From assembly GCA_017652705.1 (NCBI GenBank), contig JAGCAM010000079.1, positions 11,475-75,474 on the forward strand: a stretch of DNA of 64,000 bases, read 5' to 3'. A program made the translations under genes and the position numbers. Of this stretch, positions 1 to 64,000 are shown in pieces; the stretch's first letter is position 1, and each line of letters starts with the position of its first letter. A model generated the notes under the pieces. The model had not been told where the DNA came from. It made no database searches and saw only the letters and a program-made list of their open reading frames with translations. This stretch comes from Kiritimatiellia bacterium. GTDB lineage: Bacteria; Verrucomicrobiota; Kiritimatiellia; RFP12; UBA1067.

Positions 1-611
1 CCCTCCTCGCCGCAGTTCGCGTAGAAGTCCGCCACCTTGAAACCCTCGTGCGCGGCGATCGCCCTCACCGCGTCGACGTATTCCTTGAGATACACGCCGT
101 TTTTCGCATCGTACGAATGCGCCGGCAGATACTTGCCGAAACCGTACGACTTGCGCGGCGTGCAGAGTATTATCTTCGCCTTCGGATTCGCCGCGCGCAT
201 TTTGTCCACCAGCACCCTGTACCTGGCGTAGAAGGTCTTGTTGGTGGATCCGGCGAGATATTCGGACATGTCGCCCACCTTGGTGAGCTTGCCCCAGTCG
301 TTGATGCCGTGCTCGACGGTGTAGTAGTCGGCCCTCGGCACGTCGTGCGCGGCCTGCCCCACCACCGTGCCGCCGTTGATCGCCGGGTTCACGAACCCGT
401 CGAACTTGAGAACGTCCATCACCCGGCTCTGATAACCGCGGGAGAATCTGCCGCCGGACGCCTTGACGTTGTCGTTGTACCACGAGATGGACGTTCCCAG
501 ACTGCACCAGGTTCCGTTCATCTTGCGTTCCGCGAACGGATCGCGCCCGAATATCGCGCACCCTGCAATGAGCGCTGCACCCGCAGCCGCGGCGACTTGT
601 TCGAATTTCAT
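1..611 (-). CDS. SGNH/GDSL-type hydrolase lipoprotein; 3' end cut by the window edge
   Basis: My own minus-strand translation from the ATG at 609-611 gives MKFEQVAAAAGAALIAGC (lipobox-like), then LGTSISW (block I Ser) and EHGINDW (block III GxND). A Shine-Dalgarno (SD) box AAGGAAAG lies upstream. The gene is absent from the ORF track because it runs off the window. Confidence 0.6.
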   Translation of the reverse strand, partial: MKFEQVAAAAGAALIAGCAIFGRDPFAERKMNGTWCSLGTSISWYNDNVKASGGRFSRGYQSRVMDVLKFDGFVNPAINGGTVVGQAAHDVPRADYYTVEHGINDWGKLTKVGDMSEYLAGSTNKTFYARYRVLVDKMRAANPKAKIILCTPRKSYGFGKYLPAHSYDAKNGVYLKEYVDAVRAIAAHEGFKVADFYANCGEE

Positions 612-636
612 CAGTTCTTGCTTTCCTTTCTGTCGT

Positions 637-2385
637 TCAGTTGAAATCAAGCTGCTCCGCGCCATCCGGCCGCAGCGCCGCCTTGACCGCCGCGACGGCT
701 TCGGCTGCCGGGGAGATCACGGTTTTCGTCTTGTCGTCGCGGCGGCGCTTGACCTCCACCCCGCCTTTGGCGAGACCCTTGGCGCCGACCACCACCCGCA
801 CCGGGAAACCGATTAGATCCGCGTCTTTGAACTTGACGCCGGGTCTTTCGGCGCGGTCGTCCACGATGACGTCGATCCCCTCCGCCTCGAGCGCCGCCTC
901 AAGATCGAACGCAGCTTTCGCGGCGCCGTCGTCGGACGGGTCGAGCAGACAGACGCACACCTGGAAAGGCGCCACCGACGGCGGCCAGATTATGCCGTCT
1001 TTATCGTGGCTCTGCTCGATCACCGCCTGCATTGTGCGGCTGACGCCGATTCCGTAGCAGCCCATCGCCATGACCTGGTCTTCGAGGTTGCCGTTCTTGT
1101 AAACCGCGTTGAACGCGGCGGTGTATTTGACGCCGAGTTTGAAAACGTGCCCGACTTCGATGCCGCGCTTCACCGCCAGCGGACGGCCGCACTTCGCGCA
1201 GGCGTCGCCGTCTCTCGCTATCGCCAGATCGGCGTAGTCCCCCACGGCGATCTTCGCGTCGCGGGCGAGATCGACGTTCTTCGTGTGATAACCGTCCCGG
1301 TTGGCGCCGACGATGCACCCGGACGCCCCTTTCAGATCGAAATCGGCGACGATGCGCAGCGAAGAATCGGTCGGCCGCACCGGGCCCACCGAACCGGCGT
1401 TGGCGCCGGTCACGCGCAGCACCGTGTCGAAATCGGCGAGTTCCACTTTTTTCGCGCCGAGAAAATGCCGCAGCTTCACCTCGTTGACGTCGCGGTCGCC
1501 GGGCAGGCAGACCATCACCGGCGTGCCGTCGGCGCTGTACACGAGCGACTTGACGAACGCCGACCCCGGCACCCCCATGAACTTCGACACCTGCTCGATC
1601 GTCTTCGCCCCCGGCGTGGGTATCGTTTCGGGCGCGCCGCACTCGGCGGCGGCCGCGGCCGCCGCCGCACGGCGTTCGGCCTTCTCGAGATTCGCCGCGT
1701 AACCGCACCCGTCGCAGAAGGCGATGCCGTCTTCGCCCGAATCCGCCAGCACGTGGAATTCGTGGGAGAATTTGCCGCCGATGTCGCCGGTGTCGGCCTC
1801 GACCGGATACGCCTTCAGACCGCACCGTTCAAACACCCGCCTGTACGCCCTGTACATCGCCGTGTAGCTCGCGTCCGCGGCCTCCAGCGAAGTGTCGAAG
1901 GAGTATGCGTCCTTCATCAGAAACTCCTTGGAACGCATCAGCCCGAATCGCGGCCGTATCTCGTCGCGGAACTTCCACTGAATCTGGTAGACGGTGAGCG
2001 GCAGCTGCCGGTATGAGCTGACCACCGATTTGACGACGTCGGTCACCATCTCCTCGGCAGTGGGTGAAAGCGCGTAGTCGTGGGCGGCGCGGTCCTTCAG
2101 CCGGAACATCCCCGGCCCCATCGACTCCCACCTGCCGGACGTCTTCCAAAGTTCGGCCGGCTGGAGAATCGGCATCACGATTTCCTGAGCGCCGGCGCGG
2201 TCCATCTCCTCGCGGATTATCCGCTGGATCTTGTTGAGCGAGCGCATGCCGAGGGGCAGATAGGTGTACAGCCCGCCGGCGACCTTCTTCATCAGCCCCG
2301 CGCGGACGAGCAGCTTGTGCGAGTCAATTTCCGCGTCGCCGGGATCTTCGCGAAGCGTCTGAATCAAAAACTTTGTCCATCTCAT
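637..2385 (-). CDS. proS: proline--tRNA ligase, bacterial type with inserted editing domain
   Basis: 582-aa ORF. The N-terminus MRWTKFLIQTLREDPGDAEIDSHKLLVRAGLMKKVAGGLYTYLPLG and the class II motifs are typical of ProRS. Confidence 0.95.
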   Translation of the reverse strand: MRWTKFLIQTLREDPGDAEIDSHKLLVRAGLMKKVAGGLYTYLPLGMRSLNKIQRIIREEMDRAGAQEIVMPILQPAELWKTSGRWESMGPGMFRLKDRAAHDYALSPTAEEMVTDVVKSVVSSYRQLPLTVYQIQWKFRDEIRPRFGLMRSKEFLMKDAYSFDTSLEAADASYTAMYRAYRRVFERCGLKAYPVEADTGDIGGKFSHEFHVLADSGEDGIAFCDGCGYAANLEKAERRAAAAAAAAECGAPETIPTPGAKTIEQVSKFMGVPGSAFVKSLVYSADGTPVMVCLPGDRDVNEVKLRHFLGAKKVELADFDTVLRVTGANAGSVGPVRPTDSSLRIVADFDLKGASGCIVGANRDGYHTKNVDLARDAKIAVGDYADLAIARDGDACAKCGRPLAVKRGIEVGHVFKLGVKYTAAFNAVYKNGNLEDQVMAMGCYGIGVSRTMQAVIEQSHDKDGIIWPPSVAPFQVCVCLLDPSDDGAAKAAFDLEAALEAEGIDVIVDDRAERPGVKFKDADLIGFPVRVVVGAKGLAKGGVEVKRRRDDKTKTVISPAAEAVAAVKAALRPDGAEQLDFN

Positions 2386-2393
2386 AGTTGAAC

Positions 2394-2402
2394 ATTATAC
2401 CA
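2394..2402 (-). promoter_or_regulatory. extended -10 box TGGTATAAT, 8 nt from the proS ATG (leaderless candidate)
   Basis: The reverse complement of attatacca is TGGTATAAT. The hexamer overlaps the TAA stop (2395-2397) of the upstream gene. Confidence 0.5.
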
Positions 2403-3351
2403 TATTTCGGCGCAGCCCGCCGCTCTCGTAGATGCGCTCGATCAGCGAAACCGATTTGCGCGCCTCCTCGCCTGGCACAGGATACGGCGCACCGCTGTCC
2501 AGCGAACCGGCGAACGCCTCGAAGCACCGGAGATGCCCTTCGTACTCCAGCTGGTCCGGACGCGACGCGCCGGTAACGGCGTCGGTCACCTCTAAAGTGC
2601 CGGCGGTGCCGGTGATTTCCAGCATTTTACCGCGCCCGGGGAACGACGCGGTCGTCGCATATACGCCGCCGAGCGCCCCGCCCTTGAAAAGAATCGCCGC
2701 CGAGACCGTGTCCTCGGCCTCCATGGGGTGCGCCAGCGTCGCCGCGAACGCCTTCACCTCCACGACTTCGGGCATGAGCGCCGTAAGCCAGTCGATCATG
2801 TGGATCGACTGGTTCATGAGCGCGCCGCCGCCGTCCACCGCCCAGGTGCCGTGCCACGACGACTTGGTGTAGTACTCGTCGCCCCGCCACCAGGGTATGC
2901 GCACCCCGGCGTAGGTGATGCGCCCTAGTTCGCCGTTCTCCACCTTGCGCTTCGCCTCGAGGAACTCGTCGGTCCAGCGCGTCTGGAAAATGCAGCCGAG
3001 CGGCGTCGACGTCGCTCGGCACGCGGCGATCAGCTCGTCGATGCGCGCGGTGGTTATCGACAGCGGCTTCTCCACCAGCACCGGAACGCGGTGCGCGGCG
3101 GCGGCCTTCACCGCCTCGTCGTGACCGCCCGAAGCGGTGGCCACGCTCACCATGCCCGCGCCGGACTCCTCCAGCGCCGCGTCGAGGCCGCCCCACGCGC
3201 CGCCGCCGAACTCCGCGGACGCCTTCCGTGCGCTCTCCGGCATGAACGTGTCGCAGAAACCCGCCAGCTCGAGGTTTCCGGACGCGTTCACCGCCCGCGC
3301 GTGGAACCTTGCGATCAGCCCGGATCCGACAATCAGTACTTTTTTACCCAC
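2395..3351 (-). CDS. Gfo/Idh/MocA family oxidoreductase, cytoplasmic (no signal peptide)
   Basis: 318 aa. It has a Rossmann start MGKKVLIVGSGLIARFHA, the EKPL motif (VLVEKPLS) and a typical C-terminal alpha/beta domain. Confidence 0.85.
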   Translation of the reverse strand: MGKKVLIVGSGLIARFHARAVNASGNLELAGFCDTFMPESARKASAEFGGGAWGGLDAALEESGAGMVSVATASGGHDEAVKAAAAHRVPVLVEKPLSITTARIDELIAACRATSTPLGCIFQTRWTDEFLEAKRKVENGELGRITYAGVRIPWWRGDEYYTKSSWHGTWAVDGGGALMNQSIHMIDWLTALMPEVVEVKAFAATLAHPMEAEDTVSAAILFKGGALGGVYATTASFPGRGKMLEITGTAGTLEVTDAVTGASRPDQLEYEGHLRCFEAFAGSLDSGAPYPVPGEEARKSVSLIERIYESGGLRRNMV

Positions 3352-3360
3352 CGCGGAACC

Positions 3361-3894
3361 TCAGAAATTGTCCTGCTGCAGCTGGAAGTACGCCTTCGGA
3401 TGTGCGCAGACCGGACACTTTTCGGGCGCCTTCTCGCCCTCGACGATCGCGCCGCAGTTGCGGCACTGCCATTTGTTCACGCCGACGCGCACCCAGACTT
3501 CACCGGCTTCGATGTTCTTCGCAAGCTTGCGGTAGCGCTCCTCGTGGTGTTTTTCAACCTCGGCCACCTTTGAGAAGAGAAACGCCAGCTGGGTGAAGCC
3601 CTCTTCTTTCGCCTCCTCGGCGAATCGCTTGTACATGCCGGTCCACTCTTCATGTTCGCCGGCCGCCGCGGCAAGCAGATTCGCCGGCGTGTCGCCGATT
3701 CCGTCCAGCGCCTTGAACCAGAGTTTCGCGTGTTCCTTCTCGTTCAGCGCGGTTTCCTGAAAGATCGCCGCGATCTGCTCGTAGCCGTCCTTCTTCGCGC
3801 GGGAGGCGAAGTAGTCGTATTTGTTGCGGGCCTGCGATTCGCCGGCGAACGCGGTCTGCAGATTCTTTTCGGTTTTTGATCCTTTGAGTTCCAT
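3361..3894 (-). CDS. rbr: rubrerythrin (ferritin-like domain plus C-terminal rubredoxin)
   Basis: 177 aa. The sequence has [16 protein letters not shown] and a C-terminal CRNCG...CPVC pair. An SD AGGAGG lies upstream. Confidence 0.9.
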
Positions 3895-3932
3895 ATTCCC
3901 TCCTAAGTTTTTTTGCGTCAGGTTGATTTTGA

Positions 3933-3962
3933 ATTATACCACACCGCCGCGCAGACGGTCAA
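3933..3962 (-). promoter_or_regulatory. sigma70-type promoter of rbr: TTGACC-N18-TATAAT with upstream TG
   Basis: The -35 is ggtcaa at 3957-3962 (RC TTGACC). The extended -10 is attatacca at 3933-3941 (RC TGGTATAAT). The leader is about 30 nt and contains the SD. Confidence 0.65.
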
Positions 3963-4383
3963 CCGCGGCGCCATCGCCACGCCCAGCCCCGAAGTCAACT
4001 CCGATGGCCTGCAAAGAAGGCTCCGCTACCGCTGCGCCCGAAGCTTCGCGCTCCCTGGCCGCTCAGAGGTTCAGCAGGAAATGCCGTCAAAAATCGGGGT
4101 ATGCGTGGAGATATAGCCTGATTGACGGCAGTCGCTGGCTGGTGAACGCGAAGGGCGAATTTGTTGCGAGCGGGCAGAATAGAGGCGCGAGAACACTCGC
4201 ATGGCTTTAGCCGCTCGCGGGGGTACCCACTTTTCGATTTTGGGGTACCCCTTTGCCGCTATAGTTGCATAGGAACGTCCCCGTGCACTTGTGGATCACC
4301 TCCGCCACGCAGATTCCAACACGGCGCGGCAAAAATTGTATTTGCGGAACGCGGCGGCCGCCACGGGCTGCCGTACGTCTTGT

Positions 4384-4420
4384 GCCACCCTTATCCCGGA
4401 TTTTCCGGGATAAGGGTGGC
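4384..4420 (-). terminator. perfect 17-bp inverted repeat with a 3-nt loop; possible terminator after the GT2 gene
   Basis: gccacccttatcccgga-ttt-tccgggataagggtggc lies 60 nt beyond the GT2 stop (4480). No U-tract follows on the minus strand. A short T-run (ctttttgg) follows on the plus strand. Confidence 0.35.
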
Positions 4421-4479
4421 ATCGCCAGAAAGATTGCTTTTTGGCGTCGGAAAACAGTCGCAATGATTGCGGCAAGGGA

Positions 4480-5181
4480 TCACGGCCGGAAGGCGTAGAA
4501 AAACCAGCGGAGATAGTTGGGCAGCCACTTCCAAAGCTTGAAGTTGCTCTTGCCCGCCACCCGGTCGCGCCAGGTGGTGGGGACTTCGACGATCTTCCTG
4601 CCCGCGGCGCGCGCCTTTACCACCAGTTCGATGCCGAGCTCGAAACCGCCCGTCGACTCGATGGTCACCGTCTTCAGGAACGACTTGCGGTAGAGCTTGA
4701 AACTGTTGGTCGGGTCGTGCGTCGGCAGCCGCGCGAACCAGCAGAGCAGCAAGCCTGCCGTGCGCGAGAGAAGGCCCTTGAACTTCGGGCCGCCGTACTG
4801 CCTGCCGCCTTTCATGTAGCGCGAGGCGCAGACGATGTCGGCATTGTCGCGGTCGGCGGCGGCAACCATGTCGTTGATGACCCCGGGCGGATCGCACAAG
4901 TCCGCCATGGTGACCACCACCAACTCCCCCGGCGCTTCTTCGAGACCGGTCTTGATCGCATTGAGCGCGCCGCGTCCGTACTTGTTCTTCAGGAGCGTGA
5001 ACGGAAGCCTCGTTTTGCCTTCCAGCTCCCGCGCCGGCGCGAGCGTGGTGTCGTCGTCCCGGTCGTAGACGAGAGAAGTTTCGGCTTCAACAGCGACCTT
5101 GGCGTCGAGTTCCGCCAAGGTCGTGCGGATGTTGTCCCCTTCGTTGTAGACGGGGACGACGATGGAGACGCGCGCGCTCAA
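4480..5181 (-). CDS. family 2 glycosyltransferase (polyprenol-phosphate sugar transferase-like)
   Basis: 233 aa with VSIVVPVYNEGDNI. It has a TTG start in a 4-nt TTGA overlap with the upstream stop. Confidence 0.85.
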   Translation of the reverse strand: MSARVSIVVPVYNEGDNIRTTLAELDAKVAVEAETSLVYDRDDDTTLAPARELEGKTRLPFTLLKNKYGRGALNAIKTGLEEAPGELVVVTMADLCDPPGVINDMVAAADRDNADIVCASRYMKGGRQYGGPKFKGLLSRTAGLLLCWFARLPTHDPTNSFKLYRKSFLKTVTIESTGGFELGIELVVKARAAGRKIVEVPTTWRDRVAGKSNFKLWKWLPNYLRWFFYAFRP

Positions 5182-6200
5182 ATGCCGCCGATCCGGATCT
5201 GCTCCTCGATCCAGGGCATCACCTCGTCGAGAATCTGGTCGAGCGTCGTGTCCGCCGAGAAGCCGAGGAGCTTCTTGGCCTTGTCCACCGCCGGGACGCG
5301 CTTCTGGACGTCATACTTGAACGGCTCGTCCGAAACGTACTTGAACGGCTTCGCGCCCTTGTGGCGGCGGTTCCAGATGTTCTGAGCGAGTTCCAGCACC
5401 GTGGTCGAGACCGGCGTGGAGAGGTTGAAGTCCTCGTTAACCGCCTCCGGCTTCTCGATGCAGAGGCGGATGCCCCGCGCGAGGTCGCCGCCGTAGGTGT
5501 AGTGACGAACCTGGTTGCCGGCGCCGAGGATGTGGAGCGGATCCTGCCCCTTGAACACCTTCTGCACCAGGTCCGGCACGACATGGCTCATGGCGAGCTT
5601 GACGTTCCCGCTCTCGATCTCCGTATCGCACAAGGCGCGCTTCTCGCCGATGCCGACGCAGTTGAACGGGCGGATGACGGTGTAGGGAAGCTGGTACTGC
5701 TCCCAGGCGCCCTGCGCGAAGTACTCGCAGGCGAGTTTCTGAAAGCCGTAGGTCGAGGACGGAGGCGGACACTTGCGCGCCTCCGTCTCAGGCGTCGGGT
5801 AGATGGCGGTATTCTCGAAGACCATCGACGACGAGAGGACGTTGATCTTCTTGAGCTTCGCGTTCTTCTTCGCCCAGACGGCGGTGTCGAACGTCGCCGC
5901 GGCGATTCGCTCGTTCTCCGCGAGGAGGTCGTAGGCGAAGGTGTGGAAGTAGGATATGCCCCCGATCATCGCAGCCGCGCCGAGGATCTGGTCGCAGTCC
6001 TTGACCAGGTCCTTCATCAGGTCGAGGTCCTTGACGTCGCCGCGGGTGAAGTGGTAGTTGGGGTGGTTGTCGTAGCTCTTCTTGACGGGCCCGTACTTGG
6101 AGAAGTTGTCGATGCCGACGACTTCGTGTCCGTGGTTGAGCAGCTCTTCGACGAGATATCCGCAGATGAACCCGGCGGAACCGGTTACCAGTATTTTCAT
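5178..6200 (-). CDS. NAD-dependent nucleotide-sugar epimerase/dehydratase
   Basis: 340 aa with MKILVTGSAGFICGYLVEELL (GxxGxxG) and the SDR extended-family layout. Confidence 0.9.
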   Translation of the reverse strand: MKILVTGSAGFICGYLVEELLNHGHEVVGIDNFSKYGPVKKSYDNHPNYHFTRGDVKDLDLMKDLVKDCDQILGAAAMIGGISYFHTFAYDLLAENERIAAATFDTAVWAKKNAKLKKINVLSSSMVFENTAIYPTPETEARKCPPPSSTYGFQKLACEYFAQGAWEQYQLPYTVIRPFNCVGIGEKRALCDTEIESGNVKLAMSHVVPDLVQKVFKGQDPLHILGAGNQVRHYTYGGDLARGIRLCIEKPEAVNEDFNLSTPVSTTVLELAQNIWNRRHKGAKPFKYVSDEPFKYDVQKRVPAVDKAKKLLGFSADTTLDQILDEVMPWIEEQIRIGGI

Positions 6201-6203
6201 GTC

Positions 6204-6530
6204 TTACCTCTTTTTTGTGATTAAAGGAATCTCCTTGCCGGAATCGGCATCGTATTCGAAGTCAGACCCGGCCTCCGCGACCAACTTGCCCGCACCGCGG
6301 CAAAATGCAACTTGACAGTCGTCAGTCGCATAGCTGCGACGGCAATAGCCGGGCGACAGGCGGATGCGTCTTCCCGCCCTGCCCGAAGGCTCTTTCTGAC
6401 TGCAGAGCCCGTACGACACGGAGAAAAGTTCTGACACCTCGGTCCATTCGGCATCATTGAGAGTCGAACCTGGTCGAACCGAACATGTCAGAACCGCGTC
6501 ACCCATTGCGCCAACATCCCCAGCAGTCAA
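6204..6530 (-). CDS. hypothetical small protein, possibly a truncated GNAT-like N-terminal fragment
   Basis: 108-aa ORF that ends 3 nt before the epimerase start. LNDAEWTEVSELFSVSYG...RIRLSPGY resembles acetyltransferase N-termini, but the fold-defining C-terminal half is missing. Confidence 0.3.
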   Translation of the reverse strand: MTAGDVGAMGDAVLTCSVRPGSTLNDAEWTEVSELFSVSYGLCSQKEPSGRAGRRIRLSPGYCRRSYATDDCQVAFCRGAGKLVAEAGSDFEYDADSGKEIPLITKKR

Positions 6531-7683
6531 CGAAAGGCTTTCTTATCCGCAATTTCCTGTACGCCGAGTGGGGTACGCCGAGGATGATGCCGTCCGACTC
6601 CTTGACGAATGCCTTGAGCGGCGTCGTGCCGGGCACGAACTCGTCGGTGACGAGGACCTTCGCCATCTTCATCTCCAGGAGTTTCTTCACCTTGAACGAG
6701 AGCGATTCGCGGATGTCGTCGTTATCCGGCTTGAACGCCATGCCCATGATGCCGATCTTCTTACCCTTGAGCGAACCCATCTTCGCCTCCAACTGGGAGA
6801 CGAGGAAGTTGGGGAGCCCCTCGTTGACGAGCATCGCGGAGTGCCCGAGGAAGAACTCGTTGTTGTGGAAGGCCGAGAGCTGCATCGTGTCTTTGAAGAG
6901 ACACGGCCCAGCGGCCAGGCCGGCGCCGGCGAAGTGCTTCGCGCGCGGGTAGTCGTCTTTCATCGCCCGGAGGATGCGGTAGAAGTCAAGCCCCTGCTTC
7001 TCCACCATCATGTAGAACTGGTTGGCGATGGCGAATTCGAGGTAGCGCCAGGCGTTCGTCATCAGCTTGGCGAGCTCGGCCTCCTCCGGCTTGATGCGGA
7101 TGATCTTCGGCGCGATCGCTGAAAAGAGCGCGGCGGCGGCGTTTTCGGCCTTCTTGTTGACGCCCGAGACGAGCTGCGGCAGGTTGAATATCTCCTCGAT
7201 GCCCTTTCCCTGGACGATACGTTCGGGGCAGAACGCCAAATTGGCCGCGCCGAGCTTCGCCTTGAGCGCATCCTCGACGATGCGCGTCACGCCCGGAAAG
7301 ATCGTCGAGCGCAAGACCACCAACTGGCGCTTGTTGAGGTACGGCAGATAGGCGGCGAGCACCTTCATCACGTCGTGTATCTTGGGGTTCAAATGCTCGT
7401 CGACCGGCGTGCCCGTGACGAACACGACGACATCCTGCTTCTTCACCACTCCGGCGTCCGACGTCGCGCGCAGATTCCTGCCGACGTGCGCTTTCAAGAG
7501 CTCGGTCGCGCCGTCTTCCTTGAAAGGCAGGTGCGCCTTGTTGACATTCTCCACCGCCTTCGGATTGACGTCGAGGAGCGTCACATCGAAGTTTCTGCTC
7601 GCGAAGGCGAGACCAAGTGGCGTGCCGACATGGCCGCAGCCGCCGATGATGCAAATCTTCTTTGCCTTTAGAACTCTTTTCAT
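6499..7683 (-). CDS. nucleotide-sugar dehydrogenase (UDP-glucose/GDP-mannose dehydrogenase family)
   Basis: The start is reset to MKRVLKAKKICIIGGCGHVG (ATG at 7683), directly behind a TGATATAAT box. The sequence has the CPERI and GPCLFKD motifs. The 86-aa N-terminal extension in the track is Arg/Pro-rich and non-homologous. Confidence 0.9.
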   Translation of the reverse strand: MKRVLKAKKICIIGGCGHVGTPLGLAFASRNFDVTLLDVNPKAVENVNKAHLPFKEDGATELLKAHVGRNLRATSDAGVVKKQDVVVFVTGTPVDEHLNPKIHDVMKVLAAYLPYLNKRQLVVLRSTIFPGVTRIVEDALKAKLGAANLAFCPERIVQGKGIEEIFNLPQLVSGVNKKAENAAAALFSAIAPKIIRIKPEEAELAKLMTNAWRYLEFAIANQFYMMVEKQGLDFYRILRAMKDDYPRAKHFAGAGLAAGPCLFKDTMQLSAFHNNEFFLGHSAMLVNEGLPNFLVSQLEAKMGSLKGKKIGIMGMAFKPDNDDIRESLSFKVKKLLEMKMAKVLVTDEFVPGTTPLKAFVKESDGIILGVPHSAYRKLRIRKPFVDCWGCWRNG

Positions 7684-7690
7684 GCCTGCA

Positions 7691-7699
7691 ATTATATCA
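7691..7699 (-). promoter_or_regulatory. extended -10 box TGATATAAT, 7 nt from the ATG at 7683 (leaderless candidate)
   Basis: The reverse complement of attatatca is TGATATAAT. Confidence 0.55.
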
Positions 7700-7966
7700 T
7701 ATTGCGGCGCTTCTTGGCGCTGATTTTGACGCCGCGGCTTTCCCCGGCCCGGCCGAAAGCGCCGAACGCAGCTCTCTGGCGGCGATTTCAAGGCGGCCGT
7801 TGAGACGGGCATAGGCTGCATCGCGGACCGCGTCGAAAGCGGTGCGCAGATTCTTTCGCCGAGCTTCGAAGGCGGCGAACCCCTCAGCCGGGCACCCCAT
7901 CGCGATTTCCGCGCGGCGAAACGTTCCCTCAGCGATTCCAACGCGCCGCTTGACGGATTTTTTCAC
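7697..7966 (-). CDS. hypothetical 89-aa Ala/Arg-rich protein
   Basis: It has a GTG start and a weak SD. It fills the gap between the DUF4838 gene and the dehydrogenase promoter. I recognise no family. Confidence 0.25.
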   Translation of the reverse strand: MKKSVKRRVGIAEGTFRRAEIAMGCPAEGFAAFEARRKNLRTAFDAVRDAAYARLNGRLEIAARELRSALSAGPGKAAASKSAPRSAAI

Positions 7967-7991
7967 CTGCGCATTCGCCCGCCGGCAGACG

Positions 7992-9929
7992 TCACTTCCC
8001 GGCTGCGGCCAATTCCAGCGCCTGGCGGTAGACGCGGATTTTCGCGACGATCTCGGGCCGCGTCCAATTGATTACGAACGACGGATAGTACTGCCCGGTC
8101 TTGGGCGGGAATATACGGTTGAATTCGGCAAGCGCGGCGTCAAGCCCGGCGGCCGCTTTTTCAAGATCGGCGATTGCCGCCGCAACCTTGCCGACGTCGC
8201 CGCTGGCGAGATATTCCGCCAGCGATTTCAGGCCGCGCTGGTGAAAGGTCATCGCGTCGAGATCGAGCGCCTCGAAACGCGCGCGCCCCGCCTCGGCTGC
8301 CGCCAGCCCGGCGCTCGCGGTTCCCGCGGCGGACGTCGCGAGCGCGTCTGCCGCTTCACGCATCCTCTTCGCGCCGAACCCGAAGTTGCCCACCAGTTCC
8401 GCGCCGCTCTCGCCGCCGCGTTCGGGCATGAACCGGTAGTCGAAATATATATCGTAGGGCAGATTGCAGAACTGCCACGCGCGCAGATACGCCGCGGCGT
8501 TCCCGCTCAGATAATCACGCCACGGGCCGGGATTCTCCGGATCGACCGCAGCGGCGAGACGGGCGGTCAGAGAATCCGGTGTGTGCCCGCCTTCCCACGC
8601 CAGCAGAGACATGGCGAGCATGTTCCAGTCCACCCCCTGCAGTTCGCCGCCTACATGCAGCGACATCCAGCAGGTGATGCCCCCGTCGATGTAGGCGTCG
8701 GCGTCGCCGATCAGCACCTGCGGCAGATAGGGGGTGTGCCCCCGGAAAAGTATCTTGTCGTTGTAGTACTCGAAAGTGTGCGCGTCGTCCACGCCTTCGA
8801 AGCGGCGCTGGTATTCCTTGAGCGCGCGGTGGTAGGTGCGGTTGTGTGCGCACGACGGATCGTTCAGCGCGTGGGCGTAGCAGCGCTCGCGCGGCGCGAA
8901 CAGAAGAAAGCACTCCTTCGCTGGCGCGAACAACTTCGACGGAAACATCGTGTCGTGATAGGCGATGACCGGCACGCGCAGCGACGAGCCGAGCTCCCGC
9001 ACCGCCTCCGCCTCGATATTCATCACCAGCGCGCTCTGGTCGGTGCCGGTGAAAGCGCGGCAGCGCGAACACATGCACCAGCCGCCGCCGGGCAAATCGT
9101 CAGCCCAGGCGTGTATCGCGTGGACCCCCCCGCCGACTGCCGGCTCGAGACGCTTCTTGAAATTGCGCTTCACTATGTCGCGCGTCTTCGGATTCGTCGC
9201 GCAGAAGTTCGAGTCCTTCATCCGCTTGCCGTTGAAATCCTCGGGCTGGAACATGCGGAAGAGTTCGGGTTCTTTGTCGAAAAGTTCTCGCGGCAGACAC
9301 GAGCTCATGCCGTGGCCGCCGGCCTCGGCCCTGAACCCGAGTTTTTTGAGCAGATCCATGCGCTCCGGAACGATGCGCGCGGAGTGCGCGCAGATCGAGT
9401 TGAACTTGAGCTTGGCGAGAAACGCGTACCACTCCTCGACCGTGTACGACACGCAGGCGCTCGACGCGAAAAGCCCGCGTCGTTCAAAACGCGGATTCAC
9501 CGTCTTCACCTCGTCTTTCACCGGCTTCATCCGCCGCGGCACCAGCTCCCCCTTTTCGCCCGGCGCGATAAAGGAGAAGCCGAGTTCTTCGGCGATGGTG
9601 TAGACGCCGTTGAGAACGCCTTTGCCGCACGCAGCGGCGACCGTCACACCGTCTTTGCAGGCACTCTTGACGAACCCGTCGTGGCGCACCGAGGAGACGT
9701 CGCATTGGCGCGGCGCCCCGAGCGACACGGATTCGCCTGCGCCGGCCGCCGTCCGCACCGACGCCTTGACCCCGGCGCGCCCGAGCAGCCGCGCGAGTTC
9801 GCCCGCGGCGTAGTTGGTGAGTTCGCCGCCGGTGGCGGTTATTTCGACCTTTTCAAGCGAGACGGCGTCAAAGGCAGACACCGCCCCCGCCGACAGGGCG
9901 GCGGCAAGGGCGACTGTGATTCTGTTCAT
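7992..9929 (-). CDS. secreted DUF4838-family protein (putative glycoside hydrolase)
   Basis: 645 aa with a signal peptide MNRITVALAAALSAGAVSA. It has WCMCSRC (CxCxxC) and the FNSIC/ATNP blocks shared with the other copies in this window. Confidence 0.8.
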   Translation of the reverse strand: MNRITVALAAALSAGAVSAFDAVSLEKVEITATGGELTNYAAGELARLLGRAGVKASVRTAAGAGESVSLGAPRQCDVSSVRHDGFVKSACKDGVTVAAACGKGVLNGVYTIAEELGFSFIAPGEKGELVPRRMKPVKDEVKTVNPRFERRGLFASSACVSYTVEEWYAFLAKLKFNSICAHSARIVPERMDLLKKLGFRAEAGGHGMSSCLPRELFDKEPELFRMFQPEDFNGKRMKDSNFCATNPKTRDIVKRNFKKRLEPAVGGGVHAIHAWADDLPGGGWCMCSRCRAFTGTDQSALVMNIEAEAVRELGSSLRVPVIAYHDTMFPSKLFAPAKECFLLFAPRERCYAHALNDPSCAHNRTYHRALKEYQRRFEGVDDAHTFEYYNDKILFRGHTPYLPQVLIGDADAYIDGGITCWMSLHVGGELQGVDWNMLAMSLLAWEGGHTPDSLTARLAAAVDPENPGPWRDYLSGNAAAYLRAWQFCNLPYDIYFDYRFMPERGGESGAELVGNFGFGAKRMREAADALATSAAGTASAGLAAAEAGRARFEALDLDAMTFHQRGLKSLAEYLASGDVGKVAAAIADLEKAAAGLDAALAEFNRIFPPKTGQYYPSFVINWTRPEIVAKIRVYRQALELAAAGK

Positions 9930-9951
9930 GTCTTATCTCCCTCAAACTGGT

Positions 9952-10575
9952 TCAGCGGCCGGAAACCCAGCCCGCGATGTCGGTCTCCGAAGCATCGGTG
10001 AGGTTTTTCGGGGTCTCGAAAGTCGCCCCCGGCGCCGACGGTTTCAGGTAATCCAGAGTTTTCCCGGCGCCGCTGCCGCCGCTCGTGAAGAACGGCACGA
10101 TTTTCTTTCCCTTCAAGTCGTGGGCCTCGAGAAAGGTGTTGACGACTGTCGGCGCGACGTACCACCATATCGGAAAACCGAGATAGACGACGTCGTAATC
10201 TGCGATGTCGGCGATTCTGGTTTTGACGGCCGGCCGCGACTTCTTGTCGTTCATCTCCACCGAAGATCGGCTCTGTTTGTTGTGCCAGTCGAGGTCTTCC
10301 CTGTTGTAGGGCTTCTCGGGGGTGATTTCGACAAGTCTGCCCCCGGTCGCTTTGGCGACGAGCGCGGCTTTTGCCTTGGTGGTGCCGGTGGCGGAAAAAT
10401 AGGCGACGAGTGTTTTCATTTTCTTTCCTTTCACTTCTTTGCCGGCGGCCGGAGCGCCTCCCGCCGCCGGCGGTTCTTTTTCAGCCCCGTTTACGTCGTT
10501 CCCGCCTGAACCGCCGCAGCCTGCCAGCGCCGCGGCCGACACCGCGAAAACAAATTCTTTTCTGCTTAGTTTCAT
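9952..10575 (-). CDS. flavodoxin-family lipoprotein
   Basis: 207 aa with lipobox ALAGCGG, a Gly/Ala/Pro linker, then KTLVAYFSATGTTK and YLGFPIWW. An SD GGAGGAG lies upstream. Confidence 0.8.
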   Translation of the reverse strand: MKLSRKEFVFAVSAAALAGCGGSGGNDVNGAEKEPPAAGGAPAAGKEVKGKKMKTLVAYFSATGTTKAKAALVAKATGGRLVEITPEKPYNREDLDWHNKQSRSSVEMNDKKSRPAVKTRIADIADYDVVYLGFPIWWYVAPTVVNTFLEAHDLKGKKIVPFFTSGGSGAGKTLDYLKPSAPGATFETPKNLTDASETDIAGWVSGR

Positions 10576-10604
10576 CTGACTTCTCCTCCGGTTTTACTGA
10601 GTGT

Positions 10605-10613
10605 ATTATATCA
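10605..10613 (-). promoter_or_regulatory. extended -10 box TGATATAAT for the flavodoxin gene (leader about 20 nt, with SD)
   Basis: The reverse complement of attatatca is TGATATAAT. Confidence 0.55.
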
Positions 10614-11004
10614 TTGTCTGCGGCCTGAAATCAACACCAGTCGGCTTTCGGCAAGGAAAAACCCGAGGATCACCGTCCAGTACACGGTAAGCCCGGTATA
10701 GGCGCAGACCTCGTCCCTCCGCTCCCCGACGAGGACGACGAGAAGCGGGTTCAGGACCTTGCGGATCGGCTCGATGAAGCCCCTGAACGCCTTCATCGCC
10801 TCCGCCCATGCCGAGCGCAAACAGCATCGTGACGCGCGAAGCCAGATGCTGCCAGAACGCGGGCTCCGGTCCGCGCAGGATATCAAGGCAGAAAAGCCGC
10901 CCCGCCGGATAGCTGTGGGGCCGGGGAAAGACCGACGGAACCACGCCCTGCCCCATTCCAGAAATCCGGCCCCCGGCCATGTCGCGGCTCCGGGCTTTCG
11001 ACAT
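10606..11004 (-). pseudogene. frameshifted remnant of a membrane acyltransferase (acyltransferase_3/DUF1624-like)
   Basis: Two overlapping frames are involved. One carries RLFCLDILRG..MLFALGMGG (the R-x3-LD-x-LRG N-terminal signature). The other carries hydrophobic LNPLLVVLVG...YWTVILGFFL. No intact ORF exists. Confidence 0.35.
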
Positions 11005-11081
11005 TTACCCGGTAGTTTTCTGCATGGTATTCCTTTTCGCTTGCAAACATTCCAGGTGTCATGCCGGTTTCCCGGAGCTGT

Positions 11082-11834
11082 CTATGAACGTTTCTTCCCG
11101 CCGACGGCGGAAAGAAGCATTGCGGTCAGCCAGCCGGGCAGCGGGCGGTCGTGGTTCAGCATTTTTTCGATGTAATCCTTGAAATCGAACCGCAGCTCCC
11201 GGAAATCCAGCTCGCCGGCCCGGTCGTCGTAGATGCAGTATGTCGTCACCATGTCGTTGCGCGGGTAGCCGACCGAACCGAGATTCACCAGATACCGCCA
11301 CCCGTCGCGGATTTTGAACGATCGCGGCTTCCAGCGCTTGATCACCCCTTTGGGGCTGCGCAGAAAAATCTCTGCGTGGTGGAGATGCCCGACGAACAGC
11401 AGTCTTTCAGGGGTGGCGTTGAACGAAAGGGATGCATCGTAGAGATCCATGATGTAGTTAAAATCGGCGGGGCTGGTGAAGTCGCCGTGCGCACAGGCGA
11501 AATCTCCGTTGGACCAGCTGACCGGGCGTTTGCGCAGCCAGGCGACATCCGGGGCAGAAAGGAGCTTACGGTCGAGGCGGTCGATGTCGTAGTTGGGGTT
11601 GACGCGCATCTCCACGGTCTGGCTCCGGGCCACGCAAACTTCGTCGTGGTTGCCGAGCAGCGCCACCGAAGCGCACTTGCGCAGGGCCGCCACGCACGCC
11701 GGAGCGTCATAGCCGTAACCGGTCGCATCGCCGCAGAAAATCCACTTGTCCACGCCACGCGCGGATCCGTCGGCAAGCACGGTTTCAAGCGCCCGGAAAT
11801 TTCCGTGAACGTCTGAAATGACGCCGTATTTCAC
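11082..11834 (-). CDS. metallophosphoesterase (calcineurin-like, YfcE/MJ0936-type)
   Basis: 250 aa with DVHGN, GDATGYG, GNHD and GHLH motifs. It has a GTG start in a GTGA overlap with the clpC stop. Confidence 0.85.
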   Translation of the reverse strand: MKYGVISDVHGNFRALETVLADGSARGVDKWIFCGDATGYGYDAPACVAALRKCASVALLGNHDEVCVARSQTVEMRVNPNYDIDRLDRKLLSAPDVAWLRKRPVSWSNGDFACAHGDFTSPADFNYIMDLYDASLSFNATPERLLFVGHLHHAEIFLRSPKGVIKRWKPRSFKIRDGWRYLVNLGSVGYPRNDMVTTYCIYDDRAGELDFRELRFDFKDYIEKMLNHDRPLPGWLTAMLLSAVGGKKRS

Positions 11835-14302
11835 TTAGCCTTCCCCGCCCGGCGGAAAACCAGGGCGGCTCCGTCTTTGGCGAGTCTGGCGCGCATCCGC
11901 GCCCCGGCTTTGCCGGAGAGCACAAGATCGGCGAGAGGATCTTCCACGAAATCCTGAACCACCCTGCGCAGCGGGCGGGCGCCGAGCGCAGGATCGTAGC
12001 CTTTTTCAATCAGAAAATCCGCCGCCTTGTCGTCGAGAGTAAACGTGATGTGCGCGTTTTTAAGCCGCGCCTGGAGTCCGGCGAGTTCAAGTTCGAGTAT
12101 GCGCCGCAGATCGGCCTTTTCGAGTTTTTTGAAGACGACTGTCTCGTCGAACCGGTTGAGGAGCTCCGGTCGGAAAGCCCGCTTCGCCTCGCCGAGCATT
12201 TTTTCTTTCAGCACGTCGTAGCTCGTCTCGGCGGTGTCTTTGGCGAAACCGAGCGTGTGGCCTTCGCGGGCGAAATCGAACCCGAGGTTGGCGGTGCAGA
12301 TCACGATGGTGTTTCTGAAGTCGATCATCCGGCCCTGGCCGTCGGTGAGGCGGCCTTCGTCGAGAATCTGCAGCAGCATGTTGCAGACGTCGGAATTAGC
12401 CTTCTCGAATTCGTCGAACAGCACGACCGAATAGGGCCGGCGGCGCACTTTCTCGGTGAGCTGGCCGCCTTCGTCGTAGCCGACGTAACCCGGGGGGGCG
12501 CCGACGAGGCGCGAGGAGGAGTATTTTTCCTGGAATTCAGACATGTCCAGCGCGATCAGCGCCTTGGAGTCGCCGTAAACGCGTTCGGCGAGCATCTTGG
12601 CGAGATGGGTTTTGCCGACGCCGGTCGGTCCGAGAAAGAGAAATGATCCGATCGGGCGCTTCGGGTCGGACATCAGCGCGCGGCTGCGGCGGAGCGCCCT
12701 GGCGATGGCGTTAACCGCCGGTGTCTGCCCGACCACCACTTCACCGAGGGCTTTTTCCATGCCGAGCAGTTTTTCGGCGGTGGTGGCGCACATCTTCTCG
12801 ACGGGCACGCCGCTCATCGAAGAAACGGTTTCTGCGACGTCCTTCTCGCCGATCTCGATGACCTCTTCGGCGTGGGTCTCCTTCCATTTGGCGAGCGCCG
12901 CTTCGAATTCTTCGCAGGCGCTGCGGATGGCGTCGCGGTACTGCGCCGCGGAATCGAAGTCGCCTTTCGCGACGACCTGTTCCTTACGGCCGCGCAAGGT
13001 GTCGATGCGGGCCTGCATTTCGGTGAGTTTCTTCGGACGGGCGCTTGCGCCGGCTCGCAGTCTGGCGCCGGTTTCATCCACCGCGTCGATCGCCTTGTCG
13101 GGCAGCTGGCGCGCCGGCAGGTAGCGCGCGGTGAGCTCCACCGCCGCGCGGATCGCCTGCGGCGTGTAGGCGACGGAATGGTATTCGGAATACTTGGGGG
13201 CGATGCCTTCGATGATGCCGACGGCTTCGACGACGGTCGGTTCGTCGACCTGCACCGACTGGAACCGGCGTTCCAGCGCGGCGTCGCGCTCTATGGACTT
13301 GTGGTATTCTTTGAGGGTGGTGGCGCCGACGCACTGCAGTTCGCCGCGAGCGAGCGCGGGTTTGAGGATGTTCGCCGCGTCCATGGCGCCCTCGGCGCCG
13401 CCGGCGCCGACCATGGTGTGTATTTCGTCGAGGAAAAGGATGATGTTGGCGCTGCGCTTCGTTTCGTCGATTATCTTCTTGAGCCGCTCTTCGAACTGGC
13501 CGCGGTACTGGGTGCCGGCCACGACGCGGGCCATGTCGAGCGCCACCACGCGCTTGTTCTGCATCTTTTCGGGCACCTCGCCGCGATGCACCGCCTGGGC
13601 GAGACCCTCGACGACGGCGGTTTTGCCGACGCCGGCCTCGCCGATCAGCACGGCGTTGTTTTTGGTGCGGCGCGAGAGAATCTGAATTATGCGTCTGAGT
13701 TCTTTCTCCCTGCCGATCACGGGATCGAGTTTCCCCTGCCTGGCGAGTTCGGTGAGGTCGCGCCCGTAGGCGTTGACCGTCGGCGTTTTCTGGGCCTTGC
13801 CGTTCGCCCCGGGGCGGGCGTCGCGCACATCTTCATCGGCCTCGCGGCGCTCCGGCGTTTCGTCGCCGCGGCGGTCGCCGCCCTGGCTGCCGGCGGCGAT
13901 GAACTTGTCGGCGGTGACACCGGCGTTGAACAGCAGCTGCGCGGCGGCGTTGTCCCCTTCACGGAGCATCGCGAGCACGAGATGCGCGGTGCCCACCGGT
14001 CTGCCGTCGCCGGCGTCCAGCGCGGCCATGTCGAGTATTTTTCTCGTGCGCGCCGTGAGCGGCAGCTGCCCCCGCTGCAGAATGCCCTCGGCGCCGCCGG
14101 AAATCATCGACTTCGCCGACTCGGCGAGATCTTCGAGCGCCAGCCCCAGCGTCACCAGCCGTCGGCAGGCTTCGCACTGCGGTATCGCGATTATGGAAAG
14201 AAAGATGTGCTCCGCGCCGATATGGTCGTGGCCGAACTGACGGGCGCAGCTGGACGACGCGTTCAACGCGTCGACGGCGTGCTTTGTGAAAACCACCTTC
14301 AC
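11831..14302 (-). CDS. clpC: ATP-dependent Clp protease ATP-binding subunit ClpC
   Basis: 823 aa with Clp_N repeats, Walker A GEAGVGKT (D1) and GPTGVGKT (D2), and a short UVR-like linker ([12 protein letters not shown]). It has a GTG start in a GTGA overlap with the upstream stop. Confidence 0.92.
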
Positions 14303-15183
14303 AGGAACTTATCCTCCGCGCGCTCGTTCAGCACCACGTCTTCGAACCGGCGGTTCATCTCGTCGGCGCGCTCGGCGTCGATTTTATCCCGGTCTTCGGA
14401 TTCGAGTTTATCCTCCGAACCGCTCAGATCAACCGCTGCGAGCATCCTCTCGATTTCGTCGCCGGTGATGCCGTCGAGCATCTCTTCGGCGGCGGCGATT
14501 CTGAGCGGGGAGAGCAGATCGAAATATTCACCCGGCGACAGCAGCCGGCAGTTCTTCATGACCGCCAGCGCGCGGCAGAGCGAATCGCCCAGCACCCGCG
14601 GCATCTCCTCGAAAAGCCGCACCCGGGCGTTGCGTTCCTCCCGGAGCAGATCTTCGACGACGCGTTTCGCCCGGTCTTCCGGACCTGAATAGCGCAGCGA
14701 GAAAACGTGACCGGCGTCGTTCACCCCGTCGGCGTCTACCCCGGCGAGTTCCATCTTCAAAGCCCTCGCGGCGCGTTTTACCGCATCCAGCTCGCCGATG
14801 AGATGAAGCGCCTCGAGATGCAGCCGCCCGCCGATCAGGTACGCTGGATCCACCCCGGCTAGGGAATAGTCGCGGTATTCAGGCCTTTTCTCCTCTTTAG
14901 AAGCCCGCGCGGCCTTCTCCAGATCGGAAACCATGTCCTGAAAAGCGTTCATGATCGCTCCGATGATCTGGGGAGGCGCTTCACCCCCGTCCACCGGCGC
15001 CGAGATTTCGGTGACAGACATCGACACTTCACCGCCGGCACCCTTTACCTTTCTGGTGCGTTGGCTCTTCTTCTGCCGGCGCTGCCGCTCCGCCGCGGCG
15101 CAGGCGCGGCAGACGTAAAGCTCGTTGTCGTCGCTGCCAATCGCCGTCTCGGCGTCGGATTTATGACACAGTTCGCATTTCAT
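14299..15183 (-). CDS. zinc-ribbon protein with a McsB C-terminal-like region; candidate ClpC adaptor
   Basis: 294 aa with an N-terminal CxxC-x18-CxxC (MKCELCHKSD...YVCRACAAAE), as in McsA. By eye, the C-terminal third (REERNARVRL...CRALAVMKNCRLLSPGEYFDLLSPLRIA...EDRDKIDAERA) aligns with the McsB dimerisation domain. I see no NEEDH or CPTNxGT kinase motifs. Confidence 0.75.
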   Translation of the reverse strand: MKCELCHKSDAETAIGSDDNELYVCRACAAAERQRRQKKSQRTRKVKGAGGEVSMSVTEISAPVDGGEAPPQIIGAIMNAFQDMVSDLEKAARASKEEKRPEYRDYSLAGVDPAYLIGGRLHLEALHLIGELDAVKRAARALKMELAGVDADGVNDAGHVFSLRYSGPEDRAKRVVEDLLREERNARVRLFEEMPRVLGDSLCRALAVMKNCRLLSPGEYFDLLSPLRIAAAEEMLDGITGDEIERMLAAVDLSGSEDKLESEDRDKIDAERADEMNRRFEDVVLNERAEDKFL

Positions 15184-15191
15184 GGATGTGT

Positions 15192-15200
15192 ATTATATCA
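15192..15200 (-). promoter_or_regulatory. extended -10 box TGATATAAT, 8 nt from the ATG at 15183 (leaderless candidate)
   Basis: The reverse complement of attatatca is TGATATAAT. Confidence 0.55.
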
Positions 15201-15235
15201 AATATTGCATCCGCTTGCCTTCCCGCGCCGCCACC

Positions 15236-16732
15236 TCACGCCATCGGGTCTGGCGAAAACTCACCCTGCATCATGTCAGGCTCGGGCTCAGACGATTTAA
15301 AGTTCTCCACCCCTTCGCCGCGGTCCGGCTCGCGGTCGAGAAACCTCACGTATTCGCGCAGAAAGGTCAATTTCACTTCGCCGGTTTCACCGTTTCTGTT
15401 CTTGGCGATGTCAACATACGCGAGGGTGGCGTCGCCGCATTCGGGATCGTTGGCGTTGCGCGCCGGGCGGCGGAGCAGAAAGACGACGTCGGCGTCCTGC
15501 TCGATCGCGCCGGAATCGCGCAGATCGGAGAGTTTGGGTTTTTCGAACTTGTCTCCGCGCTGCACGGTGGCTCGGGAAAGCTGCGAAAGCACGATCACCG
15601 GCACCTGCAGCTCCTTGGCCATCGCCTTGATCTGCTGCGAAATCATCGCGACCTCGATCTGCCGCCCCTGCCTCGCGCCTTCGCGGCAGCAGCACAGCTG
15701 CAGATAGTCGATGACGATTAGCTCGATGCCGAACCGTTTCTTCATCCGGCGGGCCCGTGCGCGCAGATCCATCACGTCAAGACCCGCGGCGTCATCCACG
15801 TAAATGGGCGACGACTTCAAAACGCCCAGCGCCCCCATGAGCTGTTCGGTCAGCCGCTGTTTCTCGCTCCGCGCCACCAGTTCGCGGTTCAACCGCCACA
15901 TGTTGATGCGCGCTCGCCCGGCCAGCATCCGCTTCGTGAGCTGCACCACGGGCATCTCCAGCGAAAAAACGGCCACCGGGTGTTTTTTGCCGCCGTCGTA
16001 CTTGACCGGCATGTCGTTCATCGCCATGCCCGTCGCGCAGCTCTCGGCGATGTTCATCGCCAGCGACGTCTTGCCCATCGACGGACGCGCCGCAATCACG
16101 ATCATTTCGCCGGGCTTCAACCCCTGAAGAACTTCGTCGAGATACTTGTAGCCGGTTGAAAGCCCTTCCATCAGTTTGCCGCCGGACTCGAACAGCCTGT
16201 CGATGCGGTTGAAACTTTCCTGCACCGCGTCCGGCCACGGCATGGTTTCACCGGCGGAACCGCCGATTTCGAGAAAGGACTTCTCCGCCTCGCCCAGCAC
16301 GACCTGCGGGTCGGGGTACTCGCCTTCGTCATAGCACTTTTTGACCACGTCGGTGGCCCGCTCGATCATCACGCGGCGCAGATATTTGGCCCGCAGTATG
16401 CCGATGTAATGCTCCGCGTGCGCCGTCGTCGGCACCTGGTCGATAAGCGACTGGATGTAACCGACCCCGCCGATCGCCTCGAGCCGGCCGTCTCCGCGCA
16501 ACTCTTCGATAAGCACAAGCGCGTCGATCGGCTTTGCTTCGACGCTCATCTTCAGAATGGCGGAATATATGGTCTGGTTCGCCGGATTGAAAAACGCTTC
16601 GGGCACTATCCCGCGCGTGCGGCATTCATCAAGCACGTGTTCATCGCCGTGGGTGGTGGCGTCAAGAAGGATGGACCCTAGAACCGCCCTTTCGGCGGCG
16701 GGGTTGTTCGGTGGTGCTTTCAAATCTTCCAT
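15236..16732 (-). CDS. dnaB: replicative DNA helicase DnaB
   Basis: The start is reset to MEDLKAPPNNPAAERAVLGSILLD (ATG at 16732), behind a TGGTATAAT box. It has Walker A RPSMGKTS and RecA-like C-terminal motifs. Confidence 0.92.
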   Translation of the reverse strand: MEDLKAPPNNPAAERAVLGSILLDATTHGDEHVLDECRTRGIVPEAFFNPANQTIYSAILKMSVEAKPIDALVLIEELRGDGRLEAIGGVGYIQSLIDQVPTTAHAEHYIGILRAKYLRRVMIERATDVVKKCYDEGEYPDPQVVLGEAEKSFLEIGGSAGETMPWPDAVQESFNRIDRLFESGGKLMEGLSTGYKYLDEVLQGLKPGEMIVIAARPSMGKTSLAMNIAESCATGMAMNDMPVKYDGGKKHPVAVFSLEMPVVQLTKRMLAGRARINMWRLNRELVARSEKQRLTEQLMGALGVLKSSPIYVDDAAGLDVMDLRARARRMKKRFGIELIVIDYLQLCCCREGARQGRQIEVAMISQQIKAMAKELQVPVIVLSQLSRATVQRGDKFEKPKLSDLRDSGAIEQDADVVFLLRRPARNANDPECGDATLAYVDIAKNRNGETGEVKLTFLREYVRFLDREPDRGEGVENFKSSEPEPDMMQGEFSPDPMA

Positions 16733-16739
16733 GCCGCAG

Positions 16740-16748
16740 ATTATACCA
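16740..16748 (-). promoter_or_regulatory. extended -10 box TGGTATAAT, 7 nt from the dnaB ATG (leaderless candidate)
   Basis: The reverse complement of attatacca is TGGTATAAT. Confidence 0.55.
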
Positions 16749-16887
16749 GAAAAAAACCTTCTGCGCCGAATGCGTTGTCTACACATGTCTACCGCTGTAA
16801 ACAGCTTGTGAACAACCGGTCGCCGGGGAGGGAGCGGATGGCAATTGGCGGATTATTCACCACGCCGATTGTCTCGTCCCGGTGAAA

Positions 16888-17679
16888 TCAGTAGACGACC
16901 GTGCAACTGACGAGATCGTGGTCGCTCAAATCGCCGGCGGGCATGAAACGCGCGTCTTTAAAGTCCATGCCTTTAATCATGATGTTGTCCAGCGGAGATT
17001 TCGGATTGTTCGAGGGGTAAGTCGGCGTGGCGTCGCCGTTGACCAGTTTGTAGCCGGCTTTCATGAATACGTCGTATTCTTCCCAGAAGCCGATGTTGAA
17101 GTCGCCGGAGATTATCACCCGCGGCTCGTTGCGGAAATCGTCGATCAGTTTCTTCATCTGGAGTTTGCGGTCGTCTTCGTGGCCGGTCTTGAAGGTGGTC
17201 CAGTCAAGGTGCGTCTGCACCGCCCAGAACGGTTCGGCGCCGGACGGCTTGAGTTTAATCGCGAGGTAGTACACCCGCTGGTCGTGTTGCGGATACTCGA
17301 CGATTTTGGTCTCGGCGATTTCGAAACCGTTCAGGCAGAATGCGTTCCACTGATAATCATGGCCCGGCCCTTTGACGCATTTGCTGTAGCGGCCGAAAAC
17401 CGCCGCTTCGGACGAGATTCCGCCGCAGGTTGTGAACGCCTCGGAGAATTCGCAGACGCCGAGCACCTGCGCACCGACCTTGTCGAGGAAATCCCTGTAC
17501 GCCCGTCCGCGTTCGCCTGCCTGTTCCGGCGGAATGGTGGAGGCTCTGGATCGTCCCCATGCAAAATGGCCGATGTTCCAGCTCGCGTAGGTGAATTCAC
17601 CGGATTTCGGAACGCTCGAACAGCCAGCCGCCGCAAGGCACATGGCGGCGAAACCGATTTTGGCGAATGCAGGCTTCAT
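16888..17679 (-). CDS. endonuclease/exonuclease/phosphatase (EEP) family lipoprotein
   Basis: 263 aa with lipobox AAAGCSS, SWNIGHF near the N-terminus and SDHDLV near the C-terminus. It has an ATGA overlap with the upstream gene. Confidence 0.8.
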   Translation of the reverse strand: MKPAFAKIGFAAMCLAAAGCSSVPKSGEFTYASWNIGHFAWGRSRASTIPPEQAGERGRAYRDFLDKVGAQVLGVCEFSEAFTTCGGISSEAAVFGRYSKCVKGPGHDYQWNAFCLNGFEIAETKIVEYPQHDQRVYYLAIKLKPSGAEPFWAVQTHLDWTTFKTGHEDDRKLQMKKLIDDFRNEPRVIISGDFNIGFWEEYDVFMKAGYKLVNGDATPTYPSNNPKSPLDNIMIKGMDFKDARFMPAGDLSDHDLVSCTVVY

Positions 17680-18884
17680 TTCTTCACCTCCGCACGGGGC
17701 TCGGTCTCCAGCCAGGCGTCTCTGGACGGCAGAAACTCGTTGTTCTCCGCTATGACTTGCGACACTTTGCCGTCAAGCCCGAGAAAGCGTATCGGCTTGC
17801 CCGTGCGGTTGTCCATTTTGCAGTTGCGGACCGTAAGTCTGCGCACGGTCGCTTTGGGATCGACGCCGATCGTGTCCGCCGGCAACCGGGTTTCGTTGCG
17901 GTAAACGCGCTCCACGGTGAGATTGCCGATGTCGTTCGGCCCCTCCACCTCGATGATCGGCATCCTGCGCCGGTACCAGACGTCCATCGACGGCGGGCCG
18001 AACTCCTTGGAAGCGAACACGTCGGTAATCACGATGTCGTCCATGACTCCCCGTGGTTTCTGCGGAAAGTAATGGGTGAGCCCCACCGTGTAGCAGTAGA
18101 AGTTGCCGTGGACGTTTCTGATGGTCACGCGTTTAAGTTCGGCGCCGGCGGAGAGGAGACGCGCGGCGCTGTGGCAGTATTCGCAGTAAAGTCCGTCGAT
18201 GTCGACGTCGGTTATCGGGCCCTCTTCCGGCGAGCAGATGCCGTCGTTAGCGTTGAGCGCGACCATGTCGTCGAAACAGGTTCCACGCAGGTTGGTTATC
18301 CGGAAATGGTGGCAGAAGCCGTCGAGATGGACGCCGTCGAGGTTGAGCGGTATCGGATTCCATTTTTTATAGTCGAAGGTAACGTCGTCGACGGTGACGT
18401 ACGACGCCTTGGCGAATTCGATGCCGTACGTCACTGGATTGCGTATCGTCACGCCGCGCAGAGTCACATTCTCGACGTGGCAGAAACGCATACCGATGCC
18501 GATGAACCATTCGGGGTCGAATTTTTCCGGGATCTTCGCCCGCAACTCCGGCAGATGCATGAAGTTGCCGGTCTGACTGACGTTGTCGGCGTCCCAGATG
18601 CCGCCGGTGACGGCGACGAAACGGTTGGTGCCGCCGCCGCGGTAGCATTTGTTCTCGAGCATAGGGCAGTCCGAACCCGGCGCCAGGCGCACGACAGAGA
18701 AACGGTCGAGCCGCAATTCCGTGTTCGAACCGATGCGAAGGGTTTTGGAGATGCGGTAATGCGCGGCCGGCGGCGGCAGATACACGCACGCAGCCCCTGA
18801 ATCGAGACGTTCCTGTATCGCCGCGGTGTCATCCGCGATTCCGTCGCCGACTATCGCGGCGAGCGCCAACATCCACAATGTCAT
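17676..18884 (-). CDS. right-handed beta-helix protein (pectate_lyase_3/GH28-like)
   Basis: 402 aa. GDGIADDTAAIQERLD is the hallmark N-terminal motif of this fold family. An SD AAGGAGA lies upstream. Confidence 0.7.
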   Translation of the reverse strand: MTLWMLALAAIVGDGIADDTAAIQERLDSGAACVYLPPPAAHYRISKTLRIGSNTELRLDRFSVVRLAPGSDCPMLENKCYRGGGTNRFVAVTGGIWDADNVSQTGNFMHLPELRAKIPEKFDPEWFIGIGMRFCHVENVTLRGVTIRNPVTYGIEFAKASYVTVDDVTFDYKKWNPIPLNLDGVHLDGFCHHFRITNLRGTCFDDMVALNANDGICSPEEGPITDVDIDGLYCEYCHSAARLLSAGAELKRVTIRNVHGNFYCYTVGLTHYFPQKPRGVMDDIVITDVFASKEFGPPSMDVWYRRRMPIIEVEGPNDIGNLTVERVYRNETRLPADTIGVDPKATVRRLTVRNCKMDNRTGKPIRFLGLDGKVSQVIAENNEFLPSRDAWLETEPRAEVKK

Positions 18885-18935
18885 GACTAATCTCCTTCGT
18901 CGCTTTTTTTCTTCATGTCAGCACAGAAACTTCAT

Positions 18936-19012
18936 TGGTGGGACCGCCGGGAATCGAACCCGGAACCTACGGTTTAGGAAACCGTCGCTCTGTCCAGTTG
19001 AGCTACGATCCC
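18936..19012 (-). tRNA. tRNA-Arg (anticodon CCT), CCA encoded
   Basis: I folded the cloverleaf by hand. Acceptor GGGATCG/CGGTCCC, D stem GCTC/GAGC, anticodon stem ACGGT/ACCGT with loop TTCCTAA, T arm CCGGG-TTCGATT-CCCGG. Total 77 nt. Confidence 0.9.
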
Positions 19013-19089
19013 GCGTTTTTGTCAGAACTTTCTTCCGTCATTGCCAAACACTTGGAAAACGAAGCGGCGAGTAATCGTTAGTTCCGTGT

Positions 19090-19119
19090 ATGATATCATT
19101 TCAAACCCGCGATTGTCAA
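19090..19119 (-). promoter_or_regulatory. near-consensus promoter of tRNA-Arg: TTGACA-N18-TATCAT with TG
   Basis: The -35 is tgtcaa at 19114-19119 (RC TTGACA). The extended -10 is atgatatca at 19090-19098 (RC TGATATCAT). It begins 12 nt after the stop of the upstream 1749-aa gene. Confidence 0.6.
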
Positions 19120-19130
19120 TGCGAAGGCGG

Positions 19131-22100
19131 TCATCGGCCTGCGATTTTAATCGTGCCCGGCTTCAGACCGGGTGCGGTTACAGTCAGCTCAGGGGCGTCG
19201 CCGGTGCCCCGGTAGCGCCTCACCGCCACCACCGCTTTGCCGAACCACAGCGAGTGCCCTTTCAGACTCTTGAAAGACACCATCGACCGGGGATCGCCGT
19301 TGCCTACCGCCGCGATTTCACCCGGGCCTTTCAACAAGACGTCGAACTTCGCGTCCGAGACCGGCGAACGGTTGCCTTTCGAGTCCACCGCGTCAATCTG
19401 CACGAAAACCAGATCGGAGCCTTCCGCCGAATACGGATCGCGCGTGAGCCTGATCGCCTTCGGCGCACCTGCCGTTTTCATCTTCGCTTCGCCGATTTTC
19501 TCCCCGCCGCGGTACGCCACAGCTTTCAGCTCACCAGGCCTGTACGGCACGTCGAACCAACGCAGTCTGTACTTCGCGCACACTTCATAATACCTGTTGG
19601 TGAGCGCAGGGTTGCGTTCCACCACCCCCTTGCGGCGGCGGCCGAGCGATCTGCCGTTGAGAAAAAGTTCCGCCTCGTCGCCTGATGTGTAGACGTAGAC
19701 AGGCACTTTGGTCCCTTTATGATCATTCCAGTTCCAGTGCGGAAGAATGTGCACAGTCTCCGCCTTTTTGTTCCAGTGCGAGCGGTAGAGATGCCAGCGG
19801 TCTTTTGGAATGGCGCAGATGTCGGCGGCGCCGAAGTAGGAACTGCGCGAAGTGTCGGCGACGGTGAAGCTGCGGCCGGCCGCCTTGACATAGTGGCTGC
19901 CAAACTCGCTGGCGCCGAGGAACCAGAGTGTGTAGGGGGTGGGCTCGCCAATGTAGTCGATGCCCGACCAGACAAATTCGCCGCAAACGTAGCGGTCGCG
20001 TTCCATCCGGTCGAATTCGACGTCGGCGATGTCGCCCCAGGTCGCGGCGATCTGGTCGTAGCCGTCGACTTTCCAGTTTTTGACGTCGGCGCGGAACCAT
20101 TCTCCGTGCTCGGTGTTGTTGGTGTTGGACCACCCCTCGCGTTCTTCGTTGCCGGCGAACGGAACCCGGTAGAAGCCGTAGTCGGAGAACGCGCTCGCGG
20201 ATTCCGAATAGAACAGCGGCATCGCCGGGTTGCGCGCGTGCATGTGGCGGTAGCTGCCGCCGTAGTTCCAGCCGTTGAGGTCGAGTCCGTCGAGATCGCC
20301 TTTTTCGACGGCCTTTACGTAGCAGCAGCCAATGCCGACCGGACGGGTGGAGTCTTCGGAGAGAACCGCCTTGCGGAAACGGTCGCAGCGTTCGCGGGAG
20401 GTGCCCTGGGAATATTCCTCGCAGTTGAAATAGATTTCATTGCCGAGCGACCAGGTGAACACGCAGGGATGGTTGCGGTCGCGGCGGACGAACGCCTTAA
20501 GATTGCGCTCGACGTATTCTTCGAGATTCTCCCCGGGGAGCCGCCCGGCGGTGCCGTCCCATTTGTCGAAACATTCATCCCAGACTAGGATGCCAAGTTC
20601 GTCGCAGAGATCGAGCAACTGCGGGGCGGGGCAGTTGTGCGAGGTGCGTACGGCGTTCACGCCCATGTCGCGCATGCAGAGAAGCTGGCGCTTCGCGGCG
20701 TCGCGGTCGAACGCCATGCCGAGCGGCCCCAGATCGGAATGGAGGTTGACGCCGTGAATCTGCAGGCGGCGTCCGTTGAGAAACAGTCCGTTGGTGGTTA
20801 CGGAAACGGAGCGCACCCCGTAGCGGAACTTTTCACCGGCGACGGCGTATTCGTAGAGATAAGGGTCGTCCACGTCCCAGAGACGTGGTTTGAGAATTTT
20901 GAACGAGGCGGACTTTGGACCCGAAAGTGTGCGCCAGCTGACGTTGACGGTCGCCTCGGCGGCGGATATTTTCGGAGTGGTGATCGCCACCGAGCCGGGG
21001 ATGGCGTGACCGTCGCCGCGGGTCACGAGGCGAACGCTGCGGTAAATGCCGCCGCCGGGGTACCAGCGCGATTTGTGGTCGGTCGTGTCGGCGGAGACTT
21101 CAAGACTGTTTTCACCGTTGACGACAAGAGCGGACACATCGAGGATGAAGGATGCGTAGCCGTAATCCCACCCGCCGGCGTCTTTGCCGTTGACCTTGAC
21201 TTTCGGGCGGGCCATCACTCCGTCGAATTCAAGGTAGACCCGCTCGCCCGGCTTGCCGGACTTGCGCCAGACGAAGCTGCGTCGGTAGTCGCCTTTGCCG
21301 CACCACGACAGCTTGCCGGTGGCGTAGTCGTTGGTGTGGTTGAACGGCCCCGCTATCGCCCAATCATGGGGAACCCGCACCTTTGACCAAGCGGAGGAGC
21401 CGCCGCGGCGGAATTCCCAGGCGTCACCGTCGAGAGAGATGGATCGGAACGCCGAGTCGACGTTTTCCCTGGCGAAAGCGGAGAGGTCGGGTTCACCCCA
21501 CAGCGGAACGTAATTGCGGTCTCCGAGAGTTACCGCGAAGGAGGATATCTCCTCGAAACCGAGGAGGCGGTAGTATTCCACGTCGGCGGCGACGACGTCC
21601 TTCGCCTGGCGGAAAAGTTTCACGGGAGATGTCCAGTGGGAGTACAGGGAATTGTCGAACCAGTATTCGAGAACGCGAGAACCGGCGGAGCCGAACTTTT
21701 CAATCAGGGCTTTAAGGGGCTTGGTCTCGCCGTTGTTCTGGTCGGCGAGGGGACGGCCGAGATCGCGTTTGATGGGGGCGTATTCAAGGAACACGCCTTT
21801 GACCGGTTTCACTTTCTCCGGCGGGTTGATGGCGTCGGCGTAGGCAAGGTAGCAGAGTTCGGCGTCGGGTATGAACTTGCGCAATTCGGTCACGATGGCG
21901 TTGGCGAAAATCAGCTGCTGGTCGCTGGCGGAGAATCCGCGGCATTTTTCGCATTTGCACACGCCGCCGTGCACGTCGTCAAGCCACAGACAGTAGCGGC
22001 GGTTGCCGCCGTAGAGGGCCTTGGCGAGTTCGACCGCGCGTTTCCCCGCAATGTTCATGGCTTCGGGGTTGGAGAAGCAGAAGTTCTTGTCCCTGCAGCG

Positions 22101-24380
22101 GGCGCCCTTCTCGTCCATGCGGAAATATTCGGGGTGAACGTCGAAAAGGTTGCGCGGCAGCAGCCAGCTGGCGGCGTGGATTTCATAGCCGATGTCGATG
22201 CCGAGGGCTTTGGCGCGGTCGATGAGGGCGCGGTAGCCGGGCTCTTTCAGTCTGGCGAGTGTTTTATCGAGCGCGACTTCGGCCTGGCCGCCGCCGCCGG
22301 GATGGATGGAAAGATTGTGGAGACCGAGATTCACCGCGCGGTCCACCCAGCGGTCGGAGAGTTCGTCGGTGCCGATTACGAGGGATGTTTTAAGCGCCCC
22401 GGCCGGCGGAGCGGCCGGCTTTTTTTCACGGAACCAGACCTGCATGTCGTTGCCGGGCTGGCGGTGGTCCCACGCGAAGTACGGTATCAGTTTCAGCCCG
22501 TTGGAAGCTTTGAGCGCGGGGAAGGTCTTGTCGCCGATCACGATGGTGTCGTCGGTGAAAGTGGCGTCTTCGGGAAGAACGGCGTCGTAGGCCGCGCCGC
22601 CGTTGTCGCAGCCTTCGGCGCAGTAGAGCATGGGGCCGCGTTCGACGGCGAGACGGCCGAGGTCGTCGACGACGGCGCGGTGGGCGCGGATACGCTTGAC
22701 CGGCATGGGGAAATTGACTTCGACTTTGTCGCCGGCCTTCCATTTTCTGTCGATGTCGATGTAGCCGTCTTTGCCCGGTGCGGGGTCAAGAGCGGCGCCG
22801 TTCACCGAGAGAGTGATTTCCTTGACGCTTGCGGGCACGGTCTGGGTGTACAGGTCGCCGGGCACCGGTTCACCTTTCGCCCAGCCGGGAACGCGGAGTT
22901 TTAGCGTGAACCGCTTTTCGGCGGCCGGGCTGACGGCCAGCGTTGCGCGGCCGTTCCACGGATATCCCGTGTCGCATTTGAACTTGACCCCTTCCACCTC
23001 GGCTTCGCCCTGCATGACGAGGTTCCAGAATATGTTCGCGCCGTCGGTCGCCCACGCGAAGGACGGTATCTGGGGGATGAAGCGGACGTCATTCACCGGG
23101 CAGCAGCTGCAGCCGAACCACTTCGAACGTCTGTAACCTCCTTTGCAGGCGAGCGGGTTGGGGTAGAAGTACTCGTCGCCGGTGAGTGACACGCCGGAGA
23201 GGAATCCGTTGTAGATGACCCGCTCGAGTATATCGACGTATTTGGATTCGCCGGAAAAGCGGAACATACGTTCGTTCCACAGGGCGTTGGCGATCGCGGC
23301 GCAGGTTTCCAGATAGGTCACGCGGTAGTCGTTGGGCAGCAGATAGTCGCGCTCGAACGCCTCGCCGCGGGGGGTTCCGCCGACGCCGCCGGTGAGGTGC
23401 AGCTTGCGACCAGAAACGTTGAGCCAGATGGCGGAAATCGCGTCGAGGTACGCCTTGTCGCCGGTGAGGGCGGCGACGTCGGCGACACCGCAGTACAGGT
23501 AGCCGGCGCGCACAGCGTGGCCGACCGCCTCGCGCTGGAGGACGACGGGCATGTGATCCTGGATGCCCGCGCCCGGGGCGACGATGGGGTCGACCGGTTC
23601 ACCGCCGGGGCCGACCGGCCGCCCGTCTTCGAGAGACCTGCCGCGGCCGCGCATTTCAATGAAGTGGCGCGCGAGGTTGAGATAACGCTTCCTGCCGGTC
23701 ACCCGGTAGAGCTTGGCGAGGGCGAGCTCGATTTCCTCATGGCCGGGCGCGTCTTTGAGCTGGGTCGGGTCGGGCCCGAACACGCGGCAGAAAAGATCGG
23801 CGGATTTTACGGCGACGTCGAGGAAATTGCGCTTGCCGGTGGCCCGGAACCACGCGCAGGCGGCTTCGATCATGTGCCCGTTGTTGTAAAGTTCGTGGCT
23901 GGAGCCGATGTTGGACCAGCGAACGGGGCCCATCATGCCGCTGCTGCCGCCGCCTTTGCTGAAGTGCCAGTGGCCGAGCGTTCTGGCGGTGTAGAGGTAG
24001 CCGTCTAATTCCTGCGCTTTGGCGAACTGACCGATAAGCCAGTCGCAGTATTTTTCAAGTTCGGGGTCGGGGTGGTTGGCGAGCACGTAGGCCGCCCCTT
24101 CCACCACCTTGAACACGTCGGAATCGTCGAAGGGAATTCCGCCGAACTTGCCGGCGCGGGCGGCGGCGTTGGTGAAGTTGGCGATGCGCGGCGTCTCGTT
24201 GCATTTGTCGAAACAGTTTTTGAGGGTGGAAAGACGGTTCGTCTCCAGCCGGTCGTACCAGAAGCCGCCGGTGACTCTGACCTTGGTCATGTCGGCGGAG
24301 CGGATCGGGTAGTCGTTGGCGGCGGCGGCCGCAGCGGCGGCAACGAACGCTGCGACGGCGACAGAGAGTTTCTTTTTCAT
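19131..24380 (-). CDS. secreted triple-fusion glycosidase: GH127 (DUF1680) + DUF4838-like core + GH2
   Basis: 1749 aa with a signal peptide.
- GH127 motifs: HELYNNGHMIEAACAW, GHEEIELALAKLYRVTG, CSCCPVN.
- A Pro/Ala linker follows.
- The DUF4838-like block contains VCKCEKC.
- GH2 part: WSKVRVPHDWAIAGPFN, NHPCVFTWSLGNEI, GEFVWSGIDYIGEP. Confidence 0.85.
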   Translation of the reverse strand: MKKKLSVAVAAFVAAAAAAAANDYPIRSADMTKVRVTGGFWYDRLETNRLSTLKNCFDKCNETPRIANFTNAAARAGKFGGIPFDDSDVFKVVEGAAYVLANHPDPELEKYCDWLIGQFAKAQELDGYLYTARTLGHWHFSKGGGSSGMMGPVRWSNIGSSHELYNNGHMIEAACAWFRATGKRNFLDVAVKSADLFCRVFGPDPTQLKDAPGHEEIELALAKLYRVTGRKRYLNLARHFIEMRGRGRSLEDGRPVGPGGEPVDPIVAPGAGIQDHMPVVLQREAVGHAVRAGYLYCGVADVAALTGDKAYLDAISAIWLNVSGRKLHLTGGVGGTPRGEAFERDYLLPNDYRVTYLETCAAIANALWNERMFRFSGESKYVDILERVIYNGFLSGVSLTGDEYFYPNPLACKGGYRRSKWFGCSCCPVNDVRFIPQIPSFAWATDGANIFWNLVMQGEAEVEGVKFKCDTGYPWNGRATLAVSPAAEKRFTLKLRVPGWAKGEPVPGDLYTQTVPASVKEITLSVNGAALDPAPGKDGYIDIDRKWKAGDKVEVNFPMPVKRIRAHRAVVDDLGRLAVERGPMLYCAEGCDNGGAAYDAVLPEDATFTDDTIVIGDKTFPALKASNGLKLIPYFAWDHRQPGNDMQVWFREKKPAAPPAGALKTSLVIGTDELSDRWVDRAVNLGLHNLSIHPGGGGQAEVALDKTLARLKEPGYRALIDRAKALGIDIGYEIHAASWLLPRNLFDVHPEYFRMDEKGARCRDKNFCFSNPEAMNIAGKRAVELAKALYGGNRRYCLWLDDVHGGVCKCEKCRGFSASDQQLIFANAIVTELRKFIPDAELCYLAYADAINPPEKVKPVKGVFLEYAPIKRDLGRPLADQNNGETKPLKALIEKFGSAGSRVLEYWFDNSLYSHWTSPVKLFRQAKDVVAADVEYYRLLGFEEISSFAVTLGDRNYVPLWGEPDLSAFARENVDSAFRSISLDGDAWEFRRGGSSAWSKVRVPHDWAIAGPFNHTNDYATGKLSWCGKGDYRRSFVWRKSGKPGERVYLEFDGVMARPKVKVNGKDAGGWDYGYASFILDVSALVVNGENSLEVSADTTDHKSRWYPGGGIYRSVRLVTRGDGHAIPGSVAITTPKISAAEATVNVSWRTLSGPKSASFKILKPRLWDVDDPYLYEYAVAGEKFRYGVRSVSVTTNGLFLNGRRLQIHGVNLHSDLGPLGMAFDRDAAKRQLLCMRDMGVNAVRTSHNCPAPQLLDLCDELGILVWDECFDKWDGTAGRLPGENLEEYVERNLKAFVRRDRNHPCVFTWSLGNEIYFNCEEYSQGTSRERCDRFRKAVLSEDSTRPVGIGCCYVKAVEKGDLDGLDLNGWNYGGSYRHMHARNPAMPLFYSESASAFSDYGFYRVPFAGNEEREGWSNTNNTEHGEWFRADVKNWKVDGYDQIAATWGDIADVEFDRMERDRYVCGEFVWSGIDYIGEPTPYTLWFLGASEFGSHYVKAAGRSFTVADTSRSSYFGAADICAIPKDRWHLYRSHWNKKAETVHILPHWNWNDHKGTKVPVYVYTSGDEAELFLNGRSLGRRRKGVVERNPALTNRYYEVCAKYRLRWFDVPYRPGELKAVAYRGGEKIGEAKMKTAGAPKAIRLTRDPYSAEGSDLVFVQIDAVDSKGNRSPVSDAKFDVLLKGPGEIAAVGNGDPRSMVSFKSLKGHSLWFGKAVVAVRRYRGTGDAPELTVTAPGLKPGTIKIAGR

Positions 24381-24410
24381 TTCAGCGGTCTCCTTTTAAG
24401 GGTGAAGCTT

Positions 24411-24902
24411 TCACAGATGTTTGATGTTGATTTTGCCTGTGGCGAGTCCCGGGGCCGATGCCGTCAGGGTGGCGGGGCCTTTGCCGGTGCGCCGAAGGAT
24501 TACCAGGGCCTTGCCGTGGAAAAGACGGTTGCCGGCGACGTCCTTGACCGAGTCGTAATCGCGTGGGTCGCCGTTGCCTACCGCTTCTATGACGGCGTCG
24601 CCGCGGACCGCGAAACCGACTCGGTCGCCGGCGTCGGGAACGCGCGTACCGGCTGCGTCCGCTTTCGCGGCGGTTTTCACGCTGGCCACGCCGATCTTCC
24701 TGCCCCTGAGATAGCGGACCGCCCTGAGTTCGCCCGGTTCCCACCGCACGTCAAACCAGCGCAAACGGTAGCGGCCCATAATCTTGTAATACGGGTTGTC
24801 GCGGCCTTTCCCGTTGAACTTGGCGACGTCGCCGCAGTCGCTGTGCAGCGGATAGTCGAGGCGGAGCTTCCGTTTCATTGGCCTTATTTTGTTTTGTCGC
24901 AC
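24411..24902 (-). pseudogene. stand-alone remnant of a GH2 C-terminal region (no catalytic domain)
   Basis: 155-163 aa. RYRLRWFDVRWEPGELRAV and AVGNGDPRDYDSVKDVAGNRLFHGKALVILRR align by eye with the last ~150 aa of the adjacent 1749-aa protein, with an internal gap. Confidence 0.6.
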
Positions 24903-24912
24903 TGAATGGCGG

Positions 24913-27669
24913 TCATTGCTCGACGAATTTCAGTACGCCGAAGGCGTTGAGATCGCTGTTGAAATTGCCGAACCTGTTGTAAAGCCGCGAAAGTTCCCAC
25001 ACCGAACCGGGGGTGCGCTTCGACTTGTCTTTGAGCCAGGCGTCGGCGATTCTCAGCCGCGCGATGTTGCCGTTCCAGTGGATGCCGCCCTGCGTGGTCG
25101 GTATTTTCGCGTCGGCGAAGAAACCGAGGTCGCTGTACGGTATGTAGATTTCGACCGACCAGGAGTCTTTGTTGATTTTCGCCCCGCTCTTCAGCCCCTT
25201 CGGTTCCCACTTCTTGGTCTGAACCCGCAACTGGTTGACGGCGTCGATCCAGAGTTTGAAATAGACGCCTTCAAGCTCGCCGGTGGGGTCGACGAAAATT
25301 TCAAGACAGTCGTTGCCCCACCAGTCGCCGGCCGGGTGCGAAGTCTGCAGGCGGTCGGGGGTCTTCTCCATGCAGGTGATGCCGAACACCACGCCTTGCG
25401 AAGTCCATACCGCCTGCACGTAAGTCGGATATTTCGCCACGGTGTTGGTGCGGCTGCCGCTGCCGTCGATACCCGCGAGCGCGCAGGAGAGCGGCTCGGC
25501 GAGCTTCCAGCACGGGTCGGAGAGGTCGCCGTCGATTTTCGGAAGTTCGGCGGCCTTGCGCATGTGCAGGTCGGGGAAGGCCTTGTTGTTGGCGTACTCC
25601 CAGCTTTCCCTGAAAAACCGCTCGAAGGGTTTGGCGTAGTAGGCGAGACGGTTCGAGGCGGCCGCATCGTCGGCGAGAGCCCTGAACGACTCTTTGATTA
25701 TGCGTTCCATCTCCTCCACCTCGGCGCGCGGGTAGCTGATGCCGAAAACGTTTTTGCTGGTGACGCTCGGCCGCTTCCACTGCCGTGCCCACCCTTTCTC
25801 CTGCATGTCGATAAGTTTGCGCATCGGCGCGGCGGCCTTGCCGAACATCCGACTGGCGAATTCGTCGTAGACGTCTTTCGCCTCGAAGCCGGGGTTCCAC
25901 ATCGCCCGCACCCAGACGTAGGCGGAGAGCCCGAGCCGGTCGACCGGATACCCCCCGTTCAGGAAAGATCCGCAGATCACGCCCTTCATCCTGCGGTAGA
26001 ATTCAACAGCGGTGCCGCCGAAAACGTAAGGGGCGCAAGTCCGGTCGGCCGGCCAGCAGATGTAGTGCCAGTTCTGCACGGGGTTGCCGGTCGCCTTCGC
26101 CCATTGGCGCATGAGCTCCTCCTCGTGTCTGCGGGCTGATTCCTGGGCGAGCAGCGCGAGGCCCGGCATGGTGCACAGAAACGCGTCCACGTTGCCTTCG
26201 GCCGTGAGATCGAGACCTTTGGGCACGTCGCAGGTGTTGATGTAGGGAAGTATGGAAATGCGCCAGTCGGGATATTTCCGCTTCATCCATTTGGCGAGTT
26301 CCTTGGTGAAATACCCCCAGATTATCGGCGAAGCGTCGCCCGTGGGCGCGGCTGACTTGTCCACGAGTTTTTTGCAGAAATCGCAGTGGCAGACGACGGC
26401 GGCGTCGTACTGCGAAACGGTTACGGTTTTGCGCTGCACGTCGACGGGGTCGCCCATAAAGCCGCGGCGTTTGCCCTCGACCGTCAGGTTGATGTGCTCC
26501 TTGTAGGTCTGCAGCGTGCGGGGGTTGCCGTAACAGAGCATGGCGGTGCGGGCGCGTTCGCCGTTTTCGGACAGGGCGAAGATTTCCGGTCGCCCCGTCC
26601 AGCGGCTCGGCTTGTAACCGAGATTGGGGTCGACGTGCCAGTAGCTCGGGGTGTGGACCCGGTGCGATGACTGGTGGGCGTCGCCGAATTTCCAGCCGCG
26701 GTGACCCGCTGCGAATTCGGTGCGGAATTCATAGACCGGTTTGTCCGACCAGTTGAACCGTGGCAGGGCGAGACCTTCCGTTTTGATAACGAGTTCGCCG
26801 ATCTTGCGGTCGGGGTAGTACTGGCGTACGCCGAGTATCCGTTCGGCGAAGTCGTAGACGGCGTAGCCGGAGGCGGTCGCATGCGCGCCGATGAGGAAAA
26901 CGTCCCCTCCTTTGGTGAGACAGCGGAAGGCGTGTGCGCCGACGCCCCACCGGGTGTCGGGGGTGCCGGGGCGGGTGACGCCGGCTTCGCGGGCGGCGAG
27001 GGTGTCGCCGATGTAGATCGCGCCGCCGCCGGTGTAGGCGGTGTTGGTGCCGAGATGGAGAACCGGCGGCTTGGCGCCGGTCATCTTTTCGATTATTTCA
27101 GCGAGCCACACCGCTTCGCCGCGCGCTTCGGCCGCCACGATCGGCATGCGGGCGACGCCGTCGGCGACGACCACGACCGGTTCCCCGCGAGGGGCCGAGA
27201 ACGCGGTGAGCGGGGTCAGGTCTTTGGCGCGCGGATTGCCGGGCGCGAGCTGCGCTCTGGATCCGTCCTCCGCGGTGACGAAACTCCCTTTCCGTTCCGC
27301 GGCGGCGGCCGAAGTCTTGGTGAAGTAGTTGGTGGCGAGCGCGGTACGCGACGTCCGGCGGTACGCCTCGAAGAGAACTGAATACTCACCGGCCGGCAGA
27401 TCTTCGACATGCAGCGAAAGCGCATTGCGCCCGACCCGCAAGGGAACCGACTGCGTGCGGAGCATCCTGCCGGACGCGTCGCGCAGCGTCATTTTCACGC
27501 TGTCGGCGGTGCAGACCGGAACCTTTGCCTCGAAGGCGACGTAGACGTCGTCCTTGCCGAGCGTCTGCCGGTCGCCCGAGGCGCCGGTAAATCCGACGGC
27601 CGGCGCCGCGGCGGCGGCGGCGGAAAGGATTGCCGCGGCGGCGAAAAGAACCTGTGCTGTCTTTGTCAT
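24913..27669 (-). CDS. secreted DUF4838-family protein with a C-terminal CBM9-like domain
   Basis: 918 aa with a signal peptide. It has VCHCDFC, WHYICWP and PKIDGDLSDPCWK. It is a close paralog of the C-terminal 760 aa of the 30401-33721 product. Confidence 0.85.
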   Translation of the reverse strand: MTKTAQVLFAAAAILSAAAAAAPAVGFTGASGDRQTLGKDDVYVAFEAKVPVCTADSVKMTLRDASGRMLRTQSVPLRVGRNALSLHVEDLPAGEYSVLFEAYRRTSRTALATNYFTKTSAAAAERKGSFVTAEDGSRAQLAPGNPRAKDLTPLTAFSAPRGEPVVVVADGVARMPIVAAEARGEAVWLAEIIEKMTGAKPPVLHLGTNTAYTGGGAIYIGDTLAAREAGVTRPGTPDTRWGVGAHAFRCLTKGGDVFLIGAHATASGYAVYDFAERILGVRQYYPDRKIGELVIKTEGLALPRFNWSDKPVYEFRTEFAAGHRGWKFGDAHQSSHRVHTPSYWHVDPNLGYKPSRWTGRPEIFALSENGERARTAMLCYGNPRTLQTYKEHINLTVEGKRRGFMGDPVDVQRKTVTVSQYDAAVVCHCDFCKKLVDKSAAPTGDASPIIWGYFTKELAKWMKRKYPDWRISILPYINTCDVPKGLDLTAEGNVDAFLCTMPGLALLAQESARRHEEELMRQWAKATGNPVQNWHYICWPADRTCAPYVFGGTAVEFYRRMKGVICGSFLNGGYPVDRLGLSAYVWVRAMWNPGFEAKDVYDEFASRMFGKAAAPMRKLIDMQEKGWARQWKRPSVTSKNVFGISYPRAEVEEMERIIKESFRALADDAAASNRLAYYAKPFERFFRESWEYANNKAFPDLHMRKAAELPKIDGDLSDPCWKLAEPLSCALAGIDGSGSRTNTVAKYPTYVQAVWTSQGVVFGITCMEKTPDRLQTSHPAGDWWGNDCLEIFVDPTGELEGVYFKLWIDAVNQLRVQTKKWEPKGLKSGAKINKDSWSVEIYIPYSDLGFFADAKIPTTQGGIHWNGNIARLRIADAWLKDKSKRTPGSVWELSRLYNRFGNFNSDLNAFGVLKFVEQ

Positions 27670-27683
27670 TTTTCCGCGCCATT

Positions 27684-29771
27684 TCAGAACTTCACGGAAG
27701 TCGAGAGCGTATCGACGAAACCGGGCTGTCCGCCGCCGACGTAAACCGCGGTTTCACCCGAGGGCACCGTCGCTTTGCCGTCTTCGCCGAAAACCGCGAA
27801 CTGCTCGTTCAGCAGCGTGAAGGTGACGTTCCGCGACGCACCGGGGGCGATGCGAACGCGCGTGAACCCCTCAAGATGGTGCAGACGGCGGTCGCCGGCC
27901 GCGGCGGGGGCTTTCAGATAGAGCTGCACGACTTCGTCGCCGGCGAGCTTGCCGGTGTTTTTCACGTTGACGGTGATCTCTGCGCCGGACGCCGTCTTTT
28001 TGGCCCGGATGTCGGAGTAGGCGAAAGTCGTATAGGAAAGTCCGTAACCGAACGGATACGCCGGCTTTTTCGTGGCGTAGCGGTAGGTGCGCCCGACGAG
28101 GGTGTAGTCGGCGAACGCGGGAAGGTCGTCGTAGGATTTCGGGTAGGTGATGGGGAGCCTCCCGGCCGGGTTGTTTTTGCCGAATATCGTGCGGGCGACT
28201 GCGCGCCCCCCCTGTTCACCGGGATACCATGCGAGAATGACCGCGTCGGAATTTCTGACGACCGGCTCGAGATCGAACGGGCTGCCGCCGAAGATGACCG
28301 AGACTACGCACTTGCAGCTCTTGCGGTAGCCCTCAAGCAGTTTCAACTGGTTCTGGGGCAGCGAATAGGAGGTGCGGTCGCCGCCGGAATTGTTGACGCT
28401 GCACCCCTCCTCGCCTTCGTCTTCGGCGGTGATGCCGAGACAGACTATCGCGATGTCGCTGCCGTGGGCGCCTTCGGGCACGCCGATTACGCGAACCCCC
28501 GGGCCTGCCTCTTCGACCACCCCGGAGAAGACTGTTGACGGACGCGCAGCGTAGCCGCAGTAGTTGCCGATAAGAGCCACTTCGTCCATCGCGCGCGGAC
28601 CGACCACGCCCACGCAGACGGCTTTCTTGGGGTCGAACGGCAGTGCGCCGTTGTTGGAAATCAGCACGAGAGATTTCTCGGCGGCCTCAAGCGCGAGATC
28701 GCGGTTGGCCTCGGTCGCGACGTCCTTTTCGCCGAGGTGATCCCACGGCGTGGAACCGTTTCTGTCGAACTGGCCGAGCAGAACGCGGGTGTTGAGAAGC
28801 TGCACCAGCGGTCGCTTGAGCTCGTCGCCGGTGACCTTGCCCTCTTTAATGGCGTCGCGGAGGCAGGCGTAGGTGCCTTCCGAACAAAGGTCGAGACCGG
28901 CCGCGATCGCCGCTTTGCACGCCGCCACCCTGTCGGCGGTGAAATGATGTCCGGTGTGGATGTCGGCGACCGCGCCGACATCGCTGACGATATGGCCTTT
29001 GAAGCCCCATTCGCCGCGGAGGATGTCCGTGAGCAGTTCGCGGTTGGCGCAGCACGGCACGCCGTTGAGGGCGCTGTAGGCGCCCATGAACGCCTCGACT
29101 TTCGCGTGCATCGCCAACGTGCGGAACGCCGGCAGATAGTATTCGCGGAGATCCCGCGCCGAAACCTTGGCGTTGAACCCGTGGCGCAGACGCTCGGGCC
29201 CCGAATGCACCGCGAAGTGTTTGGCGCACGCCGCGGTTTTCAGATACTTTTTGTCGTACCCCTGCAGCCCGCGGACGTACGCTCCGCCCATTACGCCGGA
29301 GAGGTAGGGGTCTTCGCCGAACGTCTCCTGGCCGCGCCCCCAGCGCGGATCGCGGAACATGTTGACGTTGGGGCTCCACAGGGTAAGCCCTTTGTAGATT
29401 TCACGCTGGTCGCGTTCGCGGAAGAGGTTGTACTTGGCGCGCGTCTCGGTCGAGACGACGTCGCCGACGCGCTCCTGCAAGCCGGAGTCGAACGAGGCGG
29501 CCATGCCCATCGACTGCGGGAACACCGTGGCGAGACCGGCGCGGGCGATGCCGTGCAGCGCCTCGTTCCACCAGTGGTAGCGGGGAATCCCGAGCCTGTC
29601 GACGGCGGGGGAGTCCATCATCAGCAGATCGACGCGTTCCTCTGGGGAGAGTTGCTCGACCATCGTCCGCGCGCGCAGCTCGCATTCGGAACGGCGGTAG
29701 TCGGAAGGTATGGCTGCGGCGGATGCCGCGGCGAACGCGGCGATGGAACCAGCGGCTATTTTCATGTTCAT
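27684..29771 (-). CDS. GH3 beta-glucosidase/beta-xylosidase family protein
   Basis: 695 aa with a signal peptide. It has KHFAVHSGPE, GHIVSDVGAV (nucleophile-Asp region) and a C-terminal fibronectin-like domain. An SD GGAG lies upstream, and there is an ATGA overlap with the upstream ORF. Confidence 0.88.
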   Translation of the reverse strand: MNMKIAAGSIAAFAAASAAAIPSDYRRSECELRARTMVEQLSPEERVDLLMMDSPAVDRLGIPRYHWWNEALHGIARAGLATVFPQSMGMAASFDSGLQERVGDVVSTETRAKYNLFRERDQREIYKGLTLWSPNVNMFRDPRWGRGQETFGEDPYLSGVMGGAYVRGLQGYDKKYLKTAACAKHFAVHSGPERLRHGFNAKVSARDLREYYLPAFRTLAMHAKVEAFMGAYSALNGVPCCANRELLTDILRGEWGFKGHIVSDVGAVADIHTGHHFTADRVAACKAAIAAGLDLCSEGTYACLRDAIKEGKVTGDELKRPLVQLLNTRVLLGQFDRNGSTPWDHLGEKDVATEANRDLALEAAEKSLVLISNNGALPFDPKKAVCVGVVGPRAMDEVALIGNYCGYAARPSTVFSGVVEEAGPGVRVIGVPEGAHGSDIAIVCLGITAEDEGEEGCSVNNSGGDRTSYSLPQNQLKLLEGYRKSCKCVVSVIFGGSPFDLEPVVRNSDAVILAWYPGEQGGRAVARTIFGKNNPAGRLPITYPKSYDDLPAFADYTLVGRTYRYATKKPAYPFGYGLSYTTFAYSDIRAKKTASGAEITVNVKNTGKLAGDEVVQLYLKAPAAAGDRRLHHLEGFTRVRIAPGASRNVTFTLLNEQFAVFGEDGKATVPSGETAVYVGGGQPGFVDTLSTSVKF

Positions 29772-30397
29772 TTGACTTCTCCGTGTGGGATTTTAACCTT
29801 TGCGGGTTGAAAAATCATTTGAAGGCCACTTTCGCCGGCGCAAGGCCGTCGGAACTCGCGGTCAGTTCGGCAGCCCCTTCCGCACTCGATGCCCGCCCCC
29901 GGGTACCAGCGCGAAGCGTGGTTGTAGGTCGAACACGCGACGACGACGTGGTTCGACTTTGCCGCCAGCAGCCCGGTGACGTCCATCCGGAAACTCATGT
30001 AGCCGTAGTCCCAGCCGCCGGCCAGCCGCCAGTTGACGTAGCCTTTCGCGTCGGCCATGACGCCGTCGAATTCAAGGTAGGCTTTGTCGCCGTTCTCGAG
30101 CAGCGCCCAGTCCGCCGCCGGAATGTCGTCCACCCACCTGCGGTACATGTAGGCCCCCTTCCACGGCAGCTTGCCGGTGACCGGCCCGGCCAGGGGGTTG
30201 AACGGGCCTTCGATCGCGGCGTCGTGAGGCACTTCGACCTTTCGCCATCCTTCGGTCGGATCCGCCGCCTGGATGTTGCGCAGGTGGTCGCCGTTCAAGT
30301 CGCGGATGTACAGCCATCCGCCGTCGAGCGGAACCGTGCCCGCACCGGCGGCGAAGACGCCGCCGAGAACGGCGAGCGGAAAAATGATCTTTCGCAT
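29768..30397 (-). pseudogene. signal peptide plus GH2 N-terminal sugar-binding domain only (truncated GH2 remnant)
   Basis: 209 aa. WRKVEVPHDAAIEGPFN, AYLEFDGVMADAKGYVNWRLAGGWDYGYMSFRMDV and SRWYPGAGI match the GH2 part of the 1749-aa protein. Similarity stops near aa 171, and a non-homologous tail follows. Confidence 0.6.
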
Positions 30398-30400
30398 GCC

Positions 30401-33400
30401 TCAGTTCTCGCGGAAGATGAACTTTGAAAAAGCTCCCGGATCGCTGTTGTAGCCGTTGCCGCGCGTATGCAGGCGGGACATCTCGGTGGTGTGCGGGGTT
30501 CGCTTGTTGAGCGGACGGATCGTCTTGTCGCCGCGGCGGAGGCGGATGAAGTTCCCCGTCCAGGACATGCCCCCTGAAGTCGTCGGGTGCACCGCGTCTT
30601 TGTAGAGCGCGATCATCGGCTTGTACGGCACGTAAAGTTCGATGCTCCACGACTTCTCGTTCTTCGCGATCGCGCAGCGGACGCCTTCCGGCCCCTGGGC
30701 CTTCTTGAAGCCGTCGTACCACTCGAACTTGCCGCTCGCGTTGATAATCACGCGGCCGAAAGCGCCGTAGTCGCCGCCGAGGTCGATCAGCGCTTCGACG
30801 CAGTCGTTGACCCAGTAGTTGCCGGTGGGGCCGTCGTTGCAGAGGTTCGCCATGTCGCTTTCGCGGCAGTCCATGCCGAACGTGACTGCGGTCGGCGTCC
30901 ACACCGCGCGTATCGACGTGCCCTCTTTCGGCGTCGTGCCCTCCTTGCGCGCGCCGGTGAACTCCTGCGCTTCGGCCAGCTTCCAGCAAGCGTCGTCGAG
31001 CTTGCCGTCGATCACGGGGTCCTGCGACACTTTCTGCATCATGAGCGGCGCAAAGGCGCTGCCGGCGGCGTATTCGGCCGATTCCTTGAAAAACTGCGTG
31101 AAGCCGCCTTTGTAGTAGGCGATGCGCTTCATGAGCAGCTCGTCGCCGGCGCAGAGCTGCTCTGCCTCGGCGAAGAGCCCCTCCATCCTCAGAACTTCCG
31201 CCCGCGGATAGGAAATCGTGTAGATGTTCCGGTTGTTGACGCGGGAGACCTTCCACTGCCGCTCCCAGCCTGTCTCCTGCAGGCGGACGATCTCGCGCAG
31301 CTGTTTCGCCGCGGGCCCGAACATGCGGTCGGCGAAGGTGTCGTAGACGGAGTCGATGTTCAGCTCGGGGTTCCACAGCAGGCGCATCCAGCAGTAGGCC
31401 GAAAGCACCAGCCGGTCTACCGGGTAACGACCGTTGAGAAAGCTGCCCGCTGTGATTTCGCGCGTGTCGCGGTAGTGGCGCTGGGCCGTCTTGGCGAAGA
31501 TAAACGGCGCCTGGCAGGTCTCCGCCGGCCAGCAGATGTAGTGCCAGTTCTGCACCGGCCGACCCGTCACCCGCGCCCAGTCGCGGATGAGTTGCTCCTG
31601 GAACTCCTTCACCGGCTTCTCCTTCAGCATGGCGAGACCGGGCATCGTGCAGAGAAACGCCTCGACGTTGCCCTCTTCGACGAAGTCCACCCCGTCGGGT
31701 ATGTCGGTCGTGTTGTGGTACGGCAGAATGACTATTTTCCAGCCGGGCAGTTCCTTCTTCGCCCACTTGGCGAGTTCTTTCGTGAAGTAGCCCCAGAGCA
31801 CGTTCGAAAAGCTCACGCGGCTTTCGGCGATGTTCTCCTGCGGGTGTCTGGCGAGTATCGCCTTGCAGTATTTGCAGTTGCAGAAAACGGCGATGTCCCA
31901 CTGCGAAACGGTGATGCACTTCGCCAGCGGTGCGGTGATGTCGCCGCGTGGCGAACCGCTGGCGATTTCGGCGAGGATGCGCTCCTTGTACGTTTCGAGG
32001 GTGCGGGGGTTGCCGTAGCAGAGCAGCGGCATCGTCGCCCGTTTGCCGTCGTCGGTCAGCGCGAAGATTTCCGGCCGCGTGAACATGAAGTTGAGGTTGG
32101 TGTTCCTGTTCCACGCCCCGGGCGCATGCACGTGGTGCTCTCCGCAGTGGCTGTCGCCGTTTTTCCACACCCGGCACCATTCGTTGCCTTCGTACGGCCA
32201 GAGGTCGCGCTTGGCGAAAACCGGCTTGTCGGAGTAACTGAACGCCGGCAGCGAAAGCCCGTATGTTTTCACCACAGTGCGGCCGCCGTTCTTGACGTCC
32301 CAGTATTCGCGCACGGCGAGGGCGCGCTCCGCGAAGTCGGTCGCCGCGTAATCGCACCGCGCGCCGCAAAGGTAGACCGACCCGTCTTTCACGCACACCT
32401 TGAACCCGTGCGCGTCGACGCCCCAGCGCTCGCGCTGGTAGGTGGCGAGCCCCGCGCGGCGCGTCGCCGCTACATCGCCTATGTAGATCGCCGGGGCGTT
32501 GGTGACCGGTCTGCCGCCGCACTCGCGCACGATCCTGAGCCTGGCGCCGGTCATGTCCTCGATCACCGAGGCGATGAACTGCGCGGCGAACTGCCCGTCA
32601 CGCGAATCTTCGCAGACGATGTCCATCGCCGGTATCGAGCCGAGAGCGACGGTCGCGCCGGCGCCGCCCAGCCAGCGGAAATCTTTCACCGGCGTCAGAT
32701 CGCGCGCGTTCACGTTCATCGGGGCGCGCTGCGCATGATAAACCCTGCGGCGGACGTCGTCGACGCGCACCACCGCCCCGCCGCGCTTGCCCGATTCCTC
32801 CGCGGCGGCCATGAGCGCGAAGATCTCGTCGGTTTCCTCGGAAGGGAAAGGCTTCACCCCGGTTTTGAAAAACTTGAGTATCTCCTCGAGCATCGGCGCG
32901 TAACCCTCGTATCCCCCGAGATCGACCACCCCCTTGTCGGCGGTGAACGCCTGGCCGGAGTAATTCCACATCCCGGGCCCGCGCATCATGCGCAGACCGC
33001 CGAATCTGCCGTCGCGCCATCTGACGGCCACGAAATCGTTGCTTTCGTTCGAAAAGCAGCTGACCGATTCGGCACCGACCCCCATCACCGCCACGAGCGG
33101 CTCGAAACCGTGGATGCCGTACCAGGTGAACCGCGAGTGGGTGCGCTCAAGCGGCGAGGGAGCAGCGTAGTTGACGCCGCGCACCACGCCCAGCTCCCCT
33201 TTGCGCGCCGCCTGCACCTTCGAAGTCCACCGCAGCGCGGAACAGCTGAAGAAATTGGCGTTGACCCGGCGCGCCTCGTCGAATATCCGGGTGGCGGACT
33301 GGTAGTCGCTGGCGAGGGGCTTGTCGATGAACACCCGCTTGCCGCTCGCGAAAACCTCCCGCGCCTGGGCCAGATGCTCGCGGCCGTCCTGCGTTTCAAG

Positions 33401-33721
33401 CAGCACCACGTCGCACTTCGCCAGCACGTCTTTGACGCTCGGCTCCATTTCAACGCCCATCTCCTTCATCTGCCCGATGTATTTCGGGTAGTTGTTCGTC
33501 ACCGCGGGTATCGTGCGCGAGCCGTACTTGTACGCGGCCACGACCCGGAAATCTTTGAATATCTCGCGGTCGCGCTTGACGTTGATGTGCCTGGTGAACT
33601 CGGTGGCGTGCGACGTGTCGACGCCGATGACGCCGATCTTGATTTCGCCGGCCGTCGGGGCGGCCGCGGCCGCCGCCGCCGCGAGAAGTGCGATTGAGCG
33701 AAGTGGTCTGTCCATTTTCAT
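30401..33721 (-). CDS. secreted fusion: Gfo/Idh/MocA oxidoreductase domain + DUF4838 + CBM9-like domain
   Basis: The ATG at 33721 (MKMDRPLRSIALLAAAAAAAA) has an SD GGAG; the track ORF starts at a TTG at 33757.
- Oxidoreductase part: IKIGVIGVDTSHATEF, FIDKPLA.
- DUF4838 part: FCNCKYC, WHYICWP.
- CBM9-like part: IDGKLDDACWK. Confidence 0.85.
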   Translation of the reverse strand: MKMDRPLRSIALLAAAAAAAAPTAGEIKIGVIGVDTSHATEFTRHINVKRDREIFKDFRVVAAYKYGSRTIPAVTNNYPKYIGQMKEMGVEMEPSVKDVLAKCDVVLLETQDGREHLAQAREVFASGKRVFIDKPLASDYQSATRIFDEARRVNANFFSCSALRWTSKVQAARKGELGVVRGVNYAAPSPLERTHSRFTWYGIHGFEPLVAVMGVGAESVSCFSNESNDFVAVRWRDGRFGGLRMMRGPGMWNYSGQAFTADKGVVDLGGYEGYAPMLEEILKFFKTGVKPFPSEETDEIFALMAAAEESGKRGGAVVRVDDVRRRVYHAQRAPMNVNARDLTPVKDFRWLGGAGATVALGSIPAMDIVCEDSRDGQFAAQFIASVIEDMTGARLRIVRECGGRPVTNAPAIYIGDVAATRRAGLATYQRERWGVDAHGFKVCVKDGSVYLCGARCDYAATDFAERALAVREYWDVKNGGRTVVKTYGLSLPAFSYSDKPVFAKRDLWPYEGNEWCRVWKNGDSHCGEHHVHAPGAWNRNTNLNFMFTRPEIFALTDDGKRATMPLLCYGNPRTLETYKERILAEIASGSPRGDITAPLAKCITVSQWDIAVFCNCKYCKAILARHPQENIAESRVSFSNVLWGYFTKELAKWAKKELPGWKIVILPYHNTTDIPDGVDFVEEGNVEAFLCTMPGLAMLKEKPVKEFQEQLIRDWARVTGRPVQNWHYICWPAETCQAPFIFAKTAQRHYRDTREITAGSFLNGRYPVDRLVLSAYCWMRLLWNPELNIDSVYDTFADRMFGPAAKQLREIVRLQETGWERQWKVSRVNNRNIYTISYPRAEVLRMEGLFAEAEQLCAGDELLMKRIAYYKGGFTQFFKESAEYAAGSAFAPLMMQKVSQDPVIDGKLDDACWKLAEAQEFTGARKEGTTPKEGTSIRAVWTPTAVTFGMDCRESDMANLCNDGPTGNYWVNDCVEALIDLGGDYGAFGRVIINASGKFEWYDGFKKAQGPEGVRCAIAKNEKSWSIELYVPYKPMIALYKDAVHPTTSGGMSWTGNFIRLRRGDKTIRPLNKRTPHTTEMSRLHTRGNGYNSDPGAFSKFIFREN

Positions 33722-33876
33722 GACTCCGGTTAGTGGTTGTGGCTGTTCGATTCTCAAAGTCCAGAGCTGCAGACTCTGCCGTTCTGAAAGATATTTGTCG
33801 CGGAAACCGCGGGTGTGAAGCCAGCCTTCGGCGATGTTGGGCTTTTCAACATACCGCTCTCATCGCCGCACCGCCG

Positions 33877-35232
33877 TCAGCCGCGGAACCGCACCGGCGG
33901 CTCCCAGCCTTTCGCGTATTCGTCGCGGCACCACAGCTTCGCGGCAGCCCCTTTGTTCTGCAGCGCACCCGTCTTCGCGTCGAGCCGGATGGTTTCGCCG
34001 GTCGACCACGCCAAATTGGCGGTGTGCGCCATCTGCGTCGTCGCGAGCGACTTGTCCGGACCAGCGAAGCATAGTTTCGGATCCTTCGCGCGGATCGCGT
34101 CCACCCAGTTGCTGACGTGGTCGGTGTCCATGTAGCTCGCGCCGGTCGTGGACTGTATCCACTCGAACGCGCTCTGATCAAGCCACTTGCCGACGAGTTT
34201 GCTCTTGTTGTCGTACTGGAAAACCCCGTCCTGCGGGTGGAAAAGCACCGAACCGCCGGGGCCGAAGAACATGCACCCCGTGCCGATGTCGTGCGGCGCC
34301 TTCACGTTCGTCGACGAGAGGCATTCGAAAGTGATGATGCGCCCGTCGGCGAACTGGTAGCTCGCGTGCTGGGTGTCGGGCCATTCCCAGTCGTCGCCGG
34401 AGTGGAAGCACCTCGCGCCGAGCGAAACCGTCTTCACCGGGTAGTCCACGCCCATGCCCCAGCGGGCGATGTCGAGAAAGTGCGGCGAGTTGTTGCCCAT
34501 CTCGCCGGTGCCCCAGCGGCGGAACCAGTGCCAGTTGTAATGCACGTAATTGTCGTGGAAGTCCGTGCGCGGCGCCGGCCCCTGCCACATTTCCCAGTCC
34601 AGCCACTTCGGCGGGGCGACCTTCTTGCCGACGCCGATCGTCCCGCGGCGGGAGGTGTACCAGCAGCGTGCGTACTTTACATCGCCGATGAGCTCCTTGA
34701 GCCGCGGTATCATCTCGCGGTACACGCGCGAAGCGCGGCGCTGGCAGCCGATCTGCAGCACCTGGCCTGTCTTCTTCCACGTGTCGAGCAGAATCTGCCC
34801 CTCCTCGCCGTTGTAGCTGCACGGCTTCTCGACGTACACCGCCTTGCCCGCGAGCATGGCCATCCACGCCAGCGGCGCGTGCCAGTGGTCGGGCGTCTCG
34901 CAGATGATCCCGTCGATGTCTTTCATCTCGAGGATCTTGCGGATGTCCGTCGTCTGATAGGGCTTCTTGCCGGTGCGCTTCTCGACTTCCGCCACCGCCG
35001 CCGGCATCCCCTCCGGCCGCGTGTCGACGTCGCAGATCGCCGCCACTTCGACGCCGGGCGTCACCGACGCCGCGCGCATCACCCAAATGCCGCGGCACGC
35101 GCCGCGGCAGCCCATGACCGCCACCCGGACCCGGTTCGACGGAGCGCCCGCCCCGATGACGTTCTTCGCCGACGCGATGAAAAACGCGCCCGCCCCGCCT
35201 TTGATGAAGTTCCTTCTGTCCGTCTTGCTCAT
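33877..35232 (-). CDS. TAT-exported Gfo/Idh/MocA oxidoreductase (GH109-like architecture)
   Basis: 451 aa with a twin-arginine signal MSKTDRRNFIKGGAGAFF, a Rossmann RVAVMGCRG and EKP (VYVEKPCS). Confidence 0.85.
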   Translation of the reverse strand: MSKTDRRNFIKGGAGAFFIASAKNVIGAGAPSNRVRVAVMGCRGACRGIWVMRAASVTPGVEVAAICDVDTRPEGMPAAVAEVEKRTGKKPYQTTDIRKILEMKDIDGIICETPDHWHAPLAWMAMLAGKAVYVEKPCSYNGEEGQILLDTWKKTGQVLQIGCQRRASRVYREMIPRLKELIGDVKYARCWYTSRRGTIGVGKKVAPPKWLDWEMWQGPAPRTDFHDNYVHYNWHWFRRWGTGEMGNNSPHFLDIARWGMGVDYPVKTVSLGARCFHSGDDWEWPDTQHASYQFADGRIITFECLSSTNVKAPHDIGTGCMFFGPGGSVLFHPQDGVFQYDNKSKLVGKWLDQSAFEWIQSTTGASYMDTDHVSNWVDAIRAKDPKLCFAGPDKSLATTQMAHTANLAWSTGETIRLDAKTGALQNKGAAAKLWCRDEYAKGWEPPVRFRG

Positions 35233-35287
35233 TCGATTGCCTCGTTTCCCATGTTGGTTTATGTGATTGAACGCTCCCGTCGCCGCC

Positions 35288-36685
35288 TCACGGCTTCGGC
35301 CAGTACTTGTCGGTGTATTTGGTGGGTATGCCCACTTCGCCCCGCTCGAAATTGTTCGCCAGTATACGCCAGCCGAGGTCCAGCGCGTCGATGAGGTCGA
35401 TGTTCACCGAGAGATCCATCATCTCGCGCTCGAATTCCACGCCGTACTTCAGCAGCTTTTCGTCCCATTCCGACATTTTGAAGCCCATCGACTGCTTTTC
35501 GACCGTTTCCTTGTACTGGGCGTAAAGCTTGATCATCGCGTCCATGATCGTGCGGTGGTCTTCGCGCGTGCAGTTGTTCGCGCGGAACCAATCCTTCTCT
35601 TTCGCCGAATTCTCCCCGGCTTCGGCCTGACCGAGCACCGACCGCTGCAGCGTCGAATACGACTTGCCCTTGTTTACCTGCTGCTTCAGGCGCGACAGCG
35701 AGCCGAAAGGCTCGATGCGCCCGTTTTTGAGGTAGAACTGGCCTTCCGTGATGTAGCCGGTGTTGTCCGGCACCGGGTGGGTCACGTCGTCGCCCGGCAT
35801 CGTCGTCACCGCGAGAATCGTTATCGAGCCCGCGCCTTCGAAATCCACCGCCTTCTCGTAGCGGGCGGCGAGCTGGGAATAGAGATCGCCCGGATACCCG
35901 CGGTTGGAAGGTATCTGCTCCATCGTGATCGCGATTTCCTTCAGCGCGTCGGCGAAGGACGTCATGTCGGTCAGCAGCACCAGCGCGTCTTTGCCGTCGA
36001 GCGCGAACTTCTCCGCCACCGCCAGCGATATGTCGGGCACCAGCACGCACTCCACGGTCGGATCCGCCGCGGTGTGCACGAACATCACCGTCTTCGCGAG
36101 CGCGCCCGATTTGTCGAGGGTGTCGCGGAACTTCAGGTACTCGTCGTGTTTGAGCCCCATGCCGCCGATGACGATCACGTCAGAGTCGGCCTGCAGCGCG
36201 ATGCGCGCGAGCAGCTCGTTGTAGGGCTCGCCGGCGCGCGAGAAAATCGGCAGCTTCTGCGATTTCACCAGCGAGTTGAACAGGTCGATCATCGGTATGT
36301 TCGTGCGCACCATCTCGTGCGGCATCACCCGTTTCGCCGGGTTCACCGACGGCTGGCCGATCGGCGATGGATTCTCGGTTATCTCCGGCCCGCCGTCGCG
36401 CGGCGCCCCCGAACCCGTGAACGCCCGGCCGAGCAGATCGTAGGAAAAGGGAACTTTCATCGTCTCGCCGAGAAACCGCACGCTCGCCGCGGTGTCGACA
36501 CCGCGCGCCCCCGCGAAAATCTGAATCGTCACGTTCGGCCCGTCCAGCTTGATGACCTGCGCAAGCGACGTTCCAGCCCGCGAGACCACCTCCGCTATCT
36601 CGTGGTACTTGACACCCTCCGCGCGGAGCGTCGCCACCGAACCGGCCAGATCGTCTATTTTGTGATAAACAGTGTTGTTGAACAT
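35288..36685 (-). CDS. atpB: V/A-type ATPase subunit B homolog, solitary and divergent
   Basis: 465 aa. [67 protein letters not shown]...TREDH and LDLGWRIL follow the B (non-catalytic) subunit pattern. No other V-ATPase subunit is in the window. Confidence 0.8.
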
Positions 36686-36691
36686 AGCTTA

Positions 36692-36700
36692 ATTATATCA
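36692..36700 (-). promoter_or_regulatory. extended -10 box TGATATAAT, 6 nt from the ATG at 36685 (leaderless candidate)
   Basis: The reverse complement of attatatca is TGATATAAT. Confidence 0.55.
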
Positions 36701-36866
36701 AAAATCTCCCGCCTTGTGTATCGCGCCGGCGCATGTCGCGGATGTCCGCAACTCGCCCGCGACACATTCTTCGCGTCTTTGCGCACGGAAAAAACGGGGA
36801 ACCTCCAAGGGAGCGCCTGTCCCGGCGGCCCCGGCAAAAGCAGGCGCGGCGATGGCGGCAAACCGG

Positions 36867-37286
36867 TCAGGCGAAGGTGATGCGGCGGCTGTCGCCGAAG
36901 ATGCCGAACGCGACGCGGCGGGCGGAGGAGGGTATGAGAGACCCCGCCCGGTCCGGCCATTCCACCGCCAGAACCGCACCAGCGGCGAGATAATCCTCCC
37001 AGCCGACGGCGAGAACGTCTTCTTCGCCCCCGAGACGGTATAGGTCCATGTGAACGAGCGTAAGACCGTCTTCCGCCGGCGGGTGTTCCTGCACGATGCA
37101 GAACGTCGGGGAAGTTACGCGGCCGCGCACGCGCATCGCCGCCGCCAGCCCCTGTACGAAGGTGGTTTTGCCGGCGCCGAGGTCGCCTTCAAGGCAGACG
37201 ACGTCGCCGGGGCGCAGCCCCGCGGCGAACCGCCGCGCCAGTGCCCAGGTCGCTTCGGGCGACGCGGTCTCAAAGACACCCGTCAA
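36867..37286 (-). CDS. tsaE: tRNA threonylcarbamoyladenosine biosynthesis ATPase TsaE
   Basis: 139 aa with LEGDLGAGKTTFVQG, TSPTF and HMDLYRL. Confidence 0.9.
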   Translation of the reverse strand: MTGVFETASPEATWALARRFAAGLRPGDVVCLEGDLGAGKTTFVQGLAAAMRVRGRVTSPTFCIVQEHPPAEDGLTLVHMDLYRLGGEEDVLAVGWEDYLAAGAVLAVEWPDRAGSLIPSSARRVAFGIFGDSRRITFA

Positions 37287-38199
37287 CGGAAAGCTCCCTG
37301 AAACAGTATTCGAGGTACCGCGGCGAAAACGCCGAAGAGTGCGGAGTTGTGATGCAGTTGTCGAGCGCGGCGAGTTCGGCGGCGTTGGAACCGAACACCG
37401 GCAGCGTGACCGTGTGCTCGTTTTTTCTGACGTCGAGATACGCCCCGGCGATGCGGCGCGATTTCAGCGCGGCGTACAGCGCTTTTTCGTCGACGGAATT
37501 GCCGCGGCCGACGTTGATCACCACGGCGCGCCGGGGCAGCAGTCTCAGTTTCGCGGCGTCGAGATAATCATCGGTGCCGGTCGTGGACGGCAGCGCCATA
37601 ACCAGCCAGTCGGCGGCGGCGAACGATTTTTCAAGCGCCGCGCCGCGCACGCGGCGCCCGCCGCGGAAGACTCCGTGCGAGGTCACGCCGGTGACGTCCA
37701 CCCCGAGCGCCCCGAGTTTGGCGCCGATCGCCCTGCCGACGTTGCCGTAGCCCACGACAACCGCGCGGGTGCCGGCGACCTCCCGGCATTTGTCGGAGAG
37801 CTCCACCCTCGGCCACGGTTTACGGAGTTCGGGACGGAAAAAACCGTGCGCCCAGGCGAGAACGAACGCGGCGACCGATTCAGCCATGATCGCGCCATGG
37901 AAATGGCCGAAATGCATTTTCACGCGGTCGGGAGCCGATGACGGCAGCAGTTCGCGGCCGGCTGCCGGCGTGGCGAGCAGCACGAGACGCGGCGCGAGCC
38001 CGAACCATTCTTCCCGGAAGTTCCAGACGATCGCGTGGGTCGCTTCGGGCAGACGGCGCAGGAATTCGCGTTCGCCCCTCACCCTGACCACGCGCCCGCG
38101 TCCGCCGACGAGAGACTGCAGAACCGCGAGCGAAGCCGCATTGACGCGGAAGCATTTCTCCGGCCATTCCAGCCACACGAGATAGACGTTATTCGTCAA
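37270..38199 (-). CDS. D-isomer-specific 2-hydroxyacid dehydrogenase family protein
   Basis: 309 aa with an NAD site VVGYGNVGRAIGAKL and a C-terminal TPHSSA motif. Confidence 0.8.
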   Translation of the reverse strand: MTNNVYLVWLEWPEKCFRVNAASLAVLQSLVGGRGRVVRVRGEREFLRRLPEATHAIVWNFREEWFGLAPRLVLLATPAAGRELLPSSAPDRVKMHFGHFHGAIMAESVAAFVLAWAHGFFRPELRKPWPRVELSDKCREVAGTRAVVVGYGNVGRAIGAKLGALGVDVTGVTSHGVFRGGRRVRGAALEKSFAAADWLVMALPSTTGTDDYLDAAKLRLLPRRAVVINVGRGNSVDEKALYAALKSRRIAGAYLDVRKNEHTVTLPVFGSNAAELAALDNCITTPHSSAFSPRYLEYCFRELSVDGCL

Positions 38200-39874
38200 G
38201 CTGTCCCTTGTAAAAGACGCGCTTCACCTTGCCGATCGAGGTGCGGACGAGCGGCTCCTTCGAAACCACGACCTTTCTCACGCGCTTGTAGTCGGCGAGT
38301 TCGGCGCATTTCTCCTGCGCGCGTTTGACCGCGGTCTTTTCTATCTCCTCCCAGGGCGGCAGAACGCCGCCGTTCCGGCGCTTGAACCACTCTTCGTCCG
38401 GGTAGATTACCGCGCCCACTTTTTCGCCCGGATCGCCGCCATGTGTGTATCCGACCACGACGACATCCTGCACGGCGGGTTCCTTGGCGATCATGATTTC
38501 GACTTCTTCAGGGTAGATGTTCTTGCCTTCTCGGTTGACGATAAGCGCCTTTTTGCGCCCGCGGATGGTGATGAAACCGTCTTCGTCCATGGAAGCGAGA
38601 TCTCCGGTGCGCAGCCAGCGGCCGCCCGCTCCGTCGTCGTCGAAAGCTTCGGCGGAGGCTTCGGGATTGTGGAAGTAGCCCTTCATCACGATCGGGCCTT
38701 TGATCTGCAGTTCGCCCACGCCCTGATCGTTCTTGTCGGCGAGCCGCACTTCTATGCCCTTCACCGGCAGACCGATGGTGCCTACCTTGGGCAGCTCGGG
38801 CGGGCAGACCGAGACCACCGGCGAACATTCAGTAAGGCCGTACCCTTCGAGGAACCGCACGTGGATGCGGTTGAAACATTCAATGACATGCCGCGGACAC
38901 GGTGCGCCGCCGGTGATTATGAACCTCAGCCTGCCGCCGAGCTTAAGTTTCACCATGTGCATCACCGGCCCGCGCAGACCGATGCGCATCAGGAATCTGG
39001 CGAGTTTCGATTTGGCGAGGCCGTCCTCGATTTTGTCGTGCAGCTTCTCGGCGAGCAGCGGCACGGCGAGCAGAACGGTCGGTTTCAAGTCGTGGATGTC
39101 GCGGCCGACGGTGCGCAGCGACTGGTTGAAGTACATTTTCGCGCCGCAGTAAACCGGCACGACGAAATTGGTGGTGAACGAAAAGGCGTGGAAAAGCGGC
39201 AGCACCACGAAAAAAGAGTCGCCGCTGGAAAGCGGGGCCCCGAACCGGGCGACGGAGCCGACGACGTCCTGAACGAAATTGTCATTGGTCAGCATCGCCC
39301 CTTTTGGCCTGCCGGTGGTTCCGGATGTGTAAATGATCGAGGCCACGTCGGCGGGAGCCGACACGTTGGCGTCGTACCAGGCGCCGCCCCCGGCGACCTT
39401 CAGCCTGGCGTATTCGACGACGTCGACGCGGCCGAGTATGCGCTGGCCTTCGCGCACCAGCCCGTCGACGATGACAACGCCGCGTAGATCGGGCAGATTG
39501 CCGGCGATCGTCATGATCATGCGCAGATGGGCGGTGTCGGTGGTGACCACCCTCACGCGGGCGTCGCGCAGAATGTAGGCGACTTCGTCGTTGTGGAGCT
39601 TGGGGTCGATCGGCACCACGGCCACCCCCGCGCCGCTCTGCGCGAGATACGACTCAAGCCAGATCGGACCGTTCGGCAGAATGATCGCGGCGTTGTCTTC
39701 GCGCGGGACGAGCGAGAAGCGGGTTCCGTAGCCCTCGGCAACCTCGCGCACACCCCGCAGCATGTCGCCGTAGCCGATGGTTTTCCACACGCCGCCTTCG
39801 CAGTGTTTGACCGCCACGTTTTCCGGCGACGCCGCAGCCCATTTCTCAAGCAAACTTCTGATTGTCATAGTCAT
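38189..39874 (-). CDS. AMP-dependent acyl-CoA ligase (long-chain fatty acid--CoA ligase-like)
   Basis: The start is reset to MTMTIRSLLEKW (ATG at 39874), behind a TGGTAGAAT box. It has the AMP-binding motif IIYTSGTTGRPKGAMLT. Confidence 0.88.
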   Translation of the reverse strand: MTMTIRSLLEKWAAASPENVAVKHCEGGVWKTIGYGDMLRGVREVAEGYGTRFSLVPREDNAAIILPNGPIWLESYLAQSGAGVAVVPIDPKLHNDEVAYILRDARVRVVTTDTAHLRMIMTIAGNLPDLRGVVIVDGLVREGQRILGRVDVVEYARLKVAGGGAWYDANVSAPADVASIIYTSGTTGRPKGAMLTNDNFVQDVVGSVARFGAPLSSGDSFFVVLPLFHAFSFTTNFVVPVYCGAKMYFNQSLRTVGRDIHDLKPTVLLAVPLLAEKLHDKIEDGLAKSKLARFLMRIGLRGPVMHMVKLKLGGRLRFIITGGAPCPRHVIECFNRIHVRFLEGYGLTECSPVVSVCPPELPKVGTIGLPVKGIEVRLADKNDQGVGELQIKGPIVMKGYFHNPEASAEAFDDDGAGGRWLRTGDLASMDEDGFITIRGRKKALIVNREGKNIYPEEVEIMIAKEPAVQDVVVVGYTHGGDPGEKVGAVIYPDEEWFKRRNGGVLPPWEEIEKTAVKRAQEKCAELADYKRVRKVVVSKEPLVRTSIGKVKRVFYKGQLDE

Positions 39875-39887
39875 AACTGATGAGATT

Positions 39888-39896
39888 ATTCTACCA
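39888..39896 (-). promoter_or_regulatory. extended -10 box TGGTAGAAT, 13 nt from the ATG at 39874 (very short leader)
   Basis: The reverse complement of attctacca is TGGTAGAAT. Confidence 0.45.
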
Positions 39897-39921
39897 TTTT
39901 TAAGCTTGGTTGTCCAACCGT

Positions 39922-40455
39922 TCAACGGGCCGGATTCTCGAATTCCCTGACGACGTCAAGCAGCTGCTCGGCGAGATCGGGGTCTGCCTCGAAGAGGTTG
40001 ACGTTTTCGGAATAAGTGTAACTGGAAAGGTTCGCCTTGGCGGCGATGAACCGGTCGGTGACCTCTTTGCCGGCCGACTTGCCGGTTTTTTCACGGTCGA
40101 GCAGGCCGAAATTCACGAGATTCTGGAAAATATCGTTGGCGGCTTCGGGGGTGATCTGCAGACGATGGGATTTAATGTCGCTCCAGACGTCGCTATTATA
40201 GCGCTTCGCGAAATCGTTCGAGACGAGCTCGCTGGAGCCCTTTTTAACCTCCACGAGTCCGTTGCCGTAAATCATGACGGAGACTCTGCGCGCGGGTTCG
40301 CGGCGGAGATTGTAGTAATGTACGGCCACCCAGTTGAGGGAGCTTTGAGACACCGTTATGTAGGGGTCGACCCAGAACGGGCCGCAACCCTGCGGCAGAA
40401 CGGCGGCCGAGACGGCCAAGGCCAGCAATACGGCGGTCAGCGGCGGTTGGCGCAT
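39922..40455 (-). CDS. hypothetical lipoprotein
   Basis: The start is reset to MRQPPLTAVLLALAVSAAVLPQGC (lipobox). The 37-aa Arg-rich extension in the track overlaps coaX. I recognise no family. Confidence 0.6.
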   Translation of the reverse strand: MRQPPLTAVLLALAVSAAVLPQGCGPFWVDPYITVSQSSLNWVAVHYYNLRREPARRVSVMIYGNGLVEVKKGSSELVSNDFAKRYNSDVWSDIKSHRLQITPEAANDIFQNLVNFGLLDREKTGKSAGKEVTDRFIAAKANLSSYTYSENVNLFEADPDLAEQLLDVVREFENPAR

Positions 40456-41189
40456 ATCAGGCCGGCTCCGTGGAGAGTGAGGGTGGGATCGATCGTGAAC
40501 GGCAGATCGAGGTCTTTCAGCACCCAGCCGGCGAAACCTCCGGTGGCGACGAGCTTGAAGTCGCATCTGAAATTGCGGCGGAGCTGGGCCGCGATTTCAC
40601 GCACCATGCCGCGGTAGCCGACAAGGGCGCCGAAACGCATCGCGCCGGCGGTGGAACGGCCGATTTTCGGCGCCCGGCCGGCGCCGATTTTCATGCGCGG
40701 CAGTTTCGCCGCGCGTTCGAAAAGATAGTCGCGCATCAGAGGAAAGCCCGGCGCGATCACCCCGCCGCGCCAAACCCGGTCGCCGGTGACTACCGCCGCG
40801 GTAAGGGCGGTGCCGAAGTCCATCACCAGCACCGGGGCGCCGTAGCGCGAAACTGCGCCGGCGGCGTCGGCGAGACGGTCGGCGCCGATCGTAGCGGGGT
40901 TCGGGTAGTCGAGAACTATCGAAGCGCCGCCGACGCGCCTTGTGAAATCCCGGTGCGACACCGGTTTGAAGTCGAAACCTGCCCGGGCCGAAAACTCGGC
41001 CCAGGCGCGGTCCGCCGCGGGCACGACCGAGACGTAGGCGAAGCGCTCGGCTTTCGGCGCGAGGCGCGACGCGGCGGCGATCGCCGCGTCACCAGCTCCG
41101 TCGAAGTGCTTCACGCAGCTCACACGGCCGTCGGACCACAGTCCAACGGCCGTCGAGGTGTTGCCCACGTCTGCGACGAGAACCCTCAC
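40437..41189 (-). CDS. coaX: type III pantothenate kinase
   Basis: It has a GTG start (VRVLVADVGNTST) in a GTGA overlap with the upstream stop. It has the ATIGADR and ATGG motifs. Confidence 0.88.
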   Translation of the reverse strand: MRVLVADVGNTSTAVGLWSDGRVSCVKHFDGAGDAAIAAASRLAPKAERFAYVSVVPAADRAWAEFSARAGFDFKPVSHRDFTRRVGGASIVLDYPNPATIGADRLADAAGAVSRYGAPVLVMDFGTALTAAVVTGDRVWRGGVIAPGFPLMRDYLFERAAKLPRMKIGAGRAPKIGRSTAGAMRFGALVGYRGMVREIAAQLRRNFRCDFKLVATGGFAGWVLKDLDLPFTIDPTLTLHGAGLICANRR

Positions 41190-42688
41190 AGCGCCTTGAT
41201 GAAGATGTTGCGCCACTCGGTCGGATCGCCGTGGCACTGCAGCTCGATCTGCTCGCTCGCCGGCACCGGTTTGTCCCGCTGCCACAGGTTTTCAAGCACG
41301 GTGTTGTCGACGACGAGTTCGCCGTTCAGCCAAACCGACACCTTGTCACCGCGCATGATCACGTGGAAACGATTCCAGTCGCCCACCTGCCGGTCGGCGA
41401 TTTTAAGTGCCTTCGAGAGATTGCCGGTCTTGGCCGTGTTGTTGTTGTAAAGGCCGCCGGAACCGATGTGCCACTGGTTGTGGGCGTCCCAGATCTGCAC
41501 CTGGGGCACACCGCGGAGGTAAAGCCCCGAGTCGCCGGTGATGGACATGATGCGCCAGTCGCACCACATTTCGAAATCGCCGTAATTGCGCTTGGTGGCG
41601 AGGGAATATCCGCCGCGGTAGCCGTCGAAGAAGAGGTTGCCGTTCCTGACATGCCAGTGCTCGTCGCGGCCCTTGTCGGCGATTTTCTGCATTTCGGCGT
41701 TCTTTTCGGCGGTGGCGGCCGCGCGCGTCGCGGGCTTGTCGAAACCGCCTTCGGTCGTGACGCCCTTCCACATCTTAGCGATCTGGCCGGGGCAGCCGTC
41801 GAAGTAGGTCTCGAAACCGGCGGGCGCGGCCATCTTCTGACGCGGACAGACTTCGCCCATCTTCGCGTCGTCGGGAAGCGGCTTGATGCGGATGTTCTTC
41901 CATTTCACGTTGCTGCCGTGGCCGAGCCAGCCGATGCGGCCGCGCCGGTTGTGGAGACCGGGGTGTTTGCAGTGGTCGGGAGTGTCGCCGTCGCCCTTGA
42001 ATTTCGAGAGGTCGGCCTTGGTGATCAGATAGCCGTTGAGATAAACCTCGATCTCGCTGCCGATGACCTTGACTTCCTCGAAATTCCACATGCCGGGTTT
42101 GCGCACGTAGCTGCCGCCGCCGGTGAAGTTTTTCTCCTTGCCCCAGATCTGCTTGTCGACGTTGTCGCGCAAAGACGGCACTACGCCGTAGACCGAACCG
42201 GTGTACTGGTAGGGCTTAAGCTTGTCGACCTTGTTCGAAGCGTCGTAGTAACTCGAACCGCCGTCGTCGAGCAGCTGCAGCTCGCACATCGCGTGGTACG
42301 CCGCGTCCTTGTCGGGGTCGGAGATGCGTATGCCGAGACCGTTGTTGCCGTTCGGCGGCATGGCGAACTCGAAGCGGAGTATGAAATTGCCGAACTCCTT
42401 CGCGGTGACGAGATCGCCGCGCTGACCCGGGGGCAGTTTGCGGTCGGGGAAGCACTGCAGCACCCCCGGTTCCTTCGGATCTACCCCGTACATGGCGGTG
42501 GCGCCCTGCCACCCCTCGAGGTCGTAGCCGTTGAAGAGCGACACGAAACCTTCGTTCACCGAATCGGGATAGACCCGTCCGCACTCGCAGGAAGGCGCAC
42601 ACGCGCCCTTCTCCGCGCTGTTCAAACCGCAGCAACCCGCGGTCGCCAGAACCGCGGCGCCCGCCGCGGCGATAGTTTTGATTTTCAT
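41186..42688 (-). CDS. lipoprotein with two DUF1080 (3-keto-disaccharide hydrolase-like) domains
   Basis: The ATG at 42688 (MKIKTIAAAG..LATAGCCG) has an SD GGAGGA and an ATGA overlap with the nadC stop. The block FVSLFNGYDLEGW...GNNGLGIR occurs twice. Confidence 0.8.
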   Translation of the reverse strand: MKIKTIAAAGAAVLATAGCCGLNSAEKGACAPSCECGRVYPDSVNEGFVSLFNGYDLEGWQGATAMYGVDPKEPGVLQCFPDRKLPPGQRGDLVTAKEFGNFILRFEFAMPPNGNNGLGIRISDPDKDAAYHAMCELQLLDDGGSSYYDASNKVDKLKPYQYTGSVYGVVPSLRDNVDKQIWGKEKNFTGGGSYVRKPGMWNFEEVKVIGSEIEVYLNGYLITKADLSKFKGDGDTPDHCKHPGLHNRRGRIGWLGHGSNVKWKNIRIKPLPDDAKMGEVCPRQKMAAPAGFETYFDGCPGQIAKMWKGVTTEGGFDKPATRAAATAEKNAEMQKIADKGRDEHWHVRNGNLFFDGYRGGYSLATKRNYGDFEMWCDWRIMSITGDSGLYLRGVPQVQIWDAHNQWHIGSGGLYNNNTAKTGNLSKALKIADRQVGDWNRFHVIMRGDKVSVWLNGELVVDNTVLENLWQRDKPVPASEQIELQCHGDPTEWRNIFIKAL

Positions 42689-43590
42689 TTTGTCCTCCAT
42701 TCCAATGTTAAATCTATGGAACCCGCCGAGTGGGTGAGGCAGCCGAGGGATATGGCCGTCACGCCGGTCGCGGCGACTTTGCGGGCGGTCGCCAGGGTGA
42801 TGCCGCCGGACGCCTCGGTCTTAACTCTGCCGCGGCACATGGCGACGCAGCGCTTCATGTCCGCGCACGACATGTTGTCGAGCATGATCCATTCCGGCAG
42901 CGCCTTGAGGGCGCTCGCGCACTCGCGCGGCGTTTCAACCTCCACCTCCACCGCGAGCCGCGGAAACTTCTTTCTGGCGGCGGCGACGGCGAGGTCAAGC
43001 GCGTCGGGATCGCCGCCGCGCCAGAGCCGGCGGTGGTTGTCTTTGATCAGCACCCGGTCGAACATGCCGAACCGGTGGTTCGAACCTCCGCCGCACAGAA
43101 CGGCGTATTTGTCGAACATCCTGAGCCCGGGGGTGGTCTTGCGGGTGTCGAGTATGACCGTGCCGTAGTGCGCCGTGGCGTCGACGAACTTCTTCGTGAG
43201 CGTGGCCGTCGCGCACATCCGCTGCATGAAATTGAGCGCGGTCCGCTCCGCCGCGAGAATCGATCTCGCTCTGCCGCGGAAGACGAGAATCGGCTCGCCG
43301 CCGCGCACCGTTGAGCCGTCCTTTTTGAGTATCCGCACTTTCACGGCATGATCCACCGCCTTGAAAACCGCAGCGGCCACGGTCGCGCCGGCGACGACGC
43401 AGCCGGCCCCTCGCGCGTATATCTCGCCGTCGGCGAAGACGTTCTCCGGCACCAGCGCCTCCGAAGTCGCGTCAATGCGCCGCCGGGACGCCGAACCGCG
43501 GCCTCCGGGCACGAGGTCTTCGTCCAGCGCGCGCAGGACGGCCTCTTTGGCCGGCGCGGAGCGCATAACGTCCTTCATCTTCGCGGCCAT
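42685..43590 (-). CDS. nadC: nicotinate-nucleotide diphosphorylase (carboxylating)
   Basis: 301 aa with AERTALNFMQRM, LDTRKTTPGLR and LIKDNH. Confidence 0.92.
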   Translation of the reverse strand: MAAKMKDVMRSAPAKEAVLRALDEDLVPGGRGSASRRRIDATSEALVPENVFADGEIYARGAGCVVAGATVAAAVFKAVDHAVKVRILKKDGSTVRGGEPILVFRGRARSILAAERTALNFMQRMCATATLTKKFVDATAHYGTVILDTRKTTPGLRMFDKYAVLCGGGSNHRFGMFDRVLIKDNHRRLWRGGDPDALDLAVAAARKKFPRLAVEVEVETPRECASALKALPEWIMLDNMSCADMKRCVAMCRGRVKTEASGGITLATARKVAATGVTAISLGCLTHSAGSIDLTLEWRTK

Positions 43591-43591
43591 C

Positions 43592-43807
43592 TCAGGCGGG
43601 CATCAGAAATTCCCAATGCTGCCAGAGAATGTAAGTCAGAATGCCGGCTGCGGCGAGGGCGATCAGCCCCGCGACGCCGGCGCAGGCCGCCGCCTTGCCG
43701 CCCCCTGACTTGCGCACGGTCGCGGGGTCGACGGGGTCGAGCCGCAGACGGTCCGCGATTGACACCCCGCCGGGCGCCTTGACCTTCATCGTCTTTTTTA
43801 TTTTCAT
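43592..43807 (-). CDS. hypothetical 71-aa protein with one C-terminal transmembrane helix
   Basis: The N-terminus is Lys-rich, followed by AAACAGVAGLIALAAAGILTYILW. Its stop lies 1 nt before the nadC start, and its ATG lies 6 nt from a TGGTATAAT box. Confidence 0.5.
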   Translation of the reverse strand: MKIKKTMKVKAPGGVSIADRLRLDPVDPATVRKSGGGKAAACAGVAGLIALAAAGILTYILWQHWEFLMPA

Positions 43808-43813
43808 GTCTTC

Positions 43814-43843
43814 ATTATACCACTAATCGCCGCCGGAAATCAA
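43814..43843 (-). promoter_or_regulatory. promoter TTGATT-N18-TATAAT with TG, 6 nt from the ATG at 43807 (leaderless candidate)
   Basis: The extended -10 is attatacca at 43814-43822 (RC TGGTATAAT). The -35 is aatcaa at 43838-43843 (RC TTGATT), located in the loop of the adjacent hairpin. Confidence 0.5.
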
Positions 43844-43855
43844 CCCGGCGGCGAT
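43826..43855 (-). terminator. perfect 11-bp stem-loop, 20 nt after the TIM-barrel gene stop
   Basis: atcgccgccgg-aaatcaac-ccggcggcgat. There is no U-tract, and it overlaps the -35/spacer of the next promoter. Confidence 0.4.
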
Positions 43856-43875
43856 CGTGGTTTGCGGAATCACGC

Positions 43876-44868
43876 TCAGCGGAACCCCTTGTTCCGCAGG
43901 AATTGGTAGCTCGGCAGCACCGCCGAGAGGTCTTCGAAGTGGCGTTCGCACTCGACCACGTACCACTTGACCCCGTCGGCTTCTGTCGCCACGATGAGCC
44001 CGTCCCAGTCGACCGGGACTGCCCCGGGCCTGCCGGGCTGGCCGAGAATGGCGTCGAACTCTTTGACGTCCTTGCCCATGCCGTTCTCCTTAGCGTGGAT
44101 CGTGGGCGAGCGGTGCGGGTATTTGCGGAACTGCTCCTTGGGGTCGACGCCCGCGCAGGTGGACCAGCCGACATCCTGCTCCATGCAGACGTTCTGGCTG
44201 GTGTTGGAGAAGAAATAATCCCAGAACGAAGTGCCGTCGGTCATCTTGATGCCGTGTTCCCACGTGTGGTTGTGCAGGCCGATGCGGCAGCCGTACTTCG
44301 CCGCGACTTCGGCGCCCTTGTTGTAGAGTTCGACGAGACGCTTGGTGAATTCGTCGATCTCCTTCGTCGGCTGGCAGGTTTCGCCGCCCTGGCCGGTGGA
44401 CCATTTCGCGCCCGGGGGAATGTTGCCGCCGCCGGGGCAGATGATGAGGTTGTTGCCGTAGGCGAGGTTGAAATCGCACGTCGCCTTCATCACGTCGGGG
44501 TTGAACGACCATTCTGCGGTGTTGAAACCGAATTCGCCGTTGCCGACGTGGGTTCCGCAGGCGACGAGCCCGCTGTCGGCGAGCATCTTGCGCAGCGCGA
44601 TCGCGTCGTTGCCGTAGTAGCCGGCGAATTCCACGCCGGTGTAGCCGATCGCCGCGACGTCGTCGAGCGCCTTGGCGAGACCGGCGGCGGGAACAGTTTC
44701 CTTGCCGTCCTTGTCTTTTCTGCCGCCGATGTAGGCGTGGATGGAGTAGAGCTGCAGCGCGAGCCGCGCCTGAAGGGATCTGCCGCTAGAGCAGATGCAG
44801 CCCGGCAGCGCGACCGCGGCTCCGCCGGCGCCGATCGCCGACAGAAACTGTCTTCTTGATACGTTCAT
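43876..44868 (-). CDS. TAT-exported xylose-isomerase-like TIM-barrel protein (sugar phosphate isomerase/epimerase family), lipoprotein
   Basis: 330 aa with a twin-arginine signal MNVSRRQFLSAIGAGGAAVALPGC. It has the AP endonuclease 2/xylose isomerase-like layout. Confidence 0.8.
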   Translation of the reverse strand: MNVSRRQFLSAIGAGGAAVALPGCICSSGRSLQARLALQLYSIHAYIGGRKDKDGKETVPAAGLAKALDDVAAIGYTGVEFAGYYGNDAIALRKMLADSGLVACGTHVGNGEFGFNTAEWSFNPDVMKATCDFNLAYGNNLIICPGGGNIPPGAKWSTGQGGETCQPTKEIDEFTKRLVELYNKGAEVAAKYGCRIGLHNHTWEHGIKMTDGTSFWDYFFSNTSQNVCMEQDVGWSTCAGVDPKEQFRKYPHRSPTIHAKENGMGKDVKEFDAILGQPGRPGAVPVDWDGLIVATEADGVKWYVVECERHFEDLSAVLPSYQFLRNKGFR

Positions 44869-44917
44869 CTTTATTTTCCTTTCTTTTATTTTGGGTGAAT
44901 CTGGTCAAATCCTGTTG

Positions 44918-46315
44918 TCACCAGCCGGAGAGACGCGGCAGATTGAGCCGCCCGTTGGCCGGGGTCGATCCGTCGAACCTGCCGGCGGAGGCGTTCCAGA
45001 CAAGCTTTTTGCCCGAGTCGAAGAGCGCCGCGACGCCGAGCAGCGAACACTGCGTCATCGCGCCGGCGTACACGAAATCGCTGCCGACTTTCGGCCCGCC
45101 CGCGACAGCCCTCACGAACTCGATGTACGGCTTGTCGTCGGGTGCGTCGCCCGGTATGCGCTCGTACTTGCGCGGGGGCAGCGCGTTGTCGGCGCGCATC
45201 TTTTCAAGAGTGCGGTCCGGCAGCAGCCGCAGGAAGTTCGCCCCGTGGTGGCCGTACTCGATCACCCCCTTCGTGCCGTAGACGAACGCGCCGTTGCACA
45301 TCCAGTTGCGGCCGGCGCGGGCCTCCTTGCTGTTGTACGGCGGAAAGTACTTCATGTCGTCAAGATACTGCGAAGGCTTCGGCACGTCTTTGCACGCGAC
45401 GCCGTCGTACCATACGAGCTTGAACGGTTTGCCGTCCGGCTTCGTGTAGCAAAACGTCGTCTTCACCCCTTTGGGGAACGTGTCACCGTGAACTTCGGGC
45501 CGCCAAGAACCAACCACGTCGGCCTGCACGCTCAAAGGCAGACCGAAGCCGAACGTCCAGAAAATCGGATCCATCAGATGGCAGCTCCAGTCGCCCAGCG
45601 TGTTGCAGCCGTACATCGTCCAGCACCGCCACGTTCCCGGACAGTACTTCGGGTAGTACGGCCGGTGCGGAACCGGCCCCTGCCACTGGTTCCAGTCGAG
45701 CGTGGATGGAACCTCCCACTTCTTTTTGAGCTCGGCGAGGTCGTCCATGTACGAATACACGGCCGGGCACCAGATGTGCGCCTCGGTGACTTCCCCGATG
45801 AGCCCGGCTTCAATCCATTCGCGGAAGTCGCGGATGGTGTCGAAGGCGTGGCCCTGGTTCATCGCCTGGGTGACGAGTTTCGGATTCTCCTTCGCCGCCT
45901 TGAGCATCGACTCCATTTCACTGAAGCTCTGGCAAAGCGGCTTTTCGCACTGCACGTGCTTGCCCCGCTTCAGGCATTCGACCGCCATGGTGGCGTGCCA
46001 GTGGTCGGGCGTGCCGATCAGCACCGCGTCGATGTCGCGGTCCATTTTGTCGAGCATGGTGCGGTAGTGGGAAAAGAACGGCACGGCGGAGTGGGCCTTG
46101 CGCATCGCCTCGCTGCGCTTGAGGTCGACGTCGCAGAGCGCCACGAACTTCGCGCCGGCTTTTTCCAGCCCGCGCATGTCGTCGGCAGGTCGGCCCCCGC
46201 AGCCGATCGCCGCCATCTGCACCGTCTCATTGGCGCGGTAGGCAGTCGCACAGCCAGAAAATATCATCGGGAACCCGAACGCCGAAGCGCCCCGTATGAA
46301 TTCACGTCTGTTCAT
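44918..46315 (-). CDS. TAT-exported Gfo/Idh/MocA oxidoreductase, lipoprotein
   Basis: 465 aa with MNRREFIRGASAFGFPMIFSGC, a Rossmann MAAIGCGGR, TPDHWH and CEKPL. Confidence 0.85.
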   Translation of the reverse strand: MNRREFIRGASAFGFPMIFSGCATAYRANETVQMAAIGCGGRPADDMRGLEKAGAKFVALCDVDLKRSEAMRKAHSAVPFFSHYRTMLDKMDRDIDAVLIGTPDHWHATMAVECLKRGKHVQCEKPLCQSFSEMESMLKAAKENPKLVTQAMNQGHAFDTIRDFREWIEAGLIGEVTEAHIWCPAVYSYMDDLAELKKKWEVPSTLDWNQWQGPVPHRPYYPKYCPGTWRCWTMYGCNTLGDWSCHLMDPIFWTFGFGLPLSVQADVVGSWRPEVHGDTFPKGVKTTFCYTKPDGKPFKLVWYDGVACKDVPKPSQYLDDMKYFPPYNSKEARAGRNWMCNGAFVYGTKGVIEYGHHGANFLRLLPDRTLEKMRADNALPPRKYERIPGDAPDDKPYIEFVRAVAGGPKVGSDFVYAGAMTQCSLLGVAALFDSGKKLVWNASAGRFDGSTPANGRLNLPRLSGW

Positions 46316-46360
46316 GTTGTTTTATCTCCTTTACCGGTTATGAAATCGACGACATCGGCG

Positions 46361-49300
46361 TCACTTCACCGTGACGGTCTTCTCGGACGAGACTCCGGTC
46401 ATCACGTCGGTTACGACGATCTTCCAGCGGTCGACGCTTTCGTTGAACGCCACGCGGAAGTCGCACGACGCCCTGCCCCCCTTCGCGTCCACCAGCTTGA
46501 ACTTGACGGGCGCGAGGCGCTCGAAGCTTTCGCCCTCCGGCGGCAGCATTTCGAAGCGCAGCACGTGGGTGACGGGCTTCGCCCCCGCGTCGCCGGCGAC
46601 GACCGCCGCCTCCACGTGCAGGTCGGAACCCTTCGCCGCCGAATCCGGCGCGTTCACCTCCACCGCCTTCACCTCGTAGGGCAGCAGCGCGTAGAAGCAC
46701 TCGTCGAGCCCGTTGAACACCACCGGTATCGCGTCGGTGCGGCCGACGGGTCTGCCCGCGCGGATGTCGTAGACCCAGTTCGTCGAGGCGAGTTTGACCT
46801 CCGCCTTCATCGGGAAGCGCTCGCAGCTGCGGCCCGACTTCTCCACTCCGAGGCACACCGCGCCGTCGCGCGTGAAGCGCGTGAATTCGGCCGGCACCGT
46901 CACTCCGTCGGCCACCGCCCGCGCGAACGGCCGGTGCCCGCAGGCCGCGAAAACGCGGCGGAACGCCTCGTTCGCCGCGCCGAGTTCGCCGCGCCCGTCC
47001 AGAAACGGTATCGCAGCCATGTTGATGTTGAACAGCACCGCCCTGCCCTTGCCGAATTCGCGGACGAAAAACGCCTCCGCGCCGGACGCCGCCCGGGCAT
47101 GCGCCTTCGCGCCGGACGCCCGCAGCGACGCGTCGACCAGAACCCCCTTGATCTCCACCGGCGCGGCGGCGAGCCCCTCCACGCGCAGCGTCGCGTGCTC
47201 GACCTTCGCCTCCGGCGAGAGCCGCTTCACGCCGAAGAGTTCGTCCAACGGAGGCTTCGCGTGGCGGACACCGTCCACCCCGTGCGTCGCGATGCGCGCG
47301 TCGGCGATGACGCTGCCGCCGTTCCTGACGAACGAAATTATCTCCTCGATCTCCTTGTCGCTCAGGATCTGCGTGTAGCCGAGCACCAGCGTCTTGACGC
47401 CTTTCCTGAGGTCGCCCTTCTCGATCATTTCGCTCGAAATGCCGTCCCACTGGAAACCGTGCGCGACCACCAGCCCTTCAAGCGTGCCGCGGGCCTGGCC
47501 GTGGGTGCTCATCTCTTTCACGAGCGGGCTGAGATGGCCGGAGTTGCGGCTCACCAGCACGCGGATGCCGTCGTTCTCGCGCTTGGAACGGGTGGTGAGC
47601 GCCACCGGCCCGCGCATGATTTCGCGGTACGTCGCGAACATCCACCCCGCGCGGCCGGGGTTCACCGACCCGTCGCCTTCGACCATGTAGCTGCCCAGCC
47701 AGAACCAGCTGAAATTGCACCCGTCGAGAAGGCCGTGCCATACCTGCCGTTCGCGAATCGGCCTCTTTACCTTCTTGCCGCCGTACACGCCGATGCACTC
47801 GCCGATGTAGCGGTGCGGAACTGCCCGCGCGAGCTGGATGTCTTCGCTGCCGGCGTAGGGGCAGACCGTGTTGAGGTGCTTGAGCACGTCGTACTTGATG
47901 TTGCCGAGCGTCGACGCGCCGAACCCGAAGCCGATCGACCGGTCGCGCGAACAGACCCCGCGCGCGATCGCCGCCGCCTGGTCGACGAACGCGTCCTCGA
48001 GGTACGTCTGCCGGTCGATCGCCGGCGCAAACACGCCGTCCTTCTGCCGTTCCTCTATCAGCTTCTGCTCGATTTCGAGAAAATCCTTCACCGACGTCTT
48101 CCACACGGCGTTGAGCTTGTCGACCGTGCCGTACTTCTTCTTCAGCCAGAAGAGGAAGTTCACGTACTGCGGCGACTCGGCGGGTTTCGCCGCCTTCACC
48201 GCCTCGAGCGTGACGTCTTTCCAGTCGGCGAACTTCGTGTTCAGATGCGCGTTCATCACTTCCACCCTGTCGTACGCGTCGCGCATCGCCGCGACGACCG
48301 TCGGCAGTTCGTTCGGCGTCAGGTTCTCGACCATCTTCGCCACCGAATCGCGGTCGGTTCCGAACAGCCGGAAGTCCTTCACCCCCTGCCTGCGCAGGTT
48401 CTCGGCCTTGCGCTCGCGGTACGCCGGCACCCAGTCGGGTATGGTGTTCTGAATTACGCTCGGTGCACCCGAGTCGTCGCCGAGCGAAATGAAGCGCCCG
48501 TTGATTTTCCGACACTGCTCGGCGTGTTCCGCGTAGCGGCGTTCGAGATGCTTCAGCCACCAGCGGCTTGAAATCGAGCAGCCCCTGTCGGAGGTGCTGC
48601 CGGGTATGCGGTCGCGGATGACCGGGTCGCCGCCGCGAAAGCACGATCTGACGTCGCTGGTCTCCCACAGATCAATGCCGCAGTACTGGAAGTATGCAAG
48701 GCGAAGCTCAGCGAATTCGCCGCTGCCGCACGGGTCGGTGGTGAAAATGCGGTAGTCCGCGCCAGCGTCGCCGCGGTGGAGAAAACAGGTCAGCCGCCTG
48801 ACGTCGAAAACCCGGTCGCCTTCAAGGTAGACGTCGATGAAGTTGCAGCTCCAGTCGAGAAACTTCTGGTCGAAGACGATTTCGACCGAATCCGCCGAGG
48901 CGTCGACCGCCGCCTCCACCCGCGAAATGACGCGGTTGCGCACGTCGCGCAGATCGCCGCGCACTTTGAGCCCGCCCGCCGACGCGCCGTTCACCGCCGC
49001 CCTGACCGCGATCTTCTCGCCCGGGTTGAACGTGCCGCGCCCGGCCGAGAACCGAACTTCGCCGAACTCCGGCGGCGCGATCTCCGCGCGGCAGTAGGCG
49101 CCGCCGCAGCCGCACTTGACCGGCTTGCCTGGCTTGATCACCAGTTCGCCTGAAGCGAAATCGAGCAGCTTGCCGCCCGCCTCGAGCCGCGCGTCGACCG
49201 TGTAGCGGCCCGCGCCGAGCCGCGGCGCCGCGAGCGTCACGTGGTTGGTGCCCGCCGGCAGATCCACCGCGGGGCGGTCCGGGCCCGCCAGAAGCCTGCC

Positions 49301-51379
49301 GAACGTGTCGCGTACCCGCCAGACGACTTCGCCCTTCCACGCCGGGCCCGCGGTGGTCAGCGTCGCCGCCGCACCGGTGCCGCCGTCCTGCACCGGAGCG
49401 CCTACTTCGAGGCAGCGGCGTTTGCCGCGCATGCCCAGCCCCGTCATCACCGCGCGGGCCGCCGCGGCGAGGCAGTATTCGTCTTCGTAGGCGATGTCCG
49501 GCGTGAGCGTCCAGCCGGGCGTGATCAGCGTCGTCAGGCACCACCCGGCCGCCCTGCCCGGATTGTAGCAGGCGAACGAACCCTTGCCGAACGCCGCGGT
49601 CGCGACGCCGGGCAGCCGGCAGTCGATCGACTTTTCAAGATCGAACCTCCCGCCGCCTTCCGGACGCACGAGTTTCACCATCCCCTTCGGGTTGCCCCGC
49701 GCGAGTTCTTTTTCGTGCTCGACTTCGCGGCCGAACACGTTGTTGCCGTTCACCACCACCACCTTCGCCCCTTCGAGCATCCGCCCGTAAAGCCAGCACT
49801 GCAGCTCCATCGGCCACGCATCGATCGACGTGCCGAGAAAGACGAACTGTTCGTACGGCGTCTCCTTGAGCATCCGCTCGAGCATCTTGCGCTTCTCCGG
49901 CGCGAGCATCAGGCCTTCGTAGAAATAGTCGCTCGTCTTGCCGAGACCGCGGTCGAAACACTGAAAAACGTCCGCGTCGACGTCAAGCCGGTTCATCAGC
50001 GCCCACGCCTCCCACGCGCCGTGCTGGTGGGCGCAGACGAGCGTCTTGCCGGACGCCCGCTCCGCGAGGTTCTTCGCCCACGGGAACAGCGTCGGTTCGC
50101 TGTTCCGGCGTTCCCACGGCTTCGGCGTTCGCTCCGGCTCCTCGGCGAATTTGTCCGGCGCGTCGGCCGGCGGGTTGATCTTCACCGGCACGCGCACTTT
50201 CTTCTCCGTGCGCATCAGGTTGCGCACGCACTCCCAGTAGGCGTTTTCGAACGCGGCGTCCCACGCTTTGTTCTTGCGTTCCAGCTCCGAAACCGCCGCG
50301 ATGTCCAGCTTCGCCGCGGCAAGCACGTTCGACCTGGCCGTCTCGTATTCGCCCCGCTGGCTGGATATCCGCCTGAGGACGTCGCCGAAGAACCCCTTTC
50401 TCGGCGGCTCGGTTATTGATGCTACGAAATCGTCGAGACGCTTGAGTTTCGCCCCGCAGCCGGCTATGCACTCCTTGCCCTTGGCGAGATAGCTGAGCCG
50501 CGACTCGCGGCCGTGGTCGACCACCACGTATTCCGAATCGGTCTGCACGTAGATCGTGCGCCGGTCGAGATCAGGATACGCCAGCCGCAGCCCGTCAACC
50601 GGGTTCTTCGGCGTCTTCTCCACCAGCACGCACTTGCCGTAGAGCTCGGCGTTGTGGTGGGTCTGCCCCTGGGTCGACCAGCCCAGCACCGCCATCGCTT
50701 CGCGCGTCGAGTCGGGCGGCAGTCCGGAACCAGGTTTCGGATACCACGTCTTCCAGAGCCTGATACGCGCGGGCTCCATGCCGAAAATGTAGCCGACTTT
50801 CGCTTTCATCTCCAAGTGCGTCAGCGCGAAGCGCGCCTCCACCTGCCAGTAGTCCTTGCCGATCGTGTACGCCTTGTCCCAGTCGGAGTTGAGCCCGTAG
50901 TTGCTGTCGGCGAGAATGCCCCAGCCGAAGTCGTAGTACCAGATGATCTCCTTCTCGTCGGTCGGGTTCAGCCAGATCTGGAACTTCGTGTGGCGGTCGT
51001 TGTTGCCGTCGAGGTGCAGTTCGACGTTGTCCCGCCAGATGAAGTTCCGCCGGCGGTCGTTGCGCGCGTCGTTGAACCGCTTCATGTTCTCCGGGGTGTC
51101 CTCCCAGCAGGTGGCCAGCACGTAAAAGTACTTGTCGTCCCAGAGACACCTGAATTCGGTGCGCGGCGTCTTCCACCGCGTGTCGATGGAGACCGTCGTG
51201 CAGCCGAATTCCGTCAGCGGCACGGCGCGTTTCCAGTCGGCCTCGTCCATCTTGCCGTCGATGACGACGGGGGCGGTCGCCTTCTCGACGAAGTGCAGTT
51301 TGAAACTGTCGGTCGTCTTGTCGGCCGCCTGCGCGGCCGCCGCGATCGAAACCGCTGCCAGTATGGTCGTCTTTTTCAT
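46361..51379 (-). CDS. giant secreted multidomain protein: N-terminal CBM9-like domain, Ig-like modules, GH42-like barrel and amidotransferase-like domain
   Basis: 1672 aa with a signal peptide. It has VIDGKMDEADWK (CBM9-like), FLFWLKKKYGTVDKLNAVWKT (GH42-type block) and VKTLVLGYTQILSDKEIEEIISFVRNGGSVIAD (GH42 M-domain-like). The function is not assignable. Confidence 0.75.
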   Translation of the reverse strand: MKKTTILAAVSIAAAAQAADKTTDSFKLHFVEKATAPVVIDGKMDEADWKRAVPLTEFGCTTVSIDTRWKTPRTEFRCLWDDKYFYVLATCWEDTPENMKRFNDARNDRRRNFIWRDNVELHLDGNNDRHTKFQIWLNPTDEKEIIWYYDFGWGILADSNYGLNSDWDKAYTIGKDYWQVEARFALTHLEMKAKVGYIFGMEPARIRLWKTWYPKPGSGLPPDSTREAMAVLGWSTQGQTHHNAELYGKCVLVEKTPKNPVDGLRLAYPDLDRRTIYVQTDSEYVVVDHGRESRLSYLAKGKECIAGCGAKLKRLDDFVASITEPPRKGFFGDVLRRISSQRGEYETARSNVLAAAKLDIAAVSELERKNKAWDAAFENAYWECVRNLMRTEKKVRVPVKINPPADAPDKFAEEPERTPKPWERRNSEPTLFPWAKNLAERASGKTLVCAHQHGAWEAWALMNRLDVDADVFQCFDRGLGKTSDYFYEGLMLAPEKRKMLERMLKETPYEQFVFLGTSIDAWPMELQCWLYGRMLEGAKVVVVNGNNVFGREVEHEKELARGNPKGMVKLVRPEGGGRFDLEKSIDCRLPGVATAAFGKGSFACYNPGRAAGWCLTTLITPGWTLTPDIAYEDEYCLAAAARAVMTGLGMRGKRRCLEVGAPVQDGGTGAAATLTTAGPAWKGEVVWRVRDTFGRLLAGPDRPAVDLPAGTNHVTLAAPRLGAGRYTVDARLEAGGKLLDFASGELVIKPGKPVKCGCGGAYCRAEIAPPEFGEVRFSAGRGTFNPGEKIAVRAAVNGASAGGLKVRGDLRDVRNRVISRVEAAVDASADSVEIVFDQKFLDWSCNFIDVYLEGDRVFDVRRLTCFLHRGDAGADYRIFTTDPCGSGEFAELRLAYFQYCGIDLWETSDVRSCFRGGDPVIRDRIPGSTSDRGCSISSRWWLKHLERRYAEHAEQCRKINGRFISLGDDSGAPSVIQNTIPDWVPAYRERKAENLRRQGVKDFRLFGTDRDSVAKMVENLTPNELPTVVAAMRDAYDRVEVMNAHLNTKFADWKDVTLEAVKAAKPAESPQYVNFLFWLKKKYGTVDKLNAVWKTSVKDFLEIEQKLIEERQKDGVFAPAIDRQTYLEDAFVDQAAAIARGVCSRDRSIGFGFGASTLGNIKYDVLKHLNTVCPYAGSEDIQLARAVPHRYIGECIGVYGGKKVKRPIRERQVWHGLLDGCNFSWFWLGSYMVEGDGSVNPGRAGWMFATYREIMRGPVALTTRSKRENDGIRVLVSRNSGHLSPLVKEMSTHGQARGTLEGLVVAHGFQWDGISSEMIEKGDLRKGVKTLVLGYTQILSDKEIEEIISFVRNGGSVIADARIATHGVDGVRHAKPPLDELFGVKRLSPEAKVEHATLRVEGLAAAPVEIKGVLVDASLRASGAKAHARAASGAEAFFVREFGKGRAVLFNINMAAIPFLDGRGELGAANEAFRRVFAACGHRPFARAVADGVTVPAEFTRFTRDGAVCLGVEKSGRSCERFPMKAEVKLASTNWVYDIRAGRPVGRTDAIPVVFNGLDECFYALLPYEVKAVEVNAPDSAAKGSDLHVEAAVVAGDAGAKPVTHVLRFEMLPPEGESFERLAPVKFKLVDAKGGRASCDFRVAFNESVDRWKIVVTDVMTGVSSEKTVTVK

Positions 51380-51419
51380 TCGCTTTTCTCCCCCGCGCCG
51401 CGGAATCTTTCCGCAACGC

Positions 51420-54400
51420 TCATTTCACCGGTGCCGCGAGCGTCACCGCCGCCGCGCTTTCAAGCCCGGTCGCCATGTCGCGCAGCACAACTTTGTAACG
51501 TCCGGGCGCGTCGGAATACGGGAACTGGAAGTCCACCTTCGTCTTGCGGTCCGCGCAGAACAGCGTTTCGCGGTTCGCGATGCGCGCGCCTGCGGGCGAC
51601 TCAGTCTCCAGCCGGTATACCGAGCCTTTGCGCAAAACCGCCGTGTCCAGCGAAATCTCGTCGCCGGGCGCGATTTCCGTCTTCGTCAGCCTGACTTCGG
51701 GCGGCCGCTGCTCGGTCTTGAACGCCGCGTAGAGCGCATGCGGTTTCTCGAGACGCGCGATCGTTATGCGGTCGGACCGGCCGATGAAACCGACATCGGA
51801 TTCATACACCCACTTCTCCTCGCCGAGCTCGATTTCCGCCCGCTTGCCGAGATTGTAGGTGCTGGTGACGAACCCGAGCAGCGTCATGTCGCCGAGTTCG
51901 CGGATCCGGAACTTGACACCGTCCGTCGAAATCCCGGAAAGCTTCTCCTTCACCGTTATCCCGCTCTCGGCGAGCAGCGCGGTTATCCGGTCGTCTTTCC
52001 AGCCGCGCTTGAGCTCCTTCCATAGACCGGAGAGCGGCGGTTTTTCGCGGCGCGCGAGGTATCCGTCGAGAACGCCCGGTTCGCAGTCGGAATATATCTT
52101 GCCGCCGCGTTTCGCGAACTTGGCGAGCGCGGCGGTTTCGCCGTCGTCGAGGGCGACCGCGCCGGAGAGAAACAACGCCTTCATCTCGTCCAGCCTGCAC
52201 AGCGACCGCCGGGTGACGATCGCCGTGTCCATGCCGTTGCGGTAGCAGTAGTCGATGAACGCGCCGTTGCCCTCGCGGGCGGACGGAAAATCGTCCGAAA
52301 GCGTCGACGCGTGGTTGGAGGCGTGGGAATAGTAGATCGCGAAGGCGCTTTTCCGCATCGGCACCCGGCACAGCAGCGCGCCGATCCCGCGCGACAGCGG
52401 CCTCCACGTGGGCAGCATGCGCTTCACGTACGGTGCCGGCTGAAAATCGCTCGACATTCCGGACTCCGCGCTCGCGGGGTCCATCTGGAACCAGAGGTCG
52501 GCGTTGAGGGTTCCGCACAGCACGTACCCCCACTGCTCCGCGGCGAAACCGTCGCGCGGCGAGCGTTGGTAGCCGCCCCACCAGATGCCGCGCAGGCAGC
52601 GCGGCGCGATGTTGCGCACCAGTTCGTCGTCGACCTTGTTGCCGTACGGCCCCCAGAACTCCAGTTTCGAAAGCGTGTATTCGATGTCGGCGCCGGGCGA
52701 CCCCTCCGCGCCGCAGCGCGCTTTCGGGTCGCGCTTCTTGATTATCGCCGTCAGTTCGTGGAATGTGTCGGCGTAGAGGTGCTCCGCGTACTGCACCTGG
52801 TCGTACCACGTCACCCAGTCGTTCGCCGCCCTGGACGCTTTCACGCGCACGTGCGGCGCCTCCGCGAAGTCCGCTATGTTGGTGCCGTGCGCCCGGTTGT
52901 ACGCCGCAAGCGTGCCGTAACGCTTCTTCAGATAATCGCGGTAGTACCCTTCGCTCTCGGCGTCGCCGAAGCCGATGTCGGACGAATACCCGCACTCGTC
53001 GCCGAAACTCCAGGCGAGCGGTCCGTACGGCAGCGTTGCGTCGATTCTCTTGTTGTAGAAACGCGCGAGCCGCTCGCGGACCGCCGGCCGGTGCACGTTG
53101 AGGTCGTGCCCGTTCGCGTCCCACCACTGCTTGATTTCGGGATCGCCGCGCGACGATTTCGGTATCGGGCATTGCGTCGTCCACACCGTGCCGCTGGGAC
53201 CGGCGGCGAGGCACACGCGCGTCGAATACGGCAACGCCCGACCGTTGAATATCGCGCTCAGCGAGCCGGACGACAGATGGTTGTTGTAGCCGATTTCATC
53301 CATCAGCGGGGGCGCGAAGAGTTCCGCGAGATTGCCTGGGCCGATGCCGTCCCAGCAGATCATCGCGTAGTCTTCGAAACGGTGCGTCGGGAAGAACACC
53401 AGTTTCTTCACCTTCGCCGCCGCGCCCCCGTCGGCCTTCCTCAACGTCACGTCGACGCACCCCGCCTTCGTCGGGAACGGCTTCGCGGCGATCTGATACC
53501 TCACGCTCCGCGCGCCGCCGCCCACCGGAATCTTGCACCTGGCCCGCACCTGGCGGTAGGGCATGTCGCGCAGCAGCACATCGACCGTCCACTTCTCCCC
53601 ACGAGGCACGGGCTTCTCCCACGCGATCACCGTGTCGAACCGGCAGCCCTCCGCTACCACCATCCTGTTCGTGCCGTTGACGGTCATCGCCCCGACCGGG
53701 CTCTGCACCGTAAACTTCCTCACCGACGCGAAATCGTCGCAGCCGCCGCTCCCCGGCACCACGTCGACGTAGTAGTCGCCCCCGGAGTAACCGGATATGT
53801 CGACCGCGAACACGTTGCGCCCGGCCTTGACCGGCGCCGTCTCGTCGACCAGCAGTTCGTTGTCAGACGATCTCACCCGGTACTTCACCGAATCGCACGC
53901 GCCGCGGGGCGCGGCTTCCACGGTGAACGGATACAGCTCGGTGCCGAGCGGCAGCGGCTCGGCCACGCCGGCGGCCTGCGCGAATTTAACCGTCGACGCC
54001 GGGTTGCGCCCCGCCGCGTAACGCGCCGCGTTCATGAAATACGTCGACCGCGTCTCGTAGTTGGCCCTCCACGCGAAGTTCCAGAATTCAGGCACCGGCA
54101 CGTCGATGCACACCACGCGCCCCCTGCCGTAGCGGTACGCCCTCACCGCCTTCGGCGACAGCCCCGCCGCCGACAGTATCCGCCGGCCTTCCTCGTCGGG
54201 CTCGAGGTACTTCTCGTCGGGCACCAGATCGCGCCCAACCCTGGAACCCCGCAGCACCAGCCCCACCCCCTCGTCATGCACCCGCCTGACGATCTCGCAG
54301 CGGTACACCGCCGGTATGCCGGACGGATAGGTGTAGTGAAGCACGATCACTTCGGGGTTTTTCGCCAGCATCGTTTCAAACTGACGGTAGCGCGGCAGCG

Positions 54401-55667
54401 GCAGCCCCCCGGTCACGAGATCGGCGAAGATCGACGAATATCCGAACGGCATCGGGAAAACATCCACCTTGAAATCGCAGCGCTGGCAGACCTCAACCGC
54501 ATCGCGGACCCACGGCCCGGTTCCGGTTATGCACAGCACCTTCGCCGCGCCGCCGAGCGATTTTTCGCACCATTTCAGATGCGGCGTCACGTACGCCGTC
54601 TGACTCGGATTCCACCTGAACCAGCCGTTGTGGCCGTCGTACTCCTTCGGCGGGTTGAGGTCGTATGTGCCGGCGAGCCGCAGCTTCTTCGGCGGCAGCG
54701 GCTTCTCCATCGTCGCCATCCTGACTATGTTGGTGAGCGCGGCGTCCGTCTCCGCCTTGTCCGCCGCGGCGATTTCGTCGAGCGTCTCCTGTATCGTCTT
54801 CGATATCTCGCGCGTGCCGTCTTCGTCGTGCAGGTAGCTCTTGCCGCCGATGCCGACCGCCCAGTACCCTGGCACGCGCTTCTCGATCATCTTAAGTATC
54901 GTCGCCGCGGCTGGCTTCGCCCCGTCGGAAAACTGCAGATACCCGAACCTGTTCGCCGAGAAAAAGCTCGCCATCACCGCCGAAGCGCCGAAATCGCCCC
55001 AGCCGCGCTCGGTGAAACGGAACCGCGAATGGTTGAACCGCCACACTTCGCCCGGCCTGACCTTCGCCCGCCCGTGCAGCGCCGCCCACGGTATGAAAAG
55101 CTCGAATTCCCAGCGGTCGCTGAATATCTTCGCCGCGCTCTTGATGCCGTCGGGCTTCCACGCCGGCTGCGGATTGTTCGGATCCATTCTCCAGAGCGTG
55201 GAACAGACGCCGAGCGAATTGACCATGAACTTGTAGAACCCGACCGCGTCGCCGACCGGATCAAGGTAAATCTCGCCGATGTCGTCGGTCTCGATCGCAT
55301 TGTCGCCGCTCTTGCGGGCCCGTTGCCGCAGATTGCCGGGCTGCGACTCGGGGTTGCACACCCCGACGTACAACCCCGCGTCGTCGTACATGATCGCCGC
55401 GCTCGTGCCCTCGAACTTGTGCTTCGGCCGCGGTTTTATGTATTCGTAGTAGACCGTGTGCGGCATGGCGTCTTTCCAGCACGCATCGTCGAGCGCCCCG
55501 TCGATTTTCGGCGGCGTCTTCGCCGGCATCGCCACGTCAAATGAGATTTCCGCCACGTCCACCGCCTGCACCGCCGCCGCGAACACTGCCGCAACGCCGC
55601 ATACCGCGGCCCTCAATGCCGTCAAGCGGCCGGTATGTCGGTCGACAAAAGATTTTTCAGTTTTCAT
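51420..55667 (-). CDS. giant secreted paralog of the 1672-aa protein (CBM9-like + GH42-like architecture)
   Basis: The start is reset to MKTEKSF (ATG at 55667), behind a TGGTAGAAT box. It has IDGALDDACWK, YYRDYLKKRYGTLAAYNRAHGT, SFGDECGY and ALAKFAKRGGKIYSD. Confidence 0.75.
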   Translation of the reverse strand: MKTEKSFVDRHTGRLTALRAAVCGVAAVFAAAVQAVDVAEISFDVAMPAKTPPKIDGALDDACWKDAMPHTVYYEYIKPRPKHKFEGTSAAIMYDDAGLYVGVCNPESQPGNLRQRARKSGDNAIETDDIGEIYLDPVGDAVGFYKFMVNSLGVCSTLWRMDPNNPQPAWKPDGIKSAAKIFSDRWEFELFIPWAALHGRAKVRPGEVWRFNHSRFRFTERGWGDFGASAVMASFFSANRFGYLQFSDGAKPAAATILKMIEKRVPGYWAVGIGGKSYLHDEDGTREISKTIQETLDEIAAADKAETDAALTNIVRMATMEKPLPPKKLRLAGTYDLNPPKEYDGHNGWFRWNPSQTAYVTPHLKWCEKSLGGAAKVLCITGTGPWVRDAVEVCQRCDFKVDVFPMPFGYSSIFADLVTGGLPLPRYRQFETMLAKNPEVIVLHYTYPSGIPAVYRCEIVRRVHDEGVGLVLRGSRVGRDLVPDEKYLEPDEEGRRILSAAGLSPKAVRAYRYGRGRVVCIDVPVPEFWNFAWRANYETRSTYFMNAARYAAGRNPASTVKFAQAAGVAEPLPLGTELYPFTVEAAPRGACDSVKYRVRSSDNELLVDETAPVKAGRNVFAVDISGYSGGDYYVDVVPGSGGCDDFASVRKFTVQSPVGAMTVNGTNRMVVAEGCRFDTVIAWEKPVPRGEKWTVDVLLRDMPYRQVRARCKIPVGGGARSVRYQIAAKPFPTKAGCVDVTLRKADGGAAAKVKKLVFFPTHRFEDYAMICWDGIGPGNLAELFAPPLMDEIGYNNHLSSGSLSAIFNGRALPYSTRVCLAAGPSGTVWTTQCPIPKSSRGDPEIKQWWDANGHDLNVHRPAVRERLARFYNKRIDATLPYGPLAWSFGDECGYSSDIGFGDAESEGYYRDYLKKRYGTLAAYNRAHGTNIADFAEAPHVRVKASRAANDWVTWYDQVQYAEHLYADTFHELTAIIKKRDPKARCGAEGSPGADIEYTLSKLEFWGPYGNKVDDELVRNIAPRCLRGIWWGGYQRSPRDGFAAEQWGYVLCGTLNADLWFQMDPASAESGMSSDFQPAPYVKRMLPTWRPLSRGIGALLCRVPMRKSAFAIYYSHASNHASTLSDDFPSAREGNGAFIDYCYRNGMDTAIVTRRSLCRLDEMKALFLSGAVALDDGETAALAKFAKRGGKIYSDCEPGVLDGYLARREKPPLSGLWKELKRGWKDDRITALLAESGITVKEKLSGISTDGVKFRIRELGDMTLLGFVTSTYNLGKRAEIELGEEKWVYESDVGFIGRSDRITIARLEKPHALYAAFKTEQRPPEVRLTKTEIAPGDEISLDTAVLRKGSVYRLETESPAGARIANRETLFCADRKTKVDFQFPYSDAPGRYKVVLRDMATGLESAAAVTLAAPVK

Positions 55668-55674
55668 GAAGTTA

Positions 55675-55683
55675 ATTCTACCA
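55675..55683 (-). promoter_or_regulatory. extended -10 box TGGTAGAAT, 7 nt from the ATG at 55667 (leaderless candidate)
   Basis: The reverse complement of attctacca is TGGTAGAAT. Confidence 0.5.
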
Positions 55684-55740
55684 AAATACGCCGCCAAGGG
55701 CAATAGCACGCGCCGGACGCGGTACGTCGGCGGCTGTCAC

Positions 55741-57267
55741 TCACTTGCGGGGGACGGACTGCCCGCCGGCGCAGCTGCACGGCAGAAACCGCACGCGTAC
55801 CATCTCCGCGTCCGAAAGCCGGACGTCGTCAGGCAGCGGACCGGGCTTCTCCGCCGAAACGAAAGCGTTCGGCCGCGGCTCCTGGACGGGCACGACGATC
55901 CATTCCGACCCGTCGGCCTTCCGCTCGACGCGCCCGCCTTCCGCCGCAACGACCTGGCGGACGAGTTTTTCGCTGACGGCCTTGAGTTTGTCCCAGTCGT
56001 AGTCGGTGAATTCCCACTTTCTGCCGCGGTCGAGCTTTTCCAGAAACCCGCCCCGGATGCGGCTCGCGCCGAGCGAGGCTCCGAGCACTCCGCAGGCGGA
56101 GGCCGGGTTGCAGTCCGAATCGCATCCGCACCCGGTGGCGATCCTCGCGGTTTTCTCCATGTCGCCATCGCCCCACAGGTATCCGATCAGCACGTAAGCG
56201 CCGTTCAGCCTGACGTCGATGCCGGCAAAGGAGACGAATCTGCAGTTCTGGGGCGTGAAGTATTTGCGCGTAAGCGCCTCCCACGCAGTCCGCCAGTTCG
56301 ACGGGTCGCGCCCGTACGCCGCGAGCGTGTCGCGCACCATCTCCGCGTAGCGCGACTCCGCCGGAATGTGCCTGAGCGCCGAGCGCACGACCGAGGGGCG
56401 GTCCTGCGTGAAATACGCCTCGGCGTACATCGCCCCTACGAACTGCCCCGCGTAGAGCCCGTCGCCGTAGTTCATCACCGCGCCGAACCGGTTGCCCAGC
56501 CTGACCGCGCGGTTGGGCAGCCCCGGCGATATTATGCCGCTGAAGTCGGCCTCGATCTGATAGTCTATGTCGTACGGGGTCGGATGAAAGTTCGGGTGCC
56601 CGCAGCTGGGCGCCGCAATCCCGCGGCGCAGATTGTTCCGGGCGTTGTGGTTCGCGCACCACAGCCGGTACTTAGAATTGGCGAAGGCGATGCCGGCCTC
56701 GCGCGCGTCAACGTCGACTCCGCACCTGTCGAGCACGTCGAGAAACGTCATCTCCACGTAGAGATCGTCCTGGCAGAAGGTGCCGTTGATGATCTCGGCC
56801 TTGTATTCAGGCATGAGGTCGTCAGGCACGGGCTTGCCTACGCATTTGAATTCCGTCGGCGCGCCGTAGGCGACGCCGATGGACTGCCCGAGCCACGCGC
56901 CGGACATCCTGTCGCGGAATTGATCCATGGCGAGACTTCTCTCCGGCGCAGCCCTCTTCGCCCCTGTCTTCGGAACGGCTTTCTCTTTCGGCGCGGCGCC
57001 GACCCCTTCAATCGAATTCTTCTCCGCAACTTCGCCCTTTTCCGCACTTTTGACGGCGGCCCTCTCTTCGGGCAGATCGACTATCGTGCCGGGAAGCAGT
57101 TTCCTGCCCCCTATTACATTGCCGCCTTCTATAACCTCGACCGGCACGTCGCGCTTAAGCCGGTAGCTTCTGATCTTTCGGACGTCGTTTTGCTTCTCCT
57201 GCCCGAATGCCGCAAAAATCGCCAGCGCCATCGCGCAGACGGCCGTCATCGCTACGTGTTTCTTCAT
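55741..57267 (-). CDS. secreted ADP-ribosylglycohydrolase-family protein with N- and C-terminal extensions
   Basis: 508 aa with a signal peptide MKKHVAMTAVCAMALAIFAA. The core MSGAWLGQSIGVAYGAPTEF...QDDLYVEMTFL...YGDGLYAGQFVGAMYAEAYF...TGCGCDSDCNPA is typical of the ARH/DraG fold. Confidence 0.8.
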   Translation of the reverse strand: MKKHVAMTAVCAMALAIFAAFGQEKQNDVRKIRSYRLKRDVPVEVIEGGNVIGGRKLLPGTIVDLPEERAAVKSAEKGEVAEKNSIEGVGAAPKEKAVPKTGAKRAAPERSLAMDQFRDRMSGAWLGQSIGVAYGAPTEFKCVGKPVPDDLMPEYKAEIINGTFCQDDLYVEMTFLDVLDRCGVDVDAREAGIAFANSKYRLWCANHNARNNLRRGIAAPSCGHPNFHPTPYDIDYQIEADFSGIISPGLPNRAVRLGNRFGAVMNYGDGLYAGQFVGAMYAEAYFTQDRPSVVRSALRHIPAESRYAEMVRDTLAAYGRDPSNWRTAWEALTRKYFTPQNCRFVSFAGIDVRLNGAYVLIGYLWGDGDMEKTARIATGCGCDSDCNPASACGVLGASLGASRIRGGFLEKLDRGRKWEFTDYDWDKLKAVSEKLVRQVVAAEGGRVERKADGSEWIVVPVQEPRPNAFVSAEKPGPLPDDVRLSDAEMVRVRFLPCSCAGGQSVPRK

Positions 57268-57361
57268 GCGTTCCCTTTCATTTTCGTTTTACATCTTTCT
57301 TGCTTGCGGTCGAATCCCTTTCACTGAGGCAATCGGTGCAAAGGCCATCTCGCAAATATCA

Positions 57362-57814
57362 TCACCCCCAGGCCAACCTGACATTCTCGACACCCCATGT
57401 CCACGCGCTTCCGGAAAAGCCGTGGATCCCCGTCAATGTCCCGACCGGCACACTCCTCCCGAGATTGACCCCTGCGTCAACGCATGGCGTTCCCTGCGCT
57501 AAAAAGCAATCCTGCATGAAAAGCGGATCGGAATAGATAAGAATTCCGTTTTTGTAGTATCGCTGGGCGGTCGGCGTTATTACCGCGGTGATGACATTCG
57601 TAACGCCGGGCGATACCGCAATGGCGGTGTCACAGTCAGGGTTGCCGTTGCCGGATATATCTTTCCATGTGGTTGCGGCAGAATCATGCACGCCTGCACC
57701 GGCGTCGTCGATGCCGTCGAAATGTACAACGAGACCTCCTTGTATGTAGGCGCTCGCGGGCATGCCGTCTGCCGTCATCAACATAATCGCAAGTACAACC
57801 GGAAAATATTTCAT
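57362..57814 (-). CDS. small secreted protein, possibly a truncated LamG/concanavalin-like domain
   Basis: 150 aa with a signal peptide. LVVHFDGIDDAG...WKDISGNGN resembles LamG_3 N-termini. An SD AAGGAG lies upstream. The local sequence looks less GC-rich than its flanks (by eye). Confidence 0.5.
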   Translation of the reverse strand: MKYFPVVLAIMLMTADGMPASAYIQGGLVVHFDGIDDAGAGVHDSAATTWKDISGNGNPDCDTAIAVSPGVTNVITAVITPTAQRYYKNGILIYSDPLFMQDCFLAQGTPCVDAGVNLGRSVPVGTLTGIHGFSGSAWTWGVENVRLAWG

Positions 57815-57882
57815 CCCGACAACTCCTTATTTTGCGCGCGCCGCTCAACTCCGCAAGCGACGCACCGATTGATTGTGCAACA

Positions 57883-57911
57883 ATACTACCAAATTCAACG
57901 TTTCCGCGCAA
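57883..57911 (-). promoter_or_regulatory. promoter TTGCGC-N17-TAGTAT with TG for the LamG-like gene
   Basis: The extended -10 is atactacca at 57883-57891 (RC TGGTAGTAT). The -35 is gcgcaa at 57906-57911. It is divergent from the tRNA-Tyr promoter. Confidence 0.4.
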
Positions 57912-57944
57912 GGGCGTTGAACAGCCTTGGGGCGCGCGGCGGGG

Positions 57945-57974
57945 TTGACGGGAAACGGCTGAATTTGATATACT
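57945..57974 (+). promoter_or_regulatory. promoter of tRNA-Tyr: TTGACG-N18-TATACT with TG
   Basis: TTGACG lies at 57945-57950 and TGATATACT at 57966-57974. The tRNA starts at 57995. Confidence 0.55.
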
Positions 57975-57994
57975 ACGCGCTGTTTACGACACAT

Positions 57995-58080
57995 GGTGGG
58001 ATACTCAAGTGGTCAACGAGGGCAGACTGTAAATCTGCTGGCTTGCGCCTTCCAAGGTTCGAATCCTTGCCCCACCACCA
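57995..58080 (+). tRNA. tRNA-Tyr (anticodon GTA), long variable arm, CCA encoded
   Basis: 86 nt. Acceptor GGTGGG(A)/CCCCACC, anticodon stem GCAGA/TCTGC with loop CTGTAAA, T arm CAAGG-TTCGAAT-CCTTG. It is collinear with my recollection of E. coli tRNA-Tyr. Confidence 0.9.
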
Positions 58081-58115
58081 TCCATGAAAAGACAATTCCC
58101 CGCAAGGAACCGGTC

Positions 58116-58553
58116 ATGGACATGCTCCCAGTCGGGGCGCATCCCGGCGACATGGAATATTCGCTGGGCGGCACCCTTTTAAATACAAAAACTTGAGCAC
58201 AAGATATTCATCGCCCTGACCACGAGCGGCAACACCGGCTCGAACGTGCTGACCGACGTCAAGTTGATCGGCGAAACCCGAGAAAGGGAAATGCTGGAAG
58301 CGGCGAAGACCTACGACGCCGAAGTGCGCTTTCTGCGGAACGACGACGAGCGCCTGCTCGACACCAACGAAACCCGCACTCAGGTTCTATACGGCATGCG
58401 CCGGGCGAACACCGACGTGACTTTCACCCACGCGCCGAACGACGAAAGCCCCGACCACTGGATGACCTCCCGCAGTACGGCTGCATGTACGCGGAATGTT
58501 TCACCGCGTACAGAATGGCCGGCTACATGCCGGATTTCAGACTGCTGCCCTGA
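58116..58553 (+). pseudogene. decayed PIG-L/LmbE-family deacetylase gene (frameshifts and internal deletion)
   Basis: Frame 0 reads MDMLPVGAHPGDMEYSLGGTLL then a stop. The +1 frame reads KIFIALTTSG...REREMLEAAKTYDAEVRFLRNDDERL...THAPNDESPDHW. Frame 0 resumes with YGCMYAECF...LLP then a stop. The total is only about 146 codons. Confidence 0.6.
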
Positions 58554-58557
58554 GCCT

Positions 58558-59799
58558 TCAGCCGAGCCTGTCCACCGTCATAACGGGCAGATTCTTTCCG
58601 GAAGGCTCTTTCATCGGCTTCATGCCGGAGGGGTCGAATGCGTAGCCGTTCGAGCCGAGCGGCCAGACGGCCGGGGCGGTGTTGAGCACGGTTGCGCGAA
58701 AGCCCTGCATCGTCGCGCCGAGATTGCCGGTGTGGGAGCTGTTACAACCCTCGTTCTCGATCACGAACGGATTGCTGTATCCTTTCACCATGAGCGTCTC
58801 GAGGAACTTCGTCCAGTCGCAGGAATCGCTGCCGCCGAAACCGGGCAGGCGCGGCTCGTAATTGAGACGGTCCCACTCGTTGGCGGGCAGCGGCACACCG
58901 GCCTTCTTCGCGAGGACGGGGTCGACGCTCTGCATGGGGAACAGGCGTCCCCAGTGTACGGCTTCGGTTTCTCCGGGGAAGTTCCTCGTGCCCTTGATGT
59001 GGACGCGGCGCAGCTTTTTGAAATCCATCGCCTCGATAACCGCCGAAGGGTCGATGTGCTGCCAGATGTCGTGCGACGGATCGTACGTCTCTTGCAGCGC
59101 TGAGTCGTCGTCAAGCACGGCGTACATCAGTTTGCGCGCAGCGAGACACCCCGGCAGGTTGCAGTAGCAGTCGGTCGAAGACAGCGGCCGCCACCCCTCC
59201 ATCGGGCAGTTTTCGACGCAGAGCGTGACTCCGAGGTCCTTGGCGTATTTGAGAATCGGGGTGAAGACCTTTTTGAACTTCATGAGGTTCTTCTCGAAGC
59301 CGTTCTCCTCGTTGGAGAGGGCGACGTCGTACCCGACGAACGTTCCGCAGACGACGTCGTTCGCGTCGCCGCCGAGCAGCGCGGCGATGCGGACGAGTTT
59401 GAGGATGTGGTTCTGGTTGACGATCTGGAGTTCGGGTTTGCCGCCGATAAGGTTGTCGTAGGCGCCGACCGACATGCGCACGCCTTCGCGGTTGCAGATG
59501 TCGATCACCCGTCTGGCGTCGTCGATCGAGAAATTCTCGTAGTCGAGATGCGTGGCGACGTGATCCTGGCGGTCGGTGTCGCGGCGGAACACGCAGAGCT
59601 CGAGGCCCTGGGCTCCGACGCTTTTGGCGCGGGCGACGACGGTTTCGAAATTGCGGTCGGCGGCGAGCGCGCTCGACATCAGCCAGATCTGGTTGTTGCG
59701 CGGTTTCGGCTTCGCCTGCCGGGCTAACGCCGAACCGGGGGTGAACGCACCCGCCGCGGCTAGCGCGGCGGCGCTTTTGAAGAAGTCCCTCCTGTTCAT
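58558..59799 (-). CDS. TAT-exported xylose-isomerase-like TIM-barrel protein
   Basis: The start is reset to MNRRDFFKSAAALAAAGAFTPGSALA (twin-arginine). The track start at 59847 would overlap the upstream gene. Confidence 0.8.
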   Translation of the reverse strand: MNRRDFFKSAAALAAAGAFTPGSALARQAKPKPRNNQIWLMSSALAADRNFETVVARAKSVGAQGLELCVFRRDTDRQDHVATHLDYENFSIDDARRVIDICNREGVRMSVGAYDNLIGGKPELQIVNQNHILKLVRIAALLGGDANDVVCGTFVGYDVALSNEENGFEKNLMKFKKVFTPILKYAKDLGVTLCVENCPMEGWRPLSSTDCYCNLPGCLAARKLMYAVLDDDSALQETYDPSHDIWQHIDPSAVIEAMDFKKLRRVHIKGTRNFPGETEAVHWGRLFPMQSVDPVLAKKAGVPLPANEWDRLNYEPRLPGFGGSDSCDWTKFLETLMVKGYSNPFVIENEGCNSSHTGNLGATMQGFRATVLNTAPAVWPLGSNGYAFDPSGMKPMKEPSGKNLPVMTVDRLG

Positions 59800-59813
59800 G
59801 ACCGGCCCTTCCG

Positions 59814-61373
59814 TCAGACCACGATCTTCCAGTTGTCGCGGTAGCACGGGCGCTTCAGCCAGTCCGGATCGCCGGTGCCGTTGGCGAAGGTCATGTTCGG
59901 CCCGTCCCAGTCGAAACCGGTGTCGTAGATGTAGCTCAAGTTGCAGAGCTGGCAGAGAATCGCGCCGCGGGCGCCTATTTCAGCTGTGGAGACGGTGGGC
60001 TTGCGCGTTTCGATGCACTCGCAGAAATTGGCCACCTGGTTGGTACTCTTGTAGAGCTGCACCGGGGCGCCGGCGAGATTGAACTTCTCGATCAGGGTCT
60101 GCACCGCTCTGCCGAGGCGGTCGTCTTTCTTGACCATCGAATCGGTGCCGTAATCTTTGCCGACGGATGCGGCGACGATCTTGTCCTTCATGAACTCGCA
60201 CGTCTCGATCTGCTTGCGGATCTCGAGGTCGGGCTTGACGAGGCCGGTGCCCTTCCAGACGGCGACCTTGCCGCGGTTGACGGCGACGATGCCGTCGGTT
60301 CCGTAGAAGACCGTTCCCCACACGCCGAAAGGCCCGTGGTAGAGCTCGATGTCGCCGCTCTTGCCCTTGAAAAGCATCTTCATGCCGTACTGGCGGCGGC
60401 CGCCGTGGTAGAGGTCGGTCGAGTAGGGCTCGTCGGAGCGGATGATCTTGTATGGGCCGGACTTGTCCATGTCCATGCCCCACTGGGCGATGTCGAGGTG
60501 GTGAGCGCCCCAGTCGCCGCAGTAGCCTGTGCCGATGTCGTCGTCGAAGCGCCAGAACATCGGGTAGAACTTGTTCACGCCCTTCGGCGCGAGAAGGTTG
60601 GAGTAGGGACGCCATTTGGCGGGGCCGAGCCAGCGGTTCCAGCCCCATTCGCCGAGTTCGGCGTAGCCATCGCTCTCGGCCGCGGCGTTCCGGGGGTCGT
60701 CGAAGAACCTGAGGGGATGCGACGGGCCGCCGAGTTTCTTGCCGCCGATGCCGTAGTTGGCGTCGACGTACTTAAGCTCGCCGATGCCGCCGTTGCGGAC
60801 GATCATGCACGCGGCGCGGAATTCGCTGACCTTGGCCCAGCTGCGCTGCATCGAGCCGGTCTGGAACACCCGGCCGTACTTCTTCTGGGCCGCGATCACC
60901 TGTTTCGCCTCCTCGGGCGAGAAGGTGAGGGGCTTTTCGCAGTACACGTCTTTGCCGTGCTTCATCGCCTCGACGCACATGTAGGCGTGCCAGTGGTCGG
61001 GGGTGGCGATGCACACCGCGTCGATCGACGGGTCTTTGATGATTTCGAGGAAGTCCAGCACGACGCGGCAGCCTGAGTCGCCGTAGAGCCGGTTGACTAT
61101 TTCAGCCGCCGCCTTGGCGCGGGTCCCGTCGCAGTCGCAGACGGCTGCGATTTTCACCGTGTCGCGCAGGTGTTTGGTGAGTTCCGAATCGCCGGCGAAC
61201 TGCGGGATGAGCGCACTGCGCATCTGGATGCCGCAGCCGATCATGCCGATCTGGCGTTTTTCGCCGGGCTTGAGCGGATGCAGGCCGATTTTGCCGTCCG
61301 CGCGGCCGGCGAGGGCCGCCGCCGCGGCGGATCCGAAGATGAAGTTTCTGCGGTCGAGTTTCATGTTGTGCAT
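59814..61373 (-). CDS. TAT-exported Gfo/Idh/MocA oxidoreductase
   Basis: 519 aa with MKLDRRNFIFGSAAAAALAG, a Rossmann IGMIGCGIQ, TPDHWH and CEKPL. Confidence 0.85.
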   Translation of the reverse strand: MHNMKLDRRNFIFGSAAAAALAGRADGKIGLHPLKPGEKRQIGMIGCGIQMRSALIPQFAGDSELTKHLRDTVKIAAVCDCDGTRAKAAAEIVNRLYGDSGCRVVLDFLEIIKDPSIDAVCIATPDHWHAYMCVEAMKHGKDVYCEKPLTFSPEEAKQVIAAQKKYGRVFQTGSMQRSWAKVSEFRAACMIVRNGGIGELKYVDANYGIGGKKLGGPSHPLRFFDDPRNAAAESDGYAELGEWGWNRWLGPAKWRPYSNLLAPKGVNKFYPMFWRFDDDIGTGYCGDWGAHHLDIAQWGMDMDKSGPYKIIRSDEPYSTDLYHGGRRQYGMKMLFKGKSGDIELYHGPFGVWGTVFYGTDGIVAVNRGKVAVWKGTGLVKPDLEIRKQIETCEFMKDKIVAASVGKDYGTDSMVKKDDRLGRAVQTLIEKFNLAGAPVQLYKSTNQVANFCECIETRKPTVSTAEIGARGAILCQLCNLSYIYDTGFDWDGPNMTFANGTGDPDWLKRPCYRDNWKIVV

Positions 61374-61432
61374 TTCCTTTTCAGTGTTTTCAATCGTGTT
61401 GTTTCATCCGTTGACGGTTGAGCCGCCGGCGG

Positions 61433-62482
61433 TCAGATCGCCGGACGGAGAATCATGTTTTTGAAGTCGGCGTCGGAGTGGTCGCCCTGCAGGTAGATGG
61501 GGCCTTTCGCGTCGACATCGGCGTCGATGGCGCCGCCGGTCACGCCGGTGACCTCGGCGTTTTCGATGATGGTGACGCCGTTGAGGACGACGGTCAGACG
61601 GCGCTTGTAGATCGTGACGCTCACGTGCTGCCATTCGCCGGGCGCCTTTTCGGCGGCGGTGATCGGCGTGACGCGGCCGTAGTAGGCGGCCATGTTGTGG
61701 CGGTTGACCGGCTTCTTGTAGCTGTCGATCACCTGGCACTCGAAACGCCCGCGCAGATAAACGCCGGAGTTCGACCCCTCTGGCACGCGCACGTCGTATT
61801 CAAGGTTGAAGTCGCCGAAGTCGTCGCGCCTGGTGACGAGATTCACCCCGCCGCCCTTCCACTTGCCGTCGGGCTTGCGGCCGAGCGCGTTGGAGAGGAC
61901 GCCGTCCTTGAACTTCCAGCCGAAGACGCCGCCCTTGCTCATCGCCTTCCAGCCGTCGAGACCGTCCTTGAGCAGATCGACGGGTTCTCCGAACTTCGCG
62001 TTCTTCACGTTGGCGAGCTGGCAGACCGGTGCGATGCGCCAGCCGGAGAACGGCTTGTAATCGCCGTTCGCCTTGCCGTCCTTGTCGCAGGGGGCGATCT
62101 CGCCCTCGAGTTTGCAGCCTTTGACCTTGCCGCGCATCAACACGCCGTACGGGTGGCGGAACGAGAAGGAGTCCCCCTCGACCTTCACGTCAAGGCACCA
62201 CTCCGGAGAGCCCCAGCGGTAGAGGACGAAAGCTTTCGGCTCGCCTTCTTCGGTACGGGAGAAAATGAGGCTCGAAGCGTACATCGAATCGTACGGCAGC
62301 TTCGCGCCCCAGTTGCCTATCACGGGGTCGATCGACGTCTGGTCGCAGATTTTCGGCGCGCACGGCGTGCAGGGCCGGCCGGGCCGGCAGCAGGTCTCTC
62401 CGGCGGTCTGGCATTCGGCGAAGGCCGCCGCGGCGGACACAGCCGCGACTGATGCGAGGATGGCGGATTTTTTCATTTTCAT
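61433..62482 (-). CDS. secreted DUF1080 (3-keto-disaccharide hydrolase-like) protein with a Cys-rich N-terminal segment
   Basis: 349 aa with a signal peptide, then ECQTAGETCCRPGRPCTPCAPKIC. The C-terminal domain has LLKDGLDGWK...NSGVYLRG...IYLQGDH. It has an ATGA overlap with the upstream stop. Confidence 0.8.
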   Translation of the reverse strand: MKMKKSAILASVAAVSAAAAFAECQTAGETCCRPGRPCTPCAPKICDQTSIDPVIGNWGAKLPYDSMYASSLIFSRTEEGEPKAFVLYRWGSPEWCLDVKVEGDSFSFRHPYGVLMRGKVKGCKLEGEIAPCDKDGKANGDYKPFSGWRIAPVCQLANVKNAKFGEPVDLLKDGLDGWKAMSKGGVFGWKFKDGVLSNALGRKPDGKWKGGGVNLVTRRDDFGDFNLEYDVRVPEGSNSGVYLRGRFECQVIDSYKKPVNRHNMAAYYGRVTPITAAEKAPGEWQHVSVTIYKRRLTVVLNGVTIIENAEVTGVTGGAIDADVDAKGPIYLQGDHSDADFKNMILRPAI

Positions 62483-63837
62483 TTGCTCCTTAGATATGCG
62501 CTGTATGCGCGGTAGGTTTCATAACAGTCGTTTTTGGAAACGATTTCCCACGGGGCGTGCATGTTCCACATGGGCGTGCCCATGTCGAGAACCTTCATGC
62601 CGAATCTAGCCATGTACTGCGAGATGGTTCCGCCGCCGCCCTTCTCCATCTTGCCGAGTTCGGCCATCTGCCACGCGACGCCTTCTTCGGCCATGATGCG
62701 CCTGATTTCGGCGATGAATTCGGGCGAGCAGTCGCTGGCACCGCCCTTGGTGGCGCCGCCGGTGTACTTCGAAGCCGCCACCCCCTTGTGGAGACGCGCC
62801 TCGTTGCCGGTCGAATCGACGTCTGGAAAGTGCGGATCGGCCGCAGCCGTGACGTCTGCCGAAAGCATCGTCGATTTTTCGAGCGCGCGGCGCACCGCGA
62901 TGTCTTTCGCGCCGCGCTCCTGAAGCTCGATCATCTCGGCGACGGTGTTCTCGAAGAATGAACTCTGCATCCCGGTCGACCCCATCGACCCGATCTCCTC
63001 CTTGTCGCACATCAGAATCGAGGCGGTGACGGACGGCGTTTCGCCGGCGGCGTCGAGAAGCGCCCGGAGCCCGGCGAAGGAGCATACCCGGTCGTCGTGG
63101 CCGTAACCGGTTATGAGCGCACGGTCGAGGCCGACGTATCGCGGCATTCCGGCCGGCACCATTTCGAGCTCGGCGCTTAGCAGGTCTTCATCGTCGATCT
63201 TGTAAGTCTTCTTCAGGTACGCGACGAGCTTCGAGCGCGGCGATCCGCGGTCGTCCGGTTTCGCGTCGGCGTCGCCGGTCGTCCAGCAGACGGGGTCGAG
63301 ATCCTCCGCCGGGAAAAACTCGTCGCGCTTTTTCGCGGCCTGGTCTTTGCCGAGATGGGGCAGAATGTCGGATATGACGAAAACCGGATCGTCAGCCCCG
63401 TCGCCGACCGCCACCTGCACTTTGGAACCGTCTTTGCGCACGACCGTGCCGTAGAGGGCGAGCGGCAGCGTGAGCCACTGGTATTTCTTGATGCCGCCGT
63501 AGACGTGGCAGTCGAAGTAGACGCAACCGCCCTTCTGATAGAGCGGTTTGGGCTTAAGGTCGAGCCGGGGGGCGTCGGTGTGGCCGCCGACGACTTTGAG
63601 GCCGGCTTCGGAGATGCGACGGCGGCCGATGACGGCAGCCATGACCGTGCGGTCTTCGCAGCCGCGGAACACTTTATCCCCCGCTTTGAGGGATCTGAAG
63701 GAGGAAATCTCCCTGAAACCCTTCGCCTTCAACTGGCGCACGCTTTCGGCGTAACTTCTGCGCTCGGTCTTGGCGATGCCGAGATAGCGAATATATTCGT
63801 CGCAGTATTTGTCTGGCGACATGTACTTCTTTTTCAT
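62479..63837 (-). CDS. M18-family aminopeptidase
   Basis: 452 aa with VVGGHTDAPRLDLKP, GYGHDDRVC and MLSADVTAA blocks typical of the aspartyl aminopeptidase/aminopeptidase 1 family. Confidence 0.85.
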   Translation of the reverse strand: MKKKYMSPDKYCDEYIRYLGIAKTERRSYAESVRQLKAKGFREISSFRSLKAGDKVFRGCEDRTVMAAVIGRRRISEAGLKVVGGHTDAPRLDLKPKPLYQKGGCVYFDCHVYGGIKKYQWLTLPLALYGTVVRKDGSKVQVAVGDGADDPVFVISDILPHLGKDQAAKKRDEFFPAEDLDPVCWTTGDADAKPDDRGSPRSKLVAYLKKTYKIDDEDLLSAELEMVPAGMPRYVGLDRALITGYGHDDRVCSFAGLRALLDAAGETPSVTASILMCDKEEIGSMGSTGMQSSFFENTVAEMIELQERGAKDIAVRRALEKSTMLSADVTAAADPHFPDVDSTGNEARLHKGVAASKYTGGATKGGASDCSPEFIAEIRRIMAEEGVAWQMAELGKMEKGGGGTISQYMARFGMKVLDMGTPMWNMHAPWEIVSKNDCYETYRAYSAYLRSK

Positions 63838-63844
63838 GAGGTAA

Positions 63845-63853
63845 AGTATATCA
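63845..63853 (-). promoter_or_regulatory. extended -10 box TGATATACT, 7 nt from the ATG at 63837 (leaderless candidate)
   Basis: The reverse complement of agtatatca is TGATATACT. Confidence 0.5.
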
Positions 63854-64000
63854 AATTAGCGCTCCGCTGTACACCCGGGCGGCGCTTTCCGGAAATTCCA
63901 AATCACCTTACCGTCACTGCCGCCAAGGGCTATTGCCGCGGCAAAAGGCGTGGCGCGACACCGGTGGACAAGGTTTTGAAATCTCCGTTCCATTCAACGA

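Follow-up and report, generated by a model that had tools for sequence, protein, structure and literature searches.

The 64-kb stretch of DNA analysed here, hereafter the window, is part of a MAG assigned to Kiritimatiellia (PVC group); the bacterium is uncultured, lives in gut or rumen and has a genomic G+C content of 63%. An exact search for TGnTAnAnT (TGNTANANT) returned 13 copies in the window, compared with 3.85 +/- 1.82 in dinucleotide-preserving shuffles, whose maximum was nine copies (0/100 shuffles reached 13). In eight of the 13 exact copies an ATG follows at one of three given offsets, that is, with a spacer of 6-8 nt counted from the last T of the hexamer to the A of ATG (binomial P = 1.4e-9, computed with the window's own ATG frequency). 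These figures bear out the family of motifs in front of genes described in the initial annotation. Twelve of the 14 sites given there carry the exact consensus, and the remaining two, at 19090-19098 (TGATATCAT) and 57883-57891 (TGGTAGTAT), are each one position off and still match TGnTAnnnT. Absent from that list was an exact copy, TGCTACAAT, at 49562-49570 on the minus strand, which lies within a 1672-aa ORF, 1.8 kb from the ORF start, and is probably a chance match outside the promoter family; it is the one coding orphan among the 13 exact copies, a number previously left uncounted.

The eight ATGs for which a spacing of 6-8 nt had been claimed are all real and open true genes, and their boxes, all of the leaderless type, lie on the minus strand. 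The box TGATATACT at 63845-63853 is 7 nt from ATG 63837 of an M18 aminopeptidase gene (62479-63837), the product of which matches Pfam Peptidase_M18. At 55675-55683, TGGTAGAAT is preceded by a -35-like TTGCCC at 17 bp and lies 7 nt from ATG 55667 of a gene for a 1415-aa protein (51420-55667); a Pfam search with this protein gave no match, and its N-terminus, MKTEKSFVDRHTGRLTALRAAV..., reads as signal-peptide-like. The sequence TGGTATAAT is found at 43814-43822, with a -35 hexamer TTGATT at 18 bp and 6 nt from ATG 43807 of a 71-aa ORF with nadC (42685-43590, QRPTase domains) as the next gene, at 16740-16748, 7 nt from ATG 16732 of dnaB (15236-16732), and at 2394-2402, 8 nt from ATG 2385 of proS (637-2385). 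Likewise, TGATATAAT is located at 36692-36700, 6 nt from ATG 36685 of a V-type ATP synthase subunit B gene (35288-36685), at 15192-15200, 8 nt from ATG 15183 of the gene that opens the clpC operon (14299-15183), and at 7691-7699, 7 nt from ATG 7683 of a nucleotide-sugar dehydrogenase gene (6499-7683). The gene at 14299-15183 gave a weak McsB-like match, clpC itself being 11831-14302, and the layout was the same in three of the five orthologues found in related loci. The upstream gaps of the eight genes measure 52-308 nt in six cases and 9 nt in proS, and one gene abuts the window end; according to this gap analysis the start-proximal box occurs only ahead of genes that come first in a transcription unit. 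In the case of proS the box runs into the 3' end of the GFO/IDH/MocA gene upstream, and the TAA stop of that gene (2395-2397) falls within the hexamer.

The same box occurs at larger distances from other genes. On the minus strand, TTGACC-18-TGGTATAAT (box 3933-3941) lies 38 nt from ATG 3894 of the rubrerythrin gene, TTGATT-18-TGATATAAT (10605-10613) lies 29 nt from ATG 10575 of the flavodoxin gene and the near-consensus box at 57883-57891 lies 68 nt from ATG 57814 of a gene for a 150-aa protein, for which a Pfam search found no family. All three genes are leadered and bear Shine-Dalgarno (SD) sequences, AGGAGG, GGAGG and AAGGAG, respectively, as had been noted for genes with longer leaders. 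Two tRNA genes are preceded by the box as well: TTGACG-18-TGATATACT on the plus strand (57966-57974) is separated by 20 nt from the 5' end of mature tRNA-Tyr (57995-58080), and TTGACA-18-TGATATCAT on the minus strand, with 11/12 hexamer matches, lies 77 nt from tRNA-Arg (18936-19012). The latter box is palindromic and so readable on both strands. An intermediate case is the copy of TGGTAGAAT at 39888-39896 (minus strand, -35-like TGGACA at 17 bp), 13 nt from ATG 39874 of an acyl-CoA ligase gene (38189-39874), where the predicted 5' UTR of ~6 nt without SD is a very short leader and not strictly leaderless.

A scan of the distance to ATG, as proposed in the initial annotation, was extended from the source genome (sampled over 64 kb + 10 kb) to 1.13 Mb from 80 related Kiritimatiellia species, with 0.98 Mb from other phyla as outgroup. 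The layout, defined as the motif, a spacer of 6-9 nt and an ATG with an in-frame ORF of at least 80 codons, was present at 123/380 motif copies (32%) in the 80 species, versus 12/380 (3%) at control offsets of 20-23 and 5/278 (1.8%) in other phyla. The offset profile in the clade shows a sharp peak at 6-9 nt and none at neighbouring offsets, the modal spacer is 7-8 nt and 61 distinct gene families are represented. Start codons at spacer 6-9 in the related loci are ATG, GTG and TTG in a ratio of 107:4:3, with two cases for the CTG control. A 5' AUG is a known requirement of leaderless translation (de Groot 2014, PMC4007540).

The proposed protein N-termini were compared with protein profiles, and in six genes the alignments begin within 2-9 residues of the proposed Met. 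V-ATPase B matches NCBIfam PRK02118 with 702.8 bits for the whole protein, residues 4-341 corresponding to profile positions 2-340. In the sugar dehydrogenase, Pfam UDPG_MGDP_dh_N aligns from residue 8 and the NCBIfam profile from residue 9, at profile positions 1-2; the AMP-binding profile covers the acyl-CoA ligase from residue 7-9 (residue 7 at profile position 6), and residue 7 of DnaB is aligned to profile position 2. Coding score also favours the dehydrogenase start at 7683 over 7941. Of the N-terminal extensions that the motif had been said to resolve, 7683 and 16732 are well supported, and 39874 is supported as a start, not as a leaderless one; 55667 is a plausible start of the 1415-aa protein given the signal-peptide-like N-terminus. 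For proS, which is present on one public contig only in this organism, the public gene call has the identical 582-aa start, and the product begins MRWTKFLIQTLRE, which we take to correspond to residue 1 of E. coli ProS. These data bear on a reading in which the boxes are real promoters and the true starts lie further downstream, so that the mRNAs would be leadered without SD and the box-proximal ATG would be untranslated or open a short upstream peptide. Coding score preferred such downstream starts in two genes, 2367 for proS and 55586 for the 1415-aa protein. Against this stand the profile alignments that reach the first residues of V-ATPase B, sugar dehydrogenase, acyl-CoA ligase and DnaB, the start of the proS product, the ATG in frame with a long ORF in the clade cases counted above, and the DnaB N-termini, which in 77 species can be aligned from Met onwards despite divergence of the DNA upstream. 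Downstream starts are thus very unlikely to account for the pattern.

The start-proximal genes also stand apart in their translation signals. With GGAG, GAGG or AGGA at -18..-4 as the criterion, an SD was found in 0/8 leaderless-type genes versus 21/33 other genes (Fisher P = 0.0013), in agreement with the earlier observation that the spacing in the former leaves no room for one. Where a gene overlaps or abuts the one upstream of it, an SD (GGAG-type) is used, as previously noted for operon-internal genes, and a TGnTATAAT box was never seen before the operon-internal genes of the window. A point against the leaderless reading is that the opening 40 nt of these eight coding sequences showed no significantly lower degree of structure than in SD-led genes (P = 0.15).

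All 14 gene-associated sites carry TG one base 5' of the -10 hexamer, and in related loci TGn accompanies 212 of the 354 TATAAT copies. In the clade matrix, a T is present two positions further upstream of TG in 81%, a C or T is found at -1 in 65% and a G in 9%, and there is almost no information at -35. A TTGnnn-like -35 is found at 17-18 bp in nine sites, and in 4/8 leaderless-type sites no hexamer at 16-18 bp reaches 4/6 matches to -35. Because hexamers without TG at spacers 6-9 stay at background (36, 32, 30 and 16 matches versus ~30), the start-proximal enrichment exists only when TG is present. The pyrimidine at -1 fits the expectation if transcription starts at the A of ATG, and start sites of Mycobacterium tuberculosis prefer a pyrimidine at -1 and a purine at +1 (PMC3898074). 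Since the box is also found in front of two tRNA genes and, at longer distance, three SD-led genes, it is by these features a promoter and not a translation signal, and the consensus probably places these promoters in the extended -10 class of housekeeping (sigma-70-type) promoters. The opposite view, an AT-rich non-SD ribosome- or S1-binding element within longer leadered transcripts from promoters further upstream, could draw on the location of the box at the position of an RBS, its AT-richness in a 63% G+C genome and the precedent of the Bacteroidota non-SD RBS (GeneMarkS-2 group B). It is highly improbable, slightly more so than downstream starts, in view of the identical box before tRNA genes and 29-68 nt 5' of genes with their own SD, the need for TG at exactly -15/-14, the -35-like hexamers at 17-18 bp and the operon-internal genes, which have SD and no box, whereas group B motifs are found in front of internal genes as well (PMC6028130). 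Chance co-occurrence, for which it speaks that intergenic DNA is AT-richer than coding DNA and raises the local odds of TATAAT-like words near starts in a GC-rich genome, is rejected as next to impossible by the shuffles and offset controls and by the sharp peak in independent genomes that the outgroup lacks.

The start layout of dnaB is kept in 43/77 related species with unrelated flanks and variable spacer letters, and in ~30/77 species dnaB is SD-coupled to an upstream gene. Three close proS relatives comprise one that is SD-led, one with the box at 10 nt and one with neither. The leaderless-type layout is thus evolutionarily labile, which counts against the leaderless reading. Three to four DnaA-box-like 9-mers form a phased array upstream of the dnaB promoter. 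If DnaA-box-like control of a leaderless dnaB promoter were true, the supply of the replicative helicase would be coupled to the replication initiator.

The preferred reading is that of extended -10 promoters which quite probably drive eight leaderless units; we infer the position of transcription start and the mode of ribosome recruitment. Housekeeping sigma-70-type promoters with the consensus W-T-W-TGnTATAAT and a weak or absent -35 would direct RNA polymerase to start on the A of ATG or 1-2 nt upstream of it in eight transcription units. The resulting mRNAs would have neither 5' UTR nor Shine-Dalgarno, and ribosomes would engage the 5'-terminal AUG directly, in the manner of the known leaderless pathway. 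Elsewhere in the genome this promoter type is combined with a leader of 29-68 nt and an SD, and operon-internal genes have an SD. The leaderless status first suggested in the initial annotation is supported at sequence level by promoter identity, SD absence, the clade peak, the dnaB layout shared by 43/77 species, the pyrimidine at -1, ATG exclusivity and the N-termini. The rule that takes a Pribnow box 6-8 nt ahead of the start as the mark of a leaderless gene has been checked against dRNA-seq in other bacteria (PMC6028130; Zheng 2011, PMC3160421), and a box at this distance means that the messages very probably begin at the start codon without a ribosome-binding leader. The M. tuberculosis hexamer spans -12 to -7, which equals a spacer of 6 (PMC3898074). 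As the modal spacer is 7-8 here, some mRNAs may carry 1-2 extra nt. In model systems, one or two extra 5' nucleotides lower leaderless translation.

Such promoter placement is familiar from other bacterial groups, and no report of it was found for Kiritimatiellia. GeneMarkS-2 group C genes and the TA-led genes of Zheng (2011) likewise have a Pribnow box 6-8 nt from the starts of operon first genes and SD elsewhere (PMC6028130; PMC3160421). Groups reported to be rich in such genes are Actinobacteria and Deinococcus-Thermus, along with few Proteobacteria and Firmicutes (PMC6028130; PMC3160421); PVC or Kiritimatiellia were not named in the literature found on leaderless-rich groups. The share of leaderless-type genes in the window, 8/~41 (19%), is of similar order to the >20% of genes in Actinobacteria and Deinococcus-Thermus, and lower than in Deinococcus deserti, where 60% of mRNAs are leaderless and proteomics shows that they are well translated (de Groot et al., 2014, PMC4007540). 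It is conceivable, though rather doubtful, that Kiritimatiellia are an unrecognised leaderless-rich lineage with a strict Gram-positive-type TGnTATAAT, AUG only and a dnaB promoter under a DnaA-box-like array. As in M. tuberculosis (Cortes et al., 2013, PMC3898074), there is no clear -35, a pyrimidine at -1 and a purine at +1 are found and tRNA synthetase genes belong to the leaderless set. M. tuberculosis uses GTG starts, whereas ATG accounts for 107/114 of the ATG/GTG/TTG starts counted here, and 19% of the strictly leaderless mRNAs of D. deserti begin with GTG (PMC4007540), which is at background level here. The extended -10 promoters of Gram-positive bacteria and E. coli ('-16 region', TRTGnTATAAT) share the TG at -15/-14 and the upstream T with the boxes described here, for which the -35 may likewise be optional, a link drawn by sequence alone; unlike here, they are as a rule not tied to start codons. 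In M. tuberculosis just 7% of TANNNT boxes carry TGn (PMC3898074), and other high-GC genomes have a loose TAnnnT, whereas the boxes described here are near-full consensus TGnTATAAT or TGnTATACT. What stands out against known leaderless genomes is, judged by this consensus, an unusually strict extended -10.

Eight genes of the window, all on the minus strand, open with an ATG located 6-8 nt downstream of an extended -10 box (TGnTAnAnT; exact consensus TGNTANANT), as measured from the last T of the hexamer to the A of the start codon. According to Pfam and NCBIfam, they encode an M18 aminopeptidase (ATG at 63837, spacer of 7 nt), a 1415-aa protein lacking a Pfam match (55667, 7 nt), a 71-aa ORF followed by nadC (43807, 6 nt), V-type ATPase subunit B (36685, 6 nt), DnaB (16732, 7 nt), the head of the clpC operon (15183, 8 nt), a nucleotide-sugar dehydrogenase (7683, 7 nt) and ProS (2385, 8 nt). 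This arrangement had been proposed in the initial annotation and was borne out at all eight sites; given the ATG frequency of the window, the probability that 8 of 13 boxes face an ATG at three offsets by chance is 1.4e-9. The accompanying claim that these genes do without a Shine-Dalgarno (SD) sequence also held, as GGAG, GAGG or AGGA occurs at -18 to -4 in none of the eight and in 21 of the 33 other genes (Fisher P = 0.0013). Over the first 40 nt of coding sequence, the G+C content is 44% in the leaderless-type genes and 52% in the SD-led genes, and the mean fold energies are -3.8 and -6.4 kcal/mol, respectively, a structural difference that is not significant (P = 0.15). At the acyl-CoA ligase gene (ATG 39874) no SD was found and the box is 13 nt away, so that the predicted 5' untranslated region of about 6 nt makes it a short leader rather than a leaderless start.

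Two of the eight loci have further peculiarities. The hexamer TATAAT of the proS box (2394-2402) includes the TAA stop codon (2395-2397) of the gene upstream, which encodes a GFO/IDH/MocA oxidoreductase, and the promoter is thus embedded in the 3'-terminal codons of that gene. The V-type ATP synthase subunit B gene (35288-36685; NCBIfam PRK02118, 703 bits) stands alone, with a GFO/IDH/MocA-type oxidoreductase as downstream neighbour and no other ATP synthase subunit seen among its annotated neighbours.

The window has a G+C content of 63% and carries approximately 41 protein genes, all assigned to the minus strand by coding potential (GC3 of about 0.8 in the true frame), as well as genes for tRNA-Arg (minus) and tRNA-Tyr (plus). 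The exact consensus TGNTANANT is present in 13 copies, 12 of them on the minus strand, compared to 3.85 +/- 1.82 in shuffled sequences, none of which reached 13. Twelve of the 14 gene-associated sites listed in the initial annotation match the consensus exactly, and two deviate at one position, namely 19090 (TGATATCAT), 77 nt before tRNA-Arg, and 57883 (TGGTAGTAT), 68 nt before the SD-led gene of a 150-aa protein. The remaining exact copy (49562), absent from that list, is situated deep within a 1672-aa ORF. The tRNA-Arg box is palindromic (19089-19099, ATGATATCAT) and reads as an extended -10 on either strand. Two intergenic stretches of about 470-540 nt (3942-4479 and 10614-11081) lack both confident genes and Rfam matches, and the second one harbors a further TGATATCCT box at 10877-10885.

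The box is a promoter and not a ribosome-binding signal. It precedes the mature end of tRNA-Tyr by 20 nt and the SD-led genes for rubrerythrin, flavodoxin and the 150-aa protein by 38, 29 and 68 nt. A simple sigma-70 scan detected TTGACA-like hexamers at a distance of 17-18 bp at nine sites; the best of these -35 elements (TTGACA, TTGACC, TTGATT, TTGACG) belong to the tRNA and leadered genes, and a recognisable -35 is absent at four of the eight start-proximal sites. A matrix derived from related loci reads W-T-W-T-G-n-T-A-T-A-A-T, with T in 81% two positions 5' of the TG and a -35 region that is nearly information-free. Since 212 of 354 TATAAT copies in these loci carry the TGn, the extended -10 is a general feature of promoters of the clade. 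Proximity to start codons depends on it: hexamers with TG gave 15, 46, 47 and 13 matches at 6, 7, 8 and 9 nt over a background of about 3-4, and those without TG gave 36, 32, 30 and 16 over a background of about 30, which is no enrichment. Rfam retrieved only the two tRNAs from the window, and the longer leaders are therefore not explained by any known leader RNA. The idea of terminator hairpins with T-runs feeding directly into these promoters was dropped because the window shows no excess of terminator-like sites (25 versus 23.6, 19 versus 15.6 and 8 versus 12.2).

The same layout recurs in related species. With DnaB of the window as query, 80 loci at 62-80% identity were collected, mostly labelled as Kiritimatiellae or Kiritimatiellia metagenome-assembled genomes (MAGs) from rumen and gut samples and otherwise as Verrucomicrobia, Lentisphaerae, uncultured bacterium or other. 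These 1.13 Mb from 80 species were searched independently of annotation for boxes followed by an ATG and an ORF of 80 codons or more at a spacer of 6-9 nt. This applies to 123 of 380 copies of TGNTANANT, as opposed to 12 of 380 at control offsets of 20-23 nt, and the offset profile has a sharp peak at 7-8 nt. In an outgroup from other phyla (0.98 Mb), made up of the other 77 loci of a ProS scan, the count was 5 of 278, which indicates that the peak is not created by the method itself. The positional enrichment of the box near ATG, anticipated in the initial annotation, is thus seen across the loci of related species. The clade matches represent 61 protein families; dnaB starts possibly account for up to 43 of the 123, a number counted with the looser TGnTAnnnT. 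Ten matches to the looser pattern TGNTANNNT are false positives, produced by a coding motif that is conserved within dnaB (TGATATTCT...ATG), and leave the counts of the stricter pattern unaffected.

The clearest footprint of the layout is dnaB. A TGnTATAAT or TGnTATACT box stands 6-11 nt ahead of its ATG in 43 of 77 species (23 at 7 nt and 14 at 8 nt), while the spacer letters and all upstream sequence differ between these species. In about 30 species dnaB closely follows an upstream gene and has an SD instead. Synteny around dnaB is not kept and accordingly few orthologues were recovered: those of the clpC-operon head are of the leaderless type in three of five cases, a few SD-led genes were found, and orthologues of most other window genes were not found in the dnaB loci. 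The layout of proS is not conserved, as the only three close relatives in the metagenome scan differ, one being SD-led, one having TGCTAAAAT at 10 nt and one having neither.

Start codon usage fits a leaderless mechanism, and protein alignments support the proposed N-termini. At spacers of 6-9 nt the clade loci contain 107 ATG, 4 GTG, 3 TTG and 2 CTG (control) codons, and 7 of the 33 SD-led genes of the window start with GTG or TTG. Position -1 is C in 41%, T in 24% and G in only 9% of cases, which agrees with mapped start sites, where a pyrimidine at -1 and a purine at +1 are preferred (PMC3898074), and the three positions following the ATG are A in 71%, 61% and 48%. Profile alignments reach close to the proposed starts of V-ATPase B (residue 4 at profile position 2), sugar dehydrogenase (residue 8-9 at position 1-2), DnaB (residue 7 at position 2), acyl-CoA ligase (residue 7 at position 6) and M18 peptidase (residue 22 at position 5). 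The alignment of DnaB proteins begins at the Met in 77 species, and an identical ProS start was called on a public contig of an ENA metagenome assembly. As to the N-terminal extensions of the ORF track that the motif had been said to resolve, the starts at 7683 and 16732 outperform the longer versions by coding score, the predicted start at 55667 is plausible and 39874 is not leaderless.

RNA polymerase initiates approximately 7 nt (range 6-9) past the 3' end of the -10 hexamer, favoring a purine that follows a pyrimidine. Spacers of 6-8 nt would place the expected start on the A of the start codon or leave the mRNA with 1-2 extra nucleotides. In Mycobacterium tuberculosis the hexamer is located 7-12 bp before mapped starts (PMC3898074). 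A 5' untranslated region shorter than 6 nt is conventionally counted as leaderless, and such mRNAs are translated in Deinococcus deserti (PMC4007540). The scans demonstrate the promoter identity of the box and its geometry, from which we infer where transcription starts and how ribosomes are recruited; the leaderless reading of the initial annotation is supported in this sense and fits the ATG bias, the pyrimidines at -1, the TG dependence and the start geometry.

The dnaB promoter is preceded by three to four 9-mers arrayed in the same orientation (consensus TGT(A/T)GACA(A/T); 16776-16814, minus strand, in the window). The copies of this array occupy fixed positions at about -72, -61, -50 and -40 from the -10 hexamer, in an 11-bp phase, and end about 30 nt upstream of the box. 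The array also precedes dnaB in loci L003, L004, L006, L007, L015, L020, L041, L043, L045, L049-L051, L073 and others, and in some species a canonical DnaA box (TGTGGATAA or TGTGGATAT) occupies its positions. Single 9-mers are not enriched in the window; clusters of at least three such words coincide exactly with the array site upstream of dnaB in 14 of 15 cases (1.2 Mb). Judged from these motifs, it is a putative DnaA-like operator array through which DnaA or another factor may control the helicase gene. A replication origin is unlikely because the gene strand does not switch at the site: all 41 window genes on both sides of the array are on one strand, and most related loci have the genes on either side of dnaB in the same orientation. 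A dnaA gene for box comparison was sought and none was found in the loci examined. By eye, a second TGnTATAAT was noticed in the alignment on the opposite strand, about 100 nt upstream of the dnaB box, in L033, L035, L038 and L004. It is followed by an ATG after 8 nt in the first three, where a divergent leaderless-type gene would flank the array; the sequence of L004 stops short of the start codon. Three TGTCCATATATGGA copies about 20 nt apart in L047 (14510-14561), caught by the box-cluster scan, are an unrelated palindromic word.

The one-strand run extends over about 74 kb when 13 further genes, called in the adjacent part of the contig, are added to the approximately 41 protein genes of the window, tRNA-Tyr being the sole gene on the opposite strand, and strong co-orientation around dnaB was also observed in the related loci. 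The 1749-aa protein encoded at 19131-24380 combines GH127 beta-L-arabinofuranosidase domains, DUF4838 and a full GH2 module in a single chain.

Kiritimatiellia belong to the PVC group, and those of gut and rumen are known nearly exclusively from MAGs. With the present result, a PVC lineage would join the substantial users of leaderless mRNAs, beyond Actinobacteria and Deinococcus-Thermus. Gene callers looking for an SD will put starts in the wrong place, a risk exemplified by four ORF-track extensions in the window, and start annotation improves once it is known that about every fifth to tenth gene begins right at its promoter. Across these genomes, transcription units can be predicted with a simple handle, TGnTATAAT followed by 6-9 nt and ATG.

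ProTISA (2007) and Zheng et al. 2011 (PMC3160421) already described a Pribnow box some 10 bp ahead of the start codon as a sign of leaderless genes, and GeneMarkS-2 has it built in as group C, with a box at 6-8 nt, to which 1028 of 4769 bacteria belong, chiefly Actinobacteria and Deinococcus-Thermus (PMC6028130). Our search of article full texts found no report of leaderless genes for Verrucomicrobia or Kiritimatiellia; one survey names Kiritimatiellae solely for their share of SD use (63%). A known mechanism is extended here, which leaves the understanding of leaderless expression as it was and will not surprise a specialist. The differences concern the promoter and the start codon. Only 7% of M. 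tuberculosis boxes carry the TGn (PMC3898074) and the box of other high-GC genomes is a loose TAnnnT (PMC3160421), whereas the box described here is a near-consensus, TG-dependent extended -10, and GTG, which starts 19% of the strictly leaderless genes of D. deserti (PMC4007540), is rare compared to ATG (4 versus 107).

Follow-up and report, generated by a model that had tools for sequence, protein, structure and literature searches.

Four proteins encoded in the window, which is the whole 64,000-nucleotide stretch of Kiritimatiellia DNA analysed here, contain a DUF4838 domain and share the short cysteine motif CxCxxC. This raises the question whether the cluster binds a metal, forms a disulfide knot or takes part in catalysis. 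The proteins, named W1 to W4, and the DUF4838 module of W2 are encoded as follows:

7992..9929, minus strand, W1: exported DUF4838 protein of 645 aa, subfamily A (Pfam match)
19131..24380, minus strand, W2: fusion of GH127, DUF4838 and GH2, 1749 aa (Pfam matches)
21486..22418, minus strand, DUF4838 module of W2: aa 655-965, complete minimal (β/α)8 barrel, subfamily C (AF2 model)
24913..27669, minus strand, W3: exported DUF4838 protein of 918 aa, subfamily B; its C-terminus weakly resembles CBM9 (Pfam matches)
30401..33721, minus strand, W4: N-terminal GFO/IDH/MocA domain and DUF4838 of subfamily B, 1106 aa (Pfam matches)

Four DUF4838 proteins and their shared cysteines

All four proteins exceeded the gathering cutoff of the Pfam HMM PF16126 (26.6 bits), W1 with 36.6, W2 with 54.7, W3 with 84.6 and W4 with 90.1 bits. 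The 325 positions of the profile were covered nearly end to end by W3 and W4 and partially by W1 (positions 16-227) and W2 (55-224); none of W1-W4 was matched by an NCBIfam model. Among the fusion partners named in the sequence-only reading, GH127 and GH2 in W2 and the GFO/IDH/MocA domain in W4 were recovered, whereas the CBM9-like end of W3 remained weak and below the cutoff (E 0.009). The C-terminal region of W4 could be aligned with this end of W3. An assembly chimera was ruled out for W2, as the exact 1749-aa product is present on three contigs from two different assemblies; the exact protein is recorded in independent ENA and Logan assemblies. Proteins from Kiritimatiellae MAGs show 100% identity to W1 and to W3; the one matching W1 carries the annotation 'DUF4838 domain-containing protein'. 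Hydrophobic, Ala-rich leaders of Sec-like appearance start all four proteins, as judged by inspection of the sequence.

In the AF2 model of W1 (pLDDT 94.5), an N-terminal α/β domain is followed by a (β/α)8 barrel and, at the C-terminus, by a helical bundle. The model of the W2 module reached a pLDDT of 95.9, and most homologues of this module stand alone, with lengths of 305-320 aa.

The motif had been described as occurring at the equivalent position in the four copies (WCMCSRC, VCKCEKC, VCHCDFC and FCNCKYC, in the order W1 to W4) within otherwise variable surroundings. Both statements were borne out: the four motifs fall into identical MAFFT columns, and the identity to W1 amounts to 36, 25 and 20% for W2, W3 and W4. 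Across the 37 main ORFs of the window, 18,892 residues in total, the pattern C.C..C has exactly four matches. A chance origin was ruled out, with four observed matches, all in aligned columns, against 0.13 expected from a Cys frequency of 1.9%. The fourth ligand that the earlier reading had sought, His or Cys, is present as a Cys rather than a His, and it does not vary among the four copies. The pattern C-x(40-46)-CxCxxC aligns column by column in all copies, with the upstream Cys in the context (F/L)CxxNP:

9201..9203, minus strand, fourth cluster Cys of W1, C243, in NFCATNP (invariant column in the four-copy alignment)
9060..9077, minus strand, CxCxxC of W1, aa 285-290 (C285, C287, C290), in the β4-α4 loop (alignment, AF2)
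22077..22079, minus strand, fourth cluster Cys of W2, C768, in NFCFSNP (alignment; placed before α3 by AF2)
21942..21959, minus strand, CxCxxC of W2, aa 808-813 (C808, C810, C813)
26533..26535, minus strand, fourth cluster Cys of W3, C379, in MLCYGNP (alignment)
26374..26391, minus strand, CxCxxC of W3, aa 427-432 (C427, C429, C432)
32018..32020, minus strand, fourth cluster Cys of W4, C568, in LLCYGNP (alignment)
31865..31882, minus strand, CxCxxC of W4, aa 614-619 (C614, C616, C619)

Structural setting and characterised relatives

The suggested location near the barrel mouth agrees with the two AF2 models, which place the cluster at the C-terminal side of the barrel, its catalytic face, adjoining the presumed acid/base Asp. 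In W1, C243 lies four residues ahead of helix α3 (247-267); in the W2 module, C114 of the module numbering precedes the helix 118-134 by the same distance. Strand β4 (271-275 in W1, 141-145 in the module) is followed by an Asp-Asp pair (D277/D278 and D147/D148, respectively) and then by the three cysteines of the motif (C285/287/290 and C154/156/159). CxCxxC is situated in the β4-α4 loop, 5-7 residues past the invariant Asp (7 in W1, 6 in W2). The Asp residues are encoded at these positions:

9096..9101, minus strand, D277-D278 of W1, a pair directly past β4, with D278 as the family-invariant Asp
21975..21980, minus strand, D801-D802 of W2, an Asp-Asp pair directly past β4
26404..26406, minus strand, D422 of W3, the invariant Asp, single and preceded by Tyr
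31895..31897, minus strand, D609 of W4, the invariant Asp

The invariant Asp (D278 in W1) is presumed to act as acid/base, and D278 would correspond in position to D309 of GH185, going by the description in PMC10570127. The family can no longer be described as lacking an assigned activity: DUF4838 forms the catalytic domain in GH163 and GH185, known from the endo-β-N-acetylglucosaminidase BT1035 (GH163) and the 6-sulfo-GlcNAcase Sp_0475 (GH185) (PMC10570127). Annotators should not treat W1-W4 as activity-less, with two characterised glycosidase families in the superfamily. Nor is the motif a new observation, as the cluster has already been published for GH163, GH185, GH42 and GH20 (PMC11776370 section 12).

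W1-W4 were compared with BT1035 and Sp_0475, with which they share the Pfam domain PF16126, by published description. GH163 enzymes have a conserved Cys upstream of α3 and CxCxxC downstream of β4 (PMC11776370); W1-W4 carry exactly this pattern, and W3 and W4 likewise bear a C-terminal module of carbohydrate-binding type. GH185 has CxCxxC without the upstream Cys (PMC11776370), and GH185 cluster 3 lacks a signal peptide and is cytoplasmic (PMC10570127), whereas W1-W4 have both the upstream Cys and a Sec-like leader. W1 and W2 differ from both families in their Asp-Asp pair after β4, in place of a single Asp, and in their partial Pfam match. For GH163 and GH185, PMC10570127 and PMC11776370 describe neither the GH127 and GH2 partners of W2 nor the GFO/IDH/MocA partner of W4.

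For a profile built from the β3-α4 region of 30 DUF4838 sequences, the five best PDB matches were GH42 β-galactosidases (3tts with E 0.0017, 1kwg, 5e9a, 5dfa and 4oif), all of them marginal (E 0.0017-0.18). The four DUF4838 cysteines are in register with the GH42 cluster, e.g. C106, C150, C152 and C155 of 1kwg, and in the profile alignment the invariant Asp falls 1-2 residues before the GH42 acid/base Glu. Common to both are the spacing C-x(~40-44)-CxCxxC and the placement of one Cys before α3 and of CxCxxC after β4, beside the acid/base; in both, the site is found in some family members and missing in others. The likeness ends there: sequence similarity between GH42 and W1-W4 is negligible outside the cluster region, which alone aligns, within the marginal E range given, and W1-W4 have no GH42 Pfam match. 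GH42 enzymes also differ as retaining members of clan GH-A with Glu/Glu catalysis and a trimeric three-domain architecture. A PDB sequence search with W1 and W3 returned no relevant match. The same four-Cys cluster is known from GH42, where Zn was found in 5/11 solved structures (PMC11776370) and the Cys4-Zn site raises thermostability (PMC8573354). Earlier work cited in PMC8573354 assigns the zinc no role in the GH42 catalytic cycle.

A subset of GH20 enzymes has a three-Cys version with Zn seen in crystals (PMC11776370); these subgroups, represented by TrdeGH20 (9fyl) and Niako3494 (8bal), differ from W1-W4 in having three cysteines, not four. The three-Cys enzymes were pale pink in solution, a colour that survived EDTA, and a Cys-less GH20 homologue showed comparable activity (PMC11776370). 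GH20 enzymes carry the signature H-x-G-G-D-E, which Sp_0475 lacks entirely (PMC10570127).

Whole-protein Foldseek matches of W1 to GH84 O-GlcNAcases span the N-terminal domain, the barrel and the helical bundle; a GH84 Pfam match was found in none of W1-W4. The catalytic pair of GH84 is an adjacent Asp-Asp, which the Asp-Asp after β4 in W1 and W2 appears to resemble. A Cys cluster is not reported for GH84 in PMC10570127 and PMC11776370.

The finding is real but ordinary: the cluster is already published and matches the zinc-binding brace of related enzymes, a recognised and probably zinc-binding stabilising element common to GH42 and some GH20 enzymes. The present analysis adds the fourth invariant Cys in all four copies and the pattern of concerted loss, which marks the site as one dispensable unit.

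Conservation and joint loss across the family

With 15,098 profile matches among representatives at 50% identity, the superfamily is very large. Conservation was followed in 483 homologous domains, namely 363 aligned DUF4838 domains and 120 relatives of the W2 module; the complete set of four cysteines is found in almost all of them. All four cysteines are present in 343 of the 363 domains, a set compiled before the W2 relatives were added. CxCxxC was found in 119 of 120 subfamily A homologues (the relatives of W1), and CxCxxC together with the upstream Cys in all 120 subfamily C homologues (the relatives of the W2 module).

Invariance of the cluster does not extend to the wider family, in which several clades have jointly replaced most or all of the four cysteines. 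Three or four cysteines were exchanged together in at least four separate lineages, which now read DSSA, N-D-D/S-T, SCSS and NVIG/NLDS. Within the 363 domains, the upstream Cys alone is missing in two sequences, and retention of the upstream Cys after loss of the whole CxCxxC was seen in none. As the four cysteines were lost in concert, the site is regarded as one dispensable unit, and as whole clades live without it, the cluster is not essential. The invariant Asp persists in the Cys-less clades, as do the His and Tyr in the largest one.

In 93 of the 120 relatives of the W2 module, the barrel starts no more than 12 residues from Met1, leaving no signal peptide. These proteins are therefore presumably cytoplasmic, and the conservation of the cluster in such signal-less relatives speaks against an obligate disulfide role.

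A probable zinc brace and its alternatives

Of the two options raised earlier, a metal site or a structural knot, the metal site is the better supported, and a disulfide knot has lost ground for the exported copies. The cluster is probably a structural Zn(Cys)4 brace on a (β/α)8 barrel of GH20/GH84/GH42-like type, one that the fold can do without and that has no catalytic role. From sequence comparison, structure models and the related enzymes we infer a bound metal, its identity as zinc and a spacing of the four sulfurs within coordination distance. The four thiolates would hold a single structural metal ion, most likely Zn2+, and so fasten the β4-α4 loop to the beginning of α3. The metal would stabilise the barrel and, as the β4-α4 loop begins just past the invariant Asp, steady the geometry of the catalytic loop, with no part in the chemistry. 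Since the three-Cys GH20 proteins are pale pink (PMC11776370), the physiological metal need not be zinc. The Sec-like leaders of W1-W4 speak against a brace of this kind, disulfides being commoner than Zn-thiolate sites outside the cytoplasm.

The cysteines might instead form two structural disulfides, e.g. C287-C290 and C243-C285 in W1, that brace the same loop with no metal. This is unlikely, even though all four proteins bear Sec-type signal peptides (by inspection) and an even number of cysteines that is lost jointly suits a disulfide unit no less than a metal site. Disulfides within a CxC are strained and seldom found, and the cluster is fully conserved in the 93 homologues without signal peptide. 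A rubrerythrin encoded by the organism points to an anaerobic lifestyle and hence to a weakly oxidising envelope. The cluster is moreover reported for cytoplasmic GH185 and GH42, where crystals contain Zn, not disulfides (PMC8573354, PMC11776370).

We consider it improbable that the site holds a metal other than zinc or a redox-active one (Fe as in rubredoxin, Co or Mn), or that it is an oxidation- or metal-sensitive switch that moves the acid/base loop and regulates activity. A switch that sets the catalytic loop in the exported enzymes of an anaerobe is conceivable because the cluster begins 5-7 residues past the presumed acid/base Asp, and the EDTA-resistant pink of three-Cys GH20 enzymes (PMC11776370) could be read in the same sense. 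Crystallography of these pink enzymes pointed to Zn, however, and the Cys-less homologue was comparably active (PMC11776370); the GH42 zinc lacks a catalytic-cycle role in the work cited in PMC8573354, and the Cys-less DUF4838 clades keep the Asp, the largest also His and Tyr. Weak profile matches to [2Fe-2S] ferredoxins (E 0.3-0.6) were at chance level, and Fe-S cluster binding, of which they were the sole hint, was ruled out.

The GH127 family uses a Cys/Zn active site. A directly catalytic or substrate-binding role, with a Cys nucleophile as in GH127 or a catalytic metal, is very improbable despite the GH127 domain adjacent in W2 and the position of the cluster on the catalytic face of the barrel: at least four lineages swap the cysteines for Ser, Asp, Asn, Ala or Thr and keep the invariant Asp, GH185 mutagenesis assigns catalysis to D309, Q174, H227 and Y436 and implicates no Cys (PMC10570127), and, according to PMC8573354, the corresponding site of GH42 is not catalytic. 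Retention of the Asp in Cys-less clades, and of His and Tyr in the largest, led us to reject a catalytic role of the cysteines.

Separately from the four-Cys cluster, the subfamily of W1 has an invariant Cys-His-Cys-His set (C350, H353, C360 and H384), located on the catalytic side of its barrel. There is a slim chance that it forms a second metal centre; if it binds a metal, the W1 clade could be a group of metal-dependent glycosidases with a chemistry unlike that of GH163 and GH185.

Four DUF4838 proteins with a shared cysteine cluster

Four open reading frames (ORFs) of the window carry a DUF4838 domain (PF16126) scoring above the Pfam gathering threshold and belong to the family as Pfam defines it. 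They are listed with the residue number of an invariant cysteine located upstream of their CxCxxC motif:

7992-9929, minus strand: W1, 645 aa; C243
19131-24380, minus strand: W2, 1749 aa, also containing complete GH127 and GH2 modules; C768
24913-27669, minus strand: W3, 918 aa, with a weak CBM9-like C-terminus; C379
30401-33721, minus strand: W4, 1106 aa, with an N-terminal GFO/IDH/MocA Rossmann domain; C568

W1 and W3 were 100% identical to Kiritimatiellae MAG proteins annotated as 'DUF4838 domain-containing protein', and the W2 fusion was called identically in the ENA and Logan assemblies. Among the fusion partners named in a sequence-only reading, GH127 and GH2 in W2 and the oxidoreductase domain in W4 were recovered; the CBM9-like end of W3 held up less well. 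The same reading knew of no assigned activity for DUF4838, a view that is outdated, since two characterised families, GH163 and GH185, have it as their catalytic domain (PMC10570127). BT1035 (GH163) is an endo-β-N-acetylglucosaminidase releasing LacNAc from complex N-glycans, and Sp_0475 (GH185) is a 6-sulfo-β-GlcNAcase with substrate-assisted catalysis and the key residues D309, Q174, H227 and Y436 (PMC10570127). W1-W4 are new, uncharacterised members of the established DUF4838 family.

The heptapeptides WCMCSRC (W1), VCKCEKC (W2), VCHCDFC (W3) and FCNCKYC (W4) shared identical columns in a MAFFT alignment, in agreement with the equivalent positions first proposed for them, and the variability described for their surroundings was reflected in overall identities to W1 of just 36, 25 and 20% for the other three copies. 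The pattern C.C..C was absent elsewhere in the 18,892 residues of the window's main ORFs, for which 0.13 matches are expected by chance from the cysteine content. The shared motif is real and not a chance occurrence. The fourth ligand that had been envisaged was matched in the alignment by the upstream cysteine, which is invariant in all four copies, 40-46 residues ahead of CxCxxC in the context (F/L)CxxNP.

Conservation, joint loss and cellular compartment

CxCxxC was present in 119/120 W1-like proteins, down to 37% identity, and in 120/120 proteins resembling the W2 domain; W3-like proteins kept it down to about 34% identity. The family is large, with 15,098 representatives (50%-identity level) matching the profile at E <= 1e-3. 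A first set of 363 aligned domains comprised the results of the W1 and W3 searches and of a profile search together with the four window copies. All four cysteines were found in 343 of these domains, but the cluster is not invariant across the wider family: at least four lineages show joint replacement of three or four cysteines. One Cys-less clade has D,S,S,A at the cluster positions, its nearest Cys-bearing relative being 51-53% identical, and a clade marked by 'PNLSNP…DYD' has N, D, D/S/T and T/S/N. The homologue P0114 (S,C,S,S) is nested among Cys-bearing relatives at 68% identity, and the two domains of P0288 show N,V,I,G and N,L,D,S. The upstream cysteine alone was missing from only two sequences of the 363, the state reported for GH185, and none of the 363 domains retained it after loss of all CxCxxC cysteines. 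The four cysteines behave as one unit. The Asp following strand β4 was retained in every lineage, and the His of β3 and the Tyr of β5 in nearly all domains, the largest Cys-less clade included; neither the fold nor the catalytic residues require the unit.

Oxygen donors (Asn, Asp, Asp/Ser/Thr and Thr/Ser/Asn) occupy the ligand positions in P0211, P0234, P0244, P0264, P0279 and P0300, homologues from one Cys-less DUF4838 clade outside the window. Judging from these residues, a Ca2+ or Mg2+ site might, speculatively, replace the thiolate site in this clade.

Inclusion of 120 W2-domain relatives extended the alignment to 483 domains, 480 of them with usable columns, and each of these relatives had Cys at all four positions. 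Most of them stand alone, with a length of 305-320 aa, and those that are named come from Clostridia MAGs. In 93/120 no more than 12 residues separate Met1 from the start of the barrel, too few for a signal peptide; about 20 of the 120 possess one, and the cluster is kept in all. The cysteine unit is retained in presumably cytoplasmic members as well as in exported ones, which weakens the proposal that the cysteines form two disulfides in the exported copies of the window. A rubrerythrin gene with a rubredoxin-like domain (3361-3894, minus strand) suggests an anaerobic lifestyle, which bears on the survival of thiolate metal sites in the cell envelope and also speaks against disulfides; we regard this pairing as unlikely.

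A predicted tetrathiolate metal site

AlphaFold2 models of W1 (pLDDT 94.5) and the W2 domain (pLDDT 95.9), computed from 120-sequence alignments, both showed a (β/α)8 barrel. The barrel of W1 is flanked by an N-terminal α/β domain and a C-terminal helical bundle; the W2 module is a minimal barrel. In both models CxCxxC lies in the β4-α4 loop and the lone upstream cysteine four residues ahead of helix α3. The invariant Asp lies just after β4; in W1 and W2 it belongs to an Asp-Asp pair, and in W3 and W4 it is preceded by Tyr and Trp, respectively. No solved DUF4838 structure was found; Foldseek with the whole of W1 matched GH138, GH20 (GcnA, GH20C), GH84 and GH115.

A conserved Cys upstream of α3 and a C-x-C-x-x-C downstream of β4 have been described for GH163, and the same cluster occurs in GH42, with zinc in 5/11 solved structures (PMC11776370). 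GH185 has CxCxxC without the upstream Cys, and a cluster of three cysteines, with zinc in crystals, is found in some GH20 enzymes; in all four families the (putative) acid/base is on the same loop as the cluster (PMC11776370). The window copies match the GH163 arrangement in sequence pattern and topology. They do not show the two reported hallmarks of GH185: they have the upstream Cys that GH185 lacks, and they begin with what look like signal peptides, which GH185 also lacks. The GH42 site (Cys113, Cys153, Cys155, Cys158) adjoins the acid/base Glu148, is stabilising and is not kept throughout GH42; according to earlier work cited there, its zinc takes no part in the catalytic cycle (PMC8573354). 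Both the motif and its probable significance have thus been published before for the DUF4838 family.

The PDB was searched with a profile built on 30 diverse DUF4838 sequences and covering the β3-α4 region. The five best matches were GH42 β-galactosidases (3tts, E 0.0017; 1kwg; 5e9a; 5dfa; 4oif); their E-values were marginal, but the matches agreed with one another. The GH42 cluster cysteines (C106, C150, C152 and C155 in 1kwg, counted along the printed alignment) were in register with all four DUF4838 cysteines, and the GH42 acid/base Glu fell one to two residues after the DUF4838 Asp position. The unit is positionally equivalent to the crystallographic Zn(Cys)4 site of GH42 and Zn(Cys)3 site of GH20. 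The metal site predicted from the sequence is a reasonable proposal. The cysteines likely form a structural tetrathiolate site, with zinc the most probable metal, that would anchor the β4-α4 loop, with the presumed acid/base, at the beginning of helix α3. A redox-active, non-zinc or regulatory metal site, at which the pale pink colour of GH20 enzymes hints (PMC11776370), is slightly less probable than the disulfides. A direct catalytic role of the cysteines is very improbable, as both the existence of Cys-less clades and GH185 mutagenesis (PMC10570127) contradict it. What the present analysis adds is the identity of the fourth ligand in W1-W4, together with evidence that the cysteines are lost jointly, that the cluster does not depend on the cell compartment and that it aligns in register with the zinc ligands of GH42.

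Subfamilies and neighbouring genes

At least three distinct DUF4838 subfamilies occur within the window. Subfamily A (W1) combines an Asp-Asp pair with the three-domain architecture, subfamily C (W2 module) the pair with a minimal barrel, and subfamily B (W3 and W4) a single Asp with a nearly full-length match to the Pfam profile and a CBM9-like tail:

9096-9101, minus strand: Asp-Asp pair after β4 of W1
21975-21980, minus strand: Asp-Asp pair after β4 of W2
26404-26406, minus strand: single Asp after β4 of W3
31895-31897, minus strand: single Asp after β4 of W4

The pair was found in W1, W2 and 117/120 homologues of each one's subfamily; the single Asp of W3, W4 and most other relatives follows Trp, Tyr, Ala or Asn. 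The paralogues may therefore not all share the same catalytic machinery. The catalytic pair is Asp-Asp in GH84 and Asp-Glu in GH20, and the resemblance of W1 and W2 to these pairs suggests, by analogy, a substrate-assisted hexosaminidase-type chemistry.

The closest kin of the W2 DUF4838 module are stand-alone proteins of ~310 aa (identity up to 61%), and the triple GH127-DUF4838-GH2 fusion thus appears to have taken in a minimal barrel that normally occurs on its own. A separate Cys-rich motif, 'WFGCSCCPVND', is present in the GH127 part. A small ORF between W3 and W2 (24411-24902, minus strand; 163 aa here, 155 aa as called in public assemblies) contains solely a GH2 C-terminal domain 5 (PF18565), the domain that also ends W2, and could represent either a duplicated fragment or an independent module.

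Proteins of the W1 subfamily share another group of invariant residues, C350, H353, C360 and H384 (8778-8882, minus strand; aa 350-384), accompanied by R347, E348 and R349 in the motif 'APRERCYxHALxDPxC'. This group is located in the β6-α6 loop, on the barrel's catalytic face, is missing from W2, W3 and W4, and is retained in P0114 despite loss of the first cluster. A further metal site is one possible role for it, a C350-C360 disulfide another.

The window further encodes many GFO/IDH/MocA oxidoreductases, two xylose-isomerase-like TIM barrels with TAT signals and one 3-keto-disaccharide hydrolase, a group that includes the W4 N-terminus, where the oxidoreductase domain is fused directly to the DUF4838 barrel:

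2395-3243, 33877-35232, 43876-44868, 44918-46315, 58558-59799, 59814-61373 and 61433-62482, minus strand: ORFs of this group

Such enzymes are typical of oxidative (3-keto) glycoside cleavage. Two adjacent, very large ORFs are almost unannotated (46361-51379 and 51420-55667, minus strand; 1672 and 1415 aa). The second had no Pfam match at E <= 1e-4, and the sole match of the first was an N-terminal CBM9.

Follow-up and report, generated by a model that had tools for sequence, protein, structure and literature searches.

A kinase-less McsA/McsB fusion encoded directly upstream of clpC in gut Kiritimatiellae is a candidate phospho-arginine-independent ClpC partner

We analyzed a 64-kb stretch of DNA, referred to as the window, in which three minus-strand genes are chained by GTGA start/stop overlaps behind a single extended -10 promoter box, TGATATAAT (Table 1). 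They encode a 294-amino-acid (aa) protein, ClpC and a metallophosphoesterase, an arrangement already described in the initial annotation. McsA and McsB constitute a two-protein arginine kinase that normally marks proteins for the ClpC protease and is normally encoded 5′ of clpC. Unlike McsA/McsB loci, the window has dnaB upstream of the 294-aa gene, where ctsR might be, and ctsR is not there.

Table 1. Features of the operon and of the proteins it encodes, in window coordinates.
Feature	Position	Strand	Basis or remark
294-aa fusion gene	15183..14299	minus	ORF
clpC, 823 aa	14302..11831	minus	ORF, Pfam
Calcineurin-type metallophosphoesterase gene, 250 aa	11834..11082	minus	ORF, Pfam, NCBIfam
Extended -10 promoter box TGATATAAT	15192..15200	minus	ends 8 nt before ATG of fusion gene
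GTGA start/stop overlap, fusion gene/clpC	14299..14302	minus	sequence read
GTGA start/stop overlap, clpC/metallophosphoesterase	11831..11834	minus	sequence read
Residues 1-31, zinc ribbon, McsA Z1 equivalent	15091..15183	minus	C3, C6, C25, C28
Residues 32-70, Lys/Arg-rich linker (RQRRQKKSQRTRKVKG...)	14974..15090	minus	predicted largely disordered from ~residue 43
Residues 71-96, McsA-derived helix (PPxIIxAxxNAxxxxV)	14896..14973	minus	AlphaFold2 helix 72-96 and alignment
Residues 108-190, remnant of McsB phosphagen-kinase fold, C-terminal third	14614..14862	minus	hhalign vs canonical McsB
Residues 191-288, McsB dimerization domain (PF27454 McsB_C)	14320..14613	minus	precomputed Pfam match
ClpC N-terminal domain, remodeled pArg1 pocket	13868..14302	minus	alignment to solved ClpC N-domains

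No Shine-Dalgarno sequence could be read between TGATATAAT and the ATG of the 294-aa gene, and the spacing predicts a transcript that is leaderless or nearly so (a leader of at most 2 nt). A leaderless promoter, as proposed in the initial annotation, is supported, since a TGnTAnnnT box ending 8-11 nt 5′ of the start codon is kept in 50 of 79 homologous loci. A consensus promoter scan missed the box because it also demands a -35 hexamer. Leaderless transcripts are common across the genome and are not special to the clpC operon. Both downstream genes start with GTG: that of clpC overlaps the TGA of the 294-aa gene (ctGTGAagg), with a Shine-Dalgarno-like GGAGGA ~10 nt 5′ of the overlap, and that of the metallophosphoesterase gene overlaps the clpC stop (aaGTGAaa). 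An NTGA overlap between the first gene and clpC occurs in 65 of the 79 loci.

The 294-aa protein, which is identical to an NCBI entry named "hypothetical protein J6T01_04860" (Kiritimatiellae bacterium), proved in profile and fold searches to be a chimera of the McsA N-terminal half and the McsB C-terminal part. Residues 1-95 aligned with positions 1-95 of the 194-position McsA profile (hhalign; probability 99.7%, E 1.4e-25), which bears out the McsA-like start proposed from its CxxC-x18-CxxC motif. The motif reads C3-x2-C6-x18-C25-x2-C28; of its cysteines, C3 is present in at least 90% of 36 cluster representatives and the other three in all of them. With the family profile, residues 108-288 aligned with positions 167-357 of canonical McsB (hhalign; probability 99.9%, E 3.9e-33). 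The protein also matched positions 172-339 of the 345-position NCBIfam protein-arginine-kinase model NF002194 (E 5.9e-14), and phmmer matched PDB McsB chains (E 2e-5). When the AlphaFold2 model (mean pLDDT 90.2) was compared with the PDB using Foldseek, McsB accounted for each of the best ten matches (E 5e-8 to 4e-6), and the match after these had an E value of 0.36, so that the significant matches were to McsB only. The similarity to McsB is far beyond chance, and we regard the identity and architecture of this single-chain protein as a fused McsA/McsB descendant as very nearly certain. A relation to McsB had been suggested from alignment by eye of four peptide segments, all of which are present (residues 158-165, 181-187, 203-230, and 263-273). 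The relation held, but its extent had been put at the last ~150 aa; it spans ~180 residues, comprising the dimerization domain and, from the kinase domain, the final three strands.

The basic linker that follows the ribbon has a mean pLDDT of 50-53 over residues 41-70, and a basic stretch like that of RQRRQKKSQRTRKVKG is also present in the stand-alone McsA of related PVC bacteria. The PPxIIxAxxNAxxxxV helix aligns with P0233 and with the McsA of L090, L088, and L086; in stand-alone McsA it sits between the zinc ribbons Z1 and Z2. The kinase-fold remnant comprises strands β9-β11 and helix α8. The dimerization domain is the most conserved portion of the protein and retains the canonical invariants E183, R187, D200, R204, E219, R228, R272, and A273; McsB_C is the sole Pfam domain recorded for the kinase-less fusion family.

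What has been lost is the catalytic machinery. A Pfam search of the 294-aa protein gave no match to PF00217, and the signatures NEEDH and CPxNxGT, also reported missing in the initial annotation, are absent from this protein and from ~45 family representatives; neither occurs anywhere in a six-frame translation of the window. From McsA, the second zinc domain and its loop (Z2-L3) and the coiled coil are missing; from McsB, residues ~1-175 are gone, and with them NEEDH, the catalytic Cys, and CPxNxGTG. The kinase-fold remnant keeps none of the catalytic and ATP-binding residues: the canonical McsB invariants R176, R207, and E212 have become L116, A147, and D152, and Q222, S224, and N225 are missing. 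In the canonical system, Z2-L3 binds the kinase domain and switches it on, while Z1 and the coiled coil, with the dimerization domain, drive oligomer assembly (PMC11046695). With only a third of the kinase domain remaining and no catalytic or ATP-binding residue left, the 294-aa protein cannot phosphorylate arginine and is almost certainly non-catalytic.

Related genomes suggest how this protein arose. At the same locus position, directly 5′ of clpC, other Kiritimatiellae encode a 523-aa McsA-McsB fusion that is intact, and the N terminus MKCELCH...ELYVCxxCA is common to both proteins. There are also intermediates, in which mcsA is accompanied by a full-length dead mcsB (341-364 aa) or by an internally deleted mcsB (277-286 aa); all of these precede clpC. 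The three dead forms fall in one clade of an unbootstrapped neighbor-joining tree and have HLEGLxLIGEL in place of the canonical McsB HLPGL. The window protein has the look of the intact fusion, or of the mcsA and dead-mcsB pair, from which an in-frame deletion has removed everything between a point shortly ahead of Z2 and one shortly ahead of strand β9. In some public pipelines the dead-kinase McsB relatives are still named "protein-arginine kinase."

We found 777 homologs of the 294-aa protein, which form ~45 full-length clusters at 50% identity, and the kinase-less fusion gene is present in ~80 gut or rumen Kiritimatiellae species. At 76 of 80 species-level loci clpC lies immediately 3′ of the fusion gene; two loci (L067 and L078) carry the fusion gene without a neighboring clpC. 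The median dN/dS is ~0.32 over 78 orthologs, with the zinc ribbon at 0.22 and the dimerization domain at 0.26. The gene is under purifying selection.

The window ClpC (Pfam) combines a Clp_N N-domain and two AAA+ modules with a short M-domain, in which FDSAAQYRD occurs, and a ClpP-binding LGF loop; its best PDB matches, the B. subtilis and S. aureus ClpCs, align end to end (E 2e-237). Of the two phospho-arginine (pArg) pockets, pArg1 is altered, with FTERA changed to FTKHA (R9 to H) and GTEH to GTAH (E106 to A). R9 and E106 lie at pArg1, the site that E106 defines and that matters most for ClpC activation by pArg (PMC12583610). The R9 equivalent is gone from all 76 fusion-linked ClpCs and all six intermediate-linked ClpCs (82/82 dead-kinase partners), and the E106 equivalent from 69 of the 76 and four of the six. 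The comparison set, which consists of only three intact-kinase PVC lineages, keeps T7, R9, T31, E32, E106, and H107. The pArg2 pocket looks intact: the window ClpC retains its glutamate (GAEH), and the E32, T81, and R83 equivalents are kept in 76/76 fusion-linked ClpCs.

Gene order and ancestry indicate that the 294-aa protein is probably a functional ClpC partner. That it acts independently of pArg is a narrower call, which we rate slightly better than even. Overall, the best explanation is a dead McsA/McsB fusion that serves as a pArg-independent adaptor or regulator of ClpC, a role to which we assign a probability of roughly 0.6. The protein would be made from a leaderless transcript with its translation coupled to that of clpC, would dimerize through the dimerization domain so as to bear two flexible zinc-ribbon arms, and would bind ClpC as a stoichiometric adaptor or regulator of the ClpC(P) unfoldase-protease. 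Direct protein-protein recognition would then take over from the writing of a pArg tag. In the dead-kinase relatives, the Z2-kinase contact may serve only to tether McsA Z1 to the McsB dimerization domain, and covalent fusion could substitute for that contact. Since the adaptor function of B. subtilis McsB is reported to need kinase activity (reviewed in PMC5506225), a kinase-less adaptor would require an unprecedented binding mode.

Other roles for these genes can be weighed against this adaptor. The metallophosphoesterase (Metallophos_2; ApaH/PrpE/YfcE-like by Pfam and NCBIfam; nearest solved structure 3rqz, E 2e-23) might remove pArg or another phospho-mark and thereby regulate ClpC targeting. 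A phospho-targeting role had been raised in the initial annotation as avowed speculation, and the gene does overlap the clpC stop codon and lacks a promoter of its own. Such a role is highly improbable and is largely refuted by the missing synteny: none of the 80 related loci carries a homolog after clpC, and the genes 3′ of clpC vary even between the closest relatives. In addition, the enzyme is no kin of YwlE, the LMW-PTP pArg phosphatase, and the operon encodes no kinase whose action it could reverse. The gene is co-transcribed here, yet it is no conserved operon member. Large catalytic deletions are typical of gene decay, and clpC relies on the upstream promoter and the overlapping stop/start, as expected if the fusion were a functionless mcsAB remnant retained only for those elements. 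This reading is already disfavored and is barely credible given a 270-330-aa ORF intact in ~80 species at 42-75% identity, dN/dS of ~0.3 (with synonymous sites near saturation), invariant zinc ligands and dimerization-domain residues, and a high-confidence predicted fold. A long shot is that the Cys4 ribbon senses oxidative or thiol stress and that zinc release alters ClpC activity or substrate choice. The four cysteines are essentially invariant, no segment is under tighter constraint than the ribbon, these bacteria are strict gut anaerobes judging from their genome sources, and McsA has been described as redox sensing (PMC5506225). However, a purely structural zinc site predicts conserved cysteines equally, and a 2024 structural study sees in McsA an activator, probably not a sensor of oxidative stress (PMC11046695).

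Two further possibilities concern the contact with ClpC itself. The fusion protein could retain only the inhibitory ClpC-McsB complex and inactivate or cap ClpC until stress or its own degradation. Unstressed B. subtilis ClpC holds McsB in a complex (PMC5506225), and therefore there is a ClpC-McsB contact that does not depend on the kinase; translational coupling, by which the fusion protein and ClpC would be made in stoichiometric amounts, would also suit a stoichiometric inhibitor. S. aureus ClpC becomes partly auto-active when R9 and E106 are mutated (PMC12583610), and a ClpC in which such changes occur naturally might need another restraint. This last point carries little weight, because the resting-state anchors D356, E426, and E435 deviate in PVC ClpCs paired with intact kinases as well, so that auto-activity of the window ClpC can be inferred only weakly. 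We consider a brake of this kind unlikely. Still less likely is that an arginine kinase from another locus in the genome places pArg marks on proteins and that the fusion protein binds the marks and so bridges the marked proteins to ClpC, where pArg2 looks intact. The pocket would consist of R272, D269, and the S216/P217 backbone of the dimerization domain. The window protein keeps the McsB D338, R341, and A342 equivalents, in a cryo-EM structure pR333 is contacted by R341 and S285 alone, and the pArg2 residues are kept in every linked ClpC; given D269 and R272 (the D338 and R341 equivalents), the protein may retain some phospho-ligand recognition. Against this, a hydrophobic residue stands in for R337 across the family, Arg is kept at the R341 position in only 27 of 36 family representatives, with Leu or Ile usual there in the internally deleted mcsB relatives, and the ClpC pArg1 site is degenerate. 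Moreover, the window contains no kinase or LMW-PTP motif, and the truncated gene sits exactly where sister lineages have the intact kinase, suggesting that it took the kinase's place instead of joining it. In this gut bacterium, then, a two-protein arginine kinase has been reduced to one small kinase-less protein co-produced with ClpC, suggesting control of the ClpC protease without pArg tags.

Compared with McsA/McsB of Bacillus subtilis, Geobacillus, and Staphylococcus (6FH1, 6TV6, 8WTB, 8GQD), the window protein is homologous over McsA ~1-95 and McsB ~170-end, and it shares the position directly 5′ of clpC, the CxxC-x18-CxxC ribbon, and the conserved dimerization-domain residues. It differs in being a single chain that lacks Z2-L3 and the coiled-coil/UVR segment and retains only a third of the kinase domain, and its pArg receptor pocket, having lost the R337 equivalent, is incomplete. 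The intact McsA-McsB fusions (515-550 aa; P0207/P0271, P0211, P0242, and P0251; Kiritimatiellae/PVC) come from the same bacterial class and have the same N terminus, one chain, and clpC as the next gene; unlike the window protein, they retain Z2, NEEDH, and CPSNxGTG, and their ClpCs retain R9 and E106. The dead-kinase McsB relatives share with the window protein the clade, HLEGLxLIGEL, the lack of NEEDH, the position 5′ of clpC, and the loss of ClpC R9, but they are encoded by two genes, their McsA keeps Z2 and the UVR motif, and they keep the Z2-binding segments that the window protein does not. Mycobacterial ClpC2 (PMC13345244) is a stand-alone ClpC N-domain paralog that binds pArg; it too is a regulator made from a non-catalytic fragment of the ClpC/pArg machinery, although it derives from ClpC rather than the kinase and is not homologous to the window protein. 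The MecA/YpbH adaptors bear no sequence or fold relation to the window protein but would offer an analogy to its proposed action, in which a non-enzymatic protein controls assembly and substrate delivery by docking on the N-domain and M-domain of ClpC; MecA docks at both pArg pockets of ClpC (PMC12583610).

The first gene of the clpC operon had been read as encoding a 294-aa chimera of an McsA-like zinc ribbon and the C-terminal part of McsB. The zinc motif (C3-x2-C6-x18-C25-x2-C28) and all four McsB-like peptide segments quoted in the initial annotation are present in the protein, and profile and fold searches (hhalign, Foldseek) upheld the relation to both parents. Using hhalign, residues 1-95 aligned with the first 95 McsA positions (probability 99.7%, E 1.4e-25) and residues 108-288 with positions 167-357 of a canonical McsB profile (probability 99.9%, E 3.9e-33). 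Using phmmer, we matched two stand-alone McsA proteins of ~190 aa, P0233 (query residues 1-89, E 2.1e-9) and P0262 (residues 1-102, E 4.0e-7); in the PDB, phmmer returned McsB chains only, over B. subtilis residues ~180-317. NCBIfam protein-arginine-kinase models cover residues 121-279 through the C-terminal half of the model only, and the match to NF002194 scored 51.9 bits versus a cut-off of 385 (E 5.9e-14), spanning just model positions 172-339 of 345. An AlphaFold2 model, for which 36 family representatives served as input, had a mean pLDDT of 90.2, with only the basic linker at residues ~43-70 disordered. The ten best Foldseek matches in the PDB were McsB (E 5e-8 to 4e-6), and the next best had an E value of 0.36. 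Nothing was significant in a direct Pfam scan, where a sub-threshold match to MtrC was spurious. For 777 homologues, the one precomputed Pfam domain is PF27454 (McsB_C). An identical NCBI protein from a Kiritimatiellae MAG is labelled 'hypothetical protein'. The 294-aa protein has a McsA-Z1/McsB-C architecture and is unambiguously derived from both McsA and McsB.

McsB consists of a kinase domain (~18-258) and a dimerisation domain, and McsA contains, in order, Z1, Z2 with a loop, L3, and a coiled coil. The McsB kinase domain is bound and switched on by Z2-L3; higher-order assembly is driven by the dimerisation domain together with Z1 and the coiled coil (PMC11046695; PMC8370763). From McsA, the 294-aa protein keeps Z1 and the helix after it, which is of the PVC-McsA type; from McsB, it keeps the three final strands of the kinase fold plus the dimerisation domain. 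Absent are Z2-L3, the coiled coil, and McsB residues ~1-175. The four Z1 cysteines (C3, C6, C25, and C28) are conserved in the family, and the protein has two CxxC motifs versus four in McsA and in intact fusions, which are McsA-McsB proteins with active-kinase motifs. In hhalign, the McsA alignment stops near residue 95, ahead of Z2. Pfam gave no UVR match in the 294-aa protein; the UVR-like/coiled-coil motif is present in McsA of the neighbouring clade. Residues 32-70 comprise a conserved, strongly basic, disordered stretch, RQRRQKKSQRTRK, and then a conserved 'GVSMSVT' motif, both of which also occur in stand-alone McsA of related lineages.

The phosphagen-kinase signatures NEEDH and CPxNxGT, previously reported as missing, are found neither in the 294-aa protein nor anywhere in the 64-kb window. 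NEEDH and the catalytic-Cys loop CP(S/T)NxGTG were also absent from all family representatives and present in the canonical and fused relatives that served as controls. PF00217 (ATP-gua_Ptrans) had no match in the 294-aa protein, even at E<=1. None of the residues that canonical McsB holds invariant survives in the remnant of the kinase fold. By hhalign columns, with McsB residues numbered as in P0202, R176 became L116, R207 became A147, and E212 became D152; the QISN motif (Q222, S224, and N225) became SLRY. The dimerisation-domain invariants (E251, R255, D268, R272, E287, R296, R342, and A343, also P0202 numbering) are all kept. All catalytic elements are absent from the 294-aa protein and, because of these losses in the kinase part, it cannot be a kinase.

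An exhaustive HMMER search of 1.8 billion cluster representatives yielded 247 matches. The relatives fell into six classes: ~45 full-length relatives, 270-330 aa long, that share the zinc ribbon and lack kinase motifs; proteins of ~280 aa in which the zinc ribbon is missing and the kinase domain carries an internal deletion; full-length McsB-like proteins of 341-364 aa whose motifs are degenerate; canonical McsB, in which NEEDH and CPSNxGTG are present; McsA-McsB fusions of 515-550 aa, with four CxxC motifs, an intact kinase, and an N terminus nearly identical to that of the 294-aa protein; and stand-alone McsA of ~190 aa.

To survey gene order, we scanned one genome per GTDB species with a 12-sequence alignment as query and obtained 80 loci, virtually all of them in Kiritimatiellae MAGs of gut or rumen origin. 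The synteny with clpC held, since clpC is directly downstream in 76 of the 80. Two of the remaining four loci are ended by a contig edge and two (L067 and L078) have no adjacent clpC; thus, the family can occur uncoupled from clpC. The members at these two loci are divergent, and the next gene in L078 encodes an Mrp/ApbC-like P-loop ATPase. The stop and start codons overlap as NTGA in 65 of 79 loci, and median pairwise dN/dS is 0.32, with the lowest values in the zinc ribbon (0.22) and the dimerisation domain (0.26). The family is under purifying selection and its coupling to clpC is tight and widespread; the frequency of clpC linkage, the NTGA overlaps, and the dN/dS strongly disfavour a decaying relic. 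The record titles of operon-bearing contigs L030, L036, L051, L071, L073, and L077 name Muribaculaceae, Barnesiella, Faecalibacterium, Alistipes, and a Methanomethylophilaceae archaeon. These odd labels on Kiritimatiellae-type contigs are probably due to contamination during MAG binning.

Positions of features in the window and, where stated, in related loci (locus coordinates)
Feature	Position	Strand	Remark
Extended -10 box TGATATAAT	15200..15192	minus	8 nt before ATG of 294-aa gene
294-aa ORF	15183..14299	minus	
Residues 32-70 of 294-aa protein	14974-15090		basic stretch and 'GVSMSVT'
clpC	14302..11831	minus	823 aa
Metallophosphoesterase gene	11834..11082	minus	250 aa
Longest dnaB ORF	15236-16786	minus	516 codons
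Candidate dnaB start (ATG)	16732		
TGnTAnAAT box	16748..16740	minus	before dnaB
TGnTAnAAT box	55675-55683	minus	before 1415-aa ORF
TGnTAnAAT box	36692-36700	minus	before 465-aa ORF
TGnTAnAAT box	7691-7699	minus	before 394-aa ORF
TGnTAnAAT box	2394-2402	minus	before 582-aa ORF
DUF4838, glycoside-hydrolase, and flavodoxin-like genes	7992-9929, 9952-10575	minus	
Sigma-70-type promoter of flavodoxin-like gene	10634..10605		
Metallophos-family gene, L086	9527-10441	minus	304 aa, convergent to clpC
Divergent family member, L078	7001-7885		no clpC behind it
Divergent family member, L067	7001-7861		no clpC behind it

Within the operon, both downstream GTG starts overlap the preceding TGA, as the initial annotation had it, and purine runs resembling Shine-Dalgarno sequences for these genes sit within the preceding coding sequence. 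No Shine-Dalgarno sequence was found ahead of the 294-aa gene, which begins 52 nt past the dnaB stop codon; dnaB is upstream in only ~8 of the 80 related loci. In 50 of 79 homologous loci, the start codon follows the end of an extended -10 box (TGnTAnnnT) by 8-11 nt, and this conserved spacing is good comparative support, at the level of sequence, for the earlier proposal of a leaderless operon. The evidence is indirect and points to a transcript that would be leaderless or near-leaderless. At least five other long ORFs in the window, dnaB included, have the same promoter layout, with the box 6-8 nt before the ATG. The leaderless arrangement therefore appears to be a trait of the organism and not of the clpC operon, and this Kiritimatiellae genome seems to use leaderless transcription generally. 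A consensus promoter scan missed TGATATAAT because it demands a -35 hexamer. The consensus promoter/terminator scan detected no minus-strand terminator in 10500-17200, and Rfam detected no RNA family in 10000-17500. For dnaB, the leaderless-type promoter and a public 498-aa gene call point to an ATG inside the longest ORF as the real start. The operon surroundings contain DUF4838, glycoside-hydrolase, and flavodoxin-like genes, as does the upstream part of the related locus L081, and the flavodoxin-like gene has its own promoter. The DUF4838/glycoside-hydrolase neighbourhood fits a polysaccharide-degrading gut organism.

The third gene had been suggested, speculatively, to encode a regulator of phospho-dependent targeting. 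This suggestion fell, as did conserved membership of the operon, since tblastn detected no homologue in any of the 80 related loci, even at E<=1. The genes behind clpC vary even among the closest relatives. The product is a calcineurin-like metallophosphoesterase of the ApaH/PrpE/YfcE-like type, with 3rqz as the closest solved structure. It is not a YwlE-type phospho-arginine (pArg) phosphatase, as its fold is calcineurin-like instead of LMW-PTP, and there is no LMW-PTP motif (CxGNxCRS P-loop) in the 64-kb window. The phosphoesterase is a lineage-specific passenger outside the system. A Metallophos-family gene also faces clpC in L086, a dead-kinase locus; it has no similarity to the window phosphoesterase by tblastn, and its position is probably a coincidence.

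The second gene encodes a bona fide ClpC, which can be aligned over its full length with the ClpC of B. subtilis and of S. aureus (E 2e-237). Its Pfam content is a Clp_N N-domain, two AAA+ modules, and a short M-domain; LGF aligns with the ClpP-binding VGF, and FDSAAQYRD with FEKAASLRD in the UVR-like motif of the M-domain. The N-domain of ClpC has two pArg pockets. E32 defines pArg2 and E106 defines pArg1, to which T7 also belongs and near which R9 lies; pArg1 is the site that weighs most in ClpC activation by pArg (PMC12583610). Using B. subtilis numbering, we compared 76 ClpCs linked to the 294-aa family, six linked to dead two-gene forms (mcsA plus a kinase-dead mcsB), and three linked to an intact kinase. 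The window ClpC is without the full pair of pockets: R9 and E106 are changed to His8 and Ala106, E32 is kept as Glu31, and T31 corresponds to Ala30. Among the 76 family-linked ClpCs, position 9 is never Arg (Asn in 50, His in 24, and Asp in two), Thr31 occurs once, and Glu32 is present in all. E106 is gone in 69 (Val in 50, Ala in seven, Ser in seven, Thr in three, and Ile and Cys in one each) and remains Glu in seven. With the dead two-gene forms, R9 is lost in 6/6, E106 in 4/6, and T31 in 1/6, and E32 is kept in 6/6. The three ClpCs linked to intact fusions retain T7, R9, T31, E32, E106, and H107. The pArg1 site co-varies with the state of the kinase; thus, kinase loss accompanies remodelling of the pArg1 pocket. 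As the pArg2 pocket is intact, phospho-ligand recognition may remain. The resting-state anchors D356, E426, and E435 showed no correlation with kinase state. We considered a naturally de-repressed ClpC, given the non-canonical equivalents of these anchors, and rejected it because ClpCs of intact-kinase PVC lineages deviate there too.

The relatives form a graded natural series: the intact fusion stands at one end and the minimal fusion at the other, with dead full-length forms and then internally deleted ones in between. An intact 523-aa McsA-McsB fusion is directly upstream of clpC in other Kiritimatiellae MAGs (J6U40_00235, GCA_002309585.1), as are two further intact fusions; the 294-aa protein is an orthologous replacement of this fused kinase. 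On PVC-type contigs, full-length mcsB genes with degenerate motifs (341-364 aa; L088, L089, L090, and L095) and internally deleted mcsB genes (277-286 aa; L086, L087, L093, and L094) are preceded by a separate full mcsA (Z1, Z2, and UVR) and followed by clpC. In a rough, unbootstrapped neighbour-joining tree built on the C-terminal region common to all forms, the three dead types grouped as one clade nested among active kinases. The dead forms have HLEGLxLIGEL in common; canonical McsB has HLPGL. We infer as the simplest account that the kinase died, that the two genes persisted for a time, and that one in-frame deletion, which began just ahead of Z2 and stopped shortly before strand beta9, then gave rise to the 294-aa protein. 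Such a deletion would have removed both partners of the Z2-kinase contact and put a peptide bond in its place, implying that all the contact still did was to hold Z1 to the dimerisation domain. Public pipelines label some dead-mcsB genes 'protein-arginine kinase', a name that may be misleading; the McsB_C Pfam family already tags proteins of the 294-aa type. McsB-like genes in PVC genomes are unreliable evidence of arginine phosphorylation.

In the Gram-positive paradigm, based on B. subtilis, the adaptor function of McsB on ClpC needs an active kinase, and the mode of ClpC activation by McsB is described as unresolved (PMC5506225), as is the purpose of McsAB oligomerisation (PMC11046695). Full-text literature searches turned up no account of McsB derivatives that lack the kinase, nor of McsAB in Kiritimatiellae. 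Because the paradigm ties the adaptor role of McsB to kinase activity, the 294-aa protein is moderately surprising for the Clp-protease field. It is a natural domain dissection, in which the catalytic modules (Z2-L3 and the kinase core) are deleted and the assembly modules (Z1 and the dimerisation domain) are selected and linked to clpC.

The 294-aa protein would dimerise via the dimerisation domain, carry two zinc-ribbon arms on basic flexible linkers, and bind ClpC as a non-catalytic, pArg-independent adaptor or regulator. By analogy with MecA, it could be an activator or adaptor of ClpC. It could also be a brake that goes back to the inhibitory complex of ClpC with McsB in unstressed B. subtilis (PMC5506225). 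Another possibility is that it may read pArg beside a kinase encoded elsewhere in the genome. The pArg receptor pocket of the McsB dimerisation domain (R337, D338, R341, and S285 in B. subtilis) is retained only in part: D269 (D338), R272 (R341), and A273 (A342) are present, and I268 takes the place of R337, at a position that is hydrophobic throughout the family. At the R341 position, 27 of 36 family representatives have Arg, and most of the internally deleted relatives have Leu or Ile.

A bolder reading, to which we assign a probability of roughly one in three (0.35), is that gut and rumen Kiritimatiellae and related dead-McsB PVC lineages gave up pArg tagging entirely and made a 'pseudokinase' adaptor out of the arginine kinase. 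Z1 and the dimerisation domain would then be the minimal McsAB unit that addresses ClpC, and the pArg1 pocket would have been remodelled in step for direct recognition. If this is true, a kinase-independent McsAB-ClpC interface that is hidden in Gram-positive models would be exposed. The 294-aa protein is a compact reagent for probing the effect of the non-catalytic parts of McsAB on ClpC.

Compared to McsB, the 294-aa protein is without the PF00217 domain, NEEDH, the catalytic Cys loop, and the nucleotide-binding residues, but shares the dimerisation domain (McsB_C) and the position directly upstream of clpC. Compared to McsA, it is missing Z2-L3 and the coiled coil, but has Z1 in common.
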